Shown: positions 1 to 64,000 of the stretch, piece after piece | Layout of the letters: the number at the start of each line of letters is the position of its first letter | How positions within the stretch are numbered: the stretch's first letter is position 1 | Assembly: GCA_964443135.1 (NCBI GenBank) | Contig: CAYUBQ010000005.1 | Location: 13,692 to 77,691, forward strand | DNA from: an uncultured Desulfobacterales bacterium | GTDB lineage: Bacteria; Desulfobacterota; DSM-4660; Desulfatiglandales; HGW-15 | Direction: 5' to 3' | DNA length: 64,000 nt | The notes under the pieces: model-generated | What the model saw: only the letters and a program-made list of their open reading frames with translations | The model's database searches: none | Told to the model about the DNA's origin: nothing | Translations under genes and position numbers: made by a program

Positions 1-168
1 CCGAGGCTCGCGCCGTGGGCCTGGGGGGTGAACGGGTGCGCGTCGGTGATGGGCGCGGTGCTGGGGAAGATCCTGGCCATGGACCTGGGGTTTCAGGCGG
101 TCATGGCTGCGGCCTGGGGGCTCTACCTCCTCGCCGCCTGGTCCTTTCCCGGACCCAAGGAGGAATAA
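1..168 (+). CDS. 3' end of a membrane protein gene (5' part outside the window)
   Basis: Frame 1 is open from nt 1 to TAA at 166-168. The translation ...WAWGVNGCASVMGAVLGKILAMDLGFQAVMAAAWGLYLLAAWSFPGPKEE is hydrophobic and TM-like. It is too short for a family call. Confidence 0.4.
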   Translation, partial: PRLAPWAWGVNGCASVMGAVLGKILAMDLGFQAVMAAAWGLYLLAAWSFPGPKEE

Positions 169-231
169 GGCCCCGGTTTTGATTCCCCATCGGGGGTCGT
201 TCTGGTATGTAGACGTTCGAGGTAGGGGATC

Positions 232-942
232 ATGAACCAAACCAGCGAGCCCGGAAAGCCCCCGGTCTACTCAGGCGCGTTCATCGTGCTGGTGGCCGTC
301 TTCGTGGCCTGCCTGATCGCAGCCAACATCACGGCCGTGAAGCTCGTCTCCCTGGCCGGGCTCGTCCTGCCGGCCGCCATCGTGGTCTTTCCGGTCAGCT
401 ACATCGTGGGGGACGTGCTGACCGAGGTCTACGGCTACGACCGGGCCCGGAAGGTGATCTGGCTGGGGTTTCTCGCCAACCTGCTGGTGGTCTGCGCGGT
501 GTGGCTGGGGCAGATCCTTCCGGCTGCCCCCTTCTGGGACGGGCAGGCGGCCTACGAGCGCATCCTGGGGTACGCCCCCCGGATCCTTCTCGCCTCCTTC
601 CTGGCCTACCTGGTGGGGGAGTTCGCCAACGCCTACGTCCTGGCGCGGATGAAGATCGCCACCCGGGGGCGGTGGCTCTGGACGCGGACCATCGGGTCCA
701 CCCTGGTGGGGCAGGGGCTGGACTCCCTGGTGTTCATGACCGCGGCCTTTGCCGGGACCATCCCGGTCGAGGCCCTGTTCGCGGCCGTGGCGGTCCAGTG
801 GCTCGCCAAGTCGGCCTACGAGGCGGCGGCCACACCCCTCACCTACCTGGTGGTGGGGCATCTCAAGCGGCGGGAAGGCCTGGACGTCTACGACCGCAAC
901 ACGCGGTTCAACCCGCTCCTGGTCTCCAGGCAGCGTTTCTGA
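232..942 (+). CDS. yhhQ: Queuosine-precursor transporter, YhhQ/DUF165 (VUT) family
   Basis: 236-aa polytopic membrane ORF. The motif FPVSYIVGDVLTEVYGY and the overall helix pattern are typical of the YhhQ family. The ATG is preceded by GGTAGGGGA. Confidence 0.75.
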   Translation: MNQTSEPGKPPVYSGAFIVLVAVFVACLIAANITAVKLVSLAGLVLPAAIVVFPVSYIVGDVLTEVYGYDRARKVIWLGFLANLLVVCAVWLGQILPAAPFWDGQAAYERILGYAPRILLASFLAYLVGEFANAYVLARMKIATRGRWLWTRTIGSTLVGQGLDSLVFMTAAFAGTIPVEALFAAVAVQWLAKSAYEAAATPLTYLVVGHLKRREGLDVYDRNTRFNPLLVSRQRF

Positions 943-955
943 TCGGGAGGGCTCC

Positions 956-2173
956 ATGGGCGATCGGGGGACGGCTCCCCGGTTCGGAGACGAAGCGGTC
1001 CCGGGTCGATACGACGTCGCCGTGATCGGCGGCGGGCCCTCCGGAGCGGCGGCCGGCCTGCTCCTGGCGCGGGAGGGCGTCCGGGTGGGGCTCTTCGAGA
1101 AGGAGCCCGTCCCGCGATACAAGCCGTGCGGGGGCGGGGTGACCGCCCGGGCCTTGGAGATCCTCCCCCCCGAGGCGGCCGGAACCATCGAGCGGACCTG
1201 CCGGAGGGTCTCGCTGAACCTGGGTCCGGAGCGGCTCCGGTTTGCGGTGCAGAGGCGCGAGGACCTGCTGGGCACGGTGATGCGCGACCGCTTCGACACG
1301 GCGCTCCTCGCGGCGGCCCGGGAGGCCGGCGCCGGGGTCCACACGGCCTGCCGGGTGACCGGGATTCGATCCGGGGGCGGGCGCGTTCGCCTGGAGACGA
1401 GCCGCGGCCGGACCGCCTGCCGGTTCGTGGTGGCCGCGGACGGGGCCCTCGGCAGGACCGCCGGTCTGGCCGGCTGGCCGGAGACCCGCAGGCTCGCGCT
1501 GGCCGTGGAGCTGGAGCTGGCGGCGGACGGGGGAGACCCGCACGGGCTGGGGGATGGTGCCCGGTTCGACTTCGGGTGCGTTCCGGGCGGCTACGGCTGG
1601 GTTTTCCCCAAGCGGGACCACCTCTCCGTGGGCGTGGGCGTCTTTCGAAGGAACGGGACCGCCCGGCTCGGGGGGAGCCTCCGGGACTACCTGACGCAGC
1701 TCGGCCTCGAAGGGGGCCGCGAGATCCGGCGCCGGGGGGGCACGATCCCGATCTCCCCGCGGAGGGACGGGTTCGTGCGGAACCGGGTTCTTCTGGCCGG
1801 GGACGCGGCCGGCCTGGCCGATCCCCTGACCGGAGAGGGGATCTACGGCGCGCTCACGAGCGGCTTCCTGGCGGCCGAGTCCCTGTTGGCGGGGGGACTC
1901 GAGGAACGGTCCGTGCGGGAGGCCTACGAGGCGGGGCTTCGGAACCGACTCCTGGGGGAGCTTTCCCTGGGCCGCAGGCTCGCCGGGTTCTTCTACGGCT
2001 GGCCGCGGGTGCGGAACGGGCTGTTCTCCCTCTGCGGTCAGCCCCTCTCCGAGGCCGTGGCCCTGGTGGTCCTGGGCCGGAAGGGGTACGGGGAGCTTTT
2101 GGGGGACCCTGGAAACTACCTCCGGCTCTTGAGAAGACGACAACAATCGGGGGTGGCCCATGAGATCGATTAG
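956..2173 (+). CDS. Geranylgeranyl reductase-family FAD-dependent oxidoreductase
   Basis: Start moved to ATG 956 (GGGAGGG upstream) inside track ORF 749..2173. Supporting motifs: dinucleotide fold YDVAVIGGGPSGAAAGLLLAREG, KPCGGGV, and LLAGDAAGLADPLTGEGI. Confidence 0.8.
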   Translation: MGDRGTAPRFGDEAVPGRYDVAVIGGGPSGAAAGLLLAREGVRVGLFEKEPVPRYKPCGGGVTARALEILPPEAAGTIERTCRRVSLNLGPERLRFAVQRREDLLGTVMRDRFDTALLAAAREAGAGVHTACRVTGIRSGGGRVRLETSRGRTACRFVVAADGALGRTAGLAGWPETRRLALAVELELAADGGDPHGLGDGARFDFGCVPGGYGWVFPKRDHLSVGVGVFRRNGTARLGGSLRDYLTQLGLEGGREIRRRGGTIPISPRRDGFVRNRVLLAGDAAGLADPLTGEGIYGALTSGFLAAESLLAGGLEERSVREAYEAGLRNRLLGELSLGRRLAGFFYGWPRVRNGLFSLCGQPLSEAVALVVLGRKGYGELLGDPGNYLRLLRRRQQSGVAHEID

Positions 2174-2378
2174 CGGGAAGAAGCGGTTCGAAATCGGGAG
2201 GACCGGACTGGTTGCGGCCGGAGGCTCAGCGGGCGAAGCGGACGCGGACGGGATCGTCACGGTGAGCGAGCTGTTCGGGTACCTCTCCCGGAAGGTGCCC
2301 GAGGCGTCGGGCCAGGACCAGCACCCCGTGCGAAAGGGAGAGACCCGGGGCGAGCTGGTCATCGGCCGCATCCGGTGA
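2160..2378 (+). pseudogene. C-terminal remnant of a caspase-like (peptidase C14) domain protein
   Basis: The 72-aa ORF overlaps the end of the upstream gene. The segment ADADGIVTVSELFGYLSRKVPEASGQDQHPVRKGETRGELVIG matches the usual C-terminal tail of bacterial caspase-domain proteins. No catalytic His/Cys region is present. Confidence 0.4.
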
Positions 2379-2411
2379 TCGAGGCCCGGGATTGCGCCGC
2401 AGCATGGAAAC

Positions 2412-2444
2412 AAAAAAGGCGAGGGAGGCATCGCCTCCCTCGCC
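2412..2444 (-). terminator. Rho-independent terminator (minus strand)
   Basis: Perfect 12-bp stem GGCGAGGGAGGC(2418-2429)/GCCTCCCTCGCC(2433-2444) with a 3-nt loop. The plus-strand A6 at 2412-2417 is a T6 tail on the minus strand. It lies 37 nt downstream of the mini-ORF stop. Confidence 0.65.
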
Positions 2445-2480
2445 GGATTCCCGTCTTCGATTGTCAGTGGGTTCCGTTCG

Positions 2481-2564
2481 TTACTTTTTCCCGCAGGCGT
2501 ACCCGATCCCCAGGAGAAAGCTCAGGGCGAACAGGAGCCCCAGCCCCAGAGAGACGAATTCCAT
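2481..2564 (-). CDS. 27-aa hydrophobic small protein (MEFVSLGLGLLFALSFLLGIGYACGKK)
   Basis: Not in the ORF track because it is under 60 aa. ATG at 2564-2562 and TAA at 2483-2481. AGGAGG (plus-strand cctcct, 2575-2580) lies 10 nt upstream. It has one TM helix plus a GKK tail and is flanked by its own promoter-like element and terminator. Confidence 0.5.
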   Translation of the reverse strand: MEFVSLGLGLLFALSFLLGIGYACGKK

Positions 2565-2609
2565 TCGAGCGTGTCCTCCTTTTGCCGGCAGATATCCCGC
2601 CATCGGCAC

Positions 2610-2637
2610 AATGTAAGGAGGCCTTGAGAGAAATCAA
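2610..2637 (-). promoter_or_regulatory. Sigma-70-like promoter for the mini-ORF (TTGATT-16-TACATT)
   Basis: Minus strand: -35 TTGATT (2637-2632), 16-nt spacer, -10 TACATT (2615-2610). This is about 45 nt upstream of the ATG. Confidence 0.35.
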
Positions 2638-2700
2638 CCCTCGAGACCGCACACGGCGTCGGGCAGGAACGGCGCACGGTGCCCCACCGGGTCTCGCTTG

Positions 2701-3387
2701 TCAAGGCGTTTTCCGAGGGGAGGGCTCCCCCCCCCCGGACCCCGCGACCTCCAGGAGCAGGCGGGCGGCCGCCTCGGCCCCTCCGGTCGAACGCCGCGGA
2801 GAGCGGGCGAGGGAGAGGAGGGCCGGGAGGTCGTCCACCCAGCTCCCGTCGAGAAACCGGGGCTCCGGGATGGGCATGCCGGGCATCCGGTCGCGGACGA
2901 ACCCGGCCAGAACGGCGGATTCCCGAAAGCTTCCGGGCAGGATGTAGCCGAACGGCGGGCCCGCCTCGTGGACCTCGGCCAGCGTGCTGTACCCCGCCTT
3001 GCCCACCACGGCGTCCGCGGCGCGGACCAGGTCGGGGTGGTAGAAGCCCGAGTGGGGAGGGAGGAGCGTCAGGTTCCCCTCTTTCCCCGGGCTCTCCGCG
3101 CCGCCGGGGAACAGGAAACGGACGCCCTCCGCTTGCCGGAGGCGGTCGAAGAACGTCCAGGACCCCGGGACCCCGCCCAGGGTGACGAGCACCAGGGGGC
3201 GGTCCGGATCGACTCCCAGGGCGCTCCGCACCTCCGGCGGGAAGGCGGTCCGGGGCCCTGTATCGCATGGTTTCCGGAAATCGCTCGCGGCTGTCCATGG
3301 GGTTTTCTCCCGGTCCAACGTTTCCCCATCCTTGTAACACAGGGCGGCCTTCGCCGCCACGGTTTCCGGGGAGGAGGTGACCGTTTC
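2701..3387 (-). pseudogene. GT-B glycosyltransferase-like C-terminal half (MurG/GT28-like); start undefined, possibly truncated
   Basis: PLVLVTLGGVPGS...DAVVGKAGYSTLAEVHEAGPPFGYILPGSFRESAVLAGFV resembles the second Rossmann half of GT28/MJ1255-type transferases. The ATGs of track ORF 2701..3594 lie inside or opposite the kinase gene start. No first Rossmann half is visible. Confidence 0.35.
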
Positions 3388-3523
3388 GCCCGCGTGTTCG
3401 AGCCCATGGGTCCGGATTGATTCTTTCCATCCCCCGGGATTTCCGCTATGCTTCCCGCACCACCAACCGCAGCGGCGCCGGCCGGTGCTCAGCCGGACGG
3501 CGGCACACCGCGGGGGGATCGAC

Positions 3524-5071
3524 GTGACGGCAGAACAACCATGGCGGATCGTTCTCATCGACGATGAGGCGGACATCCGGGAGGTCCTGAGCATCTCCCT
3601 CCTGGACGCGGGCTACGAGGTCGCCGCGGCCCCCGGAGGAGAGGCGGGGCTGAGGCTCTGCGACGAGCTCGAACCGCAGATCCTGATCACGGACATCCGC
3701 ATGCCGGGCATGGACGGACTTCAGGTCCTGGAGGCGGCCAAGGAGGCCCATCCGGAGATCGAGGTGATCGTGGCCACCGCCTACGGCGAGATGGACGTCG
3801 CCGTCCGCGCGCTCCAGCTCGATGCCTCGGATTTCATCACCAAGCCCGTGAGCGACGAAGCCCTTCATCTGGCCCTCAGGCGGGCGAAGGAGCGATACGA
3901 GGCCAGGCGGCAGGTGGCCGACTACACCCTGCTCCTCGAGCAGGAGAACGTGGAGACCACCCGGGAGCTCCTCGACAGCATCTCCTTTCAGCGAAGGCTC
4001 ATCGACAGCTCCATGGACGGCATCCTCGGGTGCGACCGGAGCGGGGCCGTGATCACCTTCAACCGCGCCCTGGAGGAGATGCTGGGTGTGTCCCGCTACG
4101 AGGTCCTGGGCCGCCGGCGGGTCGGAGACTTTTTCGCCGAGCAGGACCTGCGGACCCTGGAGACCGATCTGGCCGGAGACCGGTACGGGGGGAGCGGAAG
4201 GCTCTCCCTCTACGAGACGCAGATCCGGACCCTGGACGGGCAGCCCATCCCGGTCCAGGTCTCGGTCACGGAGATCCTGGAACGGGAGGAGCGGGACGGC
4301 CTGGTTTTTTTCCTGCGGGACCTGAGGGACATCCGCCGGCTGGAGCGGGAGATGGCCGACCAGGCGAAGATCCTGCACCAGGACAAGATGTTGTCGCTCG
4401 GGCGGCTGGCCGCCAGCGTGGTGCACGAGATCAACAACCCCCTGTCGGGCATCCTCAACTACGCACGCCTCATGAAGCGGATCCTGGCGAGAGACCGGTT
4501 GACCGAGGAGCAGGTCGGGAAGTTCCGTGGGTACCTGGATCTGGTGGAGAGCGAGACCGGACGGTGCAGCGGGATCGTGTCCAGCCTGTTGAGCTTTTCC
4601 CGTCGGTCGAGGCCCGAGTTCACCAAGGTCGACGTGGGCGAGCTGGTGGAGCGATCCGTCCTCCTGAGCCGGCACAAGCTGGATCTCCAGGGAATCGAGC
4701 TGGAGATGGATGCGCCCGGGGACCTTCCCCCTGTTCAGGGCGATCCCAATCAGCTCCAGCAGTGCATGATCAACCTGATCTTCAACGCCATCGACGCCAT
4801 GCCCGACGGGGGGCGGCTCGTGATCCGCGCCGCTCGGGACCCGGGCAGGGGGCAACTGCTCATCACCGTGGCGGACACGGGAGCGGGCATCGCCCCGGCG
4901 TCGCTGCCCCACATCTTCGAGCCGTTTTTTACAACGAGACAAGAGGGATACGGGGTAGGCCTGGGCCTCTCCACGGTGTACGGCATCGTGGAGCGCCACC
5001 ACGGCGCCGTGGAGGTGGAGAGCCGCCCCGGCGGGGGGAGAACGGTCTTCACCATCCGGCTCCCGGTCTGA
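3524..5071 (+). CDS. Hybrid sensor kinase: N-terminal receiver, PAS, HisKA, HATPase
   Basis: REC motifs: VLIDDE, ITDIRMPGMDG, VATAY, ITKP. A PAS region follows, then H-box SVVHEINNPLSG, N-box NLIFNAIDAM, and DTGAGI/GVGLGLS. Start set at in-frame GTG 3524; the ORF is open from 3377. Confidence 0.85.
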   Translation: MTAEQPWRIVLIDDEADIREVLSISLLDAGYEVAAAPGGEAGLRLCDELEPQILITDIRMPGMDGLQVLEAAKEAHPEIEVIVATAYGEMDVAVRALQLDASDFITKPVSDEALHLALRRAKERYEARRQVADYTLLLEQENVETTRELLDSISFQRRLIDSSMDGILGCDRSGAVITFNRALEEMLGVSRYEVLGRRRVGDFFAEQDLRTLETDLAGDRYGGSGRLSLYETQIRTLDGQPIPVQVSVTEILEREERDGLVFFLRDLRDIRRLEREMADQAKILHQDKMLSLGRLAASVVHEINNPLSGILNYARLMKRILARDRLTEEQVGKFRGYLDLVESETGRCSGIVSSLLSFSRRSRPEFTKVDVGELVERSVLLSRHKLDLQGIELEMDAPGDLPPVQGDPNQLQQCMINLIFNAIDAMPDGGRLVIRAARDPGRGQLLITVADTGAGIAPASLPHIFEPFFTTRQEGYGVGLGLSTVYGIVERHHGAVEVESRPGGGRTVFTIRLPV

Positions 5072-5285
5072 TCGTTGAAAGGGGTGTACATCGCCGCCGG
5101 ATCCGTGTACCATTCGAGATCGCGGTCCCCTGACCGTGTGTCCAGAGGATCGGTTCATCGGCAATCCAGGCGCCCGAAGACCGCGAATCCTTTCTCCTCC
5201 CCCTCCCGACCCAGATCCGGCGCTGTCTTCGCGGATTCCGGAGCCCGTTCAGGACGTTCAGGTATCCAGGCGAGGATGCTCGACC

Positions 5286-7031
5286 ATGCTGCCCGACCCG
5301 AAAAGCCTGCCTTCATCCAGGACGATTCTCTCCGATCAATGGCTCGGTCTTTTGGATCTCCTCAAGGTCGGTGCGTTCATCATCGACCGGGACCGGAGAA
5401 TCCGGGCATGCAACCAGTGCGCTCAGGCCCTCTTCGGCCTGGACGAGACGAAGATCGTGGGCCGGGACTGCCGGCAGGTGTTCAGGGGCGCCCCCTGCGC
5501 CACCTGCTGCCCCTACCGCGAGGAGAGCACCGAACCCCAGGAGCTGGAGGTGGAGCTCCTGGACGCGGAGGACCACGCACATCTCGTCACCCGGCTCACG
5601 GCACCCATCCACGACGAGACCGAAGATCTCGTGGGGCACCTCATCCTCATCCAGGACCGGCCGTCCCTGGCCGACCTCCTCAAGCAGGTCCGTTACGGGG
5701 AGCGGAGCCTCAAGATCATCCTGGACCACCTGGAGCTCGCCATCTTCACCGTGAACCGGGGAGGATACGTCACCTTCTTCAACGACGCCTCCGAGGCCAT
5801 CACCGGCTACAGCCGCGAGCAGGTCCTGGGAAAGGCCGGCAGCATGGTGCTGGGTCCCGGGGAGAACGGGGCCTGGCGGAAGATCGAGTCCTGCCTCGCC
5901 GGGGGGCGCACCGGGACCACCGGTCCCACCAAGATGGTCACGGCCCAGGGGGACATCGTGGATGTCAAGGCGGACTTCATGCCCCTCACGAACGACCGGG
6001 AGGAGCTCGTGGGGGGCCTGGTGACCCTTCACGACCTGACCCTGGCCCGCCGCCTCGACGAGGTCCAGTCCGACCAGGTCTCCTTCCGCACCATGGTCGG
6101 CCGAGACCCGGCCATGCAGAAGATCTTCGAGATGGTCGAGCAGGTGGCCCCGAGCGATGCCACCGTGCTCATCGAAGGCGCCACGGGGACGGGCAAGGAC
6201 CATTTGGCCAAGGTGATTCACTTCGCCAGCAACCGCCGGGACGGGTGCTTCGTGAAGGTGAACTGCGCGGCCCTGCCGAACGACCTGCTGGAGTCCGAGA
6301 TGTTCGGCTACGCCAAGGGGGCTTTCACGGGAGCGGTGGGGGACAAGCCGGGACGATTCCAGGAGGCGGACGGCGGCACCATCCTCCTCGACGAGATCGG
6401 GGATTTGCCGCTGTCGCTCCAGGCCAAGCTGCTGCGGGTCCTGGAAGACCGGGAGTTCTATCCCCTGGGAGGGCGGCACACCGTGAAGGTGGACGTCCGG
6501 ATCATCGCGGCCACGAACCGGAACCTGGAGGAGCTCCTGGATCAGCGCCAGTTCCGGGAGGACCTGTTCTACCGGTTGAACGTCTGCCGCGTGGAGCTTC
6601 CCCCGCTCAAGGATCGGCGCGGGGATCTGCCCCCCATGATCCGGCACGTGCTTCGACGCCTCGCGGCCGCGAGGCAGGGTCGTCCCCCGGAGATCTCGGC
6701 GGAGGCCATGGAGGTGCTTCTCCGCTACCACTACCCCGGAAACGTGCGCGAGCTGGAGAACATCCTGGAGTATGCGCTGCTCACCTGCCGGGGCGGGGAG
6801 ATTCGACCGGAGCACATCCAGAGCTACGTGCACACTCGAACGGACTGGATCGAGCAGTGCCCGCCCGTCCGCCCGGCCCCCGAGGGGAGGGGCTCTGATC
6901 ACGGGGAACGCGCCCGCATCCTGAAGGCGCTGGAGCGCAACCAGTGGCGGAAGAAGGAGACCGCCCAGGCCCTGGGGATCGATCGGACCACGCTGTGGCG
7001 GAAGATGAAAAAGTTCGGGCTGAGCTCCTGA
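5286..7031 (+). CDS. Sigma-54-dependent transcriptional activator (PAS-PAS-AAA+-Fis HTH, no receiver)
   Basis: ATG 5286 lies inside track ORF 5136..7031. Motifs: Walker A GATGTGKDHLA, ESEMFGYAKGAFTGAV (GAFTGA loop), ILLDEIGDL, and C-terminal HTH ETAQALGIDRTTLWRKMKKFGL. The first PAS carries C-x8-C-x2-CC. Confidence 0.9.
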   Translation: MLPDPKSLPSSRTILSDQWLGLLDLLKVGAFIIDRDRRIRACNQCAQALFGLDETKIVGRDCRQVFRGAPCATCCPYREESTEPQELEVELLDAEDHAHLVTRLTAPIHDETEDLVGHLILIQDRPSLADLLKQVRYGERSLKIILDHLELAIFTVNRGGYVTFFNDASEAITGYSREQVLGKAGSMVLGPGENGAWRKIESCLAGGRTGTTGPTKMVTAQGDIVDVKADFMPLTNDREELVGGLVTLHDLTLARRLDEVQSDQVSFRTMVGRDPAMQKIFEMVEQVAPSDATVLIEGATGTGKDHLAKVIHFASNRRDGCFVKVNCAALPNDLLESEMFGYAKGAFTGAVGDKPGRFQEADGGTILLDEIGDLPLSLQAKLLRVLEDREFYPLGGRHTVKVDVRIIAATNRNLEELLDQRQFREDLFYRLNVCRVELPPLKDRRGDLPPMIRHVLRRLAAARQGRPPEISAEAMEVLLRYHYPGNVRELENILEYALLTCRGGEIRPEHIQSYVHTRTDWIEQCPPVRPAPEGRGSDHGERARILKALERNQWRKKETAQALGIDRTTLWRKMKKFGLSS

Positions 7032-7040
7032 TCGGGCGGT

Positions 7041-7559
7041 TCAGAAGCAGCTCGGCGCGAACCGGCGGCGTCTGGCCTCCCGAGCATCCGAGATGACGGG
7101 GTCGTGCTTCCGCTCCCTCCGGATGCGCTCCGCGAGAATCCGTTCGCCGGACCAGGAGAGCCTCACCTCGTGGTGGGGGGTCGCGAGGGGCGGTTGGTGG
7201 ATGGGGAGACGGTGGGCCGAGAACCGGAGCATCCTGGATCGGGACCATCTCGCGGGACAGTAGGCGCGGGGATCGAACTCGAACCGCCCCCGTCTTAGGA
7301 CCTCTTCCACGACCACGTGTCTGGGAGGGGAGGCCACGGCCTTTCCGAGTCGGTGCTCGATGGTGCGGGCCGTCCCGGGGTCGAGGGCCTCGAGGGCCAC
7401 GTGGGTGGGAAAGAGGCGCCCGGAAGGGGATTCGCCGAAGTTGCGCCGTACGGCGACCAGATCCTTGAGGATCCGCCTGGCATCCCAGAAATCCAGGTCC
7501 GTGTAGATGTGGTATCCAAAGCCCCCTCTTCTGGGGTGGCCGTAGACGATGCGCGCCAT
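7041..7559 (-). CDS. Hypothetical protein (172 aa), weak 2H-phosphoesterase-like layout
   Basis: Start at the second ATG (7559), with AGGAGG 6 nt upstream. His-containing motifs THVAL and PHHEVRL fall at about aa 52 and 128, recalling the spacing of the two HxT/S motifs of ThpR/LigT, but both are degenerate. Confidence 0.45.
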   Translation of the reverse strand: MARIVYGHPRRGGFGYHIYTDLDFWDARRILKDLVAVRRNFGESPSGRLFPTHVALEALDPGTARTIEHRLGKAVASPPRHVVVEEVLRRGRFEFDPRAYCPARWSRSRMLRFSAHRLPIHQPPLATPHHEVRLSWSGERILAERIRRERKHDPVISDAREARRRRFAPSCF

Positions 7560-7884
7560 GTGCATCCTCCTGATTCGTCGAGAGCCGCTTTCCCAAGCGT
7601 CCATGACCCGTGTCGCGCCTCGGATCACCCTCCGCTGATGAAGACCGGTGTTTTCGTAGGACGGGTTTTTGCATCCGCCGCGCTTGTAGAAAACCTTTCG
7701 ACGGCACACAAGACGCCGCGCTACGCCCGGACCATCGTGGAATCGCTTATAGCGAAAAGTTATGAACGCGGAGGCGCGTTGACAACCCTTGGGAAATCCA
7801 AAGCGGATCGATCGGGAGAGCGGGAACCGCTGAGCCGGAAGGGCCCTGCTCCGGCCGTCCCCGGTCGTCCCCGGCCGGATTGCG

Positions 7885-9384
7885 TCAGGGGGAGCTCTTC
7901 CGCAGCTCCCGCTTGAGGAGCTTTCCCTGGGGCGTCCTCGGAAAGTCCTCCACGAAGAGGACCCGCTTGGGCGCCTTGTAGGAGGCCATGCTTTCCTTGC
8001 AGAACCGGATGAGCTCCTCCTCCGTCGTCTCGCAGTCCCGCTTCAAGCGGATGAAGGCGGTCACGGCCTCTCCGTACTCCGGGTGGGGAAGGCCGGTGAC
8101 CGCGCACTCCTCGACGGTGTCGTGGCGGTAGAGCACCTCCTCCACCTCGGTGGGATAGACGTTCAGTCCGCCGGTGATGACCAGGTCCTTGATCCGATCG
8201 ACGATGTGAAGGTAGCCGTCCTCGTCGAACCGGCCCACGTCCCCGGAATGGAGCCAGCCGCCTTCCAGCGCCTCGGCGGTCTCCTCGGGACGGTTGTAGT
8301 ACCCCTTCATGACGTTGGGTCCCCGGATGAGGATCTCGCCCTCGTCTCCGGGCTCCGCCTCTTTCCCTGTAGCAGCGGCGATCTTCACCTCCACGATTCC
8401 CGCGGGCGTTCCCACCGAACCGACCTTGTGGCGGTACATGTGGTTGAAGGTCACCAGGGAGGAGGACTCCGTCATGCCGTAGGCCTCGTGGATGTCGAGG
8501 CCGAGGGCGGACTTGCACTGCCGGACCACCTCCGAGGGCATGCTGGTCGCCGCGGAGAAGAGGTATCCGACCGACCGGAGGTGCCGGTGGCTGTCGGGGT
8601 TGTTGAGGATGCGGATGAACACGGTGGGGACCGCGTACAGGCGGGTGACGCCGTTTTCCCGGATGGAGGCCAGGATCTCGTCCATGTCGAATCCCGCGTG
8701 GAGCACCACGGACCCCAGCGCGTGGAAGGTGGCGTTCATGATGTGATTGCCGGCGAAGACGTGGTTCAGGGGAAGAAAGCAGAGCCCGCGGTCCTCGTGG
8801 GTCGTCCGTTCGTGGTAACAGACGTTCTGGGCCGTGTAGAGGAGGTTCTTGTGGGTGAGCATGGCGCCCTTGGGAACCCCCGTGGTGCCTCCCGTGTAGA
8901 GGATCACGCAGGGATCGTCCGCATCGCAGTCCACGCCGGGCAGGCTCCGTGGCGACGGGGCGTTCCCCCCCTCGCACAACCGCTCGAGCACGGGATCCCG
9001 CTCGATCACCAGGACCCTGTCGAGGAAAAGGGCCCCTTCCATCCCGCCGAACTGCCCGGAGAGGGGCTCCGAGGTGACGACGCAGGCCGGGTCGGAATCC
9101 TCGAGCAGGTGCGACAGCTCCGAGCCCATGTAGGCCGCGCTCACGCAGACCGCCACGGCGCCGGCACGGATGATGCCGTAGTAGATCATGATCCACTCCG
9201 GACGGTTCTCGCAGTAGAGGGCGACCCGGTTCCCCGGGACGATCCCCGCCTCGTTCAACCGGGAGGTCACACGGGTCACCGCCGTTTCCAGGTCCTGGTA
9301 GGTGAAGCGCCGGTCCCCGAAAACAACCGCCTCGTGGTCGGGGAGGATCCGGGCCCCCTTTCGGACGATGTCGGAAAGATTCAC
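7885..9384 (-). CDS. AMP-forming acyl-CoA synthetase (long/medium-chain fatty-acid-CoA ligase family)
   Basis: Motifs: ILYTGGTTGVPKGAMLTH (AMP-binding), YGMTE, GWLHSGDVGRFDEDGYLHIVDRIKD, and PRTPQGKLLKREL. Confidence 0.9.
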   Translation of the reverse strand: MNLSDIVRKGARILPDHEAVVFGDRRFTYQDLETAVTRVTSRLNEAGIVPGNRVALYCENRPEWIMIYYGIIRAGAVAVCVSAAYMGSELSHLLEDSDPACVVTSEPLSGQFGGMEGALFLDRVLVIERDPVLERLCEGGNAPSPRSLPGVDCDADDPCVILYTGGTTGVPKGAMLTHKNLLYTAQNVCYHERTTHEDRGLCFLPLNHVFAGNHIMNATFHALGSVVLHAGFDMDEILASIRENGVTRLYAVPTVFIRILNNPDSHRHLRSVGYLFSAATSMPSEVVRQCKSALGLDIHEAYGMTESSSLVTFNHMYRHKVGSVGTPAGIVEVKIAAATGKEAEPGDEGEILIRGPNVMKGYYNRPEETAEALEGGWLHSGDVGRFDEDGYLHIVDRIKDLVITGGLNVYPTEVEEVLYRHDTVEECAVTGLPHPEYGEAVTAFIRLKRDCETTEEELIRFCKESMASYKAPKRVLFVEDFPRTPQGKLLKRELRKSSP

Positions 9385-9464
9385 GGGATCTCATCCTTTC
9401 TGGCGTCGGATCCGGGCGGCCGGAGTCGAACGGCGGCCCTTCCGCCGGCGTCCAAGCGTCCGGG

Positions 9465-10505
9465 TCACGTAAGGTTCGGACCCGGCGTGGCCTGCCTGCG
9501 GCGCTTCCGGGCCAGCTCGCGCTTGTCCGCCACCCGATCGGACTCGTCGACGATCTCCTGCCCGATGAGCTCCTCCAGGATATCCTCCAGCGTGATGACC
9601 CCGGCAAGCCCTCCGTACTCGTCCAGCACGATGAAAAGGTGCTCTCTCCGGTCCAGGAACTCCCTGAGCATCCGGTCCAGCCCGGCGGTTTCGACGACGA
9701 AGTGTATGGGCTGCATCAACTCCGACAGTCGGGTCTCCTGCCCTCCCCGGGAAAGGGCCACGAACATCTCTTTGACCAGCACCAAGCCCACGACGTCCTC
9801 GGGGTTGTCGTCGTACACGGGATAACGGCTGTGCTCCCATTTGTCGTATGCCTGGGTCACCTCGCTCAGGCTCGAGTGCTCGCTGAAGGAAACCACCACG
9901 GTCCGCGGGGTCATCACGTCCTTCACGCGCTTCTTCTGGAGGCTCAGGATGGCCTCGATGGCCTGCCTCTGATCGCTCCCGATCTCCCCCTCCTGAAAGC
10001 AGAGCCGGGCCAGGTGACCCAGCTCTGCGGAGGTGATGGGGCTTTCCCTCCTCCCGGGGGCGATGAGCCGGGTGATGGCGGTGCTCATCCACACCAGGGG
10101 GGCCATCACCCAAACCATCACCCGAAGCGGGAATGCGACCAAGGGGATCATGGGGCCGGCATGGACGACGCCCACCGTCTTGGGAACGATTTCCGACAGG
10201 ACGAGAATGACTGCGGTGAAGACGGCGGAGAAGTGGGGAAGCCAGTGGTGCCCGAAAACCCCGGCCGCTGCGGAGCCTGCAAAGGCCGCACCGACCGTGT
10301 GGGCGATGGTGTTGAGGGTCAAAATCGCGGCGATGGGCCGATCGACGTCCGTCCGAAGCTTCTTGAAGATCCGTCCCGCGGGATGCCCCCCGTCGGCCAG
10401 GGCCTCGATCTGTCCCGGGGTTGCGGAGTAGAGGACGGCTTCGAACAGGGAGCAGACGGCTGAGATGCCGACCGCGAAGGCGACCGCAAGCAGCAGCTCA
10501 CTCAT
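9465..10505 (-). CDS. CNNM/DUF21 membrane protein with CBS pair (TlyC/CorB-like)
   Basis: Start at ATG 10505 (MSELLLAVAF...). It has a four-helix DUF21 N-terminus and a CBS pair (VKDVMTPR..., LDEYGGLAGVITLEDILEELIG). The protein ends right after the CBS pair, without a CorC/HlyC domain. Confidence 0.8.
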   Translation of the reverse strand: MSELLLAVAFAVGISAVCSLFEAVLYSATPGQIEALADGGHPAGRIFKKLRTDVDRPIAAILTLNTIAHTVGAAFAGSAAAGVFGHHWLPHFSAVFTAVILVLSEIVPKTVGVVHAGPMIPLVAFPLRVMVWVMAPLVWMSTAITRLIAPGRRESPITSAELGHLARLCFQEGEIGSDQRQAIEAILSLQKKRVKDVMTPRTVVVSFSEHSSLSEVTQAYDKWEHSRYPVYDDNPEDVVGLVLVKEMFVALSRGGQETRLSELMQPIHFVVETAGLDRMLREFLDRREHLFIVLDEYGGLAGVITLEDILEELIGQEIVDESDRVADKRELARKRRRQATPGPNLT

Positions 10506-10617
10506 GGTCAGGGCGTACCTCCTGCATGTGGATTCAGGCCCCGAAACGCCCCGGGCCTCCGGGGGAGGGCGGGCAAAGAATACCAGACCGGGGTCCAAAC
10601 TCAAAGGGGGTTCCGGA

Positions 10618-10649
10618 GTTGCATTTTGTTGCATCCGATGTTGCGCAAC
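10618..10649. promoter_or_regulatory. Phased GTTGC repeats, candidate enhancer (UAS) for a sigma-54 activator
   Basis: GTTGCAT at 10618-10624 and again at 10628-10634, exactly 10 bp apart. The palindrome GTTGCGCAAC is at 10640-10649. Further GTTGA/GCAAC copies are at 10709-10726. The repeats sit in an unusually AT-rich tract 90-200 bp upstream of the -24/-12 promoter. Confidence 0.35.
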
Positions 10650-10813
10650 AGTGAGTCTAAAAACATCAGTTGTGAATTCAAAGAGATCAGTTTGAAAATC
10701 AACGAAATGTTGAACCTGCCTGCAACGCCTTCCCCATGGACGGATCAGAGGGGAAAAAGCCGGACAGGTTCAACCTCCTGATTTTCAGCACAGATTCCCT
10801 GTCCCGGGATCCA

Positions 10814-10829
10814 TGGCACGCTTTCTGCT
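10814..10829 (+). promoter_or_regulatory. Sigma-54 (-24/-12) promoter of the hdr-type operon
   Basis: TGGCACGCTTTCTGCT. GG is at 10815-16 and GC at 10827-28 with canonical spacing (TGGCAC-N5-cTGC). It lies about 90 nt upstream of ATG 10919. Confidence 0.65.
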
Positions 10830-10918
10830 GTTCGGAAACCAGGACGAACGGACTGAAACGCGCGGTTCGGCGGGCAACCCCGGGAGGGGGCTCCTGGCCG
10901 AACCGGAGAACGAGGACC

Positions 10919-11356
10919 ATGCACCCTTCCGCTCCTGGAAAGAAGGTCCTGGTGGTCGACGACGAGCCGGATGAGAGGATTTTCCTCTGCAGGCTCCTGG
11001 AGCTGGGCGGCTACGCGTCGATTCTGGCCTCCGACGCCACCGAGGGGCTCGAAATGGCGGTGCGGGAGCGGCCGGACTTGATTTTGCTGGCCGTCATGTT
11101 CGACCACCACGGCAATCTCCTGTTGTTCGACGATCTCAAGCTGGATGCCACCCTCAAGCAGATCCCCGTGGTCCTTCTCTCCTCCATCGACAAGAAGACC
11201 CTGTTTCAGCTCCGGGCCCTCCCCGGAGCATCCAGGGGGAACTTTCTCCTGAGACCCGAGGGCTTCCTGGGCAAGCCGCCGGAAGCGGACGAGCTCCTGG
11301 GTCTCCTGCAAACCCTGACCCGATCGGGGCCCCCGGAACCCCCGGTCGGCCTTTGA
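10919..11356 (+). CDS. Single-domain pseudo-receiver (CheY fold, phospho-acceptor Asp replaced by Ala)
   Basis: ATG 10919 lies inside track ORF 10736..11356. Motifs: KKVLVVDDEPDE, PDLILLAVMF (Ala58, gcc 11090-11092, where receivers carry the acceptor Asp), VVLLSS, and FLGKP. Confidence 0.8.
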   Translation: MHPSAPGKKVLVVDDEPDERIFLCRLLELGGYASILASDATEGLEMAVRERPDLILLAVMFDHHGNLLLFDDLKLDATLKQIPVVLLSSIDKKTLFQLRALPGASRGNFLLRPEGFLGKPPEADELLGLLQTLTRSGPPEPPVGL

Positions 11357-11366
11357 GGCGGAAGCC

Positions 11367-14300
11367 ATGGAGATGAGAGTCGGTTTTTACATCTGTCACT
11401 GCGGGATCAACATCGCCGGCAAGGTGGACGTGGAGGCCGTGGCGGCCTACATTCGAACCCTTCCCGGCGTGACGATCTCCCGGGACTACAAGTTCATGTG
11501 CTCGGACCCCGGCCAGGAGATGATCGTCGACGACATCCGCGAGCACGGACTGAACCGGGTGGTGGTGGCTTCCTGCTCTCCCCGGCTTCACGGCAAGACC
11601 TTCATGGGCGCCTGCCAGCGCGCCGGCCTCAATCCGTACTACTTCCAGATGGCCTCGGTCCGGGAGCAGGTCTCCTGGGTGACCGAGGATCCGGAGCGTG
11701 CCACGGACAAGGCCAAGAGCCTGGCCCGGGCGGCGGTGAATCGGGTACGGCTCCACGAGAGCCTCTTCGCGCGTCACGCCCGGGTCCACCCCGACGTGTT
11801 GGTCGTGGGGGGCGGCATCGCCGGGATCCAGGCCGCCCTGGACATCGGGGCCGCCGGCCGGAAGGTGTACCTGGTGGAGCGGGATCCGACCATCGGCGGG
11901 CACATGCTCCAGTTCGACAAGACCTTTCCCACGCTCGACTGCGCCGCCTGTATCGGGACGCCCAAGATGGTGGAGGTCGCACAGAACCCCTACGTGGAGC
12001 TCCTCTCCTACAGCGAGGTCAAGGAGGTCAACGGATTCATCGGCAACTACACGGTCACGGTCCGGAAAAAGCCCCGCTACGTCGTCGAAGGGGTGTGTAC
12101 GGGCTGCGGCGAGTGCGCCGAGGTCTGCCCGGTGGCCGTTCCCAGCGAGTGGGACGAGAGGCTGGCGGAGCGGGCGGCCGTGTACCGATCTTTCCCCCAG
12201 GCCGTCCCCGTCACCTACGTCATCGACAAGCGCGATCGCGCCCCCTGCACCACGGCCTGTCCGGCCGGGATCAACGTGCAGGGCTACGTACAGCTGGTCA
12301 AGCTGGGAAAGTACGACGAGGCCGTGCGCCTGATCCGGGAACGGCTTCCGCTCCCGGGCGTCCTGGGAAGGGTCTGCCCGGCCTTCTGCGAGAACGGTTG
12401 CCGGCGGACGGAGCTGGACGCAGCCGTGGCCATTCGACAGCTCAAGCGTGTCGCGGCCGACCGGGCCGCCGCATCGGCCTGGGAAACCCCCACGATCGAG
12501 GAACGGAAGGAACGGGTGGCCGTGATCGGGTCCGGCCCGGCCGGTCTGAGCGCGGCCTACTTCCTCCGCCTGGACGGGTTTCAGGTGACCCTGTTCGAGG
12601 CCCTGGAGAAGCTGGGCGGCATGCTCCGCACGGGCATTCCGGACTTTCGCCTGCCGCCGGAGATCCTGGACCGGGAGATCGAGCAGATCCTGGCGCTGGG
12701 GGTGGAGGTGCGGACCGGTACGGTCCTGGGCAGGGACCTCCAGCTGGACTCCCTGAAGGAGCAGGGGTTCGGGGCGGTCTTCCTGGGGATCGGGGCCCAC
12801 AAGGACCTGTCCCTCGGCGTGGAGGGAGAGGAAAGCGAAGGCGTGCTTCGGGCCGTGGAGTTCCTGCGACGGGCCAACCTCGGGGAGAGGCTGGAGGTGG
12901 GGGGGCGGGTGGTCGTGGTGGGCGGCGGCAACGTGGCCGTGGACGCCGCGCGTGTCGCCCGGCGGCTGGGCGCGGAGGAGGTCTCCATCGTCTACCGCCG
13001 GTCCGAGGCCGAGATGCCCGCCTATCCCGAGGAGATCGAAGGGGCGAGGGAAGAGGGAATCCGCATCGCTTACCTGAAGGCCCCGGTCCGGGTGGTTTTG
13101 GAGAACGGCCGCGCGTCGGGGCTGGAGTGTATCGACACCCGGCTCGGACCGCCCGACGAGCGCGGGCGGCGACGGCCCGAGCCGGTGGCGGGATCCGAGC
13201 ACGTGCTGCCCGTGGACACGGTCATCACGGCCATCGGACAGCGGGTGGACGACGCCTGGGCCCGTGAGACGGGGCTCGCGTGGAGCCGTCAGGGGACCAT
13301 CCAGACGCATCCCCGAACCCTGCAAACCTCCCTTTCGCACGTGTTCGCGGCCGGCGACGCGGTGAGCGGACCGGCCAGCGTGGTGGAGGCCGTGGGTGCG
13401 GGACGTAGGGCCGCCCGGGCCGTCCGCCGCTTTCTCGAGGAAGAGGACCTGGCGAACGAGCCGGAGGAGGCCGGGGAGACCGCCTGGGGCCGGGACTGGA
13501 GCCCCGTCCCCGGCGACTCGAAGCGCGTGGAGCGGGCCGAGCCGTCGCACCGCGACGCGCAGGAGCGGGTTCGGGGGTTCGCCGAGGTGGAAGGCGCCCT
13601 CGACGAGGGGCGGGCGCGAGCCGAGGCGGAGCGCTGCCTCAACTGCGGGGTCTGCTCCGAGTGCATGGAGTGCGTAAAGGTGTGCGAGGCGCACGCCATC
13701 GACCACGCCATGGAGGCCCAAGAGGTCGAGCTCCAGGTGGGGAGCATCATCCTCGCCACGGGCTACGATCTCCTGGACCCCACCCCCATGAAGCCCTTCG
13801 GGTACGGGAAGTACCCCAACGTCTTCACCAGCCTCGAGTTCGAACGTATGAACAACGCCACCGGGCCCACCGGCGGACGGATCCTCATGCGGGACGGGAA
13901 GGGCGGGTTCTCTCATCCGCCCGAGAGCGTGGCCGTCGTCCACTGCGTGGGAAGCCGGGACGACCGCTATCACAGCTACTGCTCGCGGGTCTGCTGCATG
14001 TACGCCCTCAAGTACGGGCACCTGGTGCACGACAAGGTGGGGCCCGAAACCCGGATCTACGACTTCTACATCGACATGCGGTGCTTCGGGAAGGGGTACG
14101 AGGAGTTTTACCGCCGGTGCCAGGAGGAGGGCATCCAGTTCATCCGGGGCAAGCCCGCCGAGATCCTGGAGGAGGACGGAAAGCTGGTCCTGGTGGGGGA
14201 GGACACCCTGATCGGGCGCCGCTATCGCGTTCCCGTGGACATGGTGGTGCTCTGCGCCGCCATGCAGGCGAGGGCCGATGCGGGGGCGGTGGGTCGGATT

Positions 14301-14750
14301 TTCGGGATCAGCCAGGGGCAGGACGGGTTCTACCTGGAGGAGCACCCCAAGCTGGCGCCTCTTTCGACGGCCTCGGACGGGATCTTTCTGGCCGGGACCT
14401 GCCAGGCCCCCCGGGACGTGCCGGACACCGTGGCCCAGGCCTCGGGGGCGGCCGCCAAGTCTTTGGCCCTGGCCTCCCTGGGGGAGGTGCAGATCGAGCC
14501 CACCACGAGCTGGATCGACCCGGACATCTGCGCCGGATGCCAGGTGTGCATCGATCTCTGCCCTTACGGTGCCATCGAGTTCGATCCCCAGCGGCATGTC
14601 TCCGTGGTCAACGAGGCCCTGTGCAAAGGTTGCGGGAGCTGCGCGGGGTTCTGCCCGAGCGGTGCGGCCCGGTGTGCGTCCTTCAAGAGCCGGCAGCTGT
14701 TCGCGGAGCTGGACGGCATCTTCGACGCCGTTCATCAGGTGGGGCGGTAG
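11367..14750 (+). CDS. hdrL: HdrL-type large HdrA flavoprotein with inserted GltD/NfnB-like NAD(P)H module
   Basis: HdrA hallmarks: VLVVGGGIAGIQAALD, TFPTLDCAACI, CTGCGECAEVCP, HCVGSRDDRYHSYCSRVCCMYALKY and C-terminal CAGCQVCIDLCP/CKGCGSCAGFCP. Residues about 290-692 carry GltD-type motifs: CTTACPAG, GRVCPAFCENGC, VAVIGSGPAGLSAAYFL, VVVVGGGNVAVDAARV, YRRSEAEMPA. Confidence 0.9.
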   Translation: MEMRVGFYICHCGINIAGKVDVEAVAAYIRTLPGVTISRDYKFMCSDPGQEMIVDDIREHGLNRVVVASCSPRLHGKTFMGACQRAGLNPYYFQMASVREQVSWVTEDPERATDKAKSLARAAVNRVRLHESLFARHARVHPDVLVVGGGIAGIQAALDIGAAGRKVYLVERDPTIGGHMLQFDKTFPTLDCAACIGTPKMVEVAQNPYVELLSYSEVKEVNGFIGNYTVTVRKKPRYVVEGVCTGCGECAEVCPVAVPSEWDERLAERAAVYRSFPQAVPVTYVIDKRDRAPCTTACPAGINVQGYVQLVKLGKYDEAVRLIRERLPLPGVLGRVCPAFCENGCRRTELDAAVAIRQLKRVAADRAAASAWETPTIEERKERVAVIGSGPAGLSAAYFLRLDGFQVTLFEALEKLGGMLRTGIPDFRLPPEILDREIEQILALGVEVRTGTVLGRDLQLDSLKEQGFGAVFLGIGAHKDLSLGVEGEESEGVLRAVEFLRRANLGERLEVGGRVVVVGGGNVAVDAARVARRLGAEEVSIVYRRSEAEMPAYPEEIEGAREEGIRIAYLKAPVRVVLENGRASGLECIDTRLGPPDERGRRRPEPVAGSEHVLPVDTVITAIGQRVDDAWARETGLAWSRQGTIQTHPRTLQTSLSHVFAAGDAVSGPASVVEAVGAGRRAARAVRRFLEEEDLANEPEEAGETAWGRDWSPVPGDSKRVERAEPSHRDAQERVRGFAEVEGALDEGRARAEAERCLNCGVCSECMECVKVCEAHAIDHAMEAQEVELQVGSIILATGYDLLDPTPMKPFGYGKYPNVFTSLEFERMNNATGPTGGRILMRDGKGGFSHPPESVAVVHCVGSRDDRYHSYCSRVCCMYALKYGHLVHDKVGPETRIYDFYIDMRCFGKGYEEFYRRCQEEGIQFIRGKPAEILEEDGKLVLVGEDTLIGRRYRVPVDMVVLCAAMQARADAGAVGRIFGISQGQDGFYLEEHPKLAPLSTASDGIFLAGTCQAPRDVPDTVAQASGAAAKSLALASLGEVQIEPTTSWIDPDICAGCQVCIDLCPYGAIEFDPQRHVSVVNEALCKGCGSCAGFCPSGAARCASFKSRQLFAELDGIFDAVHQVGR

Positions 14751-14831
14751 TGCAGGTGAAGGGTGAGTGGTGTCAGTGAGAAAAAAGCAGGCGGAAAGCG
14801 AGGCACCGAAAACAAGAGAGCGGGGAGCATC

Positions 14832-15260
14832 ATGAGCAACGACGATTTCGAGCCCATCATCATTGCGTTCGTCTGCAACTGGTGCACGTACACGGCTGCG
14901 GATCTGGCCGGGACCTCCAGGCTGATCTACCCGATCAACGTACGTCTGGTCCGGGTCATGTGCACCGGCATGGTGGATCCCAAGTACGTGATCAAGGCGT
15001 TCCTGGAGGGCGCGGACGCCGTGCTCATCAGCGGGTGCCACCCGGGCGACTGCCACTACATCAACGGAAACTTCAAGGCCAGGCGGAGGGTCAAGCTGCT
15101 CGAGGAGATCCTGCCGCAGTTCGGCATCGAACCGGAGCGTCTCAAGCTCACCTGGATCGGGGCGAGCGACGGCCTGGAGTTCGCCCACACGGTGGACGGC
15201 CTGGTCGCTTCGATCAGGGAGATCGGCCCGACCGAGGTCAGGCACACCATGGTCCTGTAA
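14832..15260 (+). CDS. mvhD: MvhD/FlpD-family protein (methyl-viologen-reducing hydrogenase delta subunit-like)
   Basis: ATG 14832. Diagnostic sequence: IIAFVCNWCTYTAADLAGTSRLIYPINVRLVRVMCTGMVDP...GADAVLISGCHPGDCHYINGN. Confidence 0.9.
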   Translation: MSNDDFEPIIIAFVCNWCTYTAADLAGTSRLIYPINVRLVRVMCTGMVDPKYVIKAFLEGADAVLISGCHPGDCHYINGNFKARRRVKLLEEILPQFGIEPERLKLTWIGASDGLEFAHTVDGLVASIREIGPTEVRHTMVL

Positions 15261-15274
15261 ACCGAGAGGTCAGC

Positions 15275-16414
15275 ATGTCCCAGGGATTCAAGATCGAGGT
15301 CAAGGAAGGCGATGTCCAAGGCGCACTGCGGGACTTTCTGGGAAAGATCCTCGAGCGGGAGGAGATCCGCGCCGTCCTGACGCCGCTGCGTCTGCCGTAC
15401 AAGGGGAACGTCATGCAAACGCTGGTGGCCGACAGGGAGCGGCTCGGCGCGGCGGAACCCCTTTCCCCGGCCTATCCCCTGAGCGGGGCCAGGATCCTGA
15501 GCCGGCTGACCCGGGAGGAAGCGGGCGGCCGGGTCGCCGCCGTGCTCCGCCCATGCGAGATTCGGGCCTTCGTGGAGCTCGTCAAGCTCAAGCAGGCGTC
15601 CCGTCAAGACCTGGTTCTCATCGGTCTGGACTGTCCCGGGGCCTTCTCGAACGACGTGTTCGCCCGGGCCGCAGCCGAGGACGAAGCGGGGGACCTGACC
15701 CGGCGCTTTTTTCGTGCCGCCTTTGCCGGGGAGGAAGACCCGGCGGGGTACGAGCTCGCCGGCGCTTGCCGCGCCTGCGAGCACGTCACGCCGGACGCGG
15801 CCGACGTGGCGGTCGGGCTCCACGGCGGGGACCCGGAGCGGGAGATCTGGGTCGAGGCCCGGACCGAGGCCGGTGAAGCCTTGCTGGCCGACCTGGGTCT
15901 CCCGGAGGCCACGGAACCGGAGGGCCGTTCCAGGACCGTGAAGGAGCGGGTCGAGAGGGCGGTCCAGCGGCGGGAAGAGATGTTCGACCGGACCCTGCAG
16001 GCCACCGGCGGCGTGGAGAAGCTCACGTCCTATCTCGCCTCCTGCGTGAACTGCTACAACTGCCGCGTGGCTTGCCCGGTCTGCTACTGCCGGGAGTGTG
16101 TGTTCGGGACGGACGTCTTCGAGCACGAACCCCGGCAATACTTGAACTGGGCCGACCGGAAGGGGGCCGTGAAGATGCCCACGGACACGGTGTTCTACCA
16201 CCTCACGCGCATGGCCCACATGGCGGCTTCCTGCGTGGGCTGCGGCCAGTGCTCGAACGCCTGCCCGAACGACATCCCGGTCATGGAGCTGTTTCGCACC
16301 GTGGCCCGCAGGGTGCAGCAGGACTTCGACTACGAGCCCGGTCGCAGTGTGGAGGAACCGCTTCCCCTTGCGGTGTTCCGCGAGAACGAGTTGGCCGAGG
16401 TGGTGGGACGATGA
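15275..16414 (+). CDS. FrhB/FdhB-like FeS protein with 2x[4Fe-4S] ferredoxin motif
   Basis: ATG 15275 lies inside track ORF 14882..16414. AAVLRPCEIRAFVELVK...LVLIGLDCPGAF resembles the FrhB/FdhB family. Cluster motifs: CVNCYNCRVACPVCYC and CVGCGQCSNACPND. The stop overlaps the next start (ATGA at 16411-16414). Confidence 0.7.
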   Translation: MSQGFKIEVKEGDVQGALRDFLGKILEREEIRAVLTPLRLPYKGNVMQTLVADRERLGAAEPLSPAYPLSGARILSRLTREEAGGRVAAVLRPCEIRAFVELVKLKQASRQDLVLIGLDCPGAFSNDVFARAAAEDEAGDLTRRFFRAAFAGEEDPAGYELAGACRACEHVTPDAADVAVGLHGGDPEREIWVEARTEAGEALLADLGLPEATEPEGRSRTVKERVERAVQRREEMFDRTLQATGGVEKLTSYLASCVNCYNCRVACPVCYCRECVFGTDVFEHEPRQYLNWADRKGAVKMPTDTVFYHLTRMAHMAASCVGCGQCSNACPNDIPVMELFRTVARRVQQDFDYEPGRSVEEPLPLAVFRENELAEVVGR

Positions 16415-19400
16415 GACGAAAGATCGGCAAGGCGCTCGTGGTGGGCGCGGGAATCGCCGGCATTCGATCCGCCCTGGATCTGGCCGAGACCGGTTACGGA
16501 GTGACGCTGATCGAGCGCGCCCCCCACATCGGCGGCATCCTGGCGCAGCTCGACCGCCAGTTCCCGACGGATGCCTGCGGCATGTGCCGGATGCTTCCCA
16601 TGGTGGAGCGGGACGCCGGCGGCCAGTACTGCCTGCGCAAGGGGCTCTTCCACGAGAACATCGACCTGAGGCTGGGAACCGAGCTGAAGGGTCTGGAAGG
16701 GGAGCCCGGGAGGTTCGAGGCCACCTTGAGCACGCGAAGGGCGCGAATCGATCCGGACCGCTGTCAGGGCTGCGGCGCGTGCGCGGAGGCCTGCCCCGTG
16801 GAGCTCCCCGATCCTTTCAACGAGGGCCTCTCCGCGAGGAAGGCCGTCTATCTTCCCGTGCCCCACGCGGTGCCGAACCCGTTTGTCATCGATGCGGAGG
16901 CCTGCACCCTCTGCGGCGCCTGCGAGCAGGTCTGCCCCACCGACGCGATCACCCTCGGGGACCCCGGCCGGAAGGCGTTCCGCGTTCTCGTCGTGGACGA
17001 CGAGAGGATTGTCCGGGACTCCCTCGAGGACTGGCTCGAGGACGTGGGGTTCGGTGTGGAGACGGCGGCCTCGGGCCAGGAGGCCCTGGATCGGCTGGCG
17101 CAGGATCCCTTCGACCTCCTGCTGGTGGACATCAAGATGCCCGGCATGGACGGGGTGGAGGTCCTGCGCCGGGCGCGTGAGAGCCGCCCCGACCTCACCG
17201 TGATCATGATCACGGCGTACGCCACGGTGGACACCGCGGTGGAGGCCATGAAGATCGGCGCCCTGGACTACCTGACCAAACCGTTCGACCCGGAAAAGCT
17301 GGTTCCGATGGTGGAAACCGTGTACCAGGACCGCCACGGCCCCGGACGGGAGACCCTGGAGGTGGGGGCCGTGGTGCTGGCCTGCGGCATGTCCGTCCTC
17401 GACCCCTCCGAAGGGTTCGGTTGGACCGGGTACGCCGAGATGGCCGACGTGGTGACCGGACTCGAGCTCGAAAGGATCCTGAGCGGGACAGGCCCCACGG
17501 GGGGGCGTCTGACGAGGCCCTCCGACGGCGGGCCCGTAAAGCGGATCGCCTGGCTCCAGTGCGTGGGGTCCCGGGACCGGCAGGCCGACGCGGAGTTCTG
17601 CTCCTCCATCTGCTGCATGATCTCCCTCAAGGAGGCGCGCCTGGTCCGAAAGCGCACGGGCGGCGAGGTGGAGACCCACATCTTCTACATGGACCTCCGC
17701 ACCCCGGGGAAGCGTTTTCAGCGCTACGAAGAAGGGGCGGAGGCCGAAGGCGTGCAGCTCCACCGGGTACGGGTCCACTCGGTGGTGCCGGAGGAGAGGA
17801 CCGGGCTACCCCGGATCCAGTACGTCTCGGAGGAGGGCGTCCTCCGGGAGGAGACCTTTGACCTGGTGGTGCTCGCGACGGGGGCCCGGCCTCCGGCCGG
17901 AACCGGCGAGCTGGCCGACATGCTCGATCTGGAACGAAACCCGTGGGGGTTTGTTCAGCCCCGGGCGTTTCACCCGGCCGTGTCCAGCCGCGAAGGCGTG
18001 CTCCTTAGCGGGGCCTTCGGGGCTCCTTGCGACATCGCCGACTCGGTCCTGTTGGCCGGCGGAGCAGCCCTGGAGGCCTCCCGCATCATTCACGCCGCGG
18101 GAGGAGGCCTTGCGCCGGAGGAGTCAGAGGAGAGCCCGTACCGGGACGTCTCGCGGGAGCGGCCCAGGAGCCTGATCGCGCTCTGCCGATGTGCCAGGGA
18201 CACCGTTCCCGACCTCGATCTCGAAGGCCTGGCCCGCGACCTGGAGGCCGACCCCGGAGTGGCCCGGGTGGAGGTCGTCGAGAACCTCTGCACGGCCTCC
18301 GGCTGGGACGCTCTGGTGGAGGCGGCCCGGAAGAAGCGACCCAACCGCATCCTTTTGGGGGCGTGCCTTCCTTACGTCTACGGCCGGCGGCTCCGCGAGC
18401 TGGGCAGGCAAATCGGTCTGGCCCCGGGCTACATGGACGTGGTGGATCTTCGGACACCCTTCTTCTCCGTCAATGAACCCGAGGCGGCCCGCCGCCTGGC
18501 CGGCTCGGAGATCCGCATGGCGCTGGCCCGAGTTCGACGCCCCGGCCCGCCGGTCCGGGAGGTCCGGACCGTGGAGCCCCGGGCCCTGGTGGTGGGGGGC
18601 GGAATCGCGGGCCTCTATGCGGCGCTGGCCATCGCCGATCACGGCTACCCCGTGGAGATCGTGGAGCGCGAAGCAGCCCCGGGCGGAAACCTGACCTGGT
18701 TGCCGCGCACGCTCGAGGGCAGGGAGCCGGCGGAGCTCCTGGAAGGGGTCCTGGCCGAGGTGGAAAAGCACCCCCAGGTTCAACTGCACGCCTCGGCGGA
18801 GGTGGTCGAGTCCTCCGGTCGAGCGGGCCGGTTCAGGACCGTGATTCAGAACGCCGAGGGGGTTCGCCGAACCGTGGAGCACGGTGTGGTCATCCTGGCC
18901 ACCGGCGGCCGCGAGGCGGAGCCCGAGGGGTTCGGTCGGGGCGAAGCGGAGAAGGTCCTCACCCAGCGGGAGTTGGAACGGGTCCTGGCCGGGGAGGACC
19001 TGGATCCCGCCGGTCTCGAGTCCGTGGTGATGATCCAGTGCGCCGGGACCCGCACCGGGTCCCGCAACTACTGCAGCCGCGTCTGCTGCCCCACGGCCGT
19101 GCGCCAGGCTCTGCTTCTCCGTGAAAGGAACCCGGAGCTCTCGGTCTGGGTCCTCTACCGGGACATGATGACGCCCGGGTTCCTGGAGGCGGACTACGCC
19201 CGGGCCCGGGAGGCCGGGGTGCACTTCATCCGGTACGCACCCGAGCGGAGGCCGGCGGTGGAGGCTGGGTCGGAGAAGGCGGCGGTCACCGTGTGGGAGC
19301 CGGTGCTGGGGAGGGAGGTTCGGATCCCGGCGGACCTGGTGGTCCTGGCGGGCGGGGTTTCACCCGAGCTGCCCGCGGAGCTCGCCGCGACCTTTGGCGC

Positions 19401-19833
19401 CGGGCTGGACGAGGCCGGCTTCTTCCAGGAGGCCGACGGCAAGTGGCGGCCCGTGGACGCCCTGCGTGAGGGGGTGTTCGCCTGCGGGCTGGCCCTCTCG
19501 CCCCGCACCGTGGCCGAGTCCCTGGCCTCGGCCGGCGCCGCGGCGGAACGGGCCCTTCGCATCCTCGCAAGGGAGACCCTCCCCGTGGACCTTCGGGTGG
19601 CGCGCGTCCGTCACGCCCTCTGCTCGCGTTGCGAGCAGTGCCTGGACGCCTGCCCTTACGAGGCCCGCTACGTGGATCCGGAGAAGGGCCTGGTGGTCGT
19701 GGACGAGACGGCGTGTCAGGGCTGCGGAAGCTGCGCGGCCGTCTGCCCGAACAGCGCCACGGTGCTGGAAGGGCTGGACGACCGCCGGATGCTCGAGTCC
19801 ATCGACGCGGCCCTGGAGGCGGGTTGGAGGTGA
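16411..19833 (+). CDS. Tandem HdrA-type flavoprotein (two HdrA modules) with an embedded CheY-type receiver domain
   Basis: Module 1: ALVVGGGAGIAGIRSALD-type fold (KALVVGAGIAGIRSALD), FPTDACGMC, CQGCGACAEACP, CTLCGACEQVCP, then REC (aa about 190-306), then WLQCVGSRDRQADAEFCSSICCMISLKE. Module 2: ALVVGGGIAGLYAALA, MIQCAGTRTGSRNYCSRVCCPTAV, and C-terminal CSRCEQCLDACP/CQGCGSCAAVCP. Confidence 0.9.
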   Translation: MRRKIGKALVVGAGIAGIRSALDLAETGYGVTLIERAPHIGGILAQLDRQFPTDACGMCRMLPMVERDAGGQYCLRKGLFHENIDLRLGTELKGLEGEPGRFEATLSTRRARIDPDRCQGCGACAEACPVELPDPFNEGLSARKAVYLPVPHAVPNPFVIDAEACTLCGACEQVCPTDAITLGDPGRKAFRVLVVDDERIVRDSLEDWLEDVGFGVETAASGQEALDRLAQDPFDLLLVDIKMPGMDGVEVLRRARESRPDLTVIMITAYATVDTAVEAMKIGALDYLTKPFDPEKLVPMVETVYQDRHGPGRETLEVGAVVLACGMSVLDPSEGFGWTGYAEMADVVTGLELERILSGTGPTGGRLTRPSDGGPVKRIAWLQCVGSRDRQADAEFCSSICCMISLKEARLVRKRTGGEVETHIFYMDLRTPGKRFQRYEEGAEAEGVQLHRVRVHSVVPEERTGLPRIQYVSEEGVLREETFDLVVLATGARPPAGTGELADMLDLERNPWGFVQPRAFHPAVSSREGVLLSGAFGAPCDIADSVLLAGGAALEASRIIHAAGGGLAPEESEESPYRDVSRERPRSLIALCRCARDTVPDLDLEGLARDLEADPGVARVEVVENLCTASGWDALVEAARKKRPNRILLGACLPYVYGRRLRELGRQIGLAPGYMDVVDLRTPFFSVNEPEAARRLAGSEIRMALARVRRPGPPVREVRTVEPRALVVGGGIAGLYAALAIADHGYPVEIVEREAAPGGNLTWLPRTLEGREPAELLEGVLAEVEKHPQVQLHASAEVVESSGRAGRFRTVIQNAEGVRRTVEHGVVILATGGREAEPEGFGRGEAEKVLTQRELERVLAGEDLDPAGLESVVMIQCAGTRTGSRNYCSRVCCPTAVRQALLLRERNPELSVWVLYRDMMTPGFLEADYARAREAGVHFIRYAPERRPAVEAGSEKAAVTVWEPVLGREVRIPADLVVLAGGVSPELPAELAATFGAGLDEAGFFQEADGKWRPVDALREGVFACGLALSPRTVAESLASAGAAAERALRILARETLPVDLRVARVRHALCSRCEQCLDACPYEARYVDPEKGLVVVDETACQGCGSCAAVCPNSATVLEGLDDRRMLESIDAALEAGWR

Positions 19834-19893
19834 CCGGAGCCGTTCGGAAGGGCGGCTGAGCGGCGAACACGGGACATGCCCCGAGGTGACGTC

Positions 19894-20472
19894 ATGGTGG
19901 AGATTCAGAAGCAGGACCCGCGCGGATCGAACGGAGCGGAGGGACCGGATCCCCTGGCTGCGGTGCGGAAGCTGATTCAGCCCTGCATCCAGTGCGGGAC
20001 GTGCACGGGCTCGTGCCCCAACGCGTTCGCCATGGACCTCACGCCCCGCGTGCTGTGGCGGCTTGTGCTGAGGGGAGAGGTCGACGAGATCTTCCACAGC
20101 CGGACCTTCACGCTCTGCTCCTCCTGCTACTCCTGCACGTTGCGGTGTCCCCGTCAGCTCCCGGTGACCGAGGCCATGGCCGGTCTCAAGCAGGAGGCCG
20201 CGAGGCGCCGGCCGGAGCTCCATCGCCCCAGCGCGGCGTTCAGCAGGACCTTCATGGACAGCGTCCGCAGGCACGGCCGGGTCAACGAGATGGAGTTCAT
20301 GTTCTTCTACTTCGCCGCCCGGAAGAACCCGCTCCTTCCCTTTCGATTTTCTCCCATGGGCATGAGGCTGATGCGAAGGGGTAAGGTGAAGGTGTCCGTG
20401 CCCGGGTCGGGCGGAAACGACGTTTTGGATTCCCTGTTTCGAAACGTGGAGCGACTGGAGCGCACCCCATGA
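19894..20472 (+). CDS. hdrC: Heterodisulfide reductase subunit C-like (2x[4Fe-4S])
   Basis: Cluster motifs CIQCGTCTGSCP and CSSCYSCTLRCP. Start preferred at ATG 19894 (GAGGTGA 5 nt upstream) over 19876. The stop overlaps the hdrB start (ATGA). Confidence 0.85.
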   Translation: MVEIQKQDPRGSNGAEGPDPLAAVRKLIQPCIQCGTCTGSCPNAFAMDLTPRVLWRLVLRGEVDEIFHSRTFTLCSSCYSCTLRCPRQLPVTEAMAGLKQEAARRRPELHRPSAAFSRTFMDSVRRHGRVNEMEFMFFYFAARKNPLLPFRFSPMGMRLMRRGKVKVSVPGSGGNDVLDSLFRNVERLERTP

Positions 20473-21335
20473 GGTACTTCTACTACCCGGGATGCTCCCT
20501 GGAGGGAACCGCAAGGGAGTACGACCTGAGCACCCGTGCCTTTCTCCGCGCGGCCGGGATGGACCTGGTGGATCTGCCCGACTGGACCTGCTGCGGGGCC
20601 ACCGCGGCCCAGGGAATGAGCCGGCTGCTTGCCCTGGCCCTCCCGGCCCGGAATCTGGCCCTGGCCGAGAGGACCGGTGAGACCCTGGACATCCTGGTTC
20701 CCTGCAGCGCCTGCTACCTGAACCTGAGAAGGGCCGAGGAGAGGATCCGCTCGGGCGGGGAGGCGAAGCGCGAGATCAACGAGGCCCTGTCCGAGACCGG
20801 GCTCCAGTGCAGCGGGGGAGTCCGGGTGCGTCACCTCCTCGACGTTCTCTCCCGGGACCTGGACGCCGCCTGGCTGGCCGAACGCGTGACGCGCCCCCTC
20901 GAGGGGATGCGCATCGCCTCCTACTACGGTTGCCAGTGCCTGCGGCCGTATGCGGACTTCGACGACCCGGAGGAGCCTCGAACCATGGAGCCGCTCATCC
21001 GGGCCACCGGCGCGGAACTGTTCTCCTGGACCGCCGGGGCCCGCTGCTGCGGCGCTTCCCACATGACCACCAAGCCCGAGATCGGGATCGAACTCGTGGC
21101 CGGTCTGCTCGAGGCGGCGCGCGGGGCGGATGCCATCGTGACCGTGTGCCCCATGTGCCAGATGAACCTCGAGGCCTACCAGCGAAAGGCCTCGCGCGTC
21201 CGGGGAGCCGACCTGAGTGCGACCGTTCTCTACCTTCCCCAGCTTCTCGGCCTCGCGCTGGGCCTTTCGAGTGACGAGGTCCGCCTCGATCTCAACCTCG
21301 CCGTCGGGCGGGGGTTCAAGAAAACGGCCGCCTGA
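20469..21335 (+). CDS. hdrB: Heterodisulfide reductase subunit B-like (two CCG domains)
   Basis: Motifs: YYPGCSL, DWTCCGAT, VPCSACY, YYGCQC, ARCCGAS and TVCPMCQMNL. Confidence 0.9.
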   Translation: MRYFYYPGCSLEGTAREYDLSTRAFLRAAGMDLVDLPDWTCCGATAAQGMSRLLALALPARNLALAERTGETLDILVPCSACYLNLRRAEERIRSGGEAKREINEALSETGLQCSGGVRVRHLLDVLSRDLDAAWLAERVTRPLEGMRIASYYGCQCLRPYADFDDPEEPRTMEPLIRATGAELFSWTAGARCCGASHMTTKPEIGIELVAGLLEAARGADAIVTVCPMCQMNLEAYQRKASRVRGADLSATVLYLPQLLGLALGLSSDEVRLDLNLAVGRGFKKTAA

Positions 21336-21360
21336 CGCATTCACCTGGAAAGGACCGCCG

Positions 21361-23667
21361 GTGTTCTCCTGGATCAAGAGCCTTCGGCAGAGGCTGGTGA
21401 CCAAGCTGATCCTGACCGTGGGGTTGACCCTGCTGGTCAGCATCTCGGCCTGGTCGTACGCCATCGTCCGTTACCAGGAGAACCAGACCATGCGCAACCT
21501 TTCCCTGGAGGCGGATCGTCTGAGCACGACCATCAAGCTGGGCACCCACTACGCCATGATGCTGAACTCCAGGGAGGACATCGCCGAGACCATCAAGAAC
21601 ATCAGCCGCCAGCCGGAGATCAAGGCCATCCGCATCTACAACAAGTCGGGCCAGATCACCTACTCGGACGATGCGGAGGAGATCGGCCGGATCACGAACA
21701 TCAAGGACGAGGCCTGCTACGTGTGCCATCGCAGCGACCCGCCCCTGGTCGAGCTGGACCTGTCCGAAAGGACCAGGATCTTCAAGGGTGAAAACGAAAC
21801 CCGCATGCTCGGCATCCTGAGCGCCATCTACAACGAGCCGGGGTGCGCCTCCGCGGCGTGCCACATCCACCCCGAGGGCAAAGAGGTCCTGGGGGCGCTG
21901 GACGTGGTGCTTACCCTGGCCCCGGCGGAAAAGAGGATCACCGCCTACAAGCAGTGGACCACGGCCATGACCGTGCTCGTCCTCCTGGTCACGACCGTGG
22001 CGGTGCTCCTGTTCATCATGCGCTTCGTCAATCGTCCTGTGAGCCACATGATCGCGGCCACCCGGCGGATCGCGAGGGGTGAAAGCGACGTGGGCGTGGA
22101 AGTCCGCCAGGAGGACGAGATGGGCCAGCTGGCGGACGCCATCACCTACATGGGCGGTGAGATCGAGCGGAACCAGGCGGCCCTCAACAAGCAGCGCAAG
22201 GAGTACCAGCGGTTGTTCGAGCTCGTCCCCTGCATCATCACGGTGCAGGACCGAAACTACAGGCTCATCAACTACAACCGGGAGTTCGCCGAGAAGTTCG
22301 CCCCCACTCCCATGGACACCTGCTACCATGCCTACAAGGGCCGAACGAGCAAGTGCGATCCGTGCCCCGTGGAGAGGGCCTTCGAGGACGGTGAGGTTCA
22401 TCAAAGCGAGGAGTCCGGGATGAACTGGGACGGCACCATGAGCCACTGGATCGTGATCGCCACCCCGGTCTGGAACGAGAAGGGCGAGATCCAGTCGGCC
22501 ATGGAGATCAGCCTGGACATCACGGAACGTCGGCTCCTGGAGCAGGAGCTGGAAAAGTCCGAGCAGAAGTATCACGCCATCTTCAACAACATTCCCAACG
22601 CCGTCTTTGTCCTGGATCCGGACACCCTGGACATCCTCGACTGCAACGACAGCATAACCCAGGTGTACGGCTACGGAAAAGACGAGATCTTGAACCGGTC
22701 CTTCCTGGAGCTTCACGAGGAGAAGGGGCGCGAGCAGTTCAGGAAGATGCTCAAAGCCTACGAGGTGCTCAACCGGGTGCAGCACGAGCACAAGACGGGG
22801 AGGACGATCTACGTGAACATTCGGGTCTCCCCCTCCGAGTACACCGGTCAGAAGGTGCTCCTGGTCACCACGAGCGACATCACCAAGAGGCTGGAGACCG
22901 AGGAGCAGCTGGCCCAGGCGAGCAAGCTGGCCACCCTGGGGGAGATGGCCACGGGTGTGGCCCACGAGCTCAACCAGCCCCTTTCCGTGATCAAGACCGT
23001 GTCCAGCTTTTTCATGAAGAAGCTGAACGCAGCGCAGGAAATACCCGCCGAGACGCTGTACCAGATGCTCGGCAAGGTGGACACCAACGTGGACCGGGCC
23101 ACCAAGATCATCACCCACATGCGTCTCTTCGCCCGGAAGTCAGAGATGAAGCTCGACCAGGTGCGGATCGAGGACGTGCTGGACCGGGCCTTCGACATCT
23201 TCACCCAGCAGCTCAGGGTACGCGGCATCGAGGTGGTTCGGGAGTTCGGTGAGACGTCGCCCCCCATCATGGCGGATCCGGACCGGTTGGAGCAGGTCTT
23301 CATCAATCTCCTGATCAACGCCAGGGACGCCATCGAGGAGCGGTGGGCGGGTCGGGAGAGCGAGTCGGGGGACAAGCGGATCACCGTGAGGACGAGGTCC
23401 GAGGACGGTGCCGTGGTGGTGGAGGTGCAGGACACGGGCTCCGGGATCGACGGCGCCCACAAGGACAAGATCTTCGATCCCTTCTTCACCACGAAGGAGG
23501 TGGGGAAGGGGACCGGACTGGGACTGTCCATCAGCTACGGGATCGTCAAGGACTGCGGGGGAGACATCTGCGTGGCTCGGAACGAAGGACCCGGCGCCTG
23601 CTTCGCGGTCCGGTTCCCCGTGAAGGATGAAGAGGATGAATCGACAGACCATACTCCTGGTGGATGA
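21361..23667 (+). CDS. Transmembrane sensor histidine kinase: extracytoplasmic CXXCH domain, HAMP, 2x PAS, HisKA, HATPase
   Basis: GTG 21361 lies 25 nt after hdrB. TM1 spans aa 14-35, followed by a 165-aa loop with CYVCH (21715-21729) and CASAACH (21844-21864), then TM2 and HAMP. Kinase motifs: H-box GVAHELNQPLS, NLLINARDAI, DTGSGI, GTGLGLS. Confidence 0.85.
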   Translation: MFSWIKSLRQRLVTKLILTVGLTLLVSISAWSYAIVRYQENQTMRNLSLEADRLSTTIKLGTHYAMMLNSREDIAETIKNISRQPEIKAIRIYNKSGQITYSDDAEEIGRITNIKDEACYVCHRSDPPLVELDLSERTRIFKGENETRMLGILSAIYNEPGCASAACHIHPEGKEVLGALDVVLTLAPAEKRITAYKQWTTAMTVLVLLVTTVAVLLFIMRFVNRPVSHMIAATRRIARGESDVGVEVRQEDEMGQLADAITYMGGEIERNQAALNKQRKEYQRLFELVPCIITVQDRNYRLINYNREFAEKFAPTPMDTCYHAYKGRTSKCDPCPVERAFEDGEVHQSEESGMNWDGTMSHWIVIATPVWNEKGEIQSAMEISLDITERRLLEQELEKSEQKYHAIFNNIPNAVFVLDPDTLDILDCNDSITQVYGYGKDEILNRSFLELHEEKGREQFRKMLKAYEVLNRVQHEHKTGRTIYVNIRVSPSEYTGQKVLLVTTSDITKRLETEEQLAQASKLATLGEMATGVAHELNQPLSVIKTVSSFFMKKLNAAQEIPAETLYQMLGKVDTNVDRATKIITHMRLFARKSEMKLDQVRIEDVLDRAFDIFTQQLRVRGIEVVREFGETSPPIMADPDRLEQVFINLLINARDAIEERWAGRESESGDKRITVRTRSEDGAVVVEVQDTGSGIDGAHKDKIFDPFFTTKEVGKGTGLGLSISYGIVKDCGGDICVARNEGPGACFAVRFPVKDEEDESTDHTPGG

Positions 23668-25216
23668 TGAGGAAGACATCCGCCTCGTGCTGAGCGTTGC
23701 CCTCACCGACATGGGGTACGACGTGATTGCGGCCGAGAACGGCAAGGAGGCCCTCCGGCTGTTTCGAGAGAAACGTCCGCCCATCGTCATCACGGACATC
23801 AAGATGCCCGACATCGACGGCGTGGACCTTCTCAGGACGATCAAGGAGGAGGCTCCGGACACCGAGGTCGTCATGATCACCGGGCACGGGGACATGGACG
23901 TGGCCATTCAGAGCTTTCAACAGGAGGCCACGGACTTCATCACCAAGCCCATAAACGTGGAGAATCTGGAAAACTCGTTGCAGCGCGTGCACGAGCGGAT
24001 CCTCGCTCGGGAGAAGCTGCGGCAGTACACCCACTCTCTGGAGAGCATGGTCTACCGGAAGTCGGAGGAGCTGGCCAGCCTGGAAAAGACGCTCCAGGGC
24101 GGGGACGGCGGGCCGCCGGCGGGTGACGTCGTCCGGCGGTTCCAGCGGCTCTTCGACGACCTCCCCTGCCACGTGGCGGTGATGGACGAGGAACTGGTCC
24201 TCACCGCCGTCAACCGGAAGTTTCGTCGGGACTTCGGTGACCGTGAGGGGGAGTTGTGCTATCATGTGTTGAAAAATGCGAAAGCCCCCTGCACGGACTG
24301 CGCTGTGCAGGAGACCTTCGGCACGGGCGAGAGCCAGGAGGGGGAGGCGGAGATCACCACGCCGGACGGCGTCGCGCATCAGGTCCTCGTGTGGACCTCG
24401 CCGGTACGCACGGCCGGGGACGACCCCACCCACGTGCTCACGCTCTACACGGACATGACCCAGATCCGGAAGGTCCAGGACCACCTGAGCTCGCTGGGGC
24501 TCATGGTGGGATCCATCTCCCACAGCATCAAGGGCATGCTCACGGGCCTGGACGGCGGCATGTACCTGCTGGACTCGGGCCTGCGGAGGCAGGACGACGA
24601 TCAGGTCCACGAAGGCCTTGGCGTGGTCAAGGAGATGGTGGGACGGATCCGGAACATGGTGCTGGACGTCCTGCTCTTTTCCAAGGACCGGGATCTCAGG
24701 AAGGTCGAGACGGGGGTGGCGGAGTTCGCCGCGGAGGCGGCCAAGGGGATTCGATCCCTGGTGGAGGAGCACGGGATTGACTTCAGCCTGGAGTGCCCCG
24801 AGGACGCCGGCGTGTTCGAGGTGGACCCGGGGCTTCTCCGCACGGCCTTTGTGAACGTGCTCGAGAACGCGGTGGACGCGTGTCTCGAGGACAAGAGCCG
24901 GAAGGACCACCGGATTGCGTTTCGCGTTCGTGGTGAGGAGGACGAGGTCGTCTTCGAGGTGGAGGACGACGGCGTGGGCATGGACGAAGAGACCCGAGAG
25001 AAGATGGCCACCCTGTTTTTCTCTTCGAAAGACCGGAAGGGAACCGGGCTGGGGCTCTACATCACGGACCGGACCGTCCGGCAGCACGGCGGCGACATTG
25101 CCGTGGAATCCGAGGCGGGTCGGGGGACGCTGTTCACCATCCGGATTCCACGGAAGGCCGAAGCAGGCGGAGACGCACCCGCAGGTGACGTCGGCGGGCC
25201 GGGGGAGGACACCTGA
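23627..25216 (+). CDS. Hybrid sensor kinase: receiver, Cys-motif PAS, HisKA-like, HATPase
   Basis: REC motifs: LLVDDEEDIR, ITDIKMPDIDG, MITGH, ITKP. The PAS carries C-x10-C-x2-C. Kinase motifs: H-box SISHSIKGML, NVLENAVDA, DDGVGM, GTGLGLY. It overlaps the preceding kinase by about 40 nt. An alternative ATG is at 23636. Confidence 0.85.
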   Translation: MKRMNRQTILLVDDEEDIRLVLSVALTDMGYDVIAAENGKEALRLFREKRPPIVITDIKMPDIDGVDLLRTIKEEAPDTEVVMITGHGDMDVAIQSFQQEATDFITKPINVENLENSLQRVHERILAREKLRQYTHSLESMVYRKSEELASLEKTLQGGDGGPPAGDVVRRFQRLFDDLPCHVAVMDEELVLTAVNRKFRRDFGDREGELCYHVLKNAKAPCTDCAVQETFGTGESQEGEAEITTPDGVAHQVLVWTSPVRTAGDDPTHVLTLYTDMTQIRKVQDHLSSLGLMVGSISHSIKGMLTGLDGGMYLLDSGLRRQDDDQVHEGLGVVKEMVGRIRNMVLDVLLFSKDRDLRKVETGVAEFAAEAAKGIRSLVEEHGIDFSLECPEDAGVFEVDPGLLRTAFVNVLENAVDACLEDKSRKDHRIAFRVRGEEDEVVFEVEDDGVGMDEETREKMATLFFSSKDRKGTGLGLYITDRTVRQHGGDIAVESEAGRGTLFTIRIPRKAEAGGDAPAGDVGGPGEDT

Positions 25217-25239
25217 ACCGAAGGGAGAGGAGGTGCACC

Positions 25240-25596
25240 ATGGCCAAGAAGATCCTGGTCGTCGATGACGAGCAGGCGGTCGTCCGGTACATGACCACCC
25301 TGTTCGAGGACCACGGCTACGAGGTCATTGCGGCGACGGACGGGGCCGAGGCCCTCGAGGTCCTGGACCATAGCGTGCCGGATCTCATCACGCTGGACCT
25401 CCAGATGGACAAGGTCTGGGGACCGCAGTTCTACCGGAAGATGAGCAGGAACCCGGCCCTCGAGGAGGTCCCCGTGATTGTCGTGAGCGGCCTCGCCCGG
25501 CCGGAGCTGGCCGTCAAGAAGGCTGCGGCCGTGGTCGGGAAACCCTTCGATCCGGACGAGCTCGTCCGGATCGTTCGAGAACAGATCGGCGAGTAA
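25240..25596 (+). CDS. Single-domain CheY-like response regulator
   Basis: Motifs KKILVVDDEQ, DLITLDLQMD, VIVVSG and VGKPF are all canonical receiver residues. GGAGAGGAGG RBS. Confidence 0.9.
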   Translation: MAKKILVVDDEQAVVRYMTTLFEDHGYEVIAATDGAEALEVLDHSVPDLITLDLQMDKVWGPQFYRKMSRNPALEEVPVIVVSGLARPELAVKKAAAVVGKPFDPDELVRIVREQIGE

Positions 25597-25601
25597 CCGC
25601 G

Positions 25602-25924
25602 TCAAAAATCCCGGAACTCCCGATCACTCATGAGGTCGCCGCCGGCCGCAAGGCCGTGCTTTCCCTTTTCGGGTTCCTCCCCGATCCGTCGCCACCTCTT
25701 TCGGAGCCGGGGGACGGGGCCCGCGTCCGCCCGGCCGCCGTTCGACCGGTTTCCTTCCCCCGCCAGGGCCGCCAGCTGTCGAATGATCTCCTCGAGCTGC
25801 TCCGACTGGCATTCATCTCCTCGGACGCCGACGCGGACTCCTCCGCCTGAGAAACGTTCTGCTGGACGACCTTGTCCCTCTCGGCACGGGCCTGCTCGCT
25901 GCATCCCTTCTCCACGCCGGCGAT
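25602..25924 (-). pseudogene. Frameshifted C-terminal remnant of a methyl-accepting chemotaxis protein
   Basis: Two minus-strand frames together read ...VVQQNVSQAEESASASEEMNA / QSEQLEEIIRQLAALAG...SDREFRDF*. This is the conserved end of an MCP signalling domain plus the usual acidic-aromatic tail. A 1-nt frame break lies in the Ala codon near 25808-25810. No upstream MCP sequence is present. Confidence 0.55.
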
Positions 25925-25929
25925 TCCTT

Positions 25930-25958
25930 TTGACACCCCCGTGGTTTTCACATATAAA
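25930..25958 (+). promoter_or_regulatory. Near-consensus sigma-70 promoter (TTGACA-17-TATAAA)
   Basis: TTGACA at 25930-25935, 17-nt spacer, TATAAA at 25953-25958. It lies about 100 nt upstream of ATG 26058. Confidence 0.55.
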
Positions 25959-26057
25959 AATCCTTTACCTTCAAGGGCTTTCGGCCTTTCACCGGAATCC
26001 GACAGCGTGGGGCAGGCCGGTGAAACCACGGGAGCCCGACAGTCGGGAGGTGCCGTC

Positions 26058-26759
26058 ATGTATCACGTGGCTTCCGAGGAAACGTACGAGGACGGAACGC
26101 TGATCTTTCGGGAGGATGCCCCGGGTGACTGGGTCTACGTCATCCTCTCGGGCTCCGTGGAGATCTTCAAGAAGATCGAGGGAAAGGAGATCGTCATCGA
26201 GATCCTCCAGGAGGGGGAGATCTTCGGGGAGCTGGGTTTTCTGGGACGTATCAAGCGGACAGCCGGTGCGCGGGCCGTCGGTCCCACCACCCTCGGGATC
26301 ATCGACCGCGCCTTTCTGGATGCCGAGTTCAACAAGCTCTCCTCGGAGTTCCGTTCCATCCTGGTGGCGGTGGTCAAGCGGTTCAAGAAGATGCTGGAGC
26401 GGGCAAGGGATTTCGAAGGACGCAGGGAGCCCCGAGTGCAGAAGACACTCAGCCTGGCCTTCAGGGACCGAAACGCCTTTGTCAAGGCCTACAGCTCGAA
26501 CCTCAGCTCGGGAGGGCTGTTCCTTCGGACCCGGAACCCGCTTCCCAACGGTGAGCGGTTTCTGCTCAAGCTCCAGCTGCCCGAGATGCCGGACCCCCTC
26601 GAGATCCAGTGCGAGGTGGCCTGGAGCCGGACCGCCGGGGGGAAGGCAGGAGGGGAACCCGCGGGAATGGGGTTGAAGTTCCTGGAAATGACGCCGGATG
26701 AGCGGCAAGCGTTGAAGGCCTATCTGGACGATACCCTGAGAAAAGAACAGGGAAGATGA
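26058..26759 (+). CDS. Cyclic-nucleotide-binding domain / PilZ domain fusion protein
   Basis: ATG 26058 (GGGAGG upstream) lies inside track ORF 25872..26759. cNMP-binding motif: GEIFGELGFLGRIKRTAGARAV. PilZ motifs: RREPR (RxxxR) and NLSSGG (D/NxSxxG). Confidence 0.8.
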   Translation: MYHVASEETYEDGTLIFREDAPGDWVYVILSGSVEIFKKIEGKEIVIEILQEGEIFGELGFLGRIKRTAGARAVGPTTLGIIDRAFLDAEFNKLSSEFRSILVAVVKRFKKMLERARDFEGRREPRVQKTLSLAFRDRNAFVKAYSSNLSSGGLFLRTRNPLPNGERFLLKLQLPEMPDPLEIQCEVAWSRTAGGKAGGEPAGMGLKFLEMTPDERQALKAYLDDTLRKEQGR

Positions 26760-26769
26760 GGAGGATCGC

Positions 26770-27684
26770 ATGCTGGAAGAGCGGGTTGTCTACCTGAACG
26801 GGGCGTTTGTCCCCTGGAGTGAAGCAAGGACCCACCTGATGTGCCACAGCTTCGGGAGGGGCTCGGCCATATTCGAGGTGCTGAGCGTGCACGAGGTGGA
26901 CGGAGGGGCCTCCCTGTTCCGCCTGGACCGGCACGTGGCCAGGCTCTTTCGAACCGCCGAGCTCCTGGGCATGGGACTCCGTCAGGAGCCGGAGGAGATC
27001 CACGAGGCGTGCCTGGAGGCCGTTCGCCGAAACGGGGTGAGCCGGGGATTCGTCAAGGTGATCTGCTACCACTCGGAAATCGCCTTCGAGATCCTTCCGC
27101 CGGACGGCCCTCTGGACGTCTCCGTCTTCGTGGTGGACCCGGCCGCGGACCTGGGCGGGCTCGAGTTTCCGTTCGACCGGGGCGCCTCGGCCTGCTTCTC
27201 CCGTTGGCACAAGCTGGACCCCCGGTGTGTGCCGGTCGAGGCCAAGGCGGCGGCCAACTACCTGAACGGCATGATGGCCCGGGCCGAGGCCCGCTCCCGC
27301 GGCTATGACAACGTGATCATGCTGGACACCCAGGGGTTCGTGGCCGAAGGCGGAACCGAATCGGTTTTCATGGTCGAAAAGGGGGTGCTCATGACCCCCT
27401 GTGCGGGCACGGTGCTGCTGAGCATCACGCGTCGATCGCTCCTCGAGGCGGCCGAGGTGATCGGGCTCCCGGCCCGCGAGGTGCGCATCCCCCCCGATCG
27501 CCTCATGGGGGCGGACGAGCTTCTCTTATCGGGAACGCCCAACAAGGTGCTTCCGGTGAGGCGGATCGAGGACCGGGATATGGAAGGGACGCCCGGTCCG
27601 GTGACCCGAAAGCTGTTCGATCTCATGAACGGGATCACGTCGGGAAAGGACGAACGATTCCGGGAGTGGCTCTTCCCGGTCTGA
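26770..27684 (+). CDS. Class IV (branched-chain/D-amino-acid) aminotransferase
   Basis: Motifs: VPVEAKAAANYLNGMMARAEA, DNVIMLDTQGFVAEGGTESVF, GTVLLSITR and LLLSGTPNKVLPV. Confidence 0.85.
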   Translation: MLEERVVYLNGAFVPWSEARTHLMCHSFGRGSAIFEVLSVHEVDGGASLFRLDRHVARLFRTAELLGMGLRQEPEEIHEACLEAVRRNGVSRGFVKVICYHSEIAFEILPPDGPLDVSVFVVDPAADLGGLEFPFDRGASACFSRWHKLDPRCVPVEAKAAANYLNGMMARAEARSRGYDNVIMLDTQGFVAEGGTESVFMVEKGVLMTPCAGTVLLSITRRSLLEAAEVIGLPAREVRIPPDRLMGADELLLSGTPNKVLPVRRIEDRDMEGTPGPVTRKLFDLMNGITSGKDERFREWLFPV

Positions 27685-27733
27685 GAATCCGCGTCTTGCT
27701 TTTTCCGACCGACCCCGTCGGGAGTCAGGCTGT

Positions 27734-28522
27734 ATGAGCGAACCCCACGTGCTCTATGACATTCGGGACCAGGTGGCCGTGATCACCTTGAACAGGCCCG
27801 AGGCGGGCAACGCCTTCAGTGAGGAGATGATCTCTCTGTGGAACCGGCGCCTGAAGGAGGCCCGAAAGGACGAGGGGGTTCGTGTCGTGGTGGTCACGGG
27901 CAGGGGCGACACCTTCTGCTCGGGAGGCGACATCCGGGACATGGCCGAGGGGAAGCTTCGGTCGTGGGACATGAAGCGGTTCGTGTGGGAAGGGGTCCAC
28001 AGGATCGCCCTCACCCTGGAAGACCTGGACAAGCCCGTGATCGCGGCCGTCAACGGGGCCGCCATGGGGGCGGGCATGGACATGGCCCTCATGTGCGATC
28101 TCCGGGTCTGCTCCGACCGCGCCCGTCTGGCCGAGTCCTACATCAACCTGGGGGTGGTCCCCGGGGACGGGGGCGCCTACTTCCTCCCCCGCCTCGTGGG
28201 CTGCGCCAAGGCCCTGGAGCTCCTGCTGACCGGCGAGGTCCTCACCGCGGAGCAGGCCCTGGCCCTGGGAATCGCCAACCGGGTGGCGCCCCACGAGCGC
28301 CTCATAGAAGAGACCCTTGCCCTGGCCCGCAAGATCGCCTCCAAGCCCCCGCTGGCGGTCCGGATGACCAAGCGTGCGGTGTACCAGGGGCTCACCGGAT
28401 CGCTCCGGGCCCACCTGGACGCGATCTCGAGTCAGCTCGCCCTCCTGAGCGAGACCGAGGACCATCTCGAGGCGGCCCGTGCGTTCCTGGAAAAGCGAAA
28501 GCCGGTGTTCCGGGGGCGATAA
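27734..28522 (+). CDS. Enoyl-CoA hydratase/isomerase (crotonase) family
   Basis: Motifs: ITLNRPEAGNAF, VVVVTGRGDTFCSGGDI, IAAVNGAAMGAGMDMALMCD and GVVPGDGGAYFLPRLVG. Confidence 0.9.
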   Translation: MSEPHVLYDIRDQVAVITLNRPEAGNAFSEEMISLWNRRLKEARKDEGVRVVVVTGRGDTFCSGGDIRDMAEGKLRSWDMKRFVWEGVHRIALTLEDLDKPVIAAVNGAAMGAGMDMALMCDLRVCSDRARLAESYINLGVVPGDGGAYFLPRLVGCAKALELLLTGEVLTAEQALALGIANRVAPHERLIEETLALARKIASKPPLAVRMTKRAVYQGLTGSLRAHLDAISSQLALLSETEDHLEAARAFLEKRKPVFRGR

Positions 28523-28548
28523 CCTGGATCCGTCCCGAAGCCGGCGAA

Positions 28549-28764
28549 TCAACCGCCGGCCTGTCCGGTCCTGCCGCCGTTCGAGACGCCGTTCCTGCGG
28601 TTTTCCTTGGTGAGCTCGTGGATGACGCACTGCGGGCGGAACTTGCAGTAGTTGGAGGGATCTGCGCACTCGACGCCGTTGTCCAGGCATTCCCGGCAGT
28701 AGCCGACGAGCATCTTCTGGCAGACGACTCGCGCCTCGCGGTCCGGGTGGTAGCGGCAGTTCAT
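28549..28764 (-). CDS. Small Cys/His-rich protein, B-box-like zinc-finger pattern
   Basis: The 71-aa protein shows C-x2-H-x8-C-x7-C-x2-C-x6-C-x6-C-x5-C-x2-H. GAGGAGGG RBS. It is the last gene of the minus-strand cluster. Confidence 0.6.
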   Translation of the reverse strand: MNCRYHPDREARVVCQKMLVGYCRECLDNGVECADPSNYCKFRPQCVIHELTKENRRNGVSNGGRTGQAGG

Positions 28765-28782
28765 GGTGTGAGCCCTCCTCGC

Positions 28783-29265
28783 TCAAGCCGCGGCCGAAGA
28801 CCGTTCCCTCACCCAGCGCCGCTTTGCCAGGGCGAACAGCAGTGCGGCCGCCAGGAAGAGCATCATGAGGCCGAGATGCGCAATGTCCACGAACATGGTG
28901 AAGGCGGGGGAAAAGGTCACGTCGGGCAGGTTCTTGAGCACCCGGACCACACCGGTCCCCACGATCCCGGCCAGAAGCAGCACCCGGACCCATCCTGCGG
29001 CGGTGAGCGCGTACCGTTTTCGAATGGACAGGGCGTACTCGGCCGCCATGTATCCGAAGAGCGCCAGAACGAGGACGGCGCCCAGGTAGTGGAGGATGTG
29101 CGTGAGGAAGAAGTCGGCCGTCCAGCCCAGGCCCGGAATGTCGGCGATGTAGTAGCGCTTGAAGATGGGCATCTGGCCGAGGCCCGTGAAGGCCATGCCG
29201 GCGAACAGGATCCCGAAGGACCAGCGCATCCACCTTCCTGGAAGAACCGCTTCCCTGACGTTCAT
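28783..29265 (-). CDS. Integral membrane protein (4 TM), possible quinone/heme-b subunit
   Basis: The 160-aa protein has four hydrophobic helices with conserved-looking His residues (THILHYLG, DIAHLG). Its start overlaps the stop of the FeS gene (ATGA at 29262-29265). Confidence 0.6.
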   Translation of the reverse strand: MNVREAVLPGRWMRWSFGILFAGMAFTGLGQMPIFKRYYIADIPGLGWTADFFLTHILHYLGAVLVLALFGYMAAEYALSIRKRYALTAAGWVRVLLLAGIVGTGVVRVLKNLPDVTFSPAFTMFVDIAHLGLMMLFLAAALLFALAKRRWVRERSSAAA

Positions 29266-30248
29266 GACCGGTCCTGCTTTCCTTTGGTGTCCGAGCCGCG
29301 GCCGGACGCCTTGAGAAAGCGGGCCGCCGCCGCCGCAATCCCCGCCACCGGGGCGATCACCATGGCCTTGGCCAGGTTGTCCGCGTGGGCCATGGCGTCC
29401 TCGACCGGCCTGAGGTGGGGACGTCCAGGTCCTTTCTGGATCGCCCGGTTGAGCTCCTCGAAGGGCACCGGGGAGACGTAGACGGTGTTGGTCCCGCCGT
29501 TCTCTTCCTCGCCGTAGATGTACCCGCCGATCTCGCGGGCGATGTCATGGGCCTCCTTCAGGATGGCGTCCCGCGGACCGATCTTCTGGACCTGCTCGGG
29601 GCAGATCTCGATGCAGGCGGGCAGCTCCCCCTTGGCCACCCGGTCGAAGCAGCGGTCGCACTTGTACATGACCCCGTTCCCGGCGAAGCTCGGGAGGAGG
29701 TCCAGGTAGAGGCCCGTCCCGGTCTGGCGCTGGGGGATGTGCCAGGGGCAAACCTTCTTGCACTTGCTCCCGCCCAGGCAGACGTCCGGGTGAATCCGCG
29801 TGATGCCGTTCTCGAGCTTCCGAGCCGCGCCCCACGGGCAGAGGTCCGCGCAGGGCGGGTTCTGGCAGTGCATGCAGCGCCGGGGAACGTTGAGGGTCTT
29901 TTCCTCGCCGTTCACCGTGACCCTCGCCTCCTGGATGAACAGCCAGTTGTAAGGGGTCAGCCGGTCCGTCACGTGCCGCCGCTCGCTCCAGTCCGAAACC
30001 TTGACCCTCGAGGGGTACATTTTGGGGAAGGGCTTTTCCGGCTCGGGGAACTTGGCCTCGTTGGTCCAGTTGCAGGCCTCCACGCAGGCCTCGCACCCGA
30101 TGCAGTTCCGGATGTCGATGAGCGTGGCGAGCTCCTTCGATGAAGCGCCCCGGACGGCGGCGGGCAGGGGAAGACGCGACGCGGTCAGGGCACCCGCTGC
30201 AGCGATGCCGGCTTTGAGGAAATGTCGTCTCGAGATGTCTCGAGGCAT
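29262..30248 (-). CDS. Tat-exported 4x[4Fe-4S] protein of the DmsB/NrfC/FdnH family with C-terminal anchor helix
   Basis: Twin-arginine signal SRRHFLKAGIAAAGAL. Cluster motifs: CIGCEACVEACN, CMHCQNPPCADLCP, CLGGSKCKKVCP, CDRCFDR...ACIEICP. The tail has a hydrophobic helix, AMVIAPVAGIAAAAA. No catalytic molybdopterin subunit is nearby. Confidence 0.85.
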   Translation of the reverse strand: MPRDISRRHFLKAGIAAAGALTASRLPLPAAVRGASSKELATLIDIRNCIGCEACVEACNWTNEAKFPEPEKPFPKMYPSRVKVSDWSERRHVTDRLTPYNWLFIQEARVTVNGEEKTLNVPRRCMHCQNPPCADLCPWGAARKLENGITRIHPDVCLGGSKCKKVCPWHIPQRQTGTGLYLDLLPSFAGNGVMYKCDRCFDRVAKGELPACIEICPEQVQKIGPRDAILKEAHDIAREIGGYIYGEEENGGTNTVYVSPVPFEELNRAIQKGPGRPHLRPVEDAMAHADNLAKAMVIAPVAGIAAAAARFLKASGRGSDTKGKQDRS

Positions 30249-30284
30249 GATGCTCTCCGCGATTCGTGGACGGTCGTTGTCAAA

Positions 30285-30312
30285 TCAGAGCCGCCCCGGC
30301 ACAAAAGGTTTC
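30285..30312 (-). promoter_or_regulatory. ECF (RpoE-like) promoter candidate, GAAACCT-N16-TCTGA
   Basis: Minus strand: -35 GAAACCT (30312-30306), 16-nt spacer, -10 TCTGA (30289-30285). It lies about 35 nt upstream of the FeS gene ATG, in the 103-nt gap after the anti-sigma gene. Confidence 0.45.
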
Positions 30313-30351
30313 AGACGGCCGCAGGCGGGCGGAGAGGATCGGGTCCGCTGC

Positions 30352-30606
30352 TCACGGACGGGAGGAAGCCCCCTGGGCCACGCAGTCGCGGAGGGCGGCC
30401 CTCAGGCGGAGTTTCACGTCGCGGGGGACCGATTCCCGCGGACATCGTTTCATCACGTCCACGGTCTTCTTCAGCGACTCGACGCACGCGCGACACTCCG
30501 GGCAGTCCCGGAGATGCGCCCGGATCTCTTCGCAGGTCGCCTCGTCGAGCTCTCCGTCCAGGAACTCCGAGATGTGTTCCACGTGCTTCATGCAGTCTTC
30601 ATGCAT
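30352..30606 (-). CDS. Zinc-finger (ZAS-type, RsrA-like) anti-sigma factor, soluble
   Basis: The 84-aa protein has HLRDCPEC (H-x3-C-x2-C) plus extra Cys residues and no TM segment. It overlaps the sigma gene by 8 nt. Confidence 0.75.
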   Translation of the reverse strand: MHEDCMKHVEHISEFLDGELDEATCEEIRAHLRDCPECRACVESLKKTVDVMKRCPRESVPRDVKLRLRAALRDCVAQGASSRP

Positions 30607-31210
30607 GGGGAACGTCCTTTCGATAGCGTTCCGTGATCTTTTCCCTCAGGTAGAGACGGGCTCGATGGAGCCTCGTCTTGACCGCCTGGGGGGTGATGTC
30701 CATGATGTCGGCCGTCTCCTCCGTGCTGAATCCCTCCATGTCCCTGAGGTTGAACACCATCCGGTAGATGGGCGGAAGGGAGTGCACCGCCTCCTCGATC
30801 ACCTCTTTCAGCTCGCTTCGGAGGAGGTTCTGCGAGGGGTCCTCGCTCCAGTCCGGGATGTCGTATCTCCCGGCTGCGCCCTCCCCCGGTACCAGGTTCT
30901 CGAGGCTGAGCTCGTAATCGGGCTCGCACTTCTTCTTCCTTCGCTTTCGAAAGCAGGCGTTTGCCGCGATCTTGTAGAGCCAGTTCTTGAGCCGGGTCTC
31001 CTCCCGAAAGTCCTCGAGGTAACGGAAGGCGCTCAGGAGGGTGTCCTGGATGATGTCCTCGGCGTCCTCCCGCTGGCCGCACATACGGAGACCGAAGTTG
31101 TAGAGCCCTTCTTCGTAGAGGTTCACGATCTCTTCCATGGCATCGGGGGAACCCTGCTTGAATCTCTCTACGAGCCGGTGTTCCTCGTCGGTGGTCGCAC
31201 GCTGGTTCAT
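30599..31210 (-). CDS. ECF-type RNA polymerase sigma factor (sigma-70 family, regions 2 and 4)
   Basis: Region 2: AEDIIQDTLLSAFRYLEDFREETRLKNWLYKIAANACF. Region 4: LPPIYRMVFNLRDMEGFSTEETADIMDITPQAVKTRLHRAR. Confidence 0.9.
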   Translation of the reverse strand: MNQRATTDEEHRLVERFKQGSPDAMEEIVNLYEEGLYNFGLRMCGQREDAEDIIQDTLLSAFRYLEDFREETRLKNWLYKIAANACFRKRRKKKCEPDYELSLENLVPGEGAAGRYDIPDWSEDPSQNLLRSELKEVIEEAVHSLPPIYRMVFNLRDMEGFSTEETADIMDITPQAVKTRLHRARLYLREKITERYRKDVPHA

Positions 31211-31214
31211 CTCT

Positions 31215-31243
31215 ATAGATCCGGTTCTCGTCGTTCAGGTTAC
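31215..31243 (-). promoter_or_regulatory. Second ECF-type promoter candidate, GTAACCT-N17-TCTAT, abutting the sigma gene ATG
   Basis: Minus strand: GTAACCT (31243-31237), 17-nt spacer, TCTAT (31219-31215). Only 4 nt separate it from ATG 31210, and no Shine-Dalgarno sequence is visible. Confidence 0.35.
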
Positions 31244-31261
31244 AAGAATTGACGGGTTCGC

Positions 31262-31294
31262 AAAAAACCGCTCACCCGCCGCTGGGAACGGTTT
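31262..31294 (-). terminator. Candidate intrinsic terminator (minus strand)
   Basis: Minus strand: AAACCG...CGGTTT stem with an inner CCC/GGG pairing, followed by a T-run (plus-strand A6 at 31262-31267). It lies 310 nt downstream of the CoA-transferase stop. Confidence 0.3.
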
Positions 31295-31606
31295 CATCCA
31301 TTGAAAATCCTGCGGCAGATCTCAAGGCCTCGGACCTCATGCGGCGTCGTCAGGAACTCACCGGTTTCGGCCGGAAACGGTCTGTGCCCGGTTCCCGGCG
31401 GCGCGATCGTGCTCACACGCCCGCTCGACCGCATCGCGGGAACGGGATCCTGTCTACCACACATGGGTGCTCGATGCAACGAGCCCGGCCGTTGTTTCCC
31501 GGCGGCGTCGAGGCCGTCGCCCGGGCATCCGCCCGCGAACAAAGGGCCCGCAATGGGAAGGATCGGCTTGACTGGTGGCCACGACTCCCTCGAGGTTTCC
31601 GCCGCC

Positions 31607-33484
31607 TCAGCCGCCGTGCACGTCCGTCTTCTTGGGCTCGAAGGGGATGGAGAACTCGTAGACCCCCGAGTCCATGACCGCCTTGACGGGATAGGGAGAT
31701 CTCTCCAGGACCTCGAGCATGGACTTGTTCGAGGCCAGCACGTCGGCGGTGAACCCGGGGATCCCCCGCTCCCTCGCGATTTGGATGAGGTAGAGGAAGA
31801 GGAAGGTGGCGATGCCCTTGCCCCTGTAGGCCTCGTCCACCACGAAGGCGATGTCGGCGAACGGGGTGTCGCCGGGCAGCACGTAACGCCCCTCGGCCAC
31901 GATCCGACCCTCGCCCGGCTCCCCCACCAGGCCCACGATGGACATGGCGTTCCGGTAGTCCACGTTCACATACTCCTGCATCTTCTTGTGAGGCATGGTC
32001 TTCACCGGGGAGAAGTAGCGGTAGTAGACGGACTCGTCCGAGAACCGGTAGAAGAGACGCCGCATTTCGTCCACGTCCGACGGCCGGATGGGGCGGAACC
32101 GCACCTCCAGGCCGTCCTTGAAGGTCTCGGTGCGGGAGAGCTCCTCGGGATAGTGGCGGCTCTGCTCCGCGTGATACACCTGGTCCGGAAAGAGGATGTT
32201 CTCTTCCTTGGCCAGCCGGACCAGCTCGGTCCGGTCGTTGGGGTGGGCGATGTCGATCAGGGCCAGGGCGCGCTCCCGGATGGTTCGGCCGGTCAGGGAG
32301 GCGATTCCGTACTCGGTCACCACCAGGTCCAGGGATTCCCGGGCGGAGAACTGGTTGGGGTAGTCCCTGACGGACAGCAGGATGTTGGTCTCGCCCCGGG
32401 AGTTCCTGCTGGGAAGGCCGAGAATGGTCCGGCCGCCGGGGGAGAGAGCCGCGCCCTTGAAGAGCTCCTGGGCCTCACCGGGACCGGTTCCCACGTTTCC
32501 CTTGCCGTGGGGGAGGGCCACTCCCCCGGTGAGGTCGATCTTGTGCGCGGGGAGGACCACCATGAAGCGTTCGTTCTTCCCCATGCGCACGGGATCGCCC
32601 ACCACGTCGATGCCCTGGAACTCCAGCAGGGGGTTCCCGTCCAGCCAACGCATGAGCTCCTCGGTGCCGAGGGCGTAAGAGGCCACGGATTTGCCCTTGA
32701 AGTTGTGCTTTTTCCGGTTCGTGACCGCGCCGCTTCGCACGAGCTCCATGAGGGGGTCGGTGAAGAAGGGGGAGTGGATGCCCAGATCCCGCTTCCGGGA
32801 AAGGTGCCGGGCCAGGGCGTCGAAGACGGGCCCCACGGAGAAGGCGATGCAGCTCCCGTCCTGGATGAGGGAGGACACGTTGCGCCCGATCTTGTCGTAA
32901 ACCTCGTTCACGGACCAGCGGTCGAAGGTGATGGGAGGCTCCGAGCTCTCGACCAGGAGGTCGAACTCGCTCTCTCTCACAAAGGTGTCCCCCATGGTGC
33001 GGGGGATCGTGGGGTTGATCTCCCCCACCACGAACGAGGCCTGACTCATGGCCTGGCGGGCCACGTCCACGGCCGGTCCCAGGCTTGCGTACCCGGACTC
33101 GTCGAACGGGGTGATCTGGACAAAGGCCGCGTCGATGTGGATGGTCCCCGACTCGATGAGCAGGGGGACGCGGGAAAAGGGACAGGGGATGAGATCCACA
33201 TGGCCCTTGCGAATGGCCTCGCTGGCGATCCACCCGGAAAAGAAGGTCTTCAGCCTGAACTTCTCCGTGGTTTGGCGGTCGATGGAGACGGTCTCACCCA
33301 GGCTCACGAGCTGGATGAGCTCGAGGTCCCTCAGGTTGGGGGAGCTGGAAATGGTGAAGGCCTTGATCAGGCTCCTCGGCTCGGCCACGCCGGTCCCCAG
33401 AAAGATGCTCATGCCCGGGCGGATTCCGGACAGGGCGTGGTTGTGGGTCGTCACCTTGGCCTTCCATGCGGGATCCGAGGGCAT
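31607..33484 (-). CDS. Acetyl-CoA hydrolase/transferase family domain fused to a C-terminal GNAT acetyltransferase
   Basis: The N-terminal 430 aa are 4-hydroxybutyrate-CoA-transferase-like (GTGVAEP..., VTEYGIASLTGRT). The C-terminal part has FRPIRPSD...VDEAYRGKGIATFLF (GNAT motif A). AAGGAG RBS. Confidence 0.85.
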   Translation of the reverse strand: MPSDPAWKAKVTTHNHALSGIRPGMSIFLGTGVAEPRSLIKAFTISSSPNLRDLELIQLVSLGETVSIDRQTTEKFRLKTFFSGWIASEAIRKGHVDLIPCPFSRVPLLIESGTIHIDAAFVQITPFDESGYASLGPAVDVARQAMSQASFVVGEINPTIPRTMGDTFVRESEFDLLVESSEPPITFDRWSVNEVYDKIGRNVSSLIQDGSCIAFSVGPVFDALARHLSRKRDLGIHSPFFTDPLMELVRSGAVTNRKKHNFKGKSVASYALGTEELMRWLDGNPLLEFQGIDVVGDPVRMGKNERFMVVLPAHKIDLTGGVALPHGKGNVGTGPGEAQELFKGAALSPGGRTILGLPSRNSRGETNILLSVRDYPNQFSARESLDLVVTEYGIASLTGRTIRERALALIDIAHPNDRTELVRLAKEENILFPDQVYHAEQSRHYPEELSRTETFKDGLEVRFRPIRPSDVDEMRRLFYRFSDESVYYRYFSPVKTMPHKKMQEYVNVDYRNAMSIVGLVGEPGEGRIVAEGRYVLPGDTPFADIAFVVDEAYRGKGIATFLFLYLIQIARERGIPGFTADVLASNKSMLEVLERSPYPVKAVMDSGVYEFSIPFEPKKTDVHGG

Positions 33485-33521
33485 GTTGGGCTCCTTTTGA
33501 AGGAATCGGGAATCGAACCGC

Positions 33522-34322
33522 TCAGGCCGGGCGGTGGCCGTCCGGGACGGGAACGCCGTCCACGTAAACGCGGTTCTCCTCGTCCAGGGCGAACCGCCCC
33601 CGGGCGATCATCTCCACGGTGAGGGGAAAGATCTTCCAGTCGCCGGCCTCCTTGAGCCGCTCCTGGTGCTCGTCCGCCACCTCCGCAAGCCGCGCCGGAT
33701 CGGCCTCGAGGGCTTCGAGGTCGTCGGGCAGACGGACCGGGACGGGATCGGAGACCACGAGCAGCGGGCCGGTGTCCACCCCCTGGTCGGTCCAGAGGGT
33801 CGACGAGCGCAGCTCGCTTTCCCCGGCGGCGATGGCATCGCGTACGGCGTGATCGCCGACGTATCTGCGGGTCCCGGCCGGAGTCCTGATGGAGAGATCC
33901 GCGGGGTGGACGTTGACGCACCCCTGGAGGGTGGTGTAACTCATGTATCCGCCCAGAGCGATGACGTCGATCTCGAAGGCCTCGGTCAGGAGGGCGGGAA
34001 CCCGGTCGAAGGCCTTGCGGGCCGCCACCCCGTCCGCGGTGGTCGCCGTCCGCCGGAGGCCCCGGAGTCGGTGAAAGGCCCGGATGTCGTAGCTGGCGTA
34101 GGGAAGGCCGTGCTCATGGGCGATGGCCTCTCCCCGGGAGGCTCCGTCCGAACGGTCCGAGAAGATGAAGACCACATCGAAAGGGGATGCCCCCTCCTCT
34201 TCCCGGAGGGCCTGTTCCAGCTCGAGAAGCCTGACGATGTTGGTGCCGGATCCGGACATGAAGGCGGCCACGCGCATGGGACGGCCGGCCTTCTCCGGAT
34301 CGAAAAGGGGAACGGGATCCAT
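33522..34322 (-). CDS. Formyltransferase-family protein (PurN-like fold)
   Basis: Start at ATG 34322 (GGGAGGAG upstream). Motifs: RVAAFMSGSGTNIVRLLE, DVIALGGYMSYTT, VNVHPADL. Confidence 0.7.
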   Translation of the reverse strand: MDPVPLFDPEKAGRPMRVAAFMSGSGTNIVRLLELEQALREEEGASPFDVVFIFSDRSDGASRGEAIAHEHGLPYASYDIRAFHRLRGLRRTATTADGVAARKAFDRVPALLTEAFEIDVIALGGYMSYTTLQGCVNVHPADLSIRTPAGTRRYVGDHAVRDAIAAGESELRSSTLWTDQGVDTGPLLVVSDPVPVRLPDDLEALEADPARLAEVADEHQERLKEAGDWKIFPLTVEMIARGRFALDEENRVYVDGVPVPDGHRPA

Positions 34323-34496
34323 GATGCACTCCTCCCGGTTCGTCGGCCGCGAGGCCCGGGGCAAGGGTGAGACGGCTGGTTACCGTGATCGACGGTCATG
34401 CCGGCGGGCCACTGGGCCCTCGAAGCGAAGCAGCGATGACCCAAAGATACCCCAAAACCCGAAAAAGTTCAAAGCCGCTGCAATCACCCGCCCTCC

Positions 34497-34525
34497 TTGA
34501 CAAAGCCCCGGCCCCTTTCTATACA
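34497..34525 (+). promoter_or_regulatory. Near-consensus sigma-70 promoter (TTGACA-17-TATACA)
   Basis: TTGACA at 34497-34502, 17-nt spacer, TATACA at 34520-34525. The -10 ends 2 nt before the track ORF ATG 34528, which argues for the downstream ATG 34558 as the true start. Confidence 0.5.
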
Positions 34526-34557
34526 GGATGATAGAGCACTCAGAGGAAAGGAGGCCC

Positions 34558-35817
34558 ATGAAGCTGGAGCCGCGGTGTCGAGACAAGGTGATCCGCCTCG
34601 TGGAAAAGGGGGTGGAGATCCCGAACCCCCTGTCCATCGACCTGGGAGACGAGGTGGACCCGAAGCGCATCTCGGGCGACGGGGTCCGGATCGAGGCCGG
34701 CTGCCGCATCTTCGGCGCGGAGACGGCGATCGCGCCGGGCGTCCGGCTCGGGGCCGAGGGTCCGGTCACCCTGGACAACTGCCAGCTCGGTCCGGGCGTG
34801 CAGATCAAGGGCGGGTATGCCGGGGAGGCGACCTTTCTCGAAGGCGCCTCCATGGGGCTAGGCGCCCACGTTCGCCAAGGCTGCCTGCTGGAGGAGCAGG
34901 CGAGCGGAGCCCACTGCGTGGGGCTCAAGCAGACCATCCTGTTCCCCTTCGTCACCCTGGGCAGCCTCGTCAACTTCTGCGACTGCCTCATGGCCGGCGG
35001 CACGAGCCGAAGCGACCACAGCGAGGTGGGAAGCTCCTACATCCACTTCAACTTCACGCCCGACGGCGAAAAGACCACCCCCTCCCTCATCGGGGACGTG
35101 CCCAGGGGGGTGATGCTCAACCAGCGTCCGATCTTCCTGGGTGGACAGGGGGGCATGGTCGGGCCCCTGCGCGTCGAGTACGGCAACGTGATCGCGGCGG
35201 GGACCATCCTGAGGCGGGACGTCCTGGAGCAGAACAAGCTCGTGGTGGGGGCGCCCCCCCGGGGAGGCGTCATCAACTTCGTTCCCGGAAGGTACACCGG
35301 GATCGGGCGGATCCTGGAGAAGAACATCTTGTACCTGGCCAACCTGGCCGCGCTGGAGCAGTGGTACGAGCACGTACGCCGGCCCTTTTTCAGGAGCCAG
35401 GGGTTCGGCGACCTCGTCTACGGCGGGGCCCGGAAGCGGCTGAGGACGGCCACCGCCGAGCGCGTGAAGCGGCTGCGCGCCATGATCGGCCATATGGGAG
35501 AGGACAGCGGGAAGGGCGGCGGCCGTGAATCCCGAGCCGCCCGCGGCAGGCGGGAGCTGGCGGACCGGTTCGACGAGATCGCGGGGCTGTTCGAGGACGC
35601 CCTGTCCCCTGCGGGACCGGAAAGGGAGCGGGACGGGTTTCTCTCGCTCCTGTCCGGCGCACAGGGGGGGGCGTCCTGCGTGGAGGCCGTCCAGTCGCTT
35701 CCCCGGAAGACGTCCGAGTCGGGGACGAGATGGCTCCAGGCAATCGTCGAAGAGCTGTGCGCGCAGGCCGCGTCCCTGGTGCCCGGCCTCGCCCTGTTCT
35801 CCCGCTCGCGCACCTGA
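34558..35817 (+). CDS. Left-handed beta-helix (hexapeptide-repeat) transferase-like protein with helical C-terminal extension
   Basis: Hexapeptide-like repeats run through aa 30-250 (GVRIEAGCRIFG, GVRLGAEGPVTL, GVQIKGGY...). Start set at ATG 34558 (GGAAAGGAGG upstream). It sits directly upstream of glmM. Confidence 0.6.
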   Translation: MKLEPRCRDKVIRLVEKGVEIPNPLSIDLGDEVDPKRISGDGVRIEAGCRIFGAETAIAPGVRLGAEGPVTLDNCQLGPGVQIKGGYAGEATFLEGASMGLGAHVRQGCLLEEQASGAHCVGLKQTILFPFVTLGSLVNFCDCLMAGGTSRSDHSEVGSSYIHFNFTPDGEKTTPSLIGDVPRGVMLNQRPIFLGGQGGMVGPLRVEYGNVIAAGTILRRDVLEQNKLVVGAPPRGGVINFVPGRYTGIGRILEKNILYLANLAALEQWYEHVRRPFFRSQGFGDLVYGGARKRLRTATAERVKRLRAMIGHMGEDSGKGGGRESRAARGRRELADRFDEIAGLFEDALSPAGPERERDGFLSLLSGAQGGASCVEAVQSLPRKTSESGTRWLQAIVEELCAQAASLVPGLALFSRSRT

Positions 35818-35834
35818 TTCCCCCCGGAGGCGAC

Positions 35835-37187
35835 GTGGGACGACTGTTCGGAACAGACGGAATTCGCGGAGAGGCCAATCGGCCCCCCATGGACGGGTCC
35901 ACCGGCTTCGCCCTGGGTCGTGCGCTGGTGGAGGTCCGTGGCCGGAGGGACGGCCGGATCCGGGTGGTCATCGGGAAGGACACCCGGCTCTCCGGAGACA
36001 TGCTGGAGAGCGCCGTGGCCTCGGGCGTGGCGTCGGCCGGGGGAGACGTCCTCCAGACCGGTGTGCTGCCCACCCCCGGAGTGGCGTTTCTCACCCGGGA
36101 TACGGAGGCGGAGGCCGGCGTCATGATCTCCGCGTCTCACAACCCGTTTCAGGACAACGGCTTCAAGGTGTTCTCCTCCCGCGGCATGAAGCTCTCGGTC
36201 GGGGACGAGGAGGCCCTGGAGGCCGCCATCCTGAACGACTCGAGGCGGGACTCGGGGGGCGGGCCGGGGGACCTCGGCCGGATCCTCCCCCTGGACGGCG
36301 CGCGGGAGCGGTACCGGTCCTTCCTTGCGGGGACTTTTCCTTCCAGGCTGACACTGGAAGGCGTTCGCATCGTCCTGGACACGGCCAACGGGGCCGCCTC
36401 CGAGACGGCCCCCCGGGTCTTCCGGGAGCTCGGTGCCGACGTGGAAGTGATCCACGACCGCCCGGACGGAAAGAACATCAACGCCCGATGCGGGTCCGAG
36501 CACACGGAGGATCTGGAGCGGCGGGTGCGGGAGACCCGCGCCCACGCGGGCCTGGCCTTTGACGGGGACGGGGACCGCCTCGTCGCGGTCGACGAGACCG
36601 GCCGGCGGCTCACCGGCGACCAGGTGCTCATGATCCTGGCGCGCGACCGCCGGGAGCGGGGAGCGTTGGCGGGTGGACTGCTCGTCACCACGGTCATGAG
36701 CAACCTGGGCCTGGTGGAGGCCTGCCGCTCCCTGGGGATCCGCCACCACCACGCATCCCGGGTGGGGGACCGGTTCGTCCTGGAGGAGATGCAGCGCCTG
36801 GGTGCGGCGCTCGGGGGTGAGGACTCCGGGCACATGATCTTCCTGGACCACCACACCACGGGCGACGGCATCCTGAGCGGGCTTCAGCTCCTGGCCTGCA
36901 TGGTCCGGGGAAAGGCGCCGCTCTCCGAGCTGTCGTCCGTCATGACGGTGTTCCCTCAGACGCTCGTGAACGTGGAGGTGTCCCGCAAGCCGGACCTGTC
37001 CGGGGTGCCCGAGGTGGCGGAGGTCATCCGGGGGGTGGAGGGCGAGCTGGGGGGGCGGGGCCGGGTCCTGGTCCGATACTCGGGAACCCAGAACGTCTGT
37101 CGGGTCATGGTGGAGGGCCCTTCCCCGGAGGTCACCCGGGAGGCCTGCGACCGGATCGCCCGCGCCGTGGAGAGCGCCGTGGGGTGA
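35835..37187 (+). CDS. glmM: Phosphoglucosamine mutase
   Basis: GTG 35835 (GGAGG 5 nt upstream). Motifs: LFGTDGIRGEAN, active-site MISASHNPFQDNGFK, FDGDGDR, GGEDSGH. Confidence 0.9.
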   Translation: MGRLFGTDGIRGEANRPPMDGSTGFALGRALVEVRGRRDGRIRVVIGKDTRLSGDMLESAVASGVASAGGDVLQTGVLPTPGVAFLTRDTEAEAGVMISASHNPFQDNGFKVFSSRGMKLSVGDEEALEAAILNDSRRDSGGGPGDLGRILPLDGARERYRSFLAGTFPSRLTLEGVRIVLDTANGAASETAPRVFRELGADVEVIHDRPDGKNINARCGSEHTEDLERRVRETRAHAGLAFDGDGDRLVAVDETGRRLTGDQVLMILARDRRERGALAGGLLVTTVMSNLGLVEACRSLGIRHHHASRVGDRFVLEEMQRLGAALGGEDSGHMIFLDHHTTGDGILSGLQLLACMVRGKAPLSELSSVMTVFPQTLVNVEVSRKPDLSGVPEVAEVIRGVEGELGGRGRVLVRYSGTQNVCRVMVEGPSPEVTREACDRIARAVESAVG

Positions 37188-37195
37188 GCCCGAAA

Positions 37196-37229
37196 GGGGC
37201 CCGCCGGCCACGGGGATCCGCCCCCTTTT
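37196..37229 (+). terminator. Candidate intrinsic terminator after glmM
   Basis: GGGGC (37196-37200) pairs with GCCCC (37220-37224) and is followed by CTTTT. The loop has further internal GC pairing. Confidence 0.35.
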
Positions 37230-37232
37230 GCC

Positions 37233-37261
37233 TTGACCCTCCCCGTGTCTTTCCCTATAGT
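37233..37261 (+). promoter_or_regulatory. Sigma-70 promoter (TTGACC-17-TATAGT)
   Basis: TTGACC at 37233-37238, 17-nt spacer, TATAGT at 37256-37261. It lies about 180 nt upstream of the thiolase ATG. Confidence 0.5.
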
Positions 37262-37442
37262 GACGTCTCGATTCAATCAAGCAGCGGGAAAGGGCCCCAC
37301 ACCGCCTCTCCCTGATCGGGGAAGGCGGGGACGTTCCCTCGAGCGGAACGGGGGCCGATCAATACGGGCAGTCATTGCCGGTGGTGTGACGTGAGACACA
37401 CAGGATCTCTCTCCGCGCCGCCGCGAAACGGGAGGTTTTCTT

Positions 37443-38609
37443 ATGGGAAAAGTAGGAATCATCGGAGTGGGACAAAGCGCCTTCGTTCGAGGGTACCCCG
37501 GCTCCGTCCGGGAGCTGGCCTTCGAGGGCTTCAAGGACGCCATGAAGGACGCAGGGGCCAAGGCCGAGGACATCGGCGCATCCGTGGTCTGCTCGGCGCC
37601 CGAGTATGACAAGCAGCGGTCCCCCGCGGGCGTGTTCGCCGAGTACATGGGGCTCACGCCGCAGCCCACCTTCTACGTGGAAACGCTCTGCTCCTCGAGC
37701 AGCACGGGGTTGAAGCTCGCTTACAGCCTCATCGAGTCGGGGCTGCACGACTCGGTGGCGGTCATCGGCTTCCAGAAGATGAGCGAGATCAGCTCGGCCG
37801 AGAGCCAGGAGCGCATGGGCCGGGGCGCGGACATCCAGTGGGAGAGCCCCTTCGGGACCATGATGCCCGCCTACTACGCCATGTATGCCCGGAACCACAT
37901 GGCCACCTACGGGACCAAGCCCGAGGATCTGGCGCTGATCCGCGTGAAATCCTCCACCTACGGGCAGATCAACGAGAGGGCCGTGTATCGCAAACCCGTG
38001 ACCGCGGAGATGTTCAACGATCCTGAGAGCCCCATGTCCGGACCGGTGGCGAGCCCGCTTCGCGTGGGCGACTGCTGTGCCAACGCGGACGGCAGCTCCT
38101 GCATCATCGTGGCCAACGAGGAGAAGGCCAGGGCCCTGAGCGACAAGCCGGTCTGGATCCTCGGCCTGGGCGCAGCTTCGACCGCCGTGAACCTGGCCGG
38201 AAGGGACCTGTTCAACGGCCTGACCGTGGGGATCGAGGCGGGCCGGCAGGCCTACGAGATGGCCGGGGTCACCCCGAAGGAGATCGACGTGGCCGAGGTG
38301 CACGACTGCTTCACCATCGCGGAGATGATGGCCTACGAGAACCTGGGCTTTGCCAAGCCCGGGGAGGGCAGGGACCTGATTCGCGGCAAAGAGACCTACA
38401 AGGAGGGCAGCATCCCGGTCAATGTGGACGGCGGGCTCCTCAGCAAGGGGCACCCCATCGGGGCCACGGGCGGTTCCCAGATCCGCACGATCGTGCTTCA
38501 GCTTCGAGGCGAGGCCGGCGAGATGCAGGTAAAGGACCCGGAGATCGGCCTGGTGCACAACATCGGCGGCGTGGGCCTGTACGGAAACGTGACCATTCTC
38601 GGGAGGTAA
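37443..38609 (+). CDS. Thiolase-domain protein (SCP-x/archaeal-type thiolase)
   Basis: Motifs: TLCSSSSTGLKLA (active-site Cys), EVHDCFTIAEMMAYENLGF, GGLLSKGHPIGATGGSQ. It is paired with a DUF35 gene, as is usual for this subfamily. Confidence 0.85.
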   Translation: MGKVGIIGVGQSAFVRGYPGSVRELAFEGFKDAMKDAGAKAEDIGASVVCSAPEYDKQRSPAGVFAEYMGLTPQPTFYVETLCSSSSTGLKLAYSLIESGLHDSVAVIGFQKMSEISSAESQERMGRGADIQWESPFGTMMPAYYAMYARNHMATYGTKPEDLALIRVKSSTYGQINERAVYRKPVTAEMFNDPESPMSGPVASPLRVGDCCANADGSSCIIVANEEKARALSDKPVWILGLGAASTAVNLAGRDLFNGLTVGIEAGRQAYEMAGVTPKEIDVAEVHDCFTIAEMMAYENLGFAKPGEGRDLIRGKETYKEGSIPVNVDGGLLSKGHPIGATGGSQIRTIVLQLRGEAGEMQVKDPEIGLVHNIGGVGLYGNVTILGR

Positions 38610-38612
38610 CCC

Positions 38613-39050
38613 ATGGGCAAGAAAAAAGAGATCGACGTTCGATTCAGCAAGTTCGGAACGGTGCCCTTCACCGCCACGTCCAAGATCAACGACTTCATCG
38701 ATCACCTGGAGGACGGAAAGGTGATGGGGACCCGGTGCAGGGACTGCGGCTTGATGTTCTTTCCACCCCGGGCGGACTGCTACAACTGCCTTGCCGGCAA
38801 CATGGACTGGTTCCAGGTGAGCGGCAAGGGCAAGCTGGTCAGCTACAGCAAGCTCGAGTACGCGCCGCAGGGCTTCGGCGAGGACTTGCCTTACGCCATT
38901 GCGCTGCTCGACTACGGGGACTACAAGGTCTTCGGCCGCATCGCGGACAACGTCCCGGAGGACGAGATCGAGGTGGGCATGGAGCTCGAGACCGTGGCCA
39001 ACGAGCTGCCCAACGGCCAGCTCAACTATGTCTTCCAGAAACCCGCCTGA
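38613..39050 (+). CDS. DUF35 Zn-ribbon/OB-fold protein (thiolase partner)
   Basis: CRDCGLMFFPPRADCYNCL zinc ribbon followed by an OB-fold segment. It starts 4 nt after the thiolase stop. Confidence 0.85.
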   Translation: MGKKKEIDVRFSKFGTVPFTATSKINDFIDHLEDGKVMGTRCRDCGLMFFPPRADCYNCLAGNMDWFQVSGKGKLVSYSKLEYAPQGFGEDLPYAIALLDYGDYKVFGRIADNVPEDEIEVGMELETVANELPNGQLNYVFQKPA

Positions 39051-39135
39051 CGGCTCAGGCCGCCCTCCCGGTGAGCAGCCCGGAGGGCGGCCCTCCTCCC
39101 TCCGTCCGAGGCGAGCGGCCTCATCCCGCCGGCCC

Positions 39136-40056
39136 ATGGAACCTTCCTCCCGACATCGCCCGGACTGGATCGAGATCTCCATCCAGTCGGACCCCTGGAC
39201 CCACGAGGCCGTGAGCCACTTCCTCGTGGAGTCGCTCGGATGCGACGGCGTCGTGACGGACGCCTCGTCCGAGCGGACCCTCCGGGCGTACCTTCCGGCG
39301 GAGCCGACGCCGGAGGATCTCGGCCCCGACCTCGAGGCCTTTCTGTCCGGGCTCGTGGACTGGTTTCCGGGGATCGCCCCGCCTTCCTTCGGGCTGGACC
39401 GGGTTCGTCAGCCGGACTGGCGCACGGCCTGGCGGGAGCATTTCCGGGCCGAGCAGGTCACGCCGGGCCTCCTGGTGGTGCCGGCCTGGGAGCCCGCACC
39501 TCGTGCCGTTTCGGGGCGGGTGCTCCGGATGGACCCGGGACCCGCCTTCGGCACCGGCCGGCATGCCACCACCCGCATGTGCCTTCAGGCCCTGGAGGAC
39601 CTCGCCCCCGAAAGGCCGTGGAGCCTCCTGGACGTGGGGACCGGAAGCGGCATCCTGGCCGCCTACGGCGCGCTGCTGGGGGCCTCGCCGGTGGAGGGTG
39701 TGGACGTGGACGAGGAGGCGCTTCGCTGGGCCGGGTGGAACCTGGAGCTGAACGACCTGTCGGGGGCTGTCCGGCTCTCGACCGACCCCCTGGACACCTG
39801 GAAGACCCCCTTTTCCGTGGTCACCGCCAACCTGACCCTGGACACGATTCGATGCCTCCTGCCACAGCTGGTCCGTCCGGTCGCACCCGGTGGAAGCCTG
39901 GTGCTCTCCGGCCTCTTGAGGGGGCAGGTTTCCCTGCTGGGTCCTGCGCTGGTCCGGGAAGGGCTCGAGCCGGTTCGAGAGCTCCGCCTGGAGGAGTGGG
40001 CCTGCCTGGTGCTCGAAAGGCCCGTGACGGACTCGAGAGGAAGGGGGCGGCCGTGA
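39136..40056 (+). CDS. prmA: Ribosomal protein L11 methyltransferase
   Basis: ATG 39136 lies inside track ORF 38899..40056. Motifs: DPGPAFGTGRHATTRMCL and LLDVGTGSGILAAYGALLGA. Confidence 0.85.
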   Translation: MEPSSRHRPDWIEISIQSDPWTHEAVSHFLVESLGCDGVVTDASSERTLRAYLPAEPTPEDLGPDLEAFLSGLVDWFPGIAPPSFGLDRVRQPDWRTAWREHFRAEQVTPGLLVVPAWEPAPRAVSGRVLRMDPGPAFGTGRHATTRMCLQALEDLAPERPWSLLDVGTGSGILAAYGALLGASPVEGVDVDEEALRWAGWNLELNDLSGAVRLSTDPLDTWKTPFSVVTANLTLDTIRCLLPQLVRPVAPGGSLVLSGLLRGQVSLLGPALVREGLEPVRELRLEEWACLVLERPVTDSRGRGRP

Positions 40057-40814
40057 GGCGGTTTTTCCTGGAGCGGATTCGCCCGGAGGACGGCCTCGTC
40101 CGGGTGACGGGATCGGAGGCGAGGCACATGCTCCGCGTGCTGCGCATGGGGCCGGGAGACCGCCTGGTGCTCATGGACGGGTCGGGTGCGCGCCACCAGG
40201 CGGTGATCCGGGCGGTGGGGAAGGAACGGGCGGACCTCCTCCTGGAGCGGAGCCTCCCGGTCCCCGAGCCCTCGCCCCTGGAGATCACGGTCTGTCCTTC
40301 GCTTCTCAAATCCCGCCCCATGGACCTCCTGATCCAGAAGGCCTCGGAGCTGGGGGTGGCTGCGGTTCAACCCTACACGTCGAGCCGGTCGGTGGTTCAC
40401 CTGGAGGGCAAGCGCCTGGAGGGCCGCCTGCGTCACTGGGGGGAGATCGCCAGAAACGCCGCAAAGCAGGCCGATCGGGCGGTCCCCGCCCGCGTGGATC
40501 CCCCGGTGGAGTTCGACGCACTCCTCGCCCGGTGGCGGGATCGGGACGCCTCCAAGGTGATTCTCTGGGAGTCGGAGGAGTCCTGCGACCTGAAGGGCTT
40601 TCTCAGACGGGAGGGCAAGGCCGGGGCCGTTGCGGCCGTGGTGGGTCCGGAGGGGGGCTTCCATCCGGACGAGGTGTGCGCCGCCGGAAAGGCGGGGTTT
40701 TCCCCGGTCTCCCTGGGAAGGCGCATCCTTCGCGCGGAGACCGCCGTCCTGGCGGTGGCGGCCCTCCTCCAGTACGAGTGGGGGGACCTGAGCCTCGAGT
40801 CGCCGGGGGGCTGA
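40053..40814 (+). CDS. rsmE: 16S rRNA (uracil1498-N3)-methyltransferase
   Basis: GTG 40053 overlaps the prmA stop (GTGA). Motifs: RRFFLE...GSEARHMLRVLRMGPGD, VVGPEGGF and LGRRILRAETA. Confidence 0.85.
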   Translation: MRRFFLERIRPEDGLVRVTGSEARHMLRVLRMGPGDRLVLMDGSGARHQAVIRAVGKERADLLLERSLPVPEPSPLEITVCPSLLKSRPMDLLIQKASELGVAAVQPYTSSRSVVHLEGKRLEGRLRHWGEIARNAAKQADRAVPARVDPPVEFDALLARWRDRDASKVILWESEESCDLKGFLRREGKAGAVAAVVGPEGGFHPDEVCAAGKAGFSPVSLGRRILRAETAVLAVAALLQYEWGDLSLESPGG

Positions 40815-40853
40815 CGTTCGGAGAGCCGGCCGGGAGGATGAAAACGGCCCGGT

Positions 40854-41954
40854 CTACAGCGCCTCCACCAGGATCTCGGAGAGCTCCTTCACCGGGAGTT
40901 CCATTTCCGTGGCCGGGTCCTCCAGGGTCATGACACAGAACGGACAGCTCGTGGTGAGCACCTCCGCACCCTTGTCGACGGCCTCCCGGACCCGCTTCTC
41001 GCTGTTTCTCGGGTAGGCGATCTCGGCCTCGAAGAACATCCGCCCCCCACCTCCCTCGCAGCAGAGCGAGTTTTCCCGGGCATAGGCGAACTCGGCGAGC
41101 TCGACGCCCTCCACCGCCTCCAGCAGGGCGCGGGGGGCGTCGTACACCTTGTTCTGTTTTCCGAGGAAGCAGGGGTCGTGATAGATCACCTTCTTGTTGT
41201 AGGGGGTCTTGAAGGCGAGTTCTCCTCTCTCCACCAACTCCGCCAGCAGCTCGGTGTAGTGCCGCACCTGGATCCCGACGTCGCCGTACTCGTTCTTCAG
41301 GGCGTTCATGCAGTGGGGTGAGAGCGCGATGATCTCCTTCACGCCGTGCTTCTGGAAGGTGGCTGCGTTTTCCTCCTGGAGCTCCTCGAACAGCCCTTCC
41401 TCGCCCATCCTTCGGATCTCGTTTCCGCAGCAGGCCTCCTCGGGTCCCAGGATCCCGAACTCCACGCCCGCCCGGTCGAGCAGCTTGGCCACGTTGATGG
41501 GGATGACCATGCAACGCGGGTCGGAGGTCTGGATGCAGCAGGAGAACAGGAGCCGCTTGGACTCCGTGTCCTTGACGTGGGGGATCTCGACCTCCTGCCC
41601 TTCCTCCTTCACCCAGTCCGCCCGCTTGGGGCGCGGACGTCCCCAGGGGTTCTTCTGGACGAAGGCGTTCTCGAGGGCCTTCTGGATCGACAGGGGGATC
41701 TGCCCCTCCTCGACGAGCTCGCCCCTCAGGGCGATGATCATCTCGGACGGCTTCACGTCTCTCGGGCAGCGGAGCGTGCACTCCCCGCAGGAGGTGCAGT
41801 ACCAGGGTAGCGCTTCTTCGATGGCGTGCTCGAGGTGTCTCTTGCGCACCAGCTTCCGGATGTTGAAAGGGGTGATCCCGGATTCCGGGCAGCTCCCCGA
41901 GCACATTCCGCACTGCATGCACATGTTGACCTGGCTTTGTGTCTGACTATCCAT
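40854..41954 (-). CDS. hdrD: HdrD-like FeS oxidoreductase (HdrC-type 2x[4Fe-4S] fused to two CCG domains)
   Basis: Motifs: CMQCGMCSGSCP, CTSCGECTLRCP, FSCCIQT, EACCGNE, HDPCF, SLCCEGGGG and SCPFC. AAGGAG RBS. Confidence 0.8.
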   Translation of the reverse strand: MDSQTQSQVNMCMQCGMCSGSCPESGITPFNIRKLVRKRHLEHAIEEALPWYCTSCGECTLRCPRDVKPSEMIIALRGELVEEGQIPLSIQKALENAFVQKNPWGRPRPKRADWVKEEGQEVEIPHVKDTESKRLLFSCCIQTSDPRCMVIPINVAKLLDRAGVEFGILGPEEACCGNEIRRMGEEGLFEELQEENAATFQKHGVKEIIALSPHCMNALKNEYGDVGIQVRHYTELLAELVERGELAFKTPYNKKVIYHDPCFLGKQNKVYDAPRALLEAVEGVELAEFAYARENSLCCEGGGGRMFFEAEIAYPRNSEKRVREAVDKGAEVLTTSCPFCVMTLEDPATEMELPVKELSEILVEAL

Positions 41955-42202
41955 GAGATTGACTCCTTGTCCGGGCTGTCACGGCGCGGTCGGGTCCGAA
42001 ACATGCGGCTCATCGGCAAAGCCTTCGCTCGCGCATCTACATTTCCGGTGAGGCCTGGACCAGGCAAACGGCGGGCGACAATGCAGGAGGCCGTGTTTCT
42101 GGATCTCTCTGTATGATTCCCTGCTCCATCGAGGGCGGCGGCAGGGAGTTCGAACAACCGATCGAAGCCGCCCGGTTCCCTCCGGACACGGGCGGCGATC
42201 AC

Positions 42203-42231
42203 CGAATAGACCAATCGCCTTCCGTTGTCAA
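42203..42231 (-). promoter_or_regulatory. Sigma-70 promoter (TTGACA-17-TATTCG) with about 240-nt leader to the hdrD-like gene
   Basis: Minus strand: TTGACA (42231-42226), 17-nt spacer, TATTCG (42208-42203). Confidence 0.4.
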
Positions 42232-42416
42232 GGGCATTCGCGTGGACGGACGGCGCGTAAGGCGGCTGCAACCGGGGAAGGGAAGGGGGGCTCCCGGAGC
42301 ACCCCCGCACCGCCGAGCAGATGGACCACGCGCTTTTTCAAAAACATGGATGTCGTCCCAGGGAGCGATGGGTCGAGAGATCCGGCCCCGTCGCTTCAAC
42401 GGGCCGAAGACGCCTC

Positions 42417-43817
<1,401 letters not shown>

Positions 43818-43914
43818 TTACGGACGCGTACCAACTATAGTGGATTTGGCTGTTGATGACAAGCCCCGACCCTGATAGAAAGGAGGCATCCCGTCGTGTC
43901 GGAGGACCGCCCCC

Positions 43915-45330
43915 ATGCCCTCCCCGCCCGCATTCAACCTGGATCCGCTCTTTCGCCCGCGCACGATCGCCGTGGTGGGCGCCTCGAACAACCCCTCCAA
44001 GCTGGGGTGGCACGTCATGACCAGCCTGACCCGTGACGGCTTCGGCGGTCGCGTCGTTCCGGTCAATCCCGGCACCGGAAAGATCTTCGGTCTGCGGGCG
44101 GCGGCGGGCCTGGAGGAAGTGGAGGGCGCGGTGGACCTGGTCGTCATCGCGGTCCCGGCCCGTTTCGTTCCGGAGGTGTTCGACGCCTGCGCGCGGAAGG
44201 GGGTGGGGGGAATCGTTCTCATCACCGCAGGGTTCAAGGAGGTCGACGACCCCGAGGGGGGGCGGCTTCAGGACACCCTTGCGCGACGGATCACCAAGGC
44301 CGGCATCCCGGTGATCGGACCGAACACCTTCGGCCTGGTCAACCTGCATCACGGTTTGAACGCAAGCTTCACGCCGGAGTTTTCCCTGTGTGAAGAGGGC
44401 GGCGTCTCCCTGATCAGCCAGAGCGGGGGGATCGCCCATCTGTCGGCCTTCCTCGCGCTTCGGGACGGCGTCGGTGTGAGTAAGATCGTGGGGCTCGGCA
44501 ATCGCATGAACACGGGGTTCTCGGACGTGGTGGACTACCTGATGGAGGATCCGGACACCCGGGTCGTTGCGCTCTACATCGAGGGCATGGATCGCCCCGG
44601 TTCCCTTCTCGAGACGATCCGCGCCCACCGCGGGAAGAAGCCGGTGGTGGCTTACAAGACGGGGGCCTCGCTTTCCGGGGACCGGGCGTCGGCCTCCCAC
44701 ACCGGTTCCCTGGCCGGGCGGGACGAGATTTACAGGGGCTTCTTCCGTCAGGCCGGCATCCTGCGGGTATCGGACGCGGAGACGTTCCTGGACGCGGCCC
44801 GGGTCCTGGCGGGGAGTCCGCCGCCGTCGGGCGGCCGGGTGGCCGTGCTCACCGGTCAGGCCGGACCGGGCATGGCCGCTTGTGACGCCCTGGAGGCCGC
44901 AGGGCTCGAGATCCCGTCCTTCGGTCCCGCCGCCCGCGCCGAGGTGGAGCGGCTCCTGCCGCCCCTGGCCCTTCGAACGAACCCGGTGGACATGGGGCCT
45001 GCCTGGTACGACAACGAGGCGATCACCGGCATGATGCGGGCGGTGCTCGAGGACGAGCGGATCGACGCCGTGCTTCTCCTCATGATGTTTGCCTCGGCCA
45101 ATCGGTCGGCGATCTCCGGCATGATCTCCTTCCTGAAGGCCTGGTCGCAGAGAAAGCCCGTGGTCTCCTGCCTCCTGGCGCCTCCGGGCGTGTGGGACGA
45201 GGAGGTGAAGACGCTCGAGCGGGACGGCGCGCTCGTGAACTTTCCCACACCGGAGCGCGCGGCGCGGGCCCTGGCAGGCCTTCACCAGGCGGCCGGGCTC
45301 CGGGCGAAACTGGACCCCGCTGTCTCCTGA
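43915..45330 (+). CDS. CoA-binding / succinyl-CoA-ligase-like protein (alpha part of ADP-forming acetyl-CoA synthetase family)
   Basis: Motifs: RTIAVVGASNNPSKLG, VPVNP, DLVVIAVPA, ISQSGG and SHTGSLAG (phospho-His loop). No ATP-grasp partner gene is adjacent. Confidence 0.8.
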   Translation: MPSPPAFNLDPLFRPRTIAVVGASNNPSKLGWHVMTSLTRDGFGGRVVPVNPGTGKIFGLRAAAGLEEVEGAVDLVVIAVPARFVPEVFDACARKGVGGIVLITAGFKEVDDPEGGRLQDTLARRITKAGIPVIGPNTFGLVNLHHGLNASFTPEFSLCEEGGVSLISQSGGIAHLSAFLALRDGVGVSKIVGLGNRMNTGFSDVVDYLMEDPDTRVVALYIEGMDRPGSLLETIRAHRGKKPVVAYKTGASLSGDRASASHTGSLAGRDEIYRGFFRQAGILRVSDAETFLDAARVLAGSPPPSGGRVAVLTGQAGPGMAACDALEAAGLEIPSFGPAARAEVERLLPPLALRTNPVDMGPAWYDNEAITGMMRAVLEDERIDAVLLLMMFASANRSAISGMISFLKAWSQRKPVVSCLLAPPGVWDEEVKTLERDGALVNFPTPERAARALAGLHQAAGLRAKLDPAVS

Positions 45331-45347
45331 ACGAAAGCCGTGGTTCC

Positions 45348-46214
45348 ATGAAACACCTCGATTTCATCATCATCACCGGTCTTTCCGGGTCGGGCAAGAG
45401 CACGGCCATCGATGCCCTGGAAGACGCGGGATACTTCTGCGTGGACAACATGCCGGTCTCCCTCGTGCCCAAGTTCCTCGAGCTTCGATCCGGGATCGGG
45501 TCCGAGGTTCAGAAGATCGCCCTGGGCATGGACCTGAGACAGCGGGATTTCGTCGAGCGTTTCCAGGCGGTGTTCGAGGAGGTCCGCCGTGAGGGATACC
45601 GGCCGAAGCTCTTGTTTTTCGAGGCCTCCGAAGAGGTCCTGCTCAAGCGGTACAGCGAAACCAGGCGCCATCATCCCTTCAAGAGGGAGGGGAACCTCCT
45701 GCCGGGCATCCGAGAGGAGCGGGAGAAGCTGCAGGGGTTGAAGCCCTTCGCCGACCGGATCATCGACACCTCGCACTACACGGTTCACGAACTGAAGGAG
45801 CTCATGACCCGGCTCGCCCACCGCAACCTGCCCTCCGAGATGATGCGGATCGGCATGATCTCCTTCGGTTTCAAGTACGGGGTGCCCCTGGAGAGCGACC
45901 TCCTGATGGACGTTCGCTTCATCCCGAACCCCTACTTCATCCCCGAGCTCAAGAAGCTGGACGGCCGGGACGAGCGGGTCCGGGCCTTCGTGCTCAAGTG
46001 GCCGGAGACCCACGGGTTCATGGACCGTTTCAGCCGCATGCTGGACTACCTGCTTCCGTTTTACGAAAAGGAGGGGAAGGCCTACCTGAGCATTGCCGTG
46101 GGGTGTACGGGCGGAAGGCACCGGTCCGTGACCGTGGCTGCGGAGCTGCACCGGATGCTCGAAAGGGAAGGCCGGGAGGTGAGCCTGACCCACAGGGATC
46201 TGGAGCTCTCCTGA
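45348..46214 (+). CDS. rapZ: RNase adapter protein RapZ (YvcJ family P-loop ATPase)
   Basis: ATG 45348. Motifs: ITGLSGSGKSTAIDALEDAGYFCVDNMP, DVRFIPNPY and VGCTGGRHRSV. Confidence 0.9.
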   Translation: MKHLDFIIITGLSGSGKSTAIDALEDAGYFCVDNMPVSLVPKFLELRSGIGSEVQKIALGMDLRQRDFVERFQAVFEEVRREGYRPKLLFFEASEEVLLKRYSETRRHHPFKREGNLLPGIREEREKLQGLKPFADRIIDTSHYTVHELKELMTRLAHRNLPSEMMRIGMISFGFKYGVPLESDLLMDVRFIPNPYFIPELKKLDGRDERVRAFVLKWPETHGFMDRFSRMLDYLLPFYEKEGKAYLSIAVGCTGGRHRSVTVAAELHRMLEREGREVSLTHRDLELS

Positions 46215-46243
46215 GGACCGGGGTGGGTCACCCGGCCTCCGGT

Positions 46244-47149
46244 TCACTCGAACTCCTCGGACTCCTCCGTCGGGTAGAACAGGCCCGGATGATCTCTGCG
46301 GATGGTTTCCAGATCCTCCTGGAGCAGGACTTGCCGGGCCTTGGAGCGAAAGAGGCCGGCCTCTTTTTCCATGTCGTTCAGCCGGGCCGAGGCGCCGCTC
46401 TCGGCGAGCATCCGCTTGACCGTGGTGAACAGGCCCTCGTCTCCGTAGAGCAGGGTCCCCTCCTGCATGATCTTGCAGGCGACCATGTGCCGGAAGGTGT
46501 CGAACCGGAGCTGCTCGCGGACCGTGTCCAGATCCTTGATCACGTAGTCGATCTCTTCCCGGAGCTGGGGCGTTGTCAGCAGGCGGTGCTTTTCGCGGAA
46601 GATTCGCTCATCCAGCCTCCTCCGGTGATCCTCGGGAAAGCCGCCGCCCGTGATGATCACGAGATCGAGGTCCGAGCCCTGGACCAGGCGGCCCGTGCTT
46701 CGCTCGGGACGGGGAACGTCATGGGCCATGTCGTAGACGATGTCTCCCGCGAGGATGAAGCAGGTCTGCTCCCGGATCAGGTCGGGGTTGTCCGCGCGGC
46801 TCACCAGGGCGGAGATCGTTCGATACGCCAGCAGGGATTTGTCCTGCGTGACGGTCCGGATGCGACGGGAGAGGTCGAGCAGCCTGGACCCCAAAGCTTC
46901 TTCGTCACTGTGCCGTGCAACAACGGAGTAGGTGAGGAACTCCCGGAGGATCGACGGGGAAAGCCTGGCATAGTTGTCGATCCTTCGATCCAGTCTGAGG
47001 TACGGTCGGGCGATGCTGCGAACGACCAGGGTCGGAGAGCCCATGCAGATCCGCCAGAGCGCCAGGCCGTCCCGCGAAAGAGACTCGAGGAGCTCGCCGC
47101 CCGTGAGCGGTCCGCGCTGATCGAGGAGGGTGAGGATCTCGGCTTCCAT
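46244..47149 (-). CDS. Hypothetical protein: N-terminal wHTH-like segment plus Pol-beta-type nucleotidyltransferase-like core
   Basis: The 301-aa protein has FILAGD...(22 aa)...GSDLDLVIIT, resembling the G[SD]-x(n)-D-x-D nucleotidyltransferase signature. The C-terminus is helical. No family name is recognised. Confidence 0.5.
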   Translation of the reverse strand: MEAEILTLLDQRGPLTGGELLESLSRDGLALWRICMGSPTLVVRSIARPYLRLDRRIDNYARLSPSILREFLTYSVVARHSDEEALGSRLLDLSRRIRTVTQDKSLLAYRTISALVSRADNPDLIREQTCFILAGDIVYDMAHDVPRPERSTGRLVQGSDLDLVIITGGGFPEDHRRRLDERIFREKHRLLTTPQLREEIDYVIKDLDTVREQLRFDTFRHMVACKIMQEGTLLYGDEGLFTTVKRMLAESGASARLNDMEKEAGLFRSKARQVLLQEDLETIRRDHPGLFYPTEESEEFE

Positions 47150-47323
47150 GGGGCCATTATAGCAGCAGGGATCCCATTGGCGATGGGGAATTCAATGACC
47201 GCCGGCCCACCGGGGTCATCGAAAACCCGTCGGCACGAGCCCCGGAATTCCCCGGTTGATCGGCGTGCCCGGAGTCGAGGCTGAAAAAAACGGCGTCCAC
47301 CGTGTTTTTCAGCCATTTTATGG

Positions 47324-47352
47324 TTGAAATTCCATATAATATCGTTTATGGT
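47324..47352 (+). promoter_or_regulatory. Sigma-70 promoter candidate for HU (TTGAAA-17-TATGGT)
   Basis: TTGAAA at 47324-47329, 17-nt spacer, TATGGT at 47347-47352. It sits in an AT-rich tract containing a TTATGGTT direct repeat. Confidence 0.4.
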
Positions 47353-47403
47353 TCCGTACGATTCGGCCGTTGCGGGTACGCACTCACATGAAAGGAGGAG
47401 ATT

Positions 47404-47673
47404 ATGAACAAGGGAGATTTGGTCAACGAGGTGGCCAAGGTCGTGAGCACCAAGAAGGAAGCTCAGGCGGCCGTGGACACGGTGTTTTCCGCCATCACCA
47501 AGGCCCTCAAGAAGAAGAGCACCGTGACGCTGGTGGGCTTCGGCACATTCAAGGTGGACAAGAGAAAGGCCAGAAAGGGAAGAAACCCCCAGACCGGCGA
47601 GGAGATCAAGATCAAGGCCAAAAAGGTGCCCAAGTTCGTGCCGGGAAAAGCCCTCAAGGAAGCCATCAAGTAA
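47404..47673 (+). CDS. hup: Nucleoid-associated DNA-binding protein HU
   Basis: MNKGDLVNEVA...VTLVGFGTFKVDKRKARKGRNPQTGEEIKI is diagnostic for HU/IHF. AAAGGAGGAG RBS. Confidence 0.95.
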   Translation: MNKGDLVNEVAKVVSTKKEAQAAVDTVFSAITKALKKKSTVTLVGFGTFKVDKRKARKGRNPQTGEEIKIKAKKVPKFVPGKALKEAIK

Positions 47674-47701
47674 GACGCCGGGAAGACGCTTCGGAATTCA
47701 G

Positions 47702-47741
47702 ACCCCCATCGGGACGCCGCCCGCGTGGGGGTTCTTTTTTT
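47702..47741 (+). terminator. Rho-independent terminator after HU
   Basis: ACCCCCA (47702-47708) pairs with TGGGGGT (47726-47732), with inner CGGG/CCCG pairing. It is followed by TCTTTTTTT. Confidence 0.6.
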
Positions 47742-47756
47742 CGCCGGGTGGCCGCA

Positions 47757-48659
47757 ATGATCTCCATCCTTCTGCCCATCGCCTGGATCGTGCCCGCCGG
47801 CCACGCTGTTTCCGACGAGCGGGAAGCGCTCCGAGGCGACGGCGTTACGGTGGTGTACCCGGCCCATCGCCGCAAGTCCGCCGAGAAGATCCTCGATTTG
47901 TACCCGTCCGTTCGAAGCGAGCTCGAGGAGCGTCTTCGATGGTCGGTCTCGTTCCAACCGACCGTGATCCTGGCGGCCGAGAGCGCATCGTTCCGCCGAA
48001 TGACGGGGCAGACCAACGCGGTGGCCCTGGCCGTCGGCCGCCGGAACCTGATCCTCATCGACCTGTCGGCGCTGAGTGCCGACCCGTTCGGTCTGAAGTC
48101 CGCCCTGGAGCACGAGCTGTGTCACCTGCTTCTCCACGACCGGATTCCGGAAGGATCCCTGCCCCGGTGGCTCAACGAGGGGATCGCCCAGTGGGTGAGC
48201 GGCGGATTCTCCGAGGTCCGACTGCCGAGAAGGGGCTCCGTGCTCGACCGGGCCGTGGTGTCCGGGCGGACCATTCCCGTCGAGTCCTTGTCGGGGGCCT
48301 TCCGCGGGGACGGGCGCAGCCTGCACCTCGCTTACGAGCAGAGCCTCAGCCTGGTTCAGTTTCTCATCGACCGGTACGGTGTGGACTCCTTCCTCGCTTT
48401 TCTGGAGAGCCTGGCCGGGGGCGCCTCTTTGGAGCAGGCCTTCTCGGAGCACTGGTCCCTGACGGTCGGATCCCTGGAGCAGGCCTGGAGGGAGGATCTC
48501 GCGGACAAGCTGGCGTGGACCACGGTGCTGATCGGACATCTCTACGAGATCCTGTTTTTCCTCGCGGCAGCGGTCCTGGCGGCGGGCTTCGTCAGGCACG
48601 TCAAGAGGAAGAGGGCCGCCATGGATGCCCTGGACGAAGCCGACGGGGAGCACGGCTAG
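47757..48659 (+). CDS. Secreted/anchored zinc metallopeptidase-like protein (HExxH, peptidase MA-like)
   Basis: ATG 47757 lies inside track ORF 47370..48659. It has a signal-like N-terminus, HELCHLLLH followed by NEGIAQW (a possible third ligand Glu), and a C-terminal TM helix. Confidence 0.6.
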   Translation: MISILLPIAWIVPAGHAVSDEREALRGDGVTVVYPAHRRKSAEKILDLYPSVRSELEERLRWSVSFQPTVILAAESASFRRMTGQTNAVALAVGRRNLILIDLSALSADPFGLKSALEHELCHLLLHDRIPEGSLPRWLNEGIAQWVSGGFSEVRLPRRGSVLDRAVVSGRTIPVESLSGAFRGDGRSLHLAYEQSLSLVQFLIDRYGVDSFLAFLESLAGGASLEQAFSEHWSLTVGSLEQAWREDLADKLAWTTVLIGHLYEILFFLAAAVLAAGFVRHVKRKRAAMDALDEADGEHG

Positions 48660-49082
48660 GATCCTTCTAGGATCCTTCGACCCGGCCGTTTCGAGTCTGA
48701 CGGATTCGCAGAATCCCGCTCACCCGCCGCGGGAAAGGCCCAACCTGTCGAAGCTCCGGAGGCCGATGTCAAGGCTTCGGGTTTTTGGATTCCTTCAGGT
48801 TTGAACGGCGGTAGACCGAGCAAGAGATGATGGAAGCGGGCATCAACCACCATTCCTACAAGAACCCGTGCCTGTATCACGTGGTGGACGGTCTGAGCGC
48901 GGGGCTTTCCCGGTTCTCGTCGTCGACCGGGTGCCGGAGTGCCGGTTGATCCAGGGAGGTGTGGAGATCACGGCCCGCTGCGATCTGAGGACCTTCTCCG
49001 AGCTCGTGTCGCTGTCCCCTGCCCTGGAGGAGTGGATTCGGGCGTGATCACCGGTGAGGCGTTCTGCAAGGAGGAAGCCGTC

Positions 49083-49673
49083 ATGACCGATATCGTCGCC
49101 GTCTACGGAAGTCCCCGCCGCAAGGGCAACACGGCCTCGCTCCTGGCCGAGGCCGTCAGGGGGGCGAAAAACGGGGGGGCCGAGGTCGAGGAGTTCGTCC
49201 TCCGGGACATGAAGATCTCCCCCTGCCTGGAGATCTACGCATGCAAGAAAGACGGGCGGTGCGCCATCCGGGACGACTTTCAGACCATCTACGACCGGTT
49301 CCTTTCCTGCCGGGGCGTCATGCTCGCTTCACCCATGTTCTTCTACTCGGTGAGCGCGCACACCAAGGCGATGATGGATCGGTGTCAGTCCCTGTGGGTG
49401 AAACGCTACTGGCTGGAGCAGATGCCGTTCGGCCGGCCGAACCCCGGTCGAAAAGGCCTGTTCATCTCGGCGGGGGCGACACGAGGCAAGCGGCTCTTCG
49501 ACGGGAGCCTGCTCACGGTGCGCTACTTTTTCGACGCCCTGGACATGGTCCTGTGGCGATCCCTGCTCTACCGGGGGCTGGATTTCGAGGGAGACGTGAA
49601 GCAACACCCGGACTACCTCGAGGAGGCGTTTCAGGCCGGACGGGAGATGGCCGGAGTCCTAAGCGCCGGTTGA
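49083..49673 (+). CDS. Flavodoxin-like fold FMN reductase (iron-sulfur-flavoprotein-like)
   Basis: ATG 49083 (AAGGAGGAAG upstream). Motifs: IVAVYGSPRRKGNT, Cys cluster CLEIYACKKDGRC and ASPMFFYSVSA. Confidence 0.7.
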   Translation: MTDIVAVYGSPRRKGNTASLLAEAVRGAKNGGAEVEEFVLRDMKISPCLEIYACKKDGRCAIRDDFQTIYDRFLSCRGVMLASPMFFYSVSAHTKAMMDRCQSLWVKRYWLEQMPFGRPNPGRKGLFISAGATRGKRLFDGSLLTVRYFFDALDMVLWRSLLYRGLDFEGDVKQHPDYLEEAFQAGREMAGVLSAG

Positions 49674-49689
49674 GTAACGGTCTCCGCGA

Positions 49690-50094
49690 TCAGGCGGCCT
49701 CCCCGGCGCGCCGCCGGCAGTCGGAGAGGGTTAGGTAGAGGGCGCCGACGGCCAGCTCGGCGCAGTGGATGTGGTCTTCGGGCAGCGTCTCGAGGTAGCC
49801 GGCGATATCCTCCGGGGTGAGGGACCACGCCTCCTCCAGGGTTTTCCCTTCGACGAGCTCGCAGACGGTGTTGGCACACGCATGGGTGTTGAGACACCCG
49901 TTGGTCTCGAAGGAAATCGATTGGATCCTTCCCTGGCGGGCCGTCAGGAAGAACGTGACCGTGTCGCCGCAATCCCCCGTCCTGGTGCCGCAACCGTCCG
50001 GGTCGGCGACGGTTTCCCTCCGGTCCGACCGCAAGGCCATTTCCAGGTATCGCAGGGAGTGATCCCGCCAGAAATCGAACTCCTTTTCGCTCAT
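49690..50094 (-). CDS. NifU/IscU N-terminal-domain-like FeS scaffold protein
   Basis: Three scaffold-type Cys residues occur in the expected context: GDCGDTVTF, TNGCLNTHACAN and HCAELAVGAL. Confidence 0.7.
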   Translation of the reverse strand: MSEKEFDFWRDHSLRYLEMALRSDRRETVADPDGCGTRTGDCGDTVTFFLTARQGRIQSISFETNGCLNTHACANTVCELVEGKTLEEAWSLTPEDIAGYLETLPEDHIHCAELAVGALYLTLSDCRRRAGEAA

Positions 50095-50117
50095 CTCCTC
50101 ACCATCCGCTTTTCCCG

Positions 50118-50495
50118 TCAGGCCAGCGCCACCATCTCGATCTCCACCCGGGCCCCGAGGGGGAGGGCGGCCACCTGGAATGCGCTTCTCGCCGGGGGAT
50201 CGGCGGGAAAAAACGTGCCGTACACGCCGTTGACCTCGGCGAAGTCCCCGATGTCCGTGAGGTAGACCGTCGACTTCACGACCCGGGTGAAGTCGGTGCC
50301 CGCGGACTCGAGAACGGCGCTCAGGTTTTCCATGACCCGGCGGGTCTGTTCCTCGATGTCGCCCTCCACCAGCTTGCCGGTATCCGGATCCAGTGGGATC
50401 TGCCCCGACGTGAACACCAGCCCGGCCGCCCGGATCGCCTGGCTGTAGGGACCCACGGCCGCGGGCGCTTTGTCCGTGTGAATCGGTTCTCGCAT
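50118..50495 (-). CDS. ridA: RidA/YjgF family reactive-intermediate deaminase
   Basis: Motifs: APAAVGPYSQAI, SGQIPLDP, TVYLTDIGDFAEVN and PARSAFQVAALPLGARVEIE. Confidence 0.9.
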   Translation of the reverse strand: MREPIHTDKAPAAVGPYSQAIRAAGLVFTSGQIPLDPDTGKLVEGDIEEQTRRVMENLSAVLESAGTDFTRVVKSTVYLTDIGDFAEVNGVYGTFFPADPPARSAFQVAALPLGARVEIEMVALA

Positions 50496-50795
50496 GGGTC
50501 GTCCCTCCCGTCCGAAGGCCTGAGGCCTGATTCGGGTCCCCCTCCCGTCCCTCGAGCCGGAAGGGCCGGAGACGGCGGCGAACCTTTCGATTTCATGAAC
50601 GGCGATCGACAGCCGCCCATGTACACCGGATTCCCCCGGATGTCAACTTCGCTTCGCGTGGCCCCCTGCAGGAGACGTTTGACACCCGGCTGCGGAACGG
50701 CTAAAACGACCGTTGTCCGATCCGGGCGCGGGAGCACGGGACCCTTTCGGGAGGCGCTTCCGGCTCCGGGCCGAAAACGGGACAGGGGGAGCGGA

Positions 50796-51230
50796 ATGGC
50801 CTACTGCGCGCATCTGAAGGTCCGGTTCGGCGATATCGACAATGCGGGAATCGTGTACTACCCGAGGTTCGTCCACTACTTCCACGTGGCCCTGGAGGAG
50901 TTCTTCGGTGCGGAGCTGGGCATCGACTACGCCACCGTCTTGACCAAGCACCGGATCGCGTTTCCCACGGTTCACCTGGAGGCCGATTTTCGCAGGCCGC
51001 TCCAGTTCGGGGATCACATCGGCGTGGAGGTTACCGTGAACCGGATCGGGGCGACCTCCATCGTCTGGGGATACCTGGCCTACCGGCTCGGGGAGGAGAG
51101 TCGTCCCGTGGCCGAAGGGCACAACACGACCGTCTGCATCAACGTGGACTCCTTTCAGAAGGCGGATGTGCCCGGCTGGCTGCGGCACGACCTGCTCGCC
51201 TATCGGAAGCGGTGTGGATCCCACCCTTGA
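50796..51230 (+). CDS. 4HBT/YbgC-type acyl-CoA thioesterase (hotdog fold)
   Basis: ATG 50796 lies inside track ORF 50478..51230. Motif: VRFGDIDNAGIVYYPRFVHYFHVALEEFF. Confidence 0.8.
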   Translation: MAYCAHLKVRFGDIDNAGIVYYPRFVHYFHVALEEFFGAELGIDYATVLTKHRIAFPTVHLEADFRRPLQFGDHIGVEVTVNRIGATSIVWGYLAYRLGEESRPVAEGHNTTVCINVDSFQKADVPGWLRHDLLAYRKRCGSHP

Positions 51231-51312
51231 GGCGGGGCGCCGGGACCTCGAAGAGAGGGATCGGGCGCCGCTTCTTGGGATGGTTCCGGATTGTTCGTTT
51301 TTTGTTCAGGGC

Positions 51313-51340
51313 TTGACTTCCGCCGGAGCCGCCTTATAAG
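51313..51340 (+). promoter_or_regulatory. Sigma-70 promoter candidate (TTGACT-16-TATAAG)
   Basis: TTGACT at 51313-51318, 16-nt spacer, TATAAG at 51335-51340. It lies about 155 nt upstream of ATG 51496. Confidence 0.4.
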
Positions 51341-51495
51341 TTCACCAGGGCGTCGGGACCCTGCCAGGGGGAAAGAAGGCGCTTCCATTAGTCCCACTTT
51401 ATTGGTATAGATTCCACGGGCCGACCGGCTTTCTGATCAACCCGCATGGGAGCGGGCTGACGGGCATTCCGGCTCCCGAGAAAAAAGGAGGAGGC

Positions 51496-51756
51496 ATGAC
51501 AGACAGCAAACCACTCATTCAAGACATCATGAACGAGGCGTTGAACGATCCCAACCTGACCAACAAGGAACGGATGCAGATCGACGAGATTCAACTCGAC
51601 GCCATGAGCCGTGCCCGGCAGGTCGCCGAGCATCGTGAGGACAGGGGGGAGTACACGCAGACCCTGGCGCGAGAGCTGGAAAAGAGCGCCGGCGAGATTC
51701 AGAGAATCCGCGGTATGGCGGCCAATCGGGAGTCCAGAAGGATGGAAAGCTACTAG
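51496..51756 (+). CDS. Hypothetical 86-aa hydrophilic helical protein
   Basis: Strong RBS AAAAAAGGAGGAGG. Its G+C is visibly lower than the neighbouring genes. There is no recognisable motif. Confidence 0.5.
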   Translation: MTDSKPLIQDIMNEALNDPNLTNKERMQIDEIQLDAMSRARQVAEHREDRGEYTQTLARELEKSAGEIQRIRGMAANRESRRMESY

Positions 51757-51874
51757 CGGGCGAAAGGTCCGACCGCCGGAGCGGGAGAAGACCTGTCTCC
51801 GGCAAGAGAAGCACACCATGCAGCCCCTTTCCGTGGTTCGACCCGGAACGGGGCCGCGCCGTTTTCGGGCCGGA

Positions 51875-53209
51875 TCAGGACGTGCCGCCCGGGTTGTTCC
51901 CCGGACCGCGGCCTCCATTCTCCAGGAGGGCGCGTACCGGCTCCAGCCCGTAAGGCGATCCCTGCTCAATGGCCTTGAGAACGGTCCCGCCGCCGGTGAA
52001 AAAGTAGCAGGAGGGGTCGTCCAGGGCCGACATGTAGAACCCGGGGTTCAGGTTCTTGAGCTCCTGGAGGGTGTCCCCGCCGCCGAAGAGCTTGAGCGCG
52101 TCCCGGTTCTTCGCGATCTCCCGGTTGAGACGCTCGGTCCCCGCCGTGAAGTGGGGCGTGAAGCCCATCACGGCGTTGACGAAAATGGTTCCGGCCGAGT
52201 CGAGGATGCGACCCACCCCGGGATCCTCGAAGGAGTCGGGGGCTGCGTCCAGAAATCGGGCATACCGTTCCCCCGGGCTGAAATCCCGGACCCACCGGGT
52301 GCGATGCCGGCCTTCCTCCCGGGAATCGGGCAGGTCGGACTCCTCGAGGGCGGGAAGCTCGACGACCTTCTGGGTGTCCCGGTCCATGGCCACCAGCTCT
52401 TGCGCCGCACGCACGTCTTCCTCGCCCACCCCTTGCACCCGAATGTCGTACTTGGCGCACAGGTATGCGTTGTAGATGACGCCGCCCAGGATCAGGTGAT
52501 CGACACGCTCGTGAATTCGTCGGAGGGGGCCGATCTTGGTGTCGTACTTGGCCCCGGCGACCACGGCCAGAAAGGGCCTGCGGGGATTGAGGACCCGCTC
52601 GAGGTTGAGAAGCTCCTTCTGCATGAGCAGCCCGGCGCAGGAAGGCAGGTGCCGGGTCACGTCGAAGGTGGAGGCGTGGGCCTGCCAGGAACCGAAGGCG
52701 TCGTTTACGTAGACGTCCGCCAGGCCGCCCAGCTGCGACGCCAAATGTTCCCTGGGGGCGCCCTTTTCCTCTTCCCCCTGAAAGCATCGGGTGTTGGGCA
52801 GGTAGATGCCGGGGATGCGGCGCTCCCGGAGTCGACGCAACTCCTCCTCGATGGAGGGGTCGATCTCGCGGATGCCCAGATCCCCTTCGGCCTCGAGCAT
52901 GGGCACCGCGAACCGTACGTCCAGCTTGCGTTCCAGGTACTGGACGATGGGCCTGACGGAGCTTCTGCCGTCCTCGGTGATCCTTCCGGTCTTCTTGTCC
53001 CTGGGGCGCCCCACGTGAGACATCAGGACGGGCCGCCCCCCCTGCTCCGCGATCCGGTAGAGCGTGGGCAGGGTGGCGTCGATCCGGAAGGGATCCTCGA
53101 TCCTCCCCTTCTTGACCACGTTGTGGTCCACCCGGACCAGCACCACCCTGTTCTCGAGGTCTGCGTCCTGAATCAGGGGCAGACGGGGATCCAGCCCGCT
53201 TCGGTCCAT
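51875..53209 (-). CDS. pgk: Phosphoglycerate kinase family protein, divergent (444 aa)
   Basis: ATG 53209 (AAGGAG upstream). Motifs: RVDHNVV, RIDATLPTL, SHVGRP, AVVAGAKYDTKI and FGGGDT. The canonical DAFGTAHRAHAS motif reads DAFGSWQAHAS here, and an insertion lies near aa 300-350. Confidence 0.75.
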   Translation of the reverse strand: MDRSGLDPRLPLIQDADLENRVVLVRVDHNVVKKGRIEDPFRIDATLPTLYRIAEQGGRPVLMSHVGRPRDKKTGRITEDGRSSVRPIVQYLERKLDVRFAVPMLEAEGDLGIREIDPSIEEELRRLRERRIPGIYLPNTRCFQGEEEKGAPREHLASQLGGLADVYVNDAFGSWQAHASTFDVTRHLPSCAGLLMQKELLNLERVLNPRRPFLAVVAGAKYDTKIGPLRRIHERVDHLILGGVIYNAYLCAKYDIRVQGVGEEDVRAAQELVAMDRDTQKVVELPALEESDLPDSREEGRHRTRWVRDFSPGERYARFLDAAPDSFEDPGVGRILDSAGTIFVNAVMGFTPHFTAGTERLNREIAKNRDALKLFGGGDTLQELKNLNPGFYMSALDDPSCYFFTGGGTVLKAIEQGSPYGLEPVRALLENGGRGPGNNPGGTS

Positions 53210-53466
53210 GGCGTCTTCTCCTTCCCTCAAAACAGGATGCCTCGCACGATCCGGCCCTCCAGACGCGGCCACTCGCCACTTTACCAGAACAGGCCGGCCG
53301 CATCAAACCTCCGGATCTCTCGGTTCGGTCCCTCCTTGTCATGGCGGGGCCGGGTGGGTTATGGTACCTGATCCGCGAGCGGGCGGGCCGGGACTTCCCG
53401 CCCGCACGAAAACCCCTCCGGTCGCCACCGGCCGCGCGATCCGGACGAGCAAAGGAGCCGAATGTC

Positions 53467-54567
53467 ATGACAGGGGATGTATACGAACGCCTGGCGGAGC
53501 ATTTGTCCGCCTTGGGCATGGGATACCCGGTCACGGACGACCTGCTGGAGATCCTTCGAGACAACTTCAGCCCCGAAGAGGCCCGGGTGGCCCTGGCGGT
53601 GCCCACCCGGGTCGCCCCGCTCCAGACCGTCCCGGCCGGCGACATCCTTCCCCGGGTGGATTTGCCGGGAGAGGAGACGGTCGAAATCCTGGAGCGTCTG
53701 GCGGAGCGGGGTCTCCTGTTCAGCGAAGAGGGCCCTTCGGGGGAGCGGGGATACGCCCTTCAGCAGGTGGGCTTCGGGTTCCCCCAGCTCTACTTCTGGA
53801 GGGGGGAGGAAACGGACACGGCCCGGCACATGGCGGGACTGGTGGCCAAGTACTTCAATCGCAGGGTGACCCGGGAGGCCTATGCCAGCGAGACCCAGCC
53901 CTATCGTTACGTACCGTCATCGGGGTCCCTCGCTCCGGAGCTCCAGGCCGTGCTTCCCCATCACGCCATGGAGGCCGTCCTGGACAACGCACGCGAGTAT
54001 GCCGTCTGTCACTGCGCCTGCAGGATGACGGCCCTCCTGCGGGGACGTCCCTGCGGGCATCCCACGGAGGTGTGCATCAAGTTCGACGAGATGGCCCGAT
54101 ACGTCATCGACCGCGGACTCGGGCGGGAGATCAGTCGGGAGGAGGCCGGGGATCTGGTGGCCGGGGCGGCGGAGGAAGGCCTGGTTCACTTCGTGGACAA
54201 CGCCGCCGGGGATATCAAGCACAACTGCAACTGCTGCGGGTGCGCCTGCTGGAACGTGGGGACCATCCGGAGGAGGAAGATCCCCAGGGACGCCATCATG
54301 GCCACCTACTTCCTCCGGGAGACCGAGGAAGATGCCTGTACGGGCTGCGGGGCGTGCGCCGAGATCTGTCCCGTGGAGGCCGTGGCCATGGAGGAGGGGT
54401 GCCCCGTGGTGGATCTGGACTGGTGCATCGGATGCGGCGTGTGCGTTCCCGGATGCCCCGAGGGGGCGGCGGGGCTGCGGATCCGGGAGGATCGGCCCGC
54501 CGGCCTTCCTGCGGAACGGTTCGAGGAGCTCCACCAGATGATCCTGCGGGAGAAGGGCCTGCTCTGA
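53467..54567 (+). CDS. Cys-rich 4Fe-4S dicluster protein with helical N-terminal domain
   Basis: ATG 53467 (AAAGGAG upstream). Motifs: CHCACRM, HNCNCCGCACWN, CTGCGACAEICP and CIGCGVCVPGCP. Confidence 0.7.
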   Translation: MTGDVYERLAEHLSALGMGYPVTDDLLEILRDNFSPEEARVALAVPTRVAPLQTVPAGDILPRVDLPGEETVEILERLAERGLLFSEEGPSGERGYALQQVGFGFPQLYFWRGEETDTARHMAGLVAKYFNRRVTREAYASETQPYRYVPSSGSLAPELQAVLPHHAMEAVLDNAREYAVCHCACRMTALLRGRPCGHPTEVCIKFDEMARYVIDRGLGREISREEAGDLVAGAAEEGLVHFVDNAAGDIKHNCNCCGCACWNVGTIRRRKIPRDAIMATYFLRETEEDACTGCGACAEICPVEAVAMEEGCPVVDLDWCIGCGVCVPGCPEGAAGLRIREDRPAGLPAERFEELHQMILREKGLL

Positions 54568-54582
54568 TCGGGGGGAAAGAAG

Positions 54583-55356
54583 GTGTTGAGGTTCGTCACC
54601 TTCAACCTGAGGTTCGAGAACGAACGCGACGGCGAGAACGCCTGGTCGGAGAGGCGGGAGATGATCGTCCGTCTGGTCGAGCGCTACGCGCCCTCCGTCC
54701 TGGGCTCCCAGGAGGGACGGTGGGTCCAGCTGCGCTACCTGGAGGAGCACCTCCCCGATTATGCCATGCAGGCGCCGACCTGCGTGACCGACGACACCTC
54801 CCAGTATCCCACCCTGTTCGTTCGGCGGGAGGCGTTCGACGTGGTGGGGCGCGAATCCTTCTGGCTTTCCCTGACGCCGAGGGTGCATTTGAGTAAGGAC
54901 TGGGACAGCGCGTTCCCGCGAATGATGAGCGCCGCCCGGGTGAGGGCCCGTTCCGGCGGTACCCTGTTCTGGAGCGTCGTGACCCACCTGGATCACGCGG
55001 GGGACGAGGCCCGATACCGCCAGGCCGGGATGCTCGCGGACTGGATCGCCTCGAGAAGAGAGCCGGTCGTGCTCATGGGAGATTTCAACGACGCACCGGG
55101 ATCCAGGACCCACGCCGTGCTCACCGCGGAGCGCACCGGCCTGATCGACACCTGGGAGGCCATGACCCGAGGGGAGGGAGGGGAGGAAGCATTCACCCAC
55201 CACGGTTTCGAAGGCGTTCCCCAAAAGGCCAGGATGGACTGGATCCTGGCAAGCCGCAGCTTCGAGGTCCAAGACGTTCGGATTCTACGGGATCAGGAGG
55301 GGGGCCGCTACCCGTCCGATCACTTCCCCTGCCTGGCCGACTTGACCCTCCGCTGA
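54583..55356 (+). CDS. Endonuclease/exonuclease/phosphatase (EEP) family protein
   Basis: GTG start. Motifs: FVTFNLRF, GSQEG, VVLMGDFND and YPSDHFP. Confidence 0.85.
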   Translation: MLRFVTFNLRFENERDGENAWSERREMIVRLVERYAPSVLGSQEGRWVQLRYLEEHLPDYAMQAPTCVTDDTSQYPTLFVRREAFDVVGRESFWLSLTPRVHLSKDWDSAFPRMMSAARVRARSGGTLFWSVVTHLDHAGDEARYRQAGMLADWIASRREPVVLMGDFNDAPGSRTHAVLTAERTGLIDTWEAMTRGEGGEEAFTHHGFEGVPQKARMDWILASRSFEVQDVRILRDQEGGRYPSDHFPCLADLTLR

Positions 55357-55404
55357 GCCTCTCCCGGGGCGATGCCAATGGAGAGACCGGCCGCCCGGTT
55401 CGCG

Positions 55405-56291
55405 CTACCGGTCGAGCTCCCGGCGCACGGCACGGCCCAGCTTTTCGATCGTGTAGGGCTTTTTCAGATAGGTCTCCGCGCCGAGCCTCCGGGCCTCCCG
55501 AACGCGGTCGGTCTCGGCGTAGCCGCTCGCAATGATCGCCCTCTGACCGGGGCGGACGTCGAGAATGCGGACGTAGGTCTCGAGGCCGTCCATGCCCGGA
55601 TCCATGACCATGACCAGTACCACGAGATCGGCGGTGTTCTCCGCCAGGTAGGCCACGGCCGCCTCTCCGCTCTCCATGGATACGGCCCGGTACCCGAGAC
55701 GGTTCAGGATGCCCGCGGCAATGGTCCGCTGCTCGGCGATGTCGTCCACCCCCAGAACCGTCTCACCCCTGCCCGGTTGCGGGTCGCCTTCGGGCCTAGG
55801 GGATGCGGAGGGACGGGCGTCCTCTCTCACGGTCGGAAGATAGAGCGTGAAGGTCGTTCCCGGGTCCGGTCCGCTGGAGACCTCCACGAACCCGCCGTGG
55901 TCCTTCACGATGCCCCAGACCACAGGGAGACCCAGTCCCGTGCCGCACGCTTCAGGGCCTTTTTTGTGTAGAACGGCTCGAAGATCCGCTCCAAGTCCTC
56001 GGGTCCCAGGCTCCGCCCCTCGTCGGAGACCTGGAGAACGGGGTAGGATCCGGCTTTCACCCGCTCGTATCCTTCGAGGTCCAGATCCAGTGTGCAGTTC
56101 AGGGTCGAGGTCCGGAGGGTCCCGCCCTCGGGCATAGCCAGGAACCCGTTGAGAATCAGGCTGCGGAGCGCCCTCACGAGATGCTCCGGCGAGGCCGGTG
56201 TGAGGGCCGGGTCTTGCTCGAGGACCAGCGCAACACGGACGCCGGGGTGACGGGCGGCCAGCTCCTTGTGATCGGCGCTGTCCAGGGTCAT
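55405..56291 (-). pseudogene. Frameshifted histidine-kinase (HATPase) / receiver gene remnant
   Basis: Track ORFs 55905..56291 (HATPase: SLILNGFLAMPEGG, VSDEGRSL, FEPFYTKK) and 55405..55923 (GTGLGLPVVWGIVKDHGG, then REC VLGVDD...VMDPGMDG...KKP) are one gene broken in an A6 run (plus-strand T6 at 55960-55965). The upstream HisKA region (to about 56650) looks degenerate and is again out of frame. Confidence 0.6.
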
Positions 56292-56894
56292 GCGATGCCC
56301 AGGACGGTTCGAGCCAGCCGATTCTCGTCCGGGATGGATGAAGCGGAGTGTCCGATCTCCTGGATCAGGAGCGCGTTGCTCGCCCGGGTCTCCATTTCGT
56401 TCAGCTCCCCGCGGGCGACCTTGCCCTGGGACCGGGGAGTTCGGGCCAGCTCTCGCTTTTCCACACGCTCCGCCTGCAGGGTTGTCAGCGCGCGAAGATG
56501 AAGAAGTTCCGGAGGTACAACAGAGACTTCAGGAAAGGGCGTTGCTCGCCTCTCGACGCCACTGGGAACGGCGGAAAAGGTCCCGCTGGAGAGCGATCGG
56601 GGAGCGGGGGATTGTGATGACGCAGCAGTATCACAAAACGGGCTCGGCAAGTCAAGCCGTCCTCCGCCTTTACTCCTGCCGGGTCGTGGTTATAGTATCG
56701 AGGTATCCCAGACTGGATTGCGTCGTAGAACGCCCGAGTCTTGATGAAGTCGTAGAAAGCCAAAACCTCGAGATCTGCCCTGGGAATATCAAGAGGTGAT
56801 CGCGTTTCCAGCAGGGCTGGGCGGTCTTTTCGAGGCCGTCGATACGAAACCTGGTGAGGTCGGCTGGTCGAGAGGCCGGCGCGGGGAGCGTCGC

Positions 56895-57344
56895 ATGTAC
56901 ACGGTAAAGGTCAGGTTGGCGAGGGACATCGAGGGGCTCTACGAGAGGATGAACCGGATGATGGACGAGGTGTTGAACCTGAACCGTCCCGTGCTGTCCC
57001 AGTCCGGTGTCGGTTGGATTCCGGAGGCCGATGTCATCGAGACGGAGGATTATCTGGATGTCCGGCTGAATCTTGCCGGAGTCTCCAAGGAGGATGTCGA
57101 GGTGGCGTTCGACGAAACCTACCTGCGTGTCGAGGGGAGACGGGCGCTCGATGCCCCCGCGGGATCGTGTACCCGCTACCACCGGCTGGAGATGGGCTCG
57201 GGCCGTTTCGAGCGGATCTTTCGCGTACCCGTTCACATCGATCCGGATCACATCGAGGCGACGCTGGTCGATGGAATTCTGACGGTTCGGATGTCCAAAC
57301 CGGGCCGGGCGTCGAAGAGCCGCATCGTAACGGTCACGGATTGA
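56895..57344 (+). CDS. Hsp20/alpha-crystallin small heat-shock protein
   Basis: ATG 56895. Motifs: [42 protein letters not shown] and [10 protein letters not shown]. Confidence 0.9.
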
Positions 57345-57364
57345 TGTGCAGGGAGTGTGAGGCA

Positions 57365-59704
57365 ATGAAAATCAAGGAAAACGGGCTGCCGGACGTCCTT
57401 CCGGTTCTTCCGGTACAGGAGTCGGTTCTCTTTCCGCGAATGATCGTTCCGCTGATGATCCGCGACGAGACCTCTGTTCAGCTGGTGGACGAGGCCCTCC
57501 AGACCGACAAGCTGATCGCGGTTTCGCTGATCCAGGAAGCCGAGGACATCGAGCAGGGCGGGGAGAGCGTCTGCGACGTTGGGACTGCCGGTCAGATCGT
57601 CAAGCTGAACAAGGGAGAGGAAGGCACCATGGTGGCGGTCCAGGGGCTCGCCAGGATCGGCATCGGGGAGGCCGTCGCCACCGAGCCGTACCTCAAGGCC
57701 AGGGTGTGGGAGCTTCAGGAGGAGGTGCAGAAGGAGCAGGAGCTGGATGCCATGACGGCGAACGCCCAGGGCCTGTTCAAGCTCATCGTGGACCTGTCCC
57801 CCTATCTTCCACAGGAGCTCGCCCAGGCGGCCAGAAACGTGAAGGAGCCGGGCCCCCTCGCCGACCTGATCGTATCCACCCTCAACCTGGACCGGTACAA
57901 GAAGCAGGAGATCCTGGAAGCCCTCGACGTCAAGGAGCGGATGTCCCTGCTGACCGTGTATCTGAACGAGGAGCTGGAGCTCCAGAAGATGGGGCAGAAG
58001 ATCCAGGACAAGGTCAAGGAGGGGATGGAGAAGAACCAGCACGAGTACTTTCTGCGCGAGCAGCTCAAGGCCATCCAGGACGAGCTCGGCATGGAGGAGG
58101 AAGAGCCCTCGGAGATCGCCGAGCTGCGGGAGCGGATCGACGAGAAGCCGCTCCCCGAGGAGGTGCGTGACGCGGCGGAGAAGGAGCTGGAGCGCCTTTC
58201 CAGAATGCACGCGTTTTCCTCGGAGTACACCGTTTCCAGGACCTACCTGGACTGGATCCTGGACCTGCCCTGGGAGGAGGGGACCGAGGACACCCTCGAT
58301 CTCGAAAAAGCCGGAGAGGTCCTGGAGAAGCATCACTACAACCTCGAGAAGGTCAAGCGCCGGGTCCTGGAGTATCTGGCGGTCCGCAAGCTCAATCCCG
58401 AGCACAAGGGATCCATTCTCTGTCTGGCGGGCCCGCCCGGTACCGGCAAGACGAGCCTGGGCCGGTCCATTGCAGAGGCCATGGGGCGCCATTTCGTACG
58501 CATGTCCCTGGGAGGCGTCCGGGACGAGGCGGAGATTCGAGGGCACCGGCGCACTTACGTGGGCTCCCTCCCGGGCCGCATCATCCAGGGAATCAAGCGG
58601 GCGGGCTCCAACAATCCGGTCTTCATGCTCGACGAGATCGACAAGGTGGGAGCGGACTTTCGGGGGGACCCCTCCTCGGCCCTCCTCGAGGTGCTGGACC
58701 CGGAGCAGAACGTGGCGTTTTCGGATCACTACCTGGAGCTCGATTTCGACCTCTCCAGGGTGATGTTCATCACCACGGCCAACCAGTTGGATCCCGTCCC
58801 GCCGCCCCTGCGGGATCGCATGGAGGTGCTGGAGCTGTCCGGCTACACGGAGGACGAGAAGGTGCGCATCGCCGAGCGGTTCCTGATTCCCCGACAGATC
58901 AAGGCCCACGGCCTCAAAAGGAGGCAGCTTGCTTTCCGGAGGCCCGCCCTTCGCAAGATCATCCGCGAGTACACGCGGGAGGCCGGGCTTCGCAACCTGG
59001 AGCGGGAGATCGGATCGGTTTGCCGGGGCGTTGCGCGCAAGGTCGCGGAAGGTCACGACAGGAAGTACGTCATTACACCGGACGACCTGAAGGAGTACCT
59101 GGGAAATCCCCGGTACACCCGGGACGTGGTGGAGCGAACCTCCATCCCGGGGGTGGTGACGGGCCTGGCCTGGACCCCCACGGGCGGGGACATCCTGTTC
59201 ATCGAGGCGACCAAGATGCCGGGCAAGACCCACCTCGTGCTCACCGGCCAGCTCGGAGAGGTGATGAAGGAGTCGGCCCAGGCGGCGCTGAGCTACCTCC
59301 GGGCGAACGCACGGGACCTCGGTCTGCCGGAGGACTTTTACAAGGACGTCGATCTGCACATTCACGTCCCGGCCGGGGCCATCCCCAAGGACGGCCCGTC
59401 CGCCGGCGTGACCATGCTCACCGCGCTGGCTTCACTCCTCACCGGGAAGGCCGTCCGCTCCAAGACCGCCATGACCGGCGAGATCACGCTCCGCGGTTCG
59501 GTCCTCCCCGTGGGAGGAATCAAGGAGAAGGTTCTTGCCGCCAGCCGAAGCGGCATTCGTCACGTGATCCTGCCCAAGGAAAACCGGAACGACTTGGAGG
59601 ACCTGCCGGAAAAGGTCAAGAAGCAGATTTCATTCCACGAGGTGAGCCGCATGGGGGAGGTTCTGAACCTGGCCCTGGACGGGAAAGGCAAAGGGGAACG
59701 GTAG
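57365..59704 (+). CDS. lon: ATP-dependent Lon protease
   Basis: ATG 57365. It has an LON N-domain ([19 protein letters not shown]), Walker [18 protein letters not shown] and catalytic [11 protein letters not shown]. Confidence 0.95.
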
Positions 59705-59729
59705 ATCCGAAGACGAAGGAGAGGCGCCC

Positions 59730-60146
59730 ATGAAAAGCTACAGAAAGGAACTCTGGTTTCACGTGCCCACGAGGCGGGCGTTGATCAACATCACCCCGCA
59801 GGTGGAGGACTGTCTGGAGGAGAGCGGCATTCGCGAGGGCCTGCTCCTCTGCAACGCCATGCACATCACCGCCTCGGTGTTCATCAACGATGACGAGGCC
59901 GGGCTGCACCAGGACTACGAAGAGTGGCTGGAGCGGCTGGCGCCGCACGAACCTGTCGCTTCCTACAGGCACAACGTGGGCGAGGACAACGCCGATGCGC
60001 ACATGAAACGCCAGATCATGGGCCGTGAGGTGGTGGTGGCCGTCACGGACGGCCGGCTGGACTTCGGTACGTGGGAACGGATCTTCTACGGCGAGTTCGA
60101 CGGGAGAAGAAAAAAGCGGGTCCTGGTGAAGATCATCGGGGAGTGA
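59730..60146 (+). CDS. yjbQ: YjbQ/UPF0047 family (secondary thiamine-phosphate synthase) protein
   Basis: Motifs: [31 protein letters not shown] and [13 protein letters not shown]. Confidence 0.9.
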
Positions 60147-60149
60147 GCG

Positions 60150-61265
60150 TCACGGACTCAGCTCGAGGTTCTGACCCACCCGGATCAAGGAGCCCCGAAT
60201 GCCGTTGATCTCCCGGATGGTGTGGACGGGCACCCCGCAGCGGCGCGAAATGCCGATGAGCGTGTCCCCGCGCTGCACCACGTAGCGGTCCCCGGTGATC
60301 GCACCTCCGGTGCTGACCGCGTAGGTCCTGCTCAAGGTCTCCAGCACCCGGGTCAGCCTGGCCCCGTATCTTTCGGGGACGCGGACGGCGTAGCGGCCGG
60401 AGGGCATGTTGTATCCGAGGATGTGTGGATTGAGCTCCTTGATCGTTTTGAAGTCCGTGCCCAGCGCCACGGCCACGTCCACAATGGGCACGGGGGCCGG
60501 CAAATGCACCTCGACGCGGTCGCTGCGGACCGGACGGTACACCCGGTCATCCGGGATTCGATAGCCGTACCGTAGGGGGTTCTCGAGAACCAGCTTGATG
60601 GCGGCGATGCGGAAGATGTACCGTTCGGTCTCGAGAGGCAGGTTCAACTGGTAGAAGTCGACCGCCCGCTGCCGTTTCATCTCCTTTTTCAGCCGGGTAT
60701 CGCCGCAGTTGTAAGCGGCCATGGCCAGGGACCATTTCCCGAACATCCCGTACAAGTGCTCGAGGTAACGAAGGGCCGCGGAGGTGGACCGCTCGAAGTC
60801 GCGGCGCTCGTCGAGGCTTCGGTCCTTGCGAAGCCCGTTGTGACGAGCCGTGCGCGGCATGAACTGCCATGGGCCCATCGCTCCCTTGTGGGAGCGGATG
60901 TGGGTGATGAGCGAGCTTTCCGCCACGGCCAGGTACTTCAAGTCATCGGGCATGCCTTCTGCAGCCAGCCGCTTCTCGATGTGAGGAAAGTAACGCCCCG
61001 CCCGTTTCAGCCACATGAACACCTGGGCCCGGTCCCAGGCCGAGATGGTGAGCTCCCGGTCGAGCATCTCCCGCACGTGACGCCGGTCCAGAGGAACCGG
61101 TTCGCCGCACAGAGAAAGGACGTCGGGAAACGGCACCTCCTCGTAGACGGTCGCGGCCGGACGCTGATCAGCGGACGCGGGAGTCGGCGGAAAGAGGAGG
61201 AGCCCGACCATCAGGACAGGCAGGCTCATCGACCCGGGCAAGAGACGCAAAACGCTTGGTATCAT
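60150..61265 (-). CDS. Lytic transglycosylase (SLT domain) with C-terminal LysM, MltD-like
   Basis: Start at ATG 61265, with a signal-like MIPSVLRLLPGSMSLPVLMVGLLLF. SLT motifs: LAVAESSL, GAMGPWQFMPRTA and AAYNCG. LysM: YVVQRGDTLIGISRRCGVPVHTIREIN. Confidence 0.85.
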   Translation of the reverse strand: MIPSVLRLLPGSMSLPVLMVGLLLFPPTPASADQRPAATVYEEVPFPDVLSLCGEPVPLDRRHVREMLDRELTISAWDRAQVFMWLKRAGRYFPHIEKRLAAEGMPDDLKYLAVAESSLITHIRSHKGAMGPWQFMPRTARHNGLRKDRSLDERRDFERSTSAALRYLEHLYGMFGKWSLAMAAYNCGDTRLKKEMKRQRAVDFYQLNLPLETERYIFRIAAIKLVLENPLRYGYRIPDDRVYRPVRSDRVEVHLPAPVPIVDVAVALGTDFKTIKELNPHILGYNMPSGRYAVRVPERYGARLTRVLETLSRTYAVSTGGAITGDRYVVQRGDTLIGISRRCGVPVHTIREINGIRGSLIRVGQNLELSP

Positions 61266-61356
61266 AAAACAACAGCTCCTGTTGGGATCGTTTTCGGCGG
61301 ATTGGCGCCCTGGCTTTCCTCGGCCCCGCCCGGATCGAGGGTGACCCATCCTCCCG

Positions 61357-61385
61357 ATCCTAAGTGAAACCGGGGCCGGCTTCAA
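61357..61385 (-). promoter_or_regulatory. Sigma-70 promoter candidate (TTGAAG-17-TAGGAT)
   Basis: Minus strand: TTGAAG (61385-61380), 17-nt spacer, TAGGAT (61362-61357). It lies about 90 nt upstream of ATG 61265. Confidence 0.3.
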
Positions 61386-61511
61386 GATCAATTCCCCCTT
61401 CTCGAGCCGCGGCGGGTCCGTTCGTACGGGAATCCCGGTCGGGTGGGTTTCGCGGTCCGTGCGCGGACCCGCCATGGATCAGAACCCGTCCGGAGTCACA
61501 CGAGACGGATC

Positions 61512-62999
61512 TTACTGGTAGGATCGGGGATTGAGACCCATTTTTCGGATCTTGTAGTGGAGCAGCTGCCGGGAGATCCCGAGCCTTCTGGCGGACTCCG
61601 AGACCCGGCCTCCGGTCTCTTCCAGGGTTCGGCAGATCAACTCCCGTTCCTGCCGGGTACGATACTCGGTGAGGCTGACCGGCGAATCGGGTTCACTCTC
61701 CTTCGCCGGGTCCGCAGAGGCCCCCGATGCGGCCGGGGCGGCTCCCTCGTCCTCCGTCGCCGGGTCCCTCGAAACGCAGGACATGTGGTTCCACTCCAGG
61801 TGGCGGACGCGAATCGCCTCGTGATGCCCGATCTCGTTCATGGCCCCTTCGATCACGTGCTCGAGCTCCCGTGCGTTGCCCGGCCACTCATAGGTCTGGA
61901 AGAGGTCCATGACGTTCTTGGAAACCGCCTGGACCTCCGTGCCCAGCTCCCGGTTGCACTTGGAGATGAAGTGGAGGACCAGGGCCTCGAGATCCATTTT
62001 GCGGTTGCGGAGGGGGGGAAGCCGCAGGACCACCACGCCGAGGCGGTAGAAGAGGTCCTTTCGGAGCGTTCCCTCCTCGATGGATTCGCGGGGGTCCTGG
62101 CAGAGGGAGCTGATCACCTTGACGTTCACGTCGATCTCGCGGGAGGAACCCAGGCGCCTCACCTTTCGCTCCTGAAGCACACGGAGCAGCTTGGCCTGGA
62201 GACCCAGTGGCATGGAGTCCAGCTCGTCCAAGAACAGCGTCCCTTCCCGGGCCTCCTCGAAGAGGCCGGGCTTGTCCACGGCCTCGGTGAACGCCCCGCG
62301 CACCGTGCCGAAGAGGAGGCTCTCCTGAAGGGTGTCGGGGAGGGCGGCGCAGTTCACGGCCACGAACGGATGCTCCCTCCGCGAGCTGAAGTTGTGAATC
62401 CCCTGGGCGAAAAGCTCCTTTCCGGTACCCGTCTCGCCGGAGATCATGACGGGGGAGTTGGAGTTCGCCGCCGCCCGGGCCCGTTCCACGCAGCGCAGGA
62501 ACCCCGGATCCGCGCCGATCAGGTCGGCGAAGATGTACCTCGTGCCGTTGTTGAACTGGCGTTCTTCCTCCCGCACCAACGCGGCCGAGGTGGAAATCTC
62601 CTTCTGCAGGATCTCCTGGTCTCTCACGAAGCAGATGGCCCCTTCGAGACGCTCGCCCGCCTTCAGAGGATAAACGCTGTGAATGGCGTTGCAGAGCTTT
62701 CCGTGCGGCGGCCGGTAGTAGAAGACCTGGTTGAGGATGGGCTGCCCGCTCTGGAGGCAGCGCATGATCATGCTGTTTTCTTCGTTCAGGTTGTAGAGAT
62801 CGGTGACCCGCTTTCCCACGGATTCCGACGGGGGCAGGTGGTCGATGCTCGCCTGGGCGCGGTTGCTGAACACCACCGTCCCGGTTCGATCCGTGATGAT
62901 CACCCCTTCCGGAAAGTCGGAGAACACCTCCAGAAAGTCCACCCTGGAGAGGTCCATGCCCCACGGGGCGCAGGTCCCGGTTTCGTCCGCCATGGCCAT
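61512..62999 (-). CDS. Sigma-54-dependent transcriptional activator (PAS-AAA+-HTH)
   Basis: Motifs: GETGTGKELFAQGIH, ESLLFGTVRGAFTEA (GAFTGA-like loop), LFLDELD, and C-terminal HTH ESARRLGISRQLLHYKIRKMGL. Confidence 0.9.
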   Translation of the reverse strand: MAMADETGTCAPWGMDLSRVDFLEVFSDFPEGVIITDRTGTVVFSNRAQASIDHLPPSESVGKRVTDLYNLNEENSMIMRCLQSGQPILNQVFYYRPPHGKLCNAIHSVYPLKAGERLEGAICFVRDQEILQKEISTSAALVREEERQFNNGTRYIFADLIGADPGFLRCVERARAAANSNSPVMISGETGTGKELFAQGIHNFSSRREHPFVAVNCAALPDTLQESLLFGTVRGAFTEAVDKPGLFEEAREGTLFLDELDSMPLGLQAKLLRVLQERKVRRLGSSREIDVNVKVISSLCQDPRESIEEGTLRKDLFYRLGVVVLRLPPLRNRKMDLEALVLHFISKCNRELGTEVQAVSKNVMDLFQTYEWPGNARELEHVIEGAMNEIGHHEAIRVRHLEWNHMSCVSRDPATEDEGAAPAASGASADPAKESEPDSPVSLTEYRTRQERELICRTLEETGGRVSESARRLGISRQLLHYKIRKMGLNPRSYQ

Positions 63000-63231
63000 G
63001 CCGTCTTTCCCTCCACACCACGAAAAAAGCCCACCCGGGAATCATGACGACGCCGTATCCCCTGTGCGGGCCTTTCCTCTGACCGCCCCGACAACTGCCC
63101 TCCGGAAGACGGGGCCGTCCGGAGGGGTTCCTCAAGGAAATCGCGACATCGATTCTGCGCCCGTTCCGAATGCATGTCAAGCAATTCCCGGGCCAGAACT
63201 GCGGGGCGCACCGCCCCGGATCGGACCCCGG

Positions 63232-64000
63232 CTACGCTCCCTTTTTCCCGTAGCAGTTGAGGCTTTGAAACCTCTCCCGGAAGGATTGGAGGAGAGGGGT
63301 GACCTCCCTGGCGGGCGGCAGGCTCTCCTTCAGCCGCCGTTCGATGTCCCCGGGGGGCAGCCGGACGTTCAGTCGTCGGCCCGGGACGTCGATGTCGATC
63401 ACATCTCCGTCCCGGATCGCGCCGAACGGCCCGCCGTTGTAAGCCTCCATCTCCACGTGGCCGATGCAGGGACCGGTGGTGGCCCCGGAAAACCGGCCGT
63501 CCGTGATCAGGGCGACCCGCCGGTAACCGGCCCCCATGATCGCGTCCGTGGGCGTGAGCATCTCCGGCATGCCGGGCGCCCCGGCCGGGCCCTGGTAAGG
63601 CAGGACCACCACGTCGCCTTCCCGGATCCCGCCCGCCTGAAGGGCGTCCAGGAGATCCCCTTCCGAGTGAAACACCTTGGCCGGACCGGAATGAGCGCGC
63701 ATCTCGGGGCTGAGCGCCGTCTGCTTGATGACGGCGCTGTGCGCGATGTTTCCCTTCAGGACGGCGATTCCGCCTTCCTCGTGGTAGGGGCGATCCAGGG
63801 GCCGGATGACCTCGTCGTCCCGGACGACCGCCCGTTCGGCCGCCTCTTTCAGAGCAAGGCCTTCACAGGTTCGGGTATCGTGGAGCATGTCGGCGAGGCG
63901 CGAGAGGATGGCGGGTATGCCGCCGGCCCGATCGACGTCCAGCATCTCGTGGGACCCGGCCGGGATGATGGAGCAGAGGTTCGGCGTTTCGCGGGAGATG
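63232..64000 (-). CDS. ilvD: Dihydroxy-acid dehydratase, C-terminal part (5' end beyond the window)
   Basis: Motifs: ALITDGRFSGATTGPCIGHV, GPAGAPGMPEML and GIAVLKGN. The reading frame stays open to nt 64000. Confidence 0.9.
   Translation of the reverse strand, partial: ISRETPNLCSIIPAGSHEMLDVDRAGGIPAILSRLADMLHDTRTCEGLALKEAAERAVVRDDEVIRPLDRPYHEEGGIAVLKGNIAHSAVIKQTALSPEMRAHSGPAKVFHSEGDLLDALQAGGIREGDVVVLPYQGPAGAPGMPEMLTPTDAIMGAGYRRVALITDGRFSGATTGPCIGHVEMEAYNGGPFGAIRDGDVIDIDVPGRRLNVRLPPGDIERRLKESLPPAREVTPLLQSFRERFQSLNCYGKKGA

Follow-up and report, generated by a model that had tools for sequence, protein, structure and literature searches.

The closest described counterpart of the locus analysed here is the HdrABC/HdrL cluster of Syntrophobacter fumaroxidans, Sfum_0819-0824 (PMC5947623). 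Proteomics revealed its complex only with sulfate, and DsrC has been suggested as protein-disulfide partner of this S. fumaroxidans homolog. It was in Desulfobacterium autotrophicum that HdrL was originally defined (PMC2702500), and regulators beside hdr loci were already drawn in 2009, labelled 'response regulator', 'histidine kinase' and 'CheY-like regulator' (PMC2702500, Fig. 4 legend). Both papers handle HdrABC/HdrL as an enzyme alone; the receiver in HdrA, the fused double HdrA, dedicated kinases and sigma-54 elements are not discussed there, and in the literature searched we found no description of an embedded HdrA receiver, linked kinases or sigma-54 elements of HdrABC/HdrL. In the solved methanogen complexes (Mvh-Hdr 5ODC, Fdh-Hdr-Fmd 7BKB, Elp-Hdr 8RVU), HdrA is a symmetric homodimer without receiver or NfnB-like insert and the substrate is CoM-S-S-CoB; the roles of ElpB and MvhD have been described, and MvhB docks at the inserted ferredoxin domain, which is the low-potential exit and the docking place of the polyferredoxin (PMC12350162). 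An hdr operon controlled by sigma-54 is already known from Desulfovibrio vulgaris, namely the FlxABCD-HdrABC/adh genes with the response regulator DVU2394 (PMC3333781, PMC4641369).

In the window, by which we mean the whole 64-kb stretch of DNA analysed, ten closely packed plus-strand genes occupy 10919-25596 (Table 1). A sequence-only reading of this DNA had proposed such a block with the same domains, and Pfam and NCBIfam searches recovered all ten domain calls, including every HdrA, HdrB, HdrC and MvhD assignment. It had placed the start of the block at 10814, which is the promoter and not a gene start, the first gene beginning at 10919; likewise its FrhB-like gene keeps its identity with a start corrected to 15275. 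Two junctions are ATGA overlaps (16411, 20469), one is a 41-nt overlap, the remaining gaps measure 10-81 nt, and no plus-strand terminator-like sites were found between the genes. Gene set and order (HdrL, MvhD, FdhB-like FeS protein, HdrA, HdrC, HdrB) are identical to the published order of Sfum_0819-0824, and the window is collinear with two loci from uncultured Syntrophobacter (L032, L033), which also have the embedded receiver and kinases; the enzyme part is not new but is the cluster known as HdrABC/HdrL. The rest of the window contains no hydrogenase, formate dehydrogenase, Dsr or Qmo genes, as had been noted from the sequence, and rpoN is absent from the window. We consider it probable (roughly 0.6) that the ten genes form a single sigma-54-dependent operon of a Desulfobacterota-type bacterium, encoding an HdrABC/HdrL bifurcating/confurcating complex together with its own phosphorelay.

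Table 1. Genes and other features of the locus, with positions in the window
Feature	Position	Strand	Evidence
REC-PAS-HisKA-HATPase hybrid kinase, upstream signalling member	3524..5071	+	Pfam
PAS-PAS-sigma54 AAA+(GAFTGA)-HTH_8 enhancer-binding protein without receiver	about 5286..7031	+	Pfam and sequence
Candidate upstream activator site, TTGCATTTTGTTGCA then GTTGCGCAAC	10619..10650	.	Paired TTGCA/TGCAA
Sigma-54 type -24/-12 promoter, TGGCAC-N5-CTGC = TGGCACGCTTTCTGC	10814..10828	+	Pattern search
Small single-domain receiver, first gene of the operon	10919..11356	+	Pfam Response_reg 7.2e-08
HdrL, HdrA with NfnB/GltD-like insert	11367..14750	+	Pfam, NCBIfam, PDB phmmer
MvhD-type [2Fe-2S] connector subunit	14832..15260	+	FlpD PF02662 1.9e-51
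FdhB/ElpB-like flavin/FeS subunit	15275..16414	+	PF04432 (FrhB_FdhB_C) and Fer4
Fused double HdrA (HdrA-REC-HdrA), 1140 aa	16411..19833	+	phmmer, Pfam, AF2, Foldseek
Receiver embedded in HdrA module 1, residues 191-302	16981..17316	+	Response_reg 1.1e-33 (residues 192-301)
HdrC-like 2x[4Fe-4S] subunit	19876..20472	+	TIGR03290 1.7e-19 (below its cutoff) and Fer4 families
HdrB-like subunit, two CCG domains	20469..21335	+	PF02754 1.2e-22; TIGR03288 2.3e-47
HK1, membrane HAMP-PAS-PAS-HisKA-HATPase sensor kinase	21361..23667	+	Pfam
REC-PAS(Cys3)-kinase hybrid	23627..25216	+	Pfam
Stand-alone CheY-like receiver, DVU0259/DivK family	25240..25596	+	NF045717 160.7 bits vs cutoff 160

HdrL consists of an HdrA N-terminal domain, an FAD domain, and inserted and C-terminal ferredoxin domains, interrupted at about HdrA residue 290-300 by an NfnB/GltD-like NAD(P)H-FAD-2[4Fe-4S] module (HdrL residues 288-793, matched by PRK12771); the flanking parts match NF040770 (4-299) and HdrA models (755-1121). 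Searched against the PDB with phmmer, it retrieves HdrA 8rvu_a (2.4e-215) and NfnA of NfnABC, 9n5u_A (1.1e-123, residues 292-770). An HdrA split by a GltD/NfnB-like NAD(P)H-FAD module, with mvhD as the next gene, is the arrangement that characterises HdrL. The FdhB/ElpB-like subunit matches ElpB 8rvu_E (1.4e-31) and FdhB 7bkb_E (3.7e-26) over nearly its full length and, judged by sequence, it and MvhD are homologs of the donor arm in the solved methanogen Hdr complexes. The HdrC translation contains two CX2CX2CX3C motifs, CIQCGTCTGSCP and CSSCYSCTLRCP, and that of HdrB two complete CCG motifs (C...CC...CxxC), with PF02754 matching in two stretches, so that as read from these translations the pair retains every cluster motif of the disulfide-reducing site; because HdrB scores 161.6 with TIGR03288, less than the equivalog cutoff of 345, it is termed HdrB-like and not an ortholog of the methanogen protein. 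The complex thus shares with the methanogen systems the HdrA fold and cluster motifs, MvhD, FdhB/ElpB and HdrBC, whereas the window encodes neither a hydrogenase nor a formate dehydrogenase nor an F420 system.

The 1140-aa protein aligns with solved HdrA (phmmer, 6.6e-107) over four collinear segments, residues 6-180, 311-506, 589-753 and 931-1135 corresponding to 141-305, 311-505, 5-171 and 440-642 of 8rvv_A. Its first module comprises an FAD domain, the inserted ferredoxin domain and a receiver (REC); its second comprises an HdrA N-terminal domain, an FAD domain without inserted ferredoxin, and a C-terminal ferredoxin domain. GxGxxG motifs occur at residues 12-17 and 729-734, the Cys columns are conserved, and the protein thus has the thioredoxin-reductase-like FAD domain, cluster cysteines and ferredoxin domains expected of HdrA. 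An AF2 model (pLDDT 84, pTM 0.82) has HdrA chains as its top Foldseek matches, 8rvy_A at E=6e-44. On these alignments the protein is an asymmetric, covalently fused HdrA pseudo-dimer, unlike the methanogen homodimer. The receiver sits directly after the inserted, ferredoxin-docking domain, where that domain rejoins the flavin domain, and the insert of HdrL, which resembles NfnB of NfnABC, occupies the same HdrA position.

The embedded receiver has the residues of a canonical phosphorylatable REC domain (acidic pair D196 and D197, acceptor D240, T268, K290), none of which varies among 64 database relatives of about 55% identity. Among full-length genomic relatives the domain is present in 69/69 and the acceptor D240 in 66. 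None of the 8 loci whose embedded receiver is degenerate has HK1; where enough downstream sequence is available, HK1 follows in 0/5 degenerate-receiver loci vs 38/50 canonical-receiver loci (Fisher p=0.0018). This co-loss of kinase and phospho-site is confined to one clade, the Desulfovibrionales-type loci, and may therefore reflect a single evolutionary event. Because these loci retain the enzyme with a degenerate receiver, the domain may also have a structural role independent of phosphorylation. Counting canonical receivers that have no kinase domain themselves, 7-9 of 24 fully covered loci have none nearby except the embedded one.

CheB and PleD are response regulators with enzymatic outputs. 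Censuses list others, for example REC-thioredoxin reductase fusions (PMC5847659); the HdrA receiver resembles them in being fused to a metabolic or enzymatic domain, pointing to two-component control, and differs in being non-terminal, nested in the flavoprotein fold of a multi-subunit bifurcating complex beside a ferredoxin domain.

Among the signalling genes are three kinases and several receivers; none encodes a DNA-binding response regulator, and the activator is itself receiver-less. HK1 is predicted to expose a periplasmic domain of ~165 aa, followed by HAMP, two PAS domains (the first with four Cys), HisKA and HATPase. The motifs CYVCH (CxxCH) and CASAACH (Cx3-4CH) lie between the two hydrophobic segments of HK1 and are invariant in 20 orthologs; the invariant residues are C117, C120, H121, C160, C165, H166, H168, C289, C319, C330 and C333. 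Periplasmic haem-c sensors of Deltaproteobacteria, such as DcrA of D. vulgaris and GSU0582/GSU0935 of Geobacter, carry CxxCH motif(s) and are thought to sense redox. HK1 differs from these in having two motifs (CxxCH, Cx3-4CH-x-H), in being a kinase and not a chemoreceptor, and in its periplasmic part, for which no Pfam or PDB sequence match was found. In the adjacent REC-PAS-kinase, C211, C222 and C225 are invariant (11/11), and the stand-alone CheY-like protein has D9, D10 and the acceptor D53. Two of the three kinases bear N-terminal receivers of the kind typical of branched relays. The leading small receiver had been called a pseudo-receiver, which describes this genome, with Ala in place of the acceptor Asp ('LLAVMFD'), but not the family: 29 positional orthologs have D (16), N (8), A (3) or E (2) at this position, and the pseudo-receiver state is lineage-specific.

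The gene order HdrL-MvhD-FeS(FdhB-like)-HdrA-HdrC-HdrB is conserved in 51-68 related loci. Around the double HdrA of genomic loci, FdhB-like (68/69), MvhD (60/61) and HdrL (51/51) genes lie upstream, and HdrC (58/74) and HdrB (57/70) downstream. Of 60 genomic loci, 39 have an HK1 ortholog downstream of the hdr genes, and it is missing beside the block in about one third; the REC-PAS-kinase is found in 32/57, the leading receiver in 27/47 and the CheY-like receiver in only 8/56. Scanning from the kinase side, hdrB or hdrA-REC is directly upstream of the HK1-family kinase in 38/58 metagenomic loci, and the REC-PAS-kinase directly downstream of HK1 in 46/50, with kinase orthologs of 50-58% identity holding the same position across orders. 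The REC-PAS-kinase and receiver-less PAS sigma-54 activator reported upstream of the block (3524-7031) are both present by Pfam; orthologs of this kinase (at least 44% identity, at least 85% coverage) are found no more than 10 kb from the hdr block in 12 of the 32 loci with full coverage, and often directly precede the activator and leading receiver. No result counting against the sequence-only reading emerged where it could be examined in silico, since the Hdr assignments were recovered and homologous loci retain the signalling genes.

The -24/-12 element lies in the intergenic region 10635-10918, 91 nt ahead of the first start codon. Comparable elements occur within 400 nt upstream of the orthologous leading receiver gene in 22/26 loci vs 2.29 expected, even though the same pattern with up to two mismatches is not enriched across the window (30 matches vs 44.6 expected). 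A candidate activator site, the sole paired TTGCA/TGCAA site in the window, lies about 165-195 nt upstream of the -24 element, and GTTGCA-N5-7-TGCAAC-like palindromic sites were found in 19/23 upstream regions vs 1.41 expected from dinucleotide shuffles. These counts back the near-consensus promoter and enhancer-dependent transcription proposed from the sequence, and make sigma-54 control of the hdr operon a well supported prediction. Its cognate activator is most likely the PAS-PAS-AAA+ protein (PF00158 7.8e-70, GAFTGA present), whose gene is directly upstream of the leading receiver gene in many relatives; its distance of 3.9 kb from the promoter here, with two inserted minus-strand genes between, counts against the operon model. 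In its first PAS domain, C112-x8-C121-x3-C125 (numbered from 5136) is invariant in 17/17 orthologs and has the published spacing of the [4Fe-4S] PAS domain of OrpR (DVU2106), C52/C61/C65 (PMC8359166). OrpR is likewise a PAS-AAA+-HTH activator without receiver, but the window protein has two PAS domains and is predicted to control hdr and not orp genes; by this analogy it appears to be redox-sensing. Like D. vulgaris Flx-Hdr, the locus would thus pair, in a sulfate reducer, an Hdr-type complex linked to NAD(P)H with sigma-54 and an enhancer-binding protein tied to a two-component system. In D. vulgaris, however, it is the transcription activator that carries the receiver, and only transcription is controlled, whereas here the receiver is in the enzyme and the PAS activator lacks one; HdrL also takes the place of Flx, and HdrA is a fused double module.

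The HdrABC/HdrL operon therefore appears to be under dual control: a sigma-54 activator that senses redox would drive it, and sensor kinases that it encodes itself would act on the embedded receiver. In the mechanism we tentatively favour, the complex would couple NAD(P)H, ferredoxin and protein disulfide. HK1 would sense periplasmic redox or cytochrome state through two predicted c-type haems and cytoplasmic redox through its Cys4 PAS site, and would pass the signal to the adjacent REC-PAS-kinase, the phosphoryl group finally residing on Asp240 of HdrA. Since the receiver lies precisely at the return from the inserted ferredoxin domain to the flavin domain, its phosphorylation would shift or gate the ferredoxin domain, or alter assembly; electron flow might thereby be switched on, off or between directions, gating the low-potential branch or reversing bifurcation/confurcation. 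The small leading receiver and the DivK-like CheY may be accessory partners or may act as phosphate sinks. From the receiver residues and the linked kinases we infer phosphotransfer to the enzyme. That enzyme and signalling genes are neighbours by accident, in genomes rich in two-component genes, with a chance -24/-12 match, could draw on the unenriched pattern in the window, yet this is very improbable and already contradicted by synteny, by the kinase-side scan and by the counts of promoters and activator sites at orthologous positions.

A purely structural receiver deserves more weight, though we think it unlikely. It would serve assembly only, for example by docking the leading (pseudo)receiver or a partner subunit, while the kinases signal elsewhere, to the DivK-like CheY or to unlinked regulators, and so regulate expression or behaviour and not enzyme activity. 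Desulfovibrionales-type relatives do retain the domain in a form whose phospho-site residues are degenerate, 13/29 loci have a leading receiver that has lost the Asp, and HK1 is not nearby in one third; but the invariance of the five phosphorylation residues is hard to explain without phosphorylation chemistry, the linkage of the kinase pair to hdr holds from both directions, and several loci have no other kinase-less receiver nearby. Signal flow might also run in reverse, the HdrA receiver acting as a phosphate sink or reporter that tracks the redox state or conformation of the enzyme, which would then be the sensor tuning the kinase network and cell-wide responses. The want of a DNA-binding response regulator beside three kinases, several receivers and a receiver-less activator fits such a scheme, as do the N-terminal receivers of two kinases; it would nevertheless require an output not visible in the locus, and the kinases already have likely redox sensors of their own (haem motifs, Cys-PAS domains), making it an improbable account.

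If phosphorylation of the HdrA receiver does control electron flow as we tentatively propose, HdrABC/HdrL would be the first flavin-based electron-bifurcating enzyme known under direct phospho-control, and such control of bifurcation would be widespread in marine and syntrophic Desulfobacterota.

Domain scans, ORF listing and a check of GC3 by frame bear out the ten genes of the sequence-only reading, which lie in one orientation at 10919-25596: a small leading receiver, HdrL, MvhD, an FdhB-like protein, a double HdrA, HdrC and HdrB, followed by a membrane sensor kinase we call HK1, a hybrid REC-PAS-kinase and a CheY. The genes starting at 16411 and 20469 overlap their predecessors by ATGA, the one at 23627 does so by 41 nt, the remaining gaps are 10-81 nt, and a scan inside the block found no plus-strand terminator-like sites between operon genes (the terminator/sigma-70 scan being uninformative). 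The second REC-PAS-kinase and the receiver-less sigma-54 activator reported upstream are both real, and two minus-strand genes (AMP-dependent ligase, CNNM/CBS protein) stand between them and the operon. As had also been claimed, the rest of the window has no gene for a hydrogenase, a formate dehydrogenase, Dsr or Qmo; its other 38 kb contains housekeeping genes as well as acyl-CoA genes, and also encodes an HdrD-like protein and a further PAS activator. A tie to the adjacent acyl-CoA genes (AMP-ligase, enoyl-CoA hydratase, thiolase) was rejected because these neighbours are not conserved; AMP-ligase matches reach only ~34% identity, in four of the related genomic loci.

Features of the window and of related loci (positions are window nucleotides unless residues or a locus, L, are named)
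Feature	Position	Strand	Remark
REC-PAS-kinase, upstream	3524-5071		
PAS-PAS-sigma54 activator	~5286-7031		GAFTGA present
Paired half-site	10619-10633		only one in the 64-kb window; followed by palindrome GTTGCGCAAC
-24/-12-like element	10814-10828		TGGCACGCTTTCTGC
Leading receiver	10919-11356	+	Ala at acceptor position (pseudo-receiver)
Double HdrA	16411-19833	+	1140 aa
Double HdrA, FAD domain start and inserted ferredoxin domain	residues 6-180		HdrA 141-305
Double HdrA, receiver	residues 191-302		acceptor D240
Double HdrA, FAD domain continued	residues 311-506		HdrA 311-505
Double HdrA, second module	residues 589-753		HdrA N-terminal domain and start of second FAD domain
Double HdrA, second module	residues 931-1135		HdrA 440-642, includes C-terminal ferredoxin domain
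HK1	21361-23667	+	
HK1, putative periplasmic segment	21460-21960		~residues 35-200
REC-PAS-kinase, operon	23627-25216	+	
Cyclic-nucleotide-binding/PilZ fusion	25872-26759	+	directly 3' of operon; also after the operon in L001, the closest relative
Multi-cluster ferredoxin-like protein	29262-30284		near 31607-33607
ECF sigma factor	30599-31234		near 31607-33607
Acetyl-CoA hydrolase/transferase	31607-33607	-	GNAT acetyltransferase domain fused C-terminally
HdrD/TfrB-like protein	40854-41978	-	ferredoxin-type dicluster, two CCG domains; away from other hdr genes
Second receiver-less PAS-sigma54 activator	61512-63041	-	PAS-AAA+-HTH_8
ORF, coding-like GC3 bias, without Pfam match	2701-3594	-	
ORF, coding-like GC3 bias, without Pfam match	34501-35817	+	
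ORF, coding-like GC3 bias, without Pfam match	46244-47191	-	
NtrC-type receiver resembling the embedded one	L004:15478-15849		
NtrC-type receiver resembling the embedded one	L020:7348-7731		
NtrC-type receiver resembling the embedded one	L028:20485-20820		
NtrC-type receiver resembling the embedded one	L037:21130-21456		

The enzyme is of a known kind, because its gene order is identical to that of the previously described Syntrophobacter fumaroxidans HdrABC/HdrL complex (Sfum_0819-0824), which was seen by proteomics only with sulfate present and for which electron confurcation onto DsrC has been proposed (PMC5947623); HdrL was first defined in Desulfobacterium autotrophicum (PMC2702500). The window's HdrL, 1127 aa long, comprises an entire HdrA (E=2.4e-215 against the solved M. 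marburgensis HdrA) and, inserted into it at residues ~288-793, an NfnB/GltD-like NAD(P)H-FAD-2[4Fe-4S] module whose closest structural relatives are NfnA of NfnABC (1.1e-123) and NfnI. Next come genes for MvhD and for an FdhB-like protein of 379 aa, which aligns over nearly its whole length with ElpB (1.4e-31) and FdhB (3.7e-26), subunits that make up the flavin/FeS 'donor arm' feeding HdrA via MvhD in cryo-EM structures (PMC12350162). Both CX2CX2CX3C motifs are present in HdrC and both C..CC..CxxC motif sets in HdrB. Alignment shows the 1140-aa protein to be a double HdrA, fused and asymmetric, with no inserted ferredoxin domain in its second module, as in HdrA 6TJR of a sulfur oxidiser; its AF2 model is confident (pLDDT 84, pTM 0.82), with HdrA chains as top Foldseek matches.

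The receiver within the first module of this protein sits at the junction where the inserted ferredoxin domain leads back into the flavin domain of HdrA, a few residues from the point (~HdrA residue 290-300) at which the NfnB-like module enters HdrL. In methanogen Hdr the polyferredoxin MvhB docks on this inserted ferredoxin domain, the low-potential exit (PMC12350162). A scan of one genome per species yielded 580 pattern-matched stretches encoding a relative, placing the family on several hundred Desulfobacterota genome contigs; the best 80 of the 580 come from Desulfobacterales, Syntrophobacterales, Desulfovibrionales and unclassified Desulfobacterota, and all are full-length loci. All 69 full-length genomic relatives contain the embedded receiver, D240 is kept in 66 of them, and D196, D197, D240, T268 and K290 are invariant among 64 aligned relatives. 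The best 120 database clusters are likewise all full length (53-91% identity), with PF00072 in every one. These proteins go under 'response regulator', 'FAD-dependent oxidoreductase' or 'heterodisulfide reductase subunit A' in public annotation, and the literature searched, also for Sfum_0821, gave no description of a receiver inside HdrA. Receiver-enzyme fusion as a principle is already known (PMC5847659). The receivers closest to the embedded one, at 43-50% identity, are those of NtrC-type response regulators adjoining some hdr clusters, which hints that the embedded receiver derived from a regulator of this type.

Linkage of signalling genes to hdr genes was assessed by mapping window proteins onto the best 80 of the 580 genomic loci, counting only those with sufficient flanking sequence. 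Neighbours of the double HdrA include HdrL (51/51 loci), the FdhB-like protein (68/69), MvhD (60/61), HdrC (58/74) and HdrB (57/70), as well as an HK1 ortholog of at least 44% identity (39/60, nearly always immediately 3' of hdrB or hdrA), the REC-PAS-kinase (32/57), the small leading receiver (27/47) and CheY (8/56); an activator ortholog lies within 10 kb in 12 of 32. Many loci have the order REC-PAS-kinase, activator, small receiver, hdrL and then the rest, and because the activator there directly precedes the small receiver, the 3.9-kb separation in the window looks like a local insertion. In a reciprocal scan of metagenomes with the sensor half of HK1 as query, hdrB or the receiver-bearing hdrA stands immediately 5' of the HK1 family in 38 of 58 loci, the receiver-bearing hdrA within 10 kb upstream in 24 of 34, and the REC-PAS-kinase immediately 3' in 46 of 50. 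In 7-9 of the 24 fully covered loci with both kinases, no canonical receiver outside a kinase lies nearby other than the embedded one.

HK1 has a domain of ~165 aa, flanked by two hydrophobic segments, with invariant E-A-C-x-x-C-H and N-[ED]-P-x-C-x3-4-C-H-x-H motifs, both putative c-type haem attachment sites; by sequence the domain matches nothing in Pfam or PDB, and it looks like an undescribed two-haem sensor domain. Invariant cysteines also mark the first cytoplasmic PAS of HK1 (four, C289...C319-x10-C330-x2-C333) and the PAS of the REC-PAS-kinase (three, C211-x10-C222-x2-C225). Together with those of the activator, these sets occupy the same place in the fold, and all three PAS domains may bind Fe-S clusters or metal; among the three spacings, only the activator's fits a characterised case (OrpR). 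CheY reaches the NCBIfam cutoff of the DVU0259/DivK family; no specific NCBIfam family was found for the activator or the kinases. At the acceptor position, orthologs of the leading receiver have D in 16 cases, N in 8, A in 3 and E in 2.

The -24/-12-like element of the window lies in a 284-nt intergenic region, 91 nt 5' of the ATG at 10919. Requiring GG and GC cores with at most 2 mismatches in the 400 nt that precede the leading receiver gene, we found such an element in 22 of 26 loci, against 2.29 expected from dinucleotide shuffles of the same regions, the majority 45-120 nt 5' of the start codon. Paired TTGCA/TGCAA half-sites occur 70-290 nt upstream of the element in 19 of 23 regions (1.41 expected), typically as GTTGCA-N5-7-TGCAAC and often in two copies near -100 and -190. 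PAS1 of the activator has three cysteines (C112-x8-C121-x3-C125), invariant in 17/17 orthologs, with the same spacing as the three on which the [4Fe-4S] redox sensor of OrpR depends (PMC8359166). Control of an hdr operon by sigma-54 and an activator has precedent in DVU2394, which acts on adh-hdrABC-flxABCD in D. vulgaris (PMC3333781, PMC4641369), and we consider a sigma-54 and activator layer over the present operon very probable.

Some loci depart from this layout. A degenerate phospho-site in the embedded receiver occurs in 8 loci, all Desulfovibrionales-type and all without HK1; their HdrL is short, with no NfnB insert, and their kinase-regulator-activator set is divergent. HK1 is present in 38 of 50 canonical-receiver loci versus 0 of 5 degenerate loci with enough downstream sequence (p=0.0018), an association that is only suggestive because a single lineage may account for it. 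The Desulfovibrionales-type variant (L048, L049, L052, L054, L056, L061, L062, L065, L071) has an HdrL without the NfnB-like insert, neither HK1 nor REC-PAS-kinase downstream, a phospho-site degenerate wherever scored (L054 and L071 left out) and, in the seven loci with upstream sequence, a divergent kinase/receiver/activator set upstream on the opposite strand. A further variant has no hdrC and hdrB downstream (L004, L005, L013, L021, L029, L039, L053, L057, L068; e.g. L013:1553-4285); except in L053, it has ~2.4 kb of added genes with weak HdrC-like ferredoxin matches between the leading receiver and hdrL, and HK1 lies directly 3' of hdrA in six loci, is absent in L004 and L005, and is not seen in L021, where the contig ends at that point.

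Beyond the anatomy, conservation, synteny and cis elements that these data establish, we propose that an OrpR-like redox-sensing activator would drive a single sigma-54 transcript for enzyme and kinases, and that HK1 (haem outside, Cys4 PAS inside) and the REC-PAS-kinase would pass a phosphoryl group to Asp240 of HdrA. The phosphorylated receiver could then move or gate the adjacent ferredoxin domain, or alter assembly, its state tuning the coupling of NAD(P)H (HdrL), ferredoxin and disulfide (probably DsrC). We put phosphorylation of the enzyme by the adjacent kinases at about 0.5-0.6, and hold the ferredoxin-domain gating with less confidence.

That enzyme and signalling genes adjoin by chance is highly improbable, being contradicted by the neighbour counts in genomic loci, by the reciprocal metagenome scan from HK1 and by the promoter and activator-site counts against shuffles. 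The embedded receiver might instead be purely structural, which we regard as unlikely, or signalling might run in reverse with the enzyme as sensor or phosphate sink, which we rate as less probable still. The preferred reading, sigma-54 control with phosphotransfer to the enzyme, was also that of the sequence-only reading, and is supported as far as sequence evidence reaches.

The enzyme, sigma-54 control of hdr operons and the receiver-enzyme fusion principle were already known; new are a receiver lodged within a bifurcating HdrA, a dedicated pair of kinases with putative haem and Cys-PAS sensors, and a conserved promoter/activator-site architecture. In sulfate reducers and syntrophs, Hdr-type bifurcating complexes set the split of scarce reducing power among ferredoxin, NAD(P)H and DsrC, the carrier in sulfite reduction. 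Because at least one organism in culture, S. fumaroxidans, makes the complex in abundance when reducing sulfate, the hypothesis is testable in existing strains. This operon family offers a concrete handle on Hdr regulation: a canonical receiver set at the ferredoxin exit of a bifurcating flavoprotein, the kinase pair dedicated to it, and a defined sigma-54 promoter/activator-site pair with an OrpR-like activator.

Follow-up and report, generated by a model that had tools for sequence, protein, structure and literature searches.

A receiver domain inserted in a tandem HdrA-like flavoprotein of sulfate-reducing and syntrophic bacteria: a candidate for direct two-component control of electron flow

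The HdrA-REC gene and its redox partners

The window analyzed here, a stretch of 64,000 nucleotides from an uncultured Desulfobacterales bacterium, carries on its forward strand a putative operon in which genes for redox subunits are followed by genes for signaling proteins. The conserved order is HdrL, MvhD, FrhB-like, HdrA-REC, HdrC, HdrB, a membrane kinase, and a receiver-kinase hybrid. The HdrL-type subunit (11367..14750), an HdrA whose ferredoxin-insert region accommodates a GltD-like NAD(P)H module, lies upstream of HdrA-REC in 44 of 48 loci. It is followed by an MvhD/FlpD-type [2Fe-2S] adaptor subunit recognized by Pfam (14763..15260; 59 of 60 loci) and by a FrhB/FdhB-like protein of 379 aa with a two-cluster ferredoxin tail (15275..16414; 65 of 68 loci). 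On the other side of HdrA-REC are an HdrC-like Fe-S subunit (19876..20472; 50 of 64 loci) and an HdrB-like subunit with CCG domains (20469..21335; 49 of 64 loci). With MvhD, HdrC, and HdrB, the usual genomic company of HdrA is present.

The central gene, here named HdrA-REC (16411..19833, forward strand), encodes a tandem HdrA-like flavoprotein of 1140 aa with a receiver domain inserted, as seen from the open reading frame, Pfam matches, and alignment to HdrA. Its ATG overlaps the stop codon of the preceding gene in the sequence ATGA. Module 1 opens with the FAD-binding start of a thioredoxin-reductase (TrxR)-like fold (aa 1-110; 16411..16740), which holds a GxGxxG motif and the invariant pair Cys56/Cys59. 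This is followed by an inserted ferredoxin domain (aa 111-184; 16741..16962) with two CxxCxxCxxxCP motifs, whose eight cysteines are all invariant. Beyond the receiver, the rest of the TrxR-like fold (aa 311-560; 17341..18090) includes the cluster motif CVGSRD...CSSICC and the invariant Lys407 (codon 17629-17631), which is aligned with the lysine of the methanogen HdrA motif CCMYIMK. Module 2 begins with a Cys4 domain of the type found at the N terminus of HdrA (aa 587-715; 18169..18555). Residues 589-753 align onto HdrA 5-171, and C592, C594, C627, and C652 are invariant in an alignment of 121 sequences. The module continues with a second TrxR-like fold recognized by Pfam, this time without ferredoxin insert (aa 720-1055; 18568..19575), which is matched by the sHdrA structure 6tjr at 725-1051. 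The protein ends with a C-terminal two-cluster ferredoxin domain (aa 1056-1120; 19576..19770), supported by Pfam and by the HdrA alignment.

The preliminary description of this locus had named the host protein an HdrA. The HdrA-type fold stands: a TrxR-like FAD fold, the two-cluster ferredoxin insert, and the CxGSRD...CxxxCC motif are all present in the alignment to 8RVV and 5ODC, and the best Foldseek matches are HdrA chains (E 3e-42). A plain, single HdrA is ruled out as the host by the presence of two HdrA-like modules in tandem, a feature absent from that description. The scores against the HdrA equivalog models of NCBIfam (641, 508, and 498 bits) fall below their cutoffs (1100, 1400, and 1300), and no dedicated NCBIfam model for HdrA-REC scores above cutoff. 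Compared with the published description of BamE, the host is instead a BamE-type fused HdrA dimer, with two TrxR-like FAD modules per chain; the first contains the ferredoxin insert, and attached to the second are the domain of N-terminal type and the C-terminal ferredoxin domain. Membership in a Bam complex is nevertheless unlikely, since no AOR or HydABC-like genes are found among the conserved neighbors of HdrA-REC.

The bifurcating FAD of BamE is bound in its first TrxR unit, which has a lysine near N5 of the flavin and a Cys59-Cys62 pair (bioRxiv 10.64898/2026.04.10.717634). The invariant Lys407 and Cys56/Cys59 of module 1 match these hallmarks, and Lys407 would be the flavin-N5 lysine, equivalent to BamE Lys280. 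Flavin-based bifurcation by HdrA-REC is putative, being assigned by analogy with the BamE module that carries the bifurcating flavin.

The inserted receiver and its distribution

The receiver occupies aa 190-306 (16978..17328), the very interval in which a complete receiver had been noticed in the preliminary description. PF00072 (Response_reg) matches aa 192-301 over positions 1-110 of the 111 of its profile (E 1.1e-33; 116 bits against a cutoff of 30.2). Its motif set is complete, comprising the acidic pair after strand beta1 (D196/D197, gac gac, 16996-17001), the acceptor aspartate at the end of beta3 (D240, gac, 17128-17130), the threonine at the end of beta4 (T268, acg, 17212-17214), the aromatic switch in beta5 (Y287, tac, 17269-17271), and the Lys-Pro pair after it (K290-P291; K290, aaa, 17278-17280). 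These codons agree with the acidic pair, acceptor, threonine, and lysine originally read there, and no stop interrupts the frame, either through the receiver or in the whole open reading frame. By its residues, the receiver is complete and predicted to be competent for phosphorylation.

Conservation of the acceptor pocket, which the preliminary description had made a point to check, extends to all 121 sequences aligned (53-91% identity), where D196, D197, D240, K242, T268, A269, Y287, K290, and P291 are invariant. The mean identity of the receiver is 0.70, and among the regions compared only the FAD-binding start of module 1 is higher (0.74). Helix alpha4 is conserved almost completely and forms, together with strand beta5, the most conserved surface of the domain. 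The linkers on either side of the receiver have a single fixed length each in 121 of 121 sequences. An AlphaFold2 (AF2) model of HdrA-REC (pLDDT 85.9, pTM 0.83), also suggested at the outset, gives a canonical (beta-alpha)5 fold at aa 191-309, with strands at 191-195, 215-219, 236-240, 263-268, and 286-289, five helices, and block-mean pLDDT values of about 75-92. In this model, helix alpha5 (aa 294-309) is separated by 3 residues from the TrxR strand 313-318. The nearest solved receivers are those of FixJ, FleR, and NtrC1, and the top receiver matches in NCBIfam are NtrC, FixJ, and AtoC.

The site of insertion is the one first proposed, between the two-cluster ferredoxin insert and the return to the TrxR fold. 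Against solved HdrA chains, residues 6-180 align to HdrA 141-305 (the FAD-binding start and the inserted ferredoxin domain) and residues 311-506 to HdrA 311-505, so that a receiver of about 127 aa stands in for some 5 residues where the chain leaves the inserted ferredoxin domain (HdrA 305/311). When receiver-less relatives are aligned, the receiver stands out as one clean block inserted at the same point. The receiver is located in the first, N-terminal module of the two. The role given earlier to the ferredoxin insert, as the low-potential exit, is borne out by solved Hdr and BamE complexes (PMC13518236; bioRxiv 10.64898/2026.04.10.717634).

A receiver is found at the same position in all 120 of the closest protein clusters (NCBI, JGI, ENA, and Logan) and in 79 of 80 species-level genome loci, which include isolates and closed chromosomes and were drawn from as many as 588 matching genomes. 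The carriers thus number at least 79 and perhaps several hundred species of sulfate reducers and syntrophs. Since the same architecture recurs in these independent loci and clusters, the chimeric assembly that had been considered as a possible source is excluded; the GC content shows no break at either receiver junction. No exact copy of the window protein turned up in the collection of assemblies.

Most of the relatives, of about 1010 aa, have no receiver; the sequences that bear one form a single clade inside this far larger receiver-less family. A single evolutionary origin is predicted for the receiver from sequence comparison. Two receiver-less lineages (P0124 and P0132) are nested in the receiver clade, which indicates that the receiver is dispensable for catalysis. 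In two receiver-less relatives (loci L083 and L086) the operon is of the same type and includes an HK1-like kinase, so the association with the kinase is older than the insertion and not peculiar to it. An origin of the Rosetta-stone kind, from a stand-alone receiver encoded after HdrB in locus L083, was considered and rejected, as that protein is only 26% identical to the inserted receiver; it looks like the counterpart of the solo receiver of the window. Conversely, Desulfonema magnum has the HdrA-REC gene with no kinase nearby.

The architecture had tentatively been regarded as uncharacterized. No description of a receiver insertion in HdrA was found in the literature searched; a mention in the review by Appel et al. 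2021, in Pereira 2011, or in the Galperin census is possible. It is, on the other hand, no singular oddity: it is widespread, and the family has probably been in the databases since at least 2009, when the genome of Desulfobacterium autotrophicum (D. autotrophicum) was published, as HdrA4 of locus VIII, an assignment based on the published gene order.

Sensor kinases, transcriptional control, and possible modes of action

The two kinases that had been noted next to the redox genes are conserved neighbors. HK1 (21361..23667, forward strand) is a membrane sensor kinase with a same-strand orthologue within 8 kb in 40 of 54 loci, and is encoded directly 3' of HdrA-REC in loci without HdrCB. Its domain order is a transmembrane segment, a periplasmic domain with CxxCH and Cx4CH motifs and no significant Pfam match, HAMP, a Cys-rich PAS, a second PAS, HisKA, and HATPase. 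By their NCBIfam matches, HK1 is AtoS/NtrB-like and the inserted receiver NtrC/FixJ/AtoC-like, which are compatible subfamilies, and HK1 is the candidate cognate kinase of the HdrA receiver. HK2 (23627..25216), a receiver-PAS-kinase hybrid, has a similar gene in 31 of 49 loci. It is followed by a stand-alone, single-domain receiver of 118 aa identified from its translated open reading frame (25240..25596). At the other end, the first gene of the putative operon encodes a receiver-like protein whose acceptor aspartate is replaced by alanine in the window copy (10919..11356); homologues occur in about 40 loci, mostly just upstream of HdrL. Domain searches further upstream on the same strand revealed a third kinase, a receiver-PAS-HisKA-HATPase hybrid (3377..5071), and an enhancer-binding protein of the PAS-PAS-sigma54 AAA+-HTH_8 type without receiver, whose start codon is uncertain (5136..7031).

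This activator, with its PAS domains, is the sole transcription factor of the locus, and transcription is probably under its control. A sigma-54-type -24/-12 promoter-like site, TGGCACGCTTTCTGCT (10814..10829, forward strand), is supported only by its position: the window holds 2 matches to the pattern, where 1.0 would be expected. As the activator holds no receiver, the conserved gene set includes no DNA-binding receiver protein, which suggests, as the best reading, that the redox enzyme itself is under direct phospho-control through the inserted receiver. Putative elements of this reading are the role of HK1 or HK2 as phosphate donor, a redox signal, an effect on the enzyme, and the enzyme's substrates.

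The mechanism proposed here would start with a phosphorelay formed by HK1, with its periplasmic heme-c-type motif and Cys-rich PAS, HK2, and the small receivers of the operon, which would phosphorylate Asp240. The Thr268/Tyr287 switch may then reshape the highly conserved alpha4-beta5 face of the receiver, and the short, length-invariant linkers would pass the rearrangement on to the ferredoxin insert or to the partner docked to it. As a result, electron flow along the low-potential branch would be tuned post-translationally in a complex formed by HdrL, MvhD, the FrhB-like protein, HdrA, and HdrCB. That a receiver built into a module of the bifurcating type allows the operon phosphorelay to tune low-potential electron flow in this way is judged somewhat probable on balance. 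The narrower proposal that a redox-sensing kinase, by phosphorylating Asp240, turns the low-potential branch of a flavin-based bifurcating enzyme on or off, or re-routes it, is put forward tentatively. Several observations speak against direct control: the HK1-like kinase accompanies receiver-less relatives as well, receiver-less lineages nest within the receiver clade, at least three other receivers in the locus could be the real targets of the kinases, and some genomes, such as that of D. magnum, lack a kinase near the gene.

The same conserved face could serve a different purpose. NtrC- and FixJ-type receivers signal through dimerization via alpha4-beta5-alpha5, and phosphorylation might cause two inserted receivers to pair in this manner, controlling the formation of dimers or supercomplexes or the recruitment of subunits (e.g., the FrhB-like protein or HdrL) rather than gating electrons in a fixed complex. 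The nearest receivers by structure and by NCBIfam, the position of the most conserved surface, and the dimer-of-protomers arrangement of Hdr and BCRII complexes are all consistent with such an assembly switch; however, the short fixed linkers hold the receiver close to the core and leave it less freedom to reach a second copy, and this alternative is considered unlikely. More improbable still is a role as phosphate sink or feedback node, in which the receiver would gain or lose phosphate faster or slower according to the flavoprotein's redox state or conformation, draining or sparing a relay (HK1, HK2, and the small receivers) that controls something else. Multi-receiver systems often include phosphate sinks, the relay of this locus is unusually rich, with three kinases (including two hybrids) in addition to a solo and an Asp-less receiver, and receiver-less operons retain the HK1-like kinase and the solo receiver. 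Yet the conserved gene set shows no output for a relay of this kind, the sigma-54 activator lacks a receiver, and a sink would need neither fixed linkers nor a strongly conserved alpha4.

If phosphorylation had been lost and the domain were retained solely for scaffolding close to the ferredoxin insert, the nested receiver-less lineages, in which the enzyme can evidently work without it, and the absence of nearby kinases in some genomes would find an explanation. Pseudo-receivers, however, normally lose pocket residues, as the Asp-less receiver of the same locus exemplifies, whereas the five pocket residues, the aromatic switch, and the Lys-Pro pair of the HdrA receiver are all invariant down to 53% identity; this explanation is very improbable. 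An artefact, be it a chimeric assembly or a chance resemblance, has a negligible probability in view of the Pfam match (E 1e-33), the recurrence in 120/120 clusters and 79/80 species-level genomes, and the even GC content across the junctions.

Enzymes of the HdrA type have a central part in the energy conservation of methanogens, sulfate reducers, syntrophs, and organisms that degrade aromatic compounds anaerobically. Domain movements that gate the direction of electrons are suggested by recent structures, and no physiological regulator of this gating was found in the literature searched. Through a receiver that lies beside the low-potential exit and has kinases of its own, electron bifurcation would be open to control at the post-translational level. 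If direct control is true, electron routing would be added to the known outputs of response regulators, two-component signaling would be seen for the first time to act on electron bifurcation itself, and the conformational gating of HdrA-type enzymes could be approached by a natural handle.

Comparison with known systems

The closest likeness is to BamE from the class II benzoyl-CoA reductase of Geobacter metallireducens, which also combines two fused HdrA-like units in one polypeptide and, according to the cryo-EM preprint, has MvhD-type and HdrBC-type partners (bioRxiv 10.64898/2026.04.10.717634). The receiver-less relatives of about 1010 aa have the size and layout given in the published description of BamE, for which no receiver is described. 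Contrary to Bam, with its fused BamD, the window locus encodes separate HdrC and HdrB; it also includes HdrL and the FrhB-like protein, while the AOR-type BamB and the HydABC-like BamGHI are absent from the conserved neighbors. As for D. autotrophicum, locus VIII shows the order hdrL, mvhD, fdhB-like, hdrA4, hdrC, hdrB, and the figure legend additionally names a histidine kinase, a response regulator, and a CheY-like regulator (Strittmatter et al. 2009, PMC2702500). In contrast to HdrA-REC, the parts of that report consulted mention no receiver in HdrA4 and propose no regulatory role.

Among solved structures, methanogen HdrA (5ODC, 8RVV/8RVU, 7BKB) is the best match (sequence E 7e-107; Foldseek E 3e-42). 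Every HdrA domain is recognizable in HdrA-REC, with the ferredoxin insert in the same place, but here the domains are spread over two fused modules and the receiver follows the ferredoxin insert. The organisms carrying HdrA-REC are, moreover, bacteria and would not be expected to use CoM-S-S-CoB.

The ability of the ferredoxin-insert region to tolerate the insertion of a whole domain is shared with HdrL, the HdrA-GltD fusion found both in the window and in D. autotrophicum. A GltD-like NAD(P)H module is inserted in HdrL and also in relatives of about 1500 aa. The insertion in HdrL is thus a redox input module, whereas that in HdrA-REC is a signaling domain. Direct control of an enzyme by a canonical receiver, with no transcription step, is known from CheB, PleD/WspR, and RpfG, in which the receiver is terminal, connected by a flexible linker, and the output is a hydrolase or cyclase activity. 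The receiver of HdrA-REC is instead internal, held by two short fixed linkers within a multi-cofactor flavoprotein, and its output would be the routing of electrons.

The receiver and its host protein

HdrA-REC, a tandem HdrA-like flavoprotein of 1140 aa encoded at 16411-19833 (+), contains a receiver domain within its first module. A preliminary description had proposed a complete, in-frame receiver at 16978-17328 (aa 190-306), which is borne out by a Pfam match to Response_reg (PF00072) at aa 192-301 (E 1.1e-33; profile positions 1-110 of 111), by the codons for D196/D197, D240 (gac, 17128-17130), T268, Y287 and K290, all legible in the DNA, and by the predicted fold. In an AlphaFold2 model built from 121 homologues (pLDDT 85.9, pTM 0.83), aa 191-309 form a textbook (beta-alpha)5 receiver, whose last helix (aa 294-309) runs into the thioredoxin reductase (TrxR) strand 313-318 with 3 residues between them. 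HdrA chains are the top matches of the model in a Foldseek search of the PDB, and the receivers of NtrC, FixJ and AtoC are nearest to the inserted domain. The location proposed for it, between the ferredoxin insert and the resumed TrxR fold, is confirmed by phmmer alignment to methanogen HdrA from the PDB. There, aa 6-180 align to 141-305 (the FAD-binding start and the inserted two-cluster ferredoxin domain) and aa 311-506 to 311-505, so that the receiver replaces about 5 residues where the ferredoxin insert rejoins the TrxR fold.

The host had been described as an HdrA; HdrA-like domains are indeed present, but as two modules in tandem. Module 1 (aa 1-560) comprises the FAD fold, the ferredoxin insert, the receiver, and the cluster motif CVGSRD...CSSICC, while module 2 (aa 587-1120) comprises an HdrA N-terminal Cys4 domain, a second FAD fold without ferredoxin insert, and a C-terminal ferredoxin domain. 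BamE of class II benzoyl-CoA reductase is also a fused HdrA dimer, in which the first FAD alone bifurcates, with a Lys at N5 and the Cys59-Cys62 pair close by, the second FAD is structural, and the inserted ferredoxin domain hands the low-potential electron to the output module (2026 cryo-EM preprint, bioRxiv 10.64898/2026.04.10.717634). In the Hdr-Vhu-Fwd assembly, the low-potential electron goes from the flavin to the ferredoxin domain inserted in HdrA, and conformational gating is stressed (2026 Nature, PMC13518236). Both solved complexes agree with the earlier suggestion that the ferredoxin insert beside the receiver is the low-potential exit. Because module 1 has an invariant Lys407 and Cys56/Cys59 pair in HdrA-REC and 120 homologues, matching the BamE hallmarks, the receiver would lie in the module equivalent to the bifurcating unit of BamE (known here by description alone), directly behind the low-potential exit. 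Lys407 also aligns to the Lys of the methanogen HdrA motif CCMYIMK.

The sole low-confidence stretch of the model (aa 41-80, 16531-16650) is a loop holding Cys56/Cys59, the counterpart of the redox-active pair described for BamE. In module 2, the flavin-Lys equivalent at aa 898 (approximately 19102-19104) is Arg in HdrA-REC and Lys in the family consensus, and a Gln is reported at the non-bifurcating FAD of BamE (bioRxiv 10.64898/2026.04.10.717634). The second flavin of HdrA-REC may have a catalytic role.

Spread, conservation and origin of the insertion

The receiver insertion is a widespread conserved trait and no singular oddity. PF00072 is also found in 120/120 of the best protein clusters from NCBI, JGI, ENA and Logan (53-91% identity, 100% coverage, ~1130-1170 aa), the closed genome of Desulfonema magnum among them. 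With one genome scanned per GTDB species, at least 588 matching stretches were found and, in the best 80 of these loci, the match spans the receiver in 79, the remaining one being a truncated contig. The carriers among these 80 include Desulfobacterales (Desulfosarcina, Desulfonema, Desulfobacula, Desulfospira, Desulfatirhabdium, and strain N47), Desulfatiglandales, Syntrophobacteraceae, and symbionts of the gutless worm Olavius. Chimeric assembly, a concern raised in the preliminary description, is ruled out by this recurrence in independent genomes, together with the lack of a break in GC content or skew at either junction.

In the alignment of 121 sequences, the receiver residues D196, D197, E198, D240, K242, T268, A269, Y287, K290, and P291 are invariant; the loss of the acceptor pocket in orthologues, named earlier as a sign against a working receiver, did not occur (D196, D197, D240, T268, K290). 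Among eight regions compared, only the FAD-binding start of module 1 (mean identity to the query 0.74) is more conserved than the receiver (0.70); the two TrxR bodies reach 0.54-0.56. Each receiver linker has one length in 121/121 sequences, and helix alpha4 and strand beta5 are nearly invariant. Such a pattern would be expected from selection on a working phospho-switch of fixed geometry, and is unlike that of a decayed receiver.

Searched exhaustively with HMMER, 1.84 billion cluster representatives yielded 2605 proteins at E <= 1e-30, with the receiver in only a handful of the top representatives. The majority (~990-1030 aa) match query positions 1-185 and 315-1136 and are thus tandem HdrA proteins without receiver; aligned with them, the receiver is a clean block insertion directly after the second CxxCxxCxxxCP motif. 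The ~1500-aa relatives P0164 and P0165 hold a GltD-like NAD(P)H module within the very ferredoxin insert that precedes the receiver, and HdrL (11367-14750), encoded upstream of HdrA-REC, has one in the same region. Since both kinds of module were inserted here, this region is, judging from the alignments, a hot spot of whole-domain insertion. In a neighbour-joining tree with the receiver columns masked, 19/19 sequences with the receiver belong to one clade of 22, where two genuine receiver-less sequences and one fragment are nested, and the other 88 receiver-less sequences are placed outside it. This is most simply read as one gain and occasional losses, which would make the receiver accessory to catalysis and no part of it.

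A solo receiver from L083, a receiver-less operon, was rejected as source of the insertion (26% identity to the inserted receiver). Free-standing receiver genes at two other loci (L028:15583-16008 (-) and L060:15430-15900 (+)) are 54-62% identical to the inserted receiver and also match part of its flanks (query aa 173/187-328); they might have arisen by fission, or represent the lineage that donated the insertion.

Operon context and signalling proteins

Gene order around HdrA-REC is conserved, as seen by tblastn of the neighbouring proteins against the best 80 loci (denominators are loci with enough flank). Upstream are found HdrL (44/48), MvhD (59/60), and an FrhB-like protein (65/68); downstream, HdrC (50/64), HdrB (49/64), an orthologue of the membrane sensor kinase HK1 (40/54; >=45% identity, same strand, within 8 kb), and a receiver-kinase hybrid like HK2 (31/49). 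HK1 lies directly 3' of the HdrA-REC gene in loci without HdrCB. The FrhB-like stop overlaps the HdrA-REC start (ATGA, 16411-16414), which suggests translational coupling, and the HK2 start overlaps the HK1 end by 41 nt. In the closed genome of D. magnum (L087; CP061800, 8004059-8027490), the 10-kb flanks lack HdrL, MvhD, FrhB-like and the kinases, only HdrC and HdrB follow HdrA-REC, and a transposase gene lies at the region edge.

HK1 (21361-23667, +) consists of a TM segment, a periplasmic domain, HAMP, two PAS domains, of which the first has four conserved Cys, and an AtoS/NtrB-type kinase core. The periplasmic domain matches no Pfam family; it holds CxxCH (CYVCH) and Cx4CH (CASAACH) motifs, both kept in 37 orthologues from 37 loci, and looks like a haem-c or redox sensor. 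The PAS of HK2 (receiver-PAS-kinase, 23627-25216, +) shares a C-x11-C-x2-C motif with the first PAS of HK1. The locus also encodes a solo receiver (25240-25596), a third kinase (receiver-PAS-HisKA-HATPase hybrid, 3377-5071), and a PAS-PAS-sigma54 AAA+-HTH_8 activator (5136-7031), homologues of which occur upstream of HdrL in many loci. As this activator has no receiver, the only transcription factor encoded here is no response regulator; in the conserved set, the possible targets of the kinases would be enzyme-borne or single-domain receivers only. An Asp-less receiver-like protein with Ala at the acceptor position (10919-11356, ORF from 10736) has homologues in about 40 of the loci, mostly just upstream of HdrL, and its gene appears to be the first of the operon. 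A sigma-54-type -24/-12 match, TGGCACGCTTTCTGCT (10814-10829), lies upstream of its likely start, at a distance of ~90 nt; it lacks significance across the window, and is suggestive as a promoter by position only.

Operons of the same type without the receiver also have a kinase resembling HK1, haem-motif domain included. In L083 (protein P0130), HdrB is followed by a solo receiver, that kinase, and a sigma-54 activator, and L086 (protein P0279) encodes TusA, HdrC, HdrB, that kinase, a receiver-kinase hybrid, and a tandem HdrA that lacks the receiver. The link between Hdr operon and signalling is therefore older than the insertion, so that synteny of HK1 alone is no proof that HK1 targets Asp240. 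The TusA-like sulfur carrier that starts L086, adjoining HdrCB, hints at a sulfur-relay substrate.

Proposed role and closest known systems

In the best-supported reading, to which we give moderate confidence, the operon relay, probably reporting redox state, would phosphorylate Asp240. The conserved alpha4-beta5 switch face, held by short fixed linkers, would then alter where the ferredoxin insert lies, how mobile it is, or how it docks with partners, tuning the low-potential branch of the bifurcating module. In this scheme, we infer the phosphotransfer, the type of signal, the catalytic effect, and the substrates of the enzyme. Phosphorylation could instead control assembly, a switch that we consider unlikely; the nearly invariant alpha4-beta5 face would also fit such a design. 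That the receiver is a phosphate sink or feedback node, telling the relay the state of the enzyme, is doubtful. A purely structural domain is very improbable next to a conservation pattern unlike that of a decayed receiver, and an artefact is scarcely credible given the recurrence across taxa. The insertion is a conserved candidate, open to testing, for a post-translational control of electron bifurcation.

That response regulators can have enzymatic outputs is well known. As far as could be established, an internal receiver in an electron-bifurcating flavoprotein is uncharacterised, as the preliminary description had supposed: a full-text literature search found no description of a receiver insertion in HdrA, and mention in key reviews, which lay outside its scope, is possible. 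No NCBIfam model names the family, whose members are annotated as 'response regulator', 'FAD-dependent oxidoreductase' or 'heterodisulfide reductase subunit A'.

Among known systems, the nearest are methanogen HdrA, HdrL, hdr locus VIII of D. autotrophicum, and BamE. In the portion of the 2009 genome paper covered, locus VIII has the same gene order, together with a histidine kinase, a response regulator and a CheY-like regulator, and no mention of a receiver within HdrA4 was found (PMC2702500). BamE shares with HdrA-REC the architecture of a fused HdrA dimer, and differs from it in that no receiver is described.

Follow-up and report, generated by a model that had tools for sequence, protein, structure and literature searches.

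The Ohc complex has long figured in inventories of the membrane redox complexes that sulfate-reducing bacteria possess, and no physiological role assigned to it was found in the literature searched. In Desulfatibacillum AK-01, genes annotated as Ohc encode a Tat-exported iron-sulfur (FeS) protein, then a small membrane protein and then the octaheme cytochrome OhcA, and a sigma-54 enhancer-binding protein is associated with the genes. In the D. vulgaris complex (ohcBAC), electrons are described as passing from OhcA to OhcB and then to OhcC, and its regulation is by a sigma-54 enhancer-binding protein (PMC4641369). A comparable layout is found in formate dehydrogenase-N of Escherichia coli (PDB 1KQF), where the periplasmic ferredoxin FdnH, with one anchor helix, sits on the four-helix cytochrome b FdnI and accompanies a catalytic alpha subunit. 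Among regulatory systems, the closest described counterpart of the genes discussed below is the SigR-RsrA pair of Streptomyces coelicolor. RsrA is a soluble anti-sigma factor of the ~80-100 aa class with the ligand spacing C-x25-H-x3-C-x2-C (C11/H37/C41/C44), and SigR recognizes promoters of the form GGAAT-N18-GTT.

The DNA analysed here, a stretch of 64,000 nucleotides from an uncultured Desulfobacterales bacterium (the window), carries an Ohc-type FeS/membrane pair directly behind genes for an ECF sigma factor and a zinc-binding anti-sigma factor (ZAS). The Ohc-type module itself is known; what is new is its predicted control by an ECF sigma/ZAS pair. The locus is proposed to constitute a sigma-controlled inducible electron-transfer unit, in which the sigma/ZAS pair would govern an operon of FeS, membrane and 71-aa proteins acting as a quinol-linked sink, and we give this reading as a whole a probability of about 0.55.

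Organization of the locus

The five open reading frames that an earlier note on this DNA had placed on the minus strand, in the order sigma, anti-sigma, FeS, membrane and small protein, were all found (Table 1), as was the start-stop overlap it had described between the FeS and membrane genes. The locus is flanked by genes for a CoA-transferase/GNAT fusion and an enoyl-CoA hydratase. In agreement with the same note, no catalytic molybdopterin or hydrogenase subunit is encoded adjacent to the FeS protein, and there is no molybdopterin gene on the window's contig.

Table 1. Genes and promoter-like motifs of the locus (positions in the window).
Feature	Position	Strand	Remarks
ECF (group IV) sigma factor	30599..31210	-	203 aa; 8-nt overlap with the anti-sigma gene
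Soluble zinc-binding anti-sigma factor (ZAS)	30352..30606	-	84 aa
OhcB-type Tat-exported FdnH/HybA-type iron-sulfur protein with C-terminal anchor helix	29262..30248	-	328 aa
Four-helix membrane protein	28783..29265	-	160 aa; ATGA start-stop overlap with the FeS gene
Cytoplasmic Cys/His-rich B-box-like small protein	28549..28764	-	71 aa; follows the membrane gene after 18 nt
ECF-type promoter-like motif 5' of the sigma gene	31217..31244	-	TGTAACC-N16-GATCT; ends 6 nt before the ATG
ECF-type promoter motif TGAAACCTTTTGTGCCGGGGCGGCTCT 5' of the FeS gene, within a gap of 103 nt	30287..30313	-	

An Ohc-type FeS/membrane core

The FeS protein comprises TAT_signal, Fer4_7 and Fer4_11 domains and a hydrophobic C-terminal helix, and its closest solved structure is that of FdnH (1kqf_B, E 3e-20). 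Its best NCBIfam models are HmcB of the Hmc complex (130 bits, cut-off 420) and HybA of hydrogenase-2 (123 bits, cut-off 263). Like both of these, it combines a Tat signal with a polyferredoxin body and an anchor at the C-terminus, but it scores far below both cut-offs, no hydrogenase or Hmc genes adjoin it, and its membrane partner is of the four-helix cytochrome-b type rather than the NrfD/HybB type. Unlike FdnH, it possesses its own twin-arginine signal, which was present in each of 30 orthologues. The earlier assignment as a four-cluster DmsB/FdnH-type protein held for the Tat signal, the FdnH-type relationship and the anchor helix, but has to be qualified for the clusters: in place of the 16 Cys ligands of four [4Fe-4S] clusters there are 15 Cys, all invariant among the 30 aligned orthologues. 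Three of the Cys motifs are complete, whereas the third reads C-L-G-G-x-K-C-x3-CP in 30/30 orthologues (C-x5-C-x3-CP), with Gly160 aligned to the second Cys of group III in E. coli FdnH. Because this motif is one Cys short, one of the clusters is probably [3Fe-4S].

The partner was described in the earlier note as a 4-TM protein, and AlphaFold2 indeed models it as four long helices (pLDDT 81). With E-values up to 0.1 considered, the 160-aa protein had no Pfam match, PF01292 included. Profile searching against PDB sequences likewise gave no match, and its top Foldseek match, the cytochrome b of E. coli Hyd-1 (6g94), reached only E 0.9. Longer homologues (223 and 227 aa) match PF01292 at 2e-20 and 7e-21, respectively, and alignment of the family (A1) with a 223-aa homologue belonging to PF01292 by hhalign gave a probability of 99.3% and an E-value of 6.8e-21. 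Of the four heme histidines, two are kept (H59 and H130, invariant in the family), the position of the TM1 His is taken by Arg, and the second TM4 His is absent. The two that are missing correspond to the ligands of the cytoplasmic-side heme of FdnI, as these are assigned in the published 1KQF structure. The protein would appear to be a shortened FdnI/HyaC-type cytochrome b retaining only the periplasmic-side heme histidines, and heme binding is predicted from these residues. Such a cytochrome b, reduced from the FdnI type to one outer heme, would bear on the question of quinol-linked periplasmic electron transfer without charge separation.

Given that the closest solved relatives are FdnH and FdnI/HyaC subunits and that the catalytic subunit is missing from the vicinity, the pair might be viewed as the remnant of a decayed formate dehydrogenase-N or hydrogenase operon with the sigma gene as a chance neighbour. 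This is highly improbable, being contradicted by the separate twin-arginine signal and the invariant Cys of the orthologues, by the size of the membrane protein family (2029 database matches), and by the constancy of the pairing: the 160-aa-type gene adjoins the FeS gene in 30/30 loci, is fused to it in three (L050, L052, L053), and in the Pfam-annotated loci was never found next to a molybdopterin gene. The conservation across families of both the sigma linkage and the promoter described below likewise speaks against it.

The earlier note had also regarded the locus as an unrecognised orphan module, a view overturned by its orthologues in Desulfatibacillum AK-01, which are 66% (FeS) and ~53% (membrane) identical. 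They were named OhcB1 and OhcB2 by the source annotation (the latter as 'OhcB2, protein with transmembrane helices') and are followed by the OhcA octaheme cytochrome (ACL02787-ACL02789). The Tat signal, the Fer4 domains and the OhcB1-named orthologue are those of a periplasmic OhcB subunit. The partner in the Desulfatibacillum operon is an octaheme cytochrome of the Otr (tetrathionate-reductase) family (TIGR04315, 627 bits), and a 61% identical homologue (632 bits) is the only one in the present genome, encoded on another contig, C65. The octaheme cytochrome gene, encoded with the other subunits in Ohc, is thus missing from the window's locus, as it is from ~26/30 loci; in genome G318 an Otr gene lies ~1.7 kb or less downstream of the pair. 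Otr proteins over the family cut-off occur in 17/28 genomes with the pair versus 44/373 without it, counts that are uncorrected for relatedness. The lack of such an Otr in the other 11 pair-bearing genomes means that it cannot be the sole partner.

Predicted control by an ECF sigma factor

The 203-aa protein was recognized in the earlier note as an ECF sigma factor, and matches to Sigma70_r2 (50.9 bits), Sigma70_r4_2 (62.5 bits) and TIGR02937 (100.3 bits, cut-off 42.9) bear this out; with sigma-2 and sigma-4 as its only domains, and the superfamily model matched, it is assigned by sequence to the ECF (group IV) sigma-70 factors. None of the NCBIfam equivalog models reached its cut-off, the best being PRK11922 (152 versus 204). 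Its aligned orthologues (A3) share 38-96% identity.

That the FeS and membrane genes are under this sigma factor, as had been claimed, is indicated by their linkage in two gene orders together with a conserved ECF-type promoter. The sigma/anti-sigma pair adjoins the FeS/membrane pair in 13 loci, ordered either sigma-ZAS-FeS-membrane(-small) (L005, L065, L064, L066, L071, L072, L074) or FeS-membrane-sigma-ZAS (L043/L086, L047, L076, L077, L078), and on this sequence evidence the linkage is not due to chance. The earlier note had held that its proposal would fall if orthologous sigma/anti-sigma pairs elsewhere lacked linkage to the FeS genes; within the Desulfobacterota such linkage was found. 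Relatives of the pair in the Acidobacteriota and Chloroflexota (35-49% identity), as well as those in further phyla, lie apart from the module.

The consensus TG(A/T)AACCTTTT-N11-G(G/T)CTCT was observed 57-115 nt before the FeS gene in 16 loci whose G+C contents vary widely. They include four where no sigma gene was seen nearby (L001, L004, L070, L073), and also L040. In genome G288 it precedes the FeS gene while a sigma orthologue (62% identity) is encoded on another contig. Three genomes (G264, G040, G318) have neither the motif nor, at E 1e-20, a sigma orthologue, and lineages without this sigma factor have sigma-54 promoters instead. The FeS-gene site is the best match of the position weight matrix (PWM) in the present genome, having itself belonged to the training set, and the strict motif occurs eight times genome-wide versus ~2.8 for permuted controls. 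Such single-genome statistics are modest, and the case for the promoter therefore rests on its conservation across species. The motif before the sigma gene is one of the eight strict matches; it is shared by L005, L074 and L064 but could not be made out in the remaining sigma-linked loci.

The next-best PWM matches lie upstream of genes for an IscA/HesB selenoprotein and a ResA/TlpA-like periplasmic thiol:disulfide oxidoreductase, and orthologous sites were found in two other genomes (G140 and G314); no ECF motif was found upstream of the Otr gene on C65. Predicted sigma control of the Ohc core together with IscA/HesB and thioredoxin-like genes suggests a function in stress or detoxification. 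The Ohc FeS/cytochrome-b core would be a conserved direct target of an ECF sigma of the thiol-stress type in several Desulfobacterota lineages, and the link to the sigma factor offers a testable lead to the purpose of the module.

The anti-sigma factor and its possible role in thiol sensing

The 84-aa protein matches zf-HC2 at 44.3 bits (cut-off 22.2), has no hydrophobic segment, and carries the ligand spacing C5-x25-H31-x3-C35-x2-C38, as in RsrA; the earlier note had likewise described a soluble, RsrA-like ZAS. Its membership in the ZAS group is assigned on the H-x3-C-x2-C motif within an anti-sigma domain whose gene immediately follows that of the sigma factor. The N-terminal Cys expected of RsrA as fourth zinc ligand, 26 residues before the His, is present (C5/H31) in nine orthologues, among which C5, H31, C35, C38 and an additional C41, extending the motif to H-x3-C-x2-C-x2-C, are invariant. 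The predicted regulon also resembles that of SigR in including thiol-redox proteins. In contrast to the Streptomyces system, the host is not an actinobacterium and lacks a mycothiol context, its promoter conforms to an AAC...TCT pattern, and a periplasmic electron-transfer module takes the place of thioredoxin or mycothiol genes as the main target.

Based on the ligand spacing alone, the anti-sigma factor may be a thiol-redox sensor. Redox insensitivity is common among HxxxCxxC anti-sigma factors, and the pair could instead control the operon through a structural zinc, as in ChrR or RslA, in answer to some other cue (a metal, the envelope, Fe-S damage or a partner protein). Consistent with this alternative, the top NCBIfam match, TIGR03988 (antisig_RsrA), remains below its cut-off (46.9 versus 62.5 bits), and the relatives in Acidobacteriota and Chloroflexota occur without the module. 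We nevertheless consider it rather unlikely, since the first ligand, placed as in RsrA, is invariably Cys and not the His of ChrR, C41 is retained throughout, and both the predicted regulon and genes neighbouring the module in other genomes are related to thiols or sulfur. The latter encode DsrE, Sulf_transp/YeeE and CCG proteins (L064), DsrE (L066), TusA, DsrE and rhodanese (L004), TusA (L070), rhodanese (L073) and a CoA-disulfide-reductase-like protein (L041).

Proposed function and direction of electron flow

In the proposed sigma-controlled unit, the soluble zinc anti-sigma factor, with its RsrA-type Cys-His-Cys-Cys ligands, would hold the ECF sigma factor until a thiol-oxidising stress (a disulfide, reactive sulfur or an oxidant) causes release of zinc and frees it. 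Free sigma would then use the conserved promoter to transcribe the FeS/membrane/71-aa operon and, in this lineage, would presumably transcribe its own operon as well. The FeS protein, exported by the Tat system and anchored by its C-terminal helix, would dock on the 160-aa cytochrome b with the three-Cys cluster, probably [3Fe-4S], next to the heme. The two would make up an FdnH/FdnI-like (Ohc-type) module through which the menaquinone pool is connected with redox partners in the periplasm. Electrons would most likely pass from menaquinol outward to periplasmic acceptors, of which the membrane-anchored Otr-family octaheme cytochrome encoded on C65 is the best candidate, so that under stress oxidised species of sulfur or nitrogen could be reduced by the module, a sink that is non-electrogenic.

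The sequence is compatible with either direction, and the same architecture and sigma control might serve energy metabolism by delivering electrons from periplasmic donors (hydrogenase or formate dehydrogenase, via c-type cytochromes) to menaquinone. The Ohc and Nhc complexes are reportedly drawn in this manner as a rule, with electrons entering menaquinone from the periplasm, in a 2011 review by Pereira et al. The order given for D. vulgaris, from OhcA through OhcB to OhcC, also agrees with inward flow. We regard such a flow as unlikely for this locus; control by a ZAS-type stress sigma, the predicted co-regulation with IscA/HesB and ResA/TlpA-like proteins, and the loss of the heme and quinone site to which FdnI, on its cytoplasmic side, owes its electrogenicity all fit better with an inducible sink that does not conserve energy.

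A more specific version of the outward sink is offered tentatively, and is rather unlikely in its entirety: the cytoplasmic thiol switch of ECF sigma and RsrA-like ZAS would directly command a periplasmic, quinol-fed mono-heme OhcBC sink feeding a selenocysteine-containing Otr-type octaheme reductase. Once the thiols of the cytoplasm are oxidised, bacteria of the sulfate-reducer type would detoxify oxidised sulfur species (tetrathionate or polysulfide, for example) or other oxidants in this way. If true, the combination of a thiol switch with a quinol-fed sink would provide the first physiological role for Ohc, and ZAS-type sigma systems would gain a novel type of output.

The 71-aa protein

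The B-box-style spacing ascribed to the 71-aa protein in the earlier note holds for its first five ligands, which are spaced as in B-box-2, but the full conserved pattern is longer, with eight invariant positions in the family (C3-x2-H6-x8-C15-x7-C23-x2-C26-x6-C33-x6-C40-x5-C46). The zf-B_box model (PF00643) did not match the window's protein and matched three of ten family members (best E 0.049); the top Foldseek matches were B-box and RING domains at E 1.6-6, and a Desulfatibacillum homologue bears the UniRef name 'B box-type domain-containing protein'. The earlier note had counted the protein as part of the module. Of the 401 genomes sampled, 165 contain a member of its family versus 28 for the FeS/membrane pair; the 71-aa protein is a member of a much wider family and not a dedicated subunit, and may represent a widespread small thiol/zinc protein recruited to the operon.

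Organization of the Locus

The five co-oriented minus-strand genes described in the earlier note were all found at their positions when the open reading frames (ORFs) of the window were checked. The first encodes a 203-aa ECF sigma factor with matches to Sigma70_r2 and Sigma70_r4_2 and a TIGR02937 score of 100 bits (cut-off, 42.9). It overlaps by 8 nt the gene for an 84-aa zinc-binding anti-sigma (ZAS) factor, which matches zf-HC2 (44.3 bits) and lacks any hydrophobic stretch. The 328-aa FeS protein has a twin-arginine signal and polyferredoxin domains, and its C-terminal helix is hydrophobic; HmcB and HybA are its top NCBIfam models, each far under its cut-off. Its gene is joined by an ATGA overlap to that of a 160-aa membrane protein, and neither the latter nor the 71-aa Cys-rich protein has a significant match in Pfam or NCBIfam. 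The neighbors of the locus, a CoA-transferase/GNAT fusion and a convergent enoyl-CoA hydratase gene, are unrelated to it, and a scan of the locus for sigma-70 promoters and terminators returned nothing informative.

An Ohc-Type FeS/Cytochrome b Core

The FeS protein and its membrane partner had been regarded as an unrecognized orphan module, but the pair is an Ohc-type FeS/cytochrome b core, usually encoded alone, whose orthologues already bear names. An exact-sequence look-up of the Desulfatibacillum orthologues returned the depositor names OhcB1, an iron-sulfur protein with a TAT signal, and OhcB2, a protein with transmembrane helices. The next gene is annotated by the depositors as OhcA, an octaheme cytochrome, and TIGR04315 places its product fully within the tetrathionate-reductase octaheme (Otr) family (627 bits; cut-off, 375). 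The absence of a molybdopterin subunit was borne out, as none of the 10 molybdopterin genes of the genome lies on the contig of the window. For the D. vulgaris Ohc complex (ohcBAC), electron transfer is described between an octaheme cytochrome, an FeS subunit and a membrane subunit with heme b, under a sigma-54 activator (PMC4641369).

The family of the 160-aa protein has 2029 database matches, nearly all from Desulfobacterota metagenomes and MAGs, and full-length homologues occur in 28 of the 401 genomes sampled from the same phylum. The FeS gene lies directly 5' of the membrane gene on the same strand in all 30 loci examined, and in three genomes (G146, locus L050; G391, L052; G293, L053) the two form a single fused ORF of 482-492 aa. 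On the 5' side of the fused ORF lie CATACTGTAAAAGTATGC, a conserved element resembling a palindrome, and a box of the TATAAAT type. The same genomes also hold a second, unfused paralogue pair (L154-L156, family f44); these second loci were considered as ohcBAC and rejected, each being an FeS/membrane paralogue pair without a cytochrome.

Each of the 15 Cys residues of the FeS protein is invariant across 30 orthologues, as is its third Cys motif, C-L-G-G-x-K-C-x3-CP. The nearest solved structure is Escherichia coli FdnH (1kqf_B; E 3e-20), in which the second Cys of CIGCGYC aligns with Gly160. By analogy with NarH and the C102 variants of DmsB, the protein is predicted to carry a three-Cys cluster, probably a [3Fe-4S], at the membrane-proximal position.

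Longer homologues of the 160-aa protein (approximately 223-227 aa) adjoin an FeS paralogue in many genomes and are clear members of PF01292 (FdnI/HyaC; E 2e-20 and 7e-21). Alignment of the 160-aa family with one long homologue by hhalign gave 99.3% probability (E 6.8e-21) and covered all four helices; the family profile found no match among PDB sequences. AlphaFold2 models the protein with confidence as a bundle of four helices (pLDDT 81); the best Foldseek match of this model, the cytochrome b of E. coli hydrogenase-1, reached an E of only 0.9, so the fold search lends weak support. In the hhalign alignment, H59 (TM2) and H130 (start of TM4) coincide with histidines of the long form, whereas the TM1 site reads R-W-M-R-W in place of R-L-E-H-W and the second TM4 histidine is missing. 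In the published FdnI structure, the positions matching H59 and H130 are ligands of the periplasmic-side heme, and the two that are lost are ligands of the heme on the cytoplasmic side, where the menaquinone site is found. We infer from this pattern of ligands that the 160-aa protein is a mono-heme cytochrome b, and that any quinone chemistry would occur on the periplasmic side.

An octaheme cytochrome gene lies near the pair in only four of about 30 loci, three of them (L039, L041, L042) encoding an Otr-family protein. An Otr protein scoring above the family cut-off occurs in 17 of the 28 sampled genomes with the pair compared to 44 of the 373 without, as raw counts that ignore kinship. Given these frequencies, Otr is a plausible partner of the pair, though not an obligatory one. 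The genome of the window encodes a 61% identical Otr-family protein on another contig, C65, and this protein has a C-terminal anchor; the ECF motif described below was looked for 5' of its gene and not found. The gene contains one in-frame TGA, at a position that corresponds to Cys64 in Shewanella Otr (1sp3_A) and lies eight residues past the aligned Lys56, and a hairpin (GCAACGA-GGC-TCGTTGC) begins 13 nt 3' of this codon. One TGA is present also in about half of the Otr matches above cut-off in the 401-genome sample, which suggests that a selenocysteine form may be widespread; no description of it was found in the literature searched.

Proposed Control by the ECF Sigma Factor

That this electron conduit stands under a ZAS-controlled ECF sigma factor, as proposed earlier, is well supported by the comparative evidence of linkage in two gene orders and a conserved promoter. 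The sigma and ZAS genes lie directly 5' of the pair in L005, L065, L071, L072 and L074, 5' of it with DsrE/YeeE/CCG genes inserted between in L064 and L066, and directly 3' of it in L043/L086, L047 and L076-L078; MAGs of the Desulfosarcinaceae, Desulfatirhabdiaceae and Desulfohalobiaceae are among these. The two differing orders argue for selection having maintained the linkage. Relatives of the sigma-ZAS pair beyond the Desulfobacterota (35-49% identity) never adjoin FeS or membrane genes.

In 16 loci of widely varying G+C content, the FeS start is preceded, at a distance of 57-115 nt, by the motif TG(A/T)AACC(T/A)TTT-N11-G(G/T)CTCT. It resembles typical ECF promoters, which have AAC at -35 and a TCT-type sequence at -10. 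In its strict form, the motif has eight matches in the whole genome against about 2.8 for permuted control motifs, and because this enrichment is modest, reliance was placed on conservation across species. The motif is present also at four loci with no sigma gene seen nearby (L001, L004, L070, L073), and at the FeS gene of G288, which has its sigma orthologue (62% identity) on a different contig. Three genomes (G264, G040, G318) have neither the motif nor a sigma orthologue in searches at E 1e-20. In the window, the sigma gene has a related motif of its own, ending 6 nt before the ATG, as do the sigma genes of L005, L074 and L064; it is not evident in the other sigma-linked loci, and this restricted occurrence points to lineage-specific autoregulation of the sigma factor from its own promoter. 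With the order FeS-membrane-sigma-ZAS, autoregulation would come from the FeS promoter.

The G288 cluster is divided between two contigs: C67 holds the sigma, ZAS and small-protein genes, and C218 the FeS/membrane pair. Both break points carry a similar repeat, about 120 nt long (...CCCTCGAAGGGGGAGGG...GTGATTTTCATGTTTCGTTGTGCCC...GGGCATGA...), suggesting that the rearrangement was repeat-mediated.

Residues C5, H31, C35, C38 and C41 are invariant among nine orthologous anti-sigma factors. The likeness to RsrA lies in the zinc-ligand spacing C-x25-H-x3-C-x2-C, to which these orthologues add an extra Cys. RsrA is the top NCBIfam model, but at 46.9 bits the protein is under the cut-off of 62.5 and so falls outside the RsrA equivalog. 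Redox sensing by the anti-sigma factor is a reasonable hypothesis from these conserved residues.

A clear sigma-54 promoter (GGCAC-N5-TTGC) precedes the FeS gene at most loci of family f21 (L054-L063), which includes Desulfarculus baarsii, and at the Desulfococcus locus L038; none was seen at the D. baarsii locus itself (L061). Repeated GTTAAC-type sites also lie 5' of the pair in f21. In Desulfatibacillum (L041), a divergent gene encodes a PAS-containing sigma-54 enhancer-binding protein. Set against the ECF motif elsewhere, these sigma-54 promoters indicate that the regulator of the pair differs from lineage to lineage, those without this sigma factor using other signals. The apparent sigma-54-dependent operon of L041 encodes, in this order, a B-box-like small protein, an ACR3-like transporter, a CoA-disulfide-reductase-like flavoprotein (TIGR03385, 406 bits; cut-off, 579), OhcB1, OhcB2 and OhcA. 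No account of ECF/ZAS control of Ohc, of the mono-heme cytochrome b or of the three-Cys cluster was found in the literature searched.

The 71-aa Cys/His-Rich Protein

The 71-aa family has eight invariant Cys/His positions, the first five in B-box-2 spacing. The eukaryote-style B-box reading of the earlier note holds as a description only: "B-box-like" is fair, but membership is not demonstrated. UniRef gives a Desulfatibacillum homologue the name "B box-type domain-containing protein", Pfam zf-B_box matches three of ten family members (best E 0.049), and the best Foldseek matches of the model, B-box and RING fingers, all have E > 1. Selenocysteine variants were considered and rejected, since the in-frame TGA candidates are terminal stop codons and the core Cys positions are all Cys.

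The family occurs in 165 of the 401 genomes, compared to 28 for the pair. Its homologue follows the sigma and ZAS genes in G288, where the pair is on another contig, and is the first gene of the sigma-54 operon in Desulfatibacillum. In two genomes the homologues lie near thioredoxin-reductase-type genes and the pair is absent: directly after a thioredoxin-disulfide reductase gene in G314 (TIGR01292, 388 bits against 343), and two genes 3' of a gene resembling thioredoxin reductase in G260. No convincing ECF site was found 5' of homologues in other contexts, where only weak matches to a loose pattern occur. The protein is read as a general small thiol/zinc protein that may have been recruited into the operon.

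Predicted Regulon and Neighboring Genes

A promoter weight matrix was built from 16 FeS-promoter sites and used to scan the genome. The window site ranked first, a circular result, as the matrix had been trained on it. The gene behind the second-ranked site belongs to the IscA/HesB family and has an in-frame TGA (GG-U-AGP; NF038090, 100.9 bits against 85); its orthologues in G140 (L174) and G314 (L172) have similar upstream sites in the same place, TGTCACCTTTT...CTCTAT or GATCTAT. The third-ranked site precedes a TlpA-like gene whose orthologue in G140 (L170) has TGGAACCTTTT...GTCTCT at -87. These predicted targets would fit a thiol or Fe-S stress regulon.

Coordinates of features in the window, elsewhere in its genome (G000) and in compared loci
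Feature	Location	Strand	Remark
FeS-gene promoter motif	window:30287..30313	-	in 103-nt gap 5' of FeS gene
Otr-family octaheme cytochrome gene	G000:C65:14902-16554	+	TIGR04315 632 bits; outside window
Matrix rank 2 (CTGTAACCTTTCCGGGGTGCCCGGCTCTAT)	G000:C22:37906-37935	+	~170 nt 5' of IscA/HesB-family gene; outside window
Matrix rank 3	G000:C22:58134-58163	+	~250 nt 5' of lipoprotein ResA/TlpA-like thiol:disulfide oxidoreductase gene, WCSPC motif; outside window
Apparent sigma-54-dependent operon, Desulfatibacillum	L041:4289-10095
Thioredoxin-disulfide reductase gene and 71-aa homologue, G314	L164:3820-5003
Thioredoxin-reductase-like gene and 71-aa homologue, G260	L166:2080-5141
Repeat at G288 break point	L069:8360-8510
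Repeat at G288 break point	L040:about 9500-9640		5' of FeS gene

In several loci the neighbors of the FeS/membrane module are sulfur-handling or thiol-redox genes: DsrE, Sulf_transp (YeeE-type) and CCG in L064, DsrE in L066, TusA, DsrE and rhodanese in L004, TusA in L070, rhodanese in L073 and the CoA-disulfide-reductase-like gene in L041.
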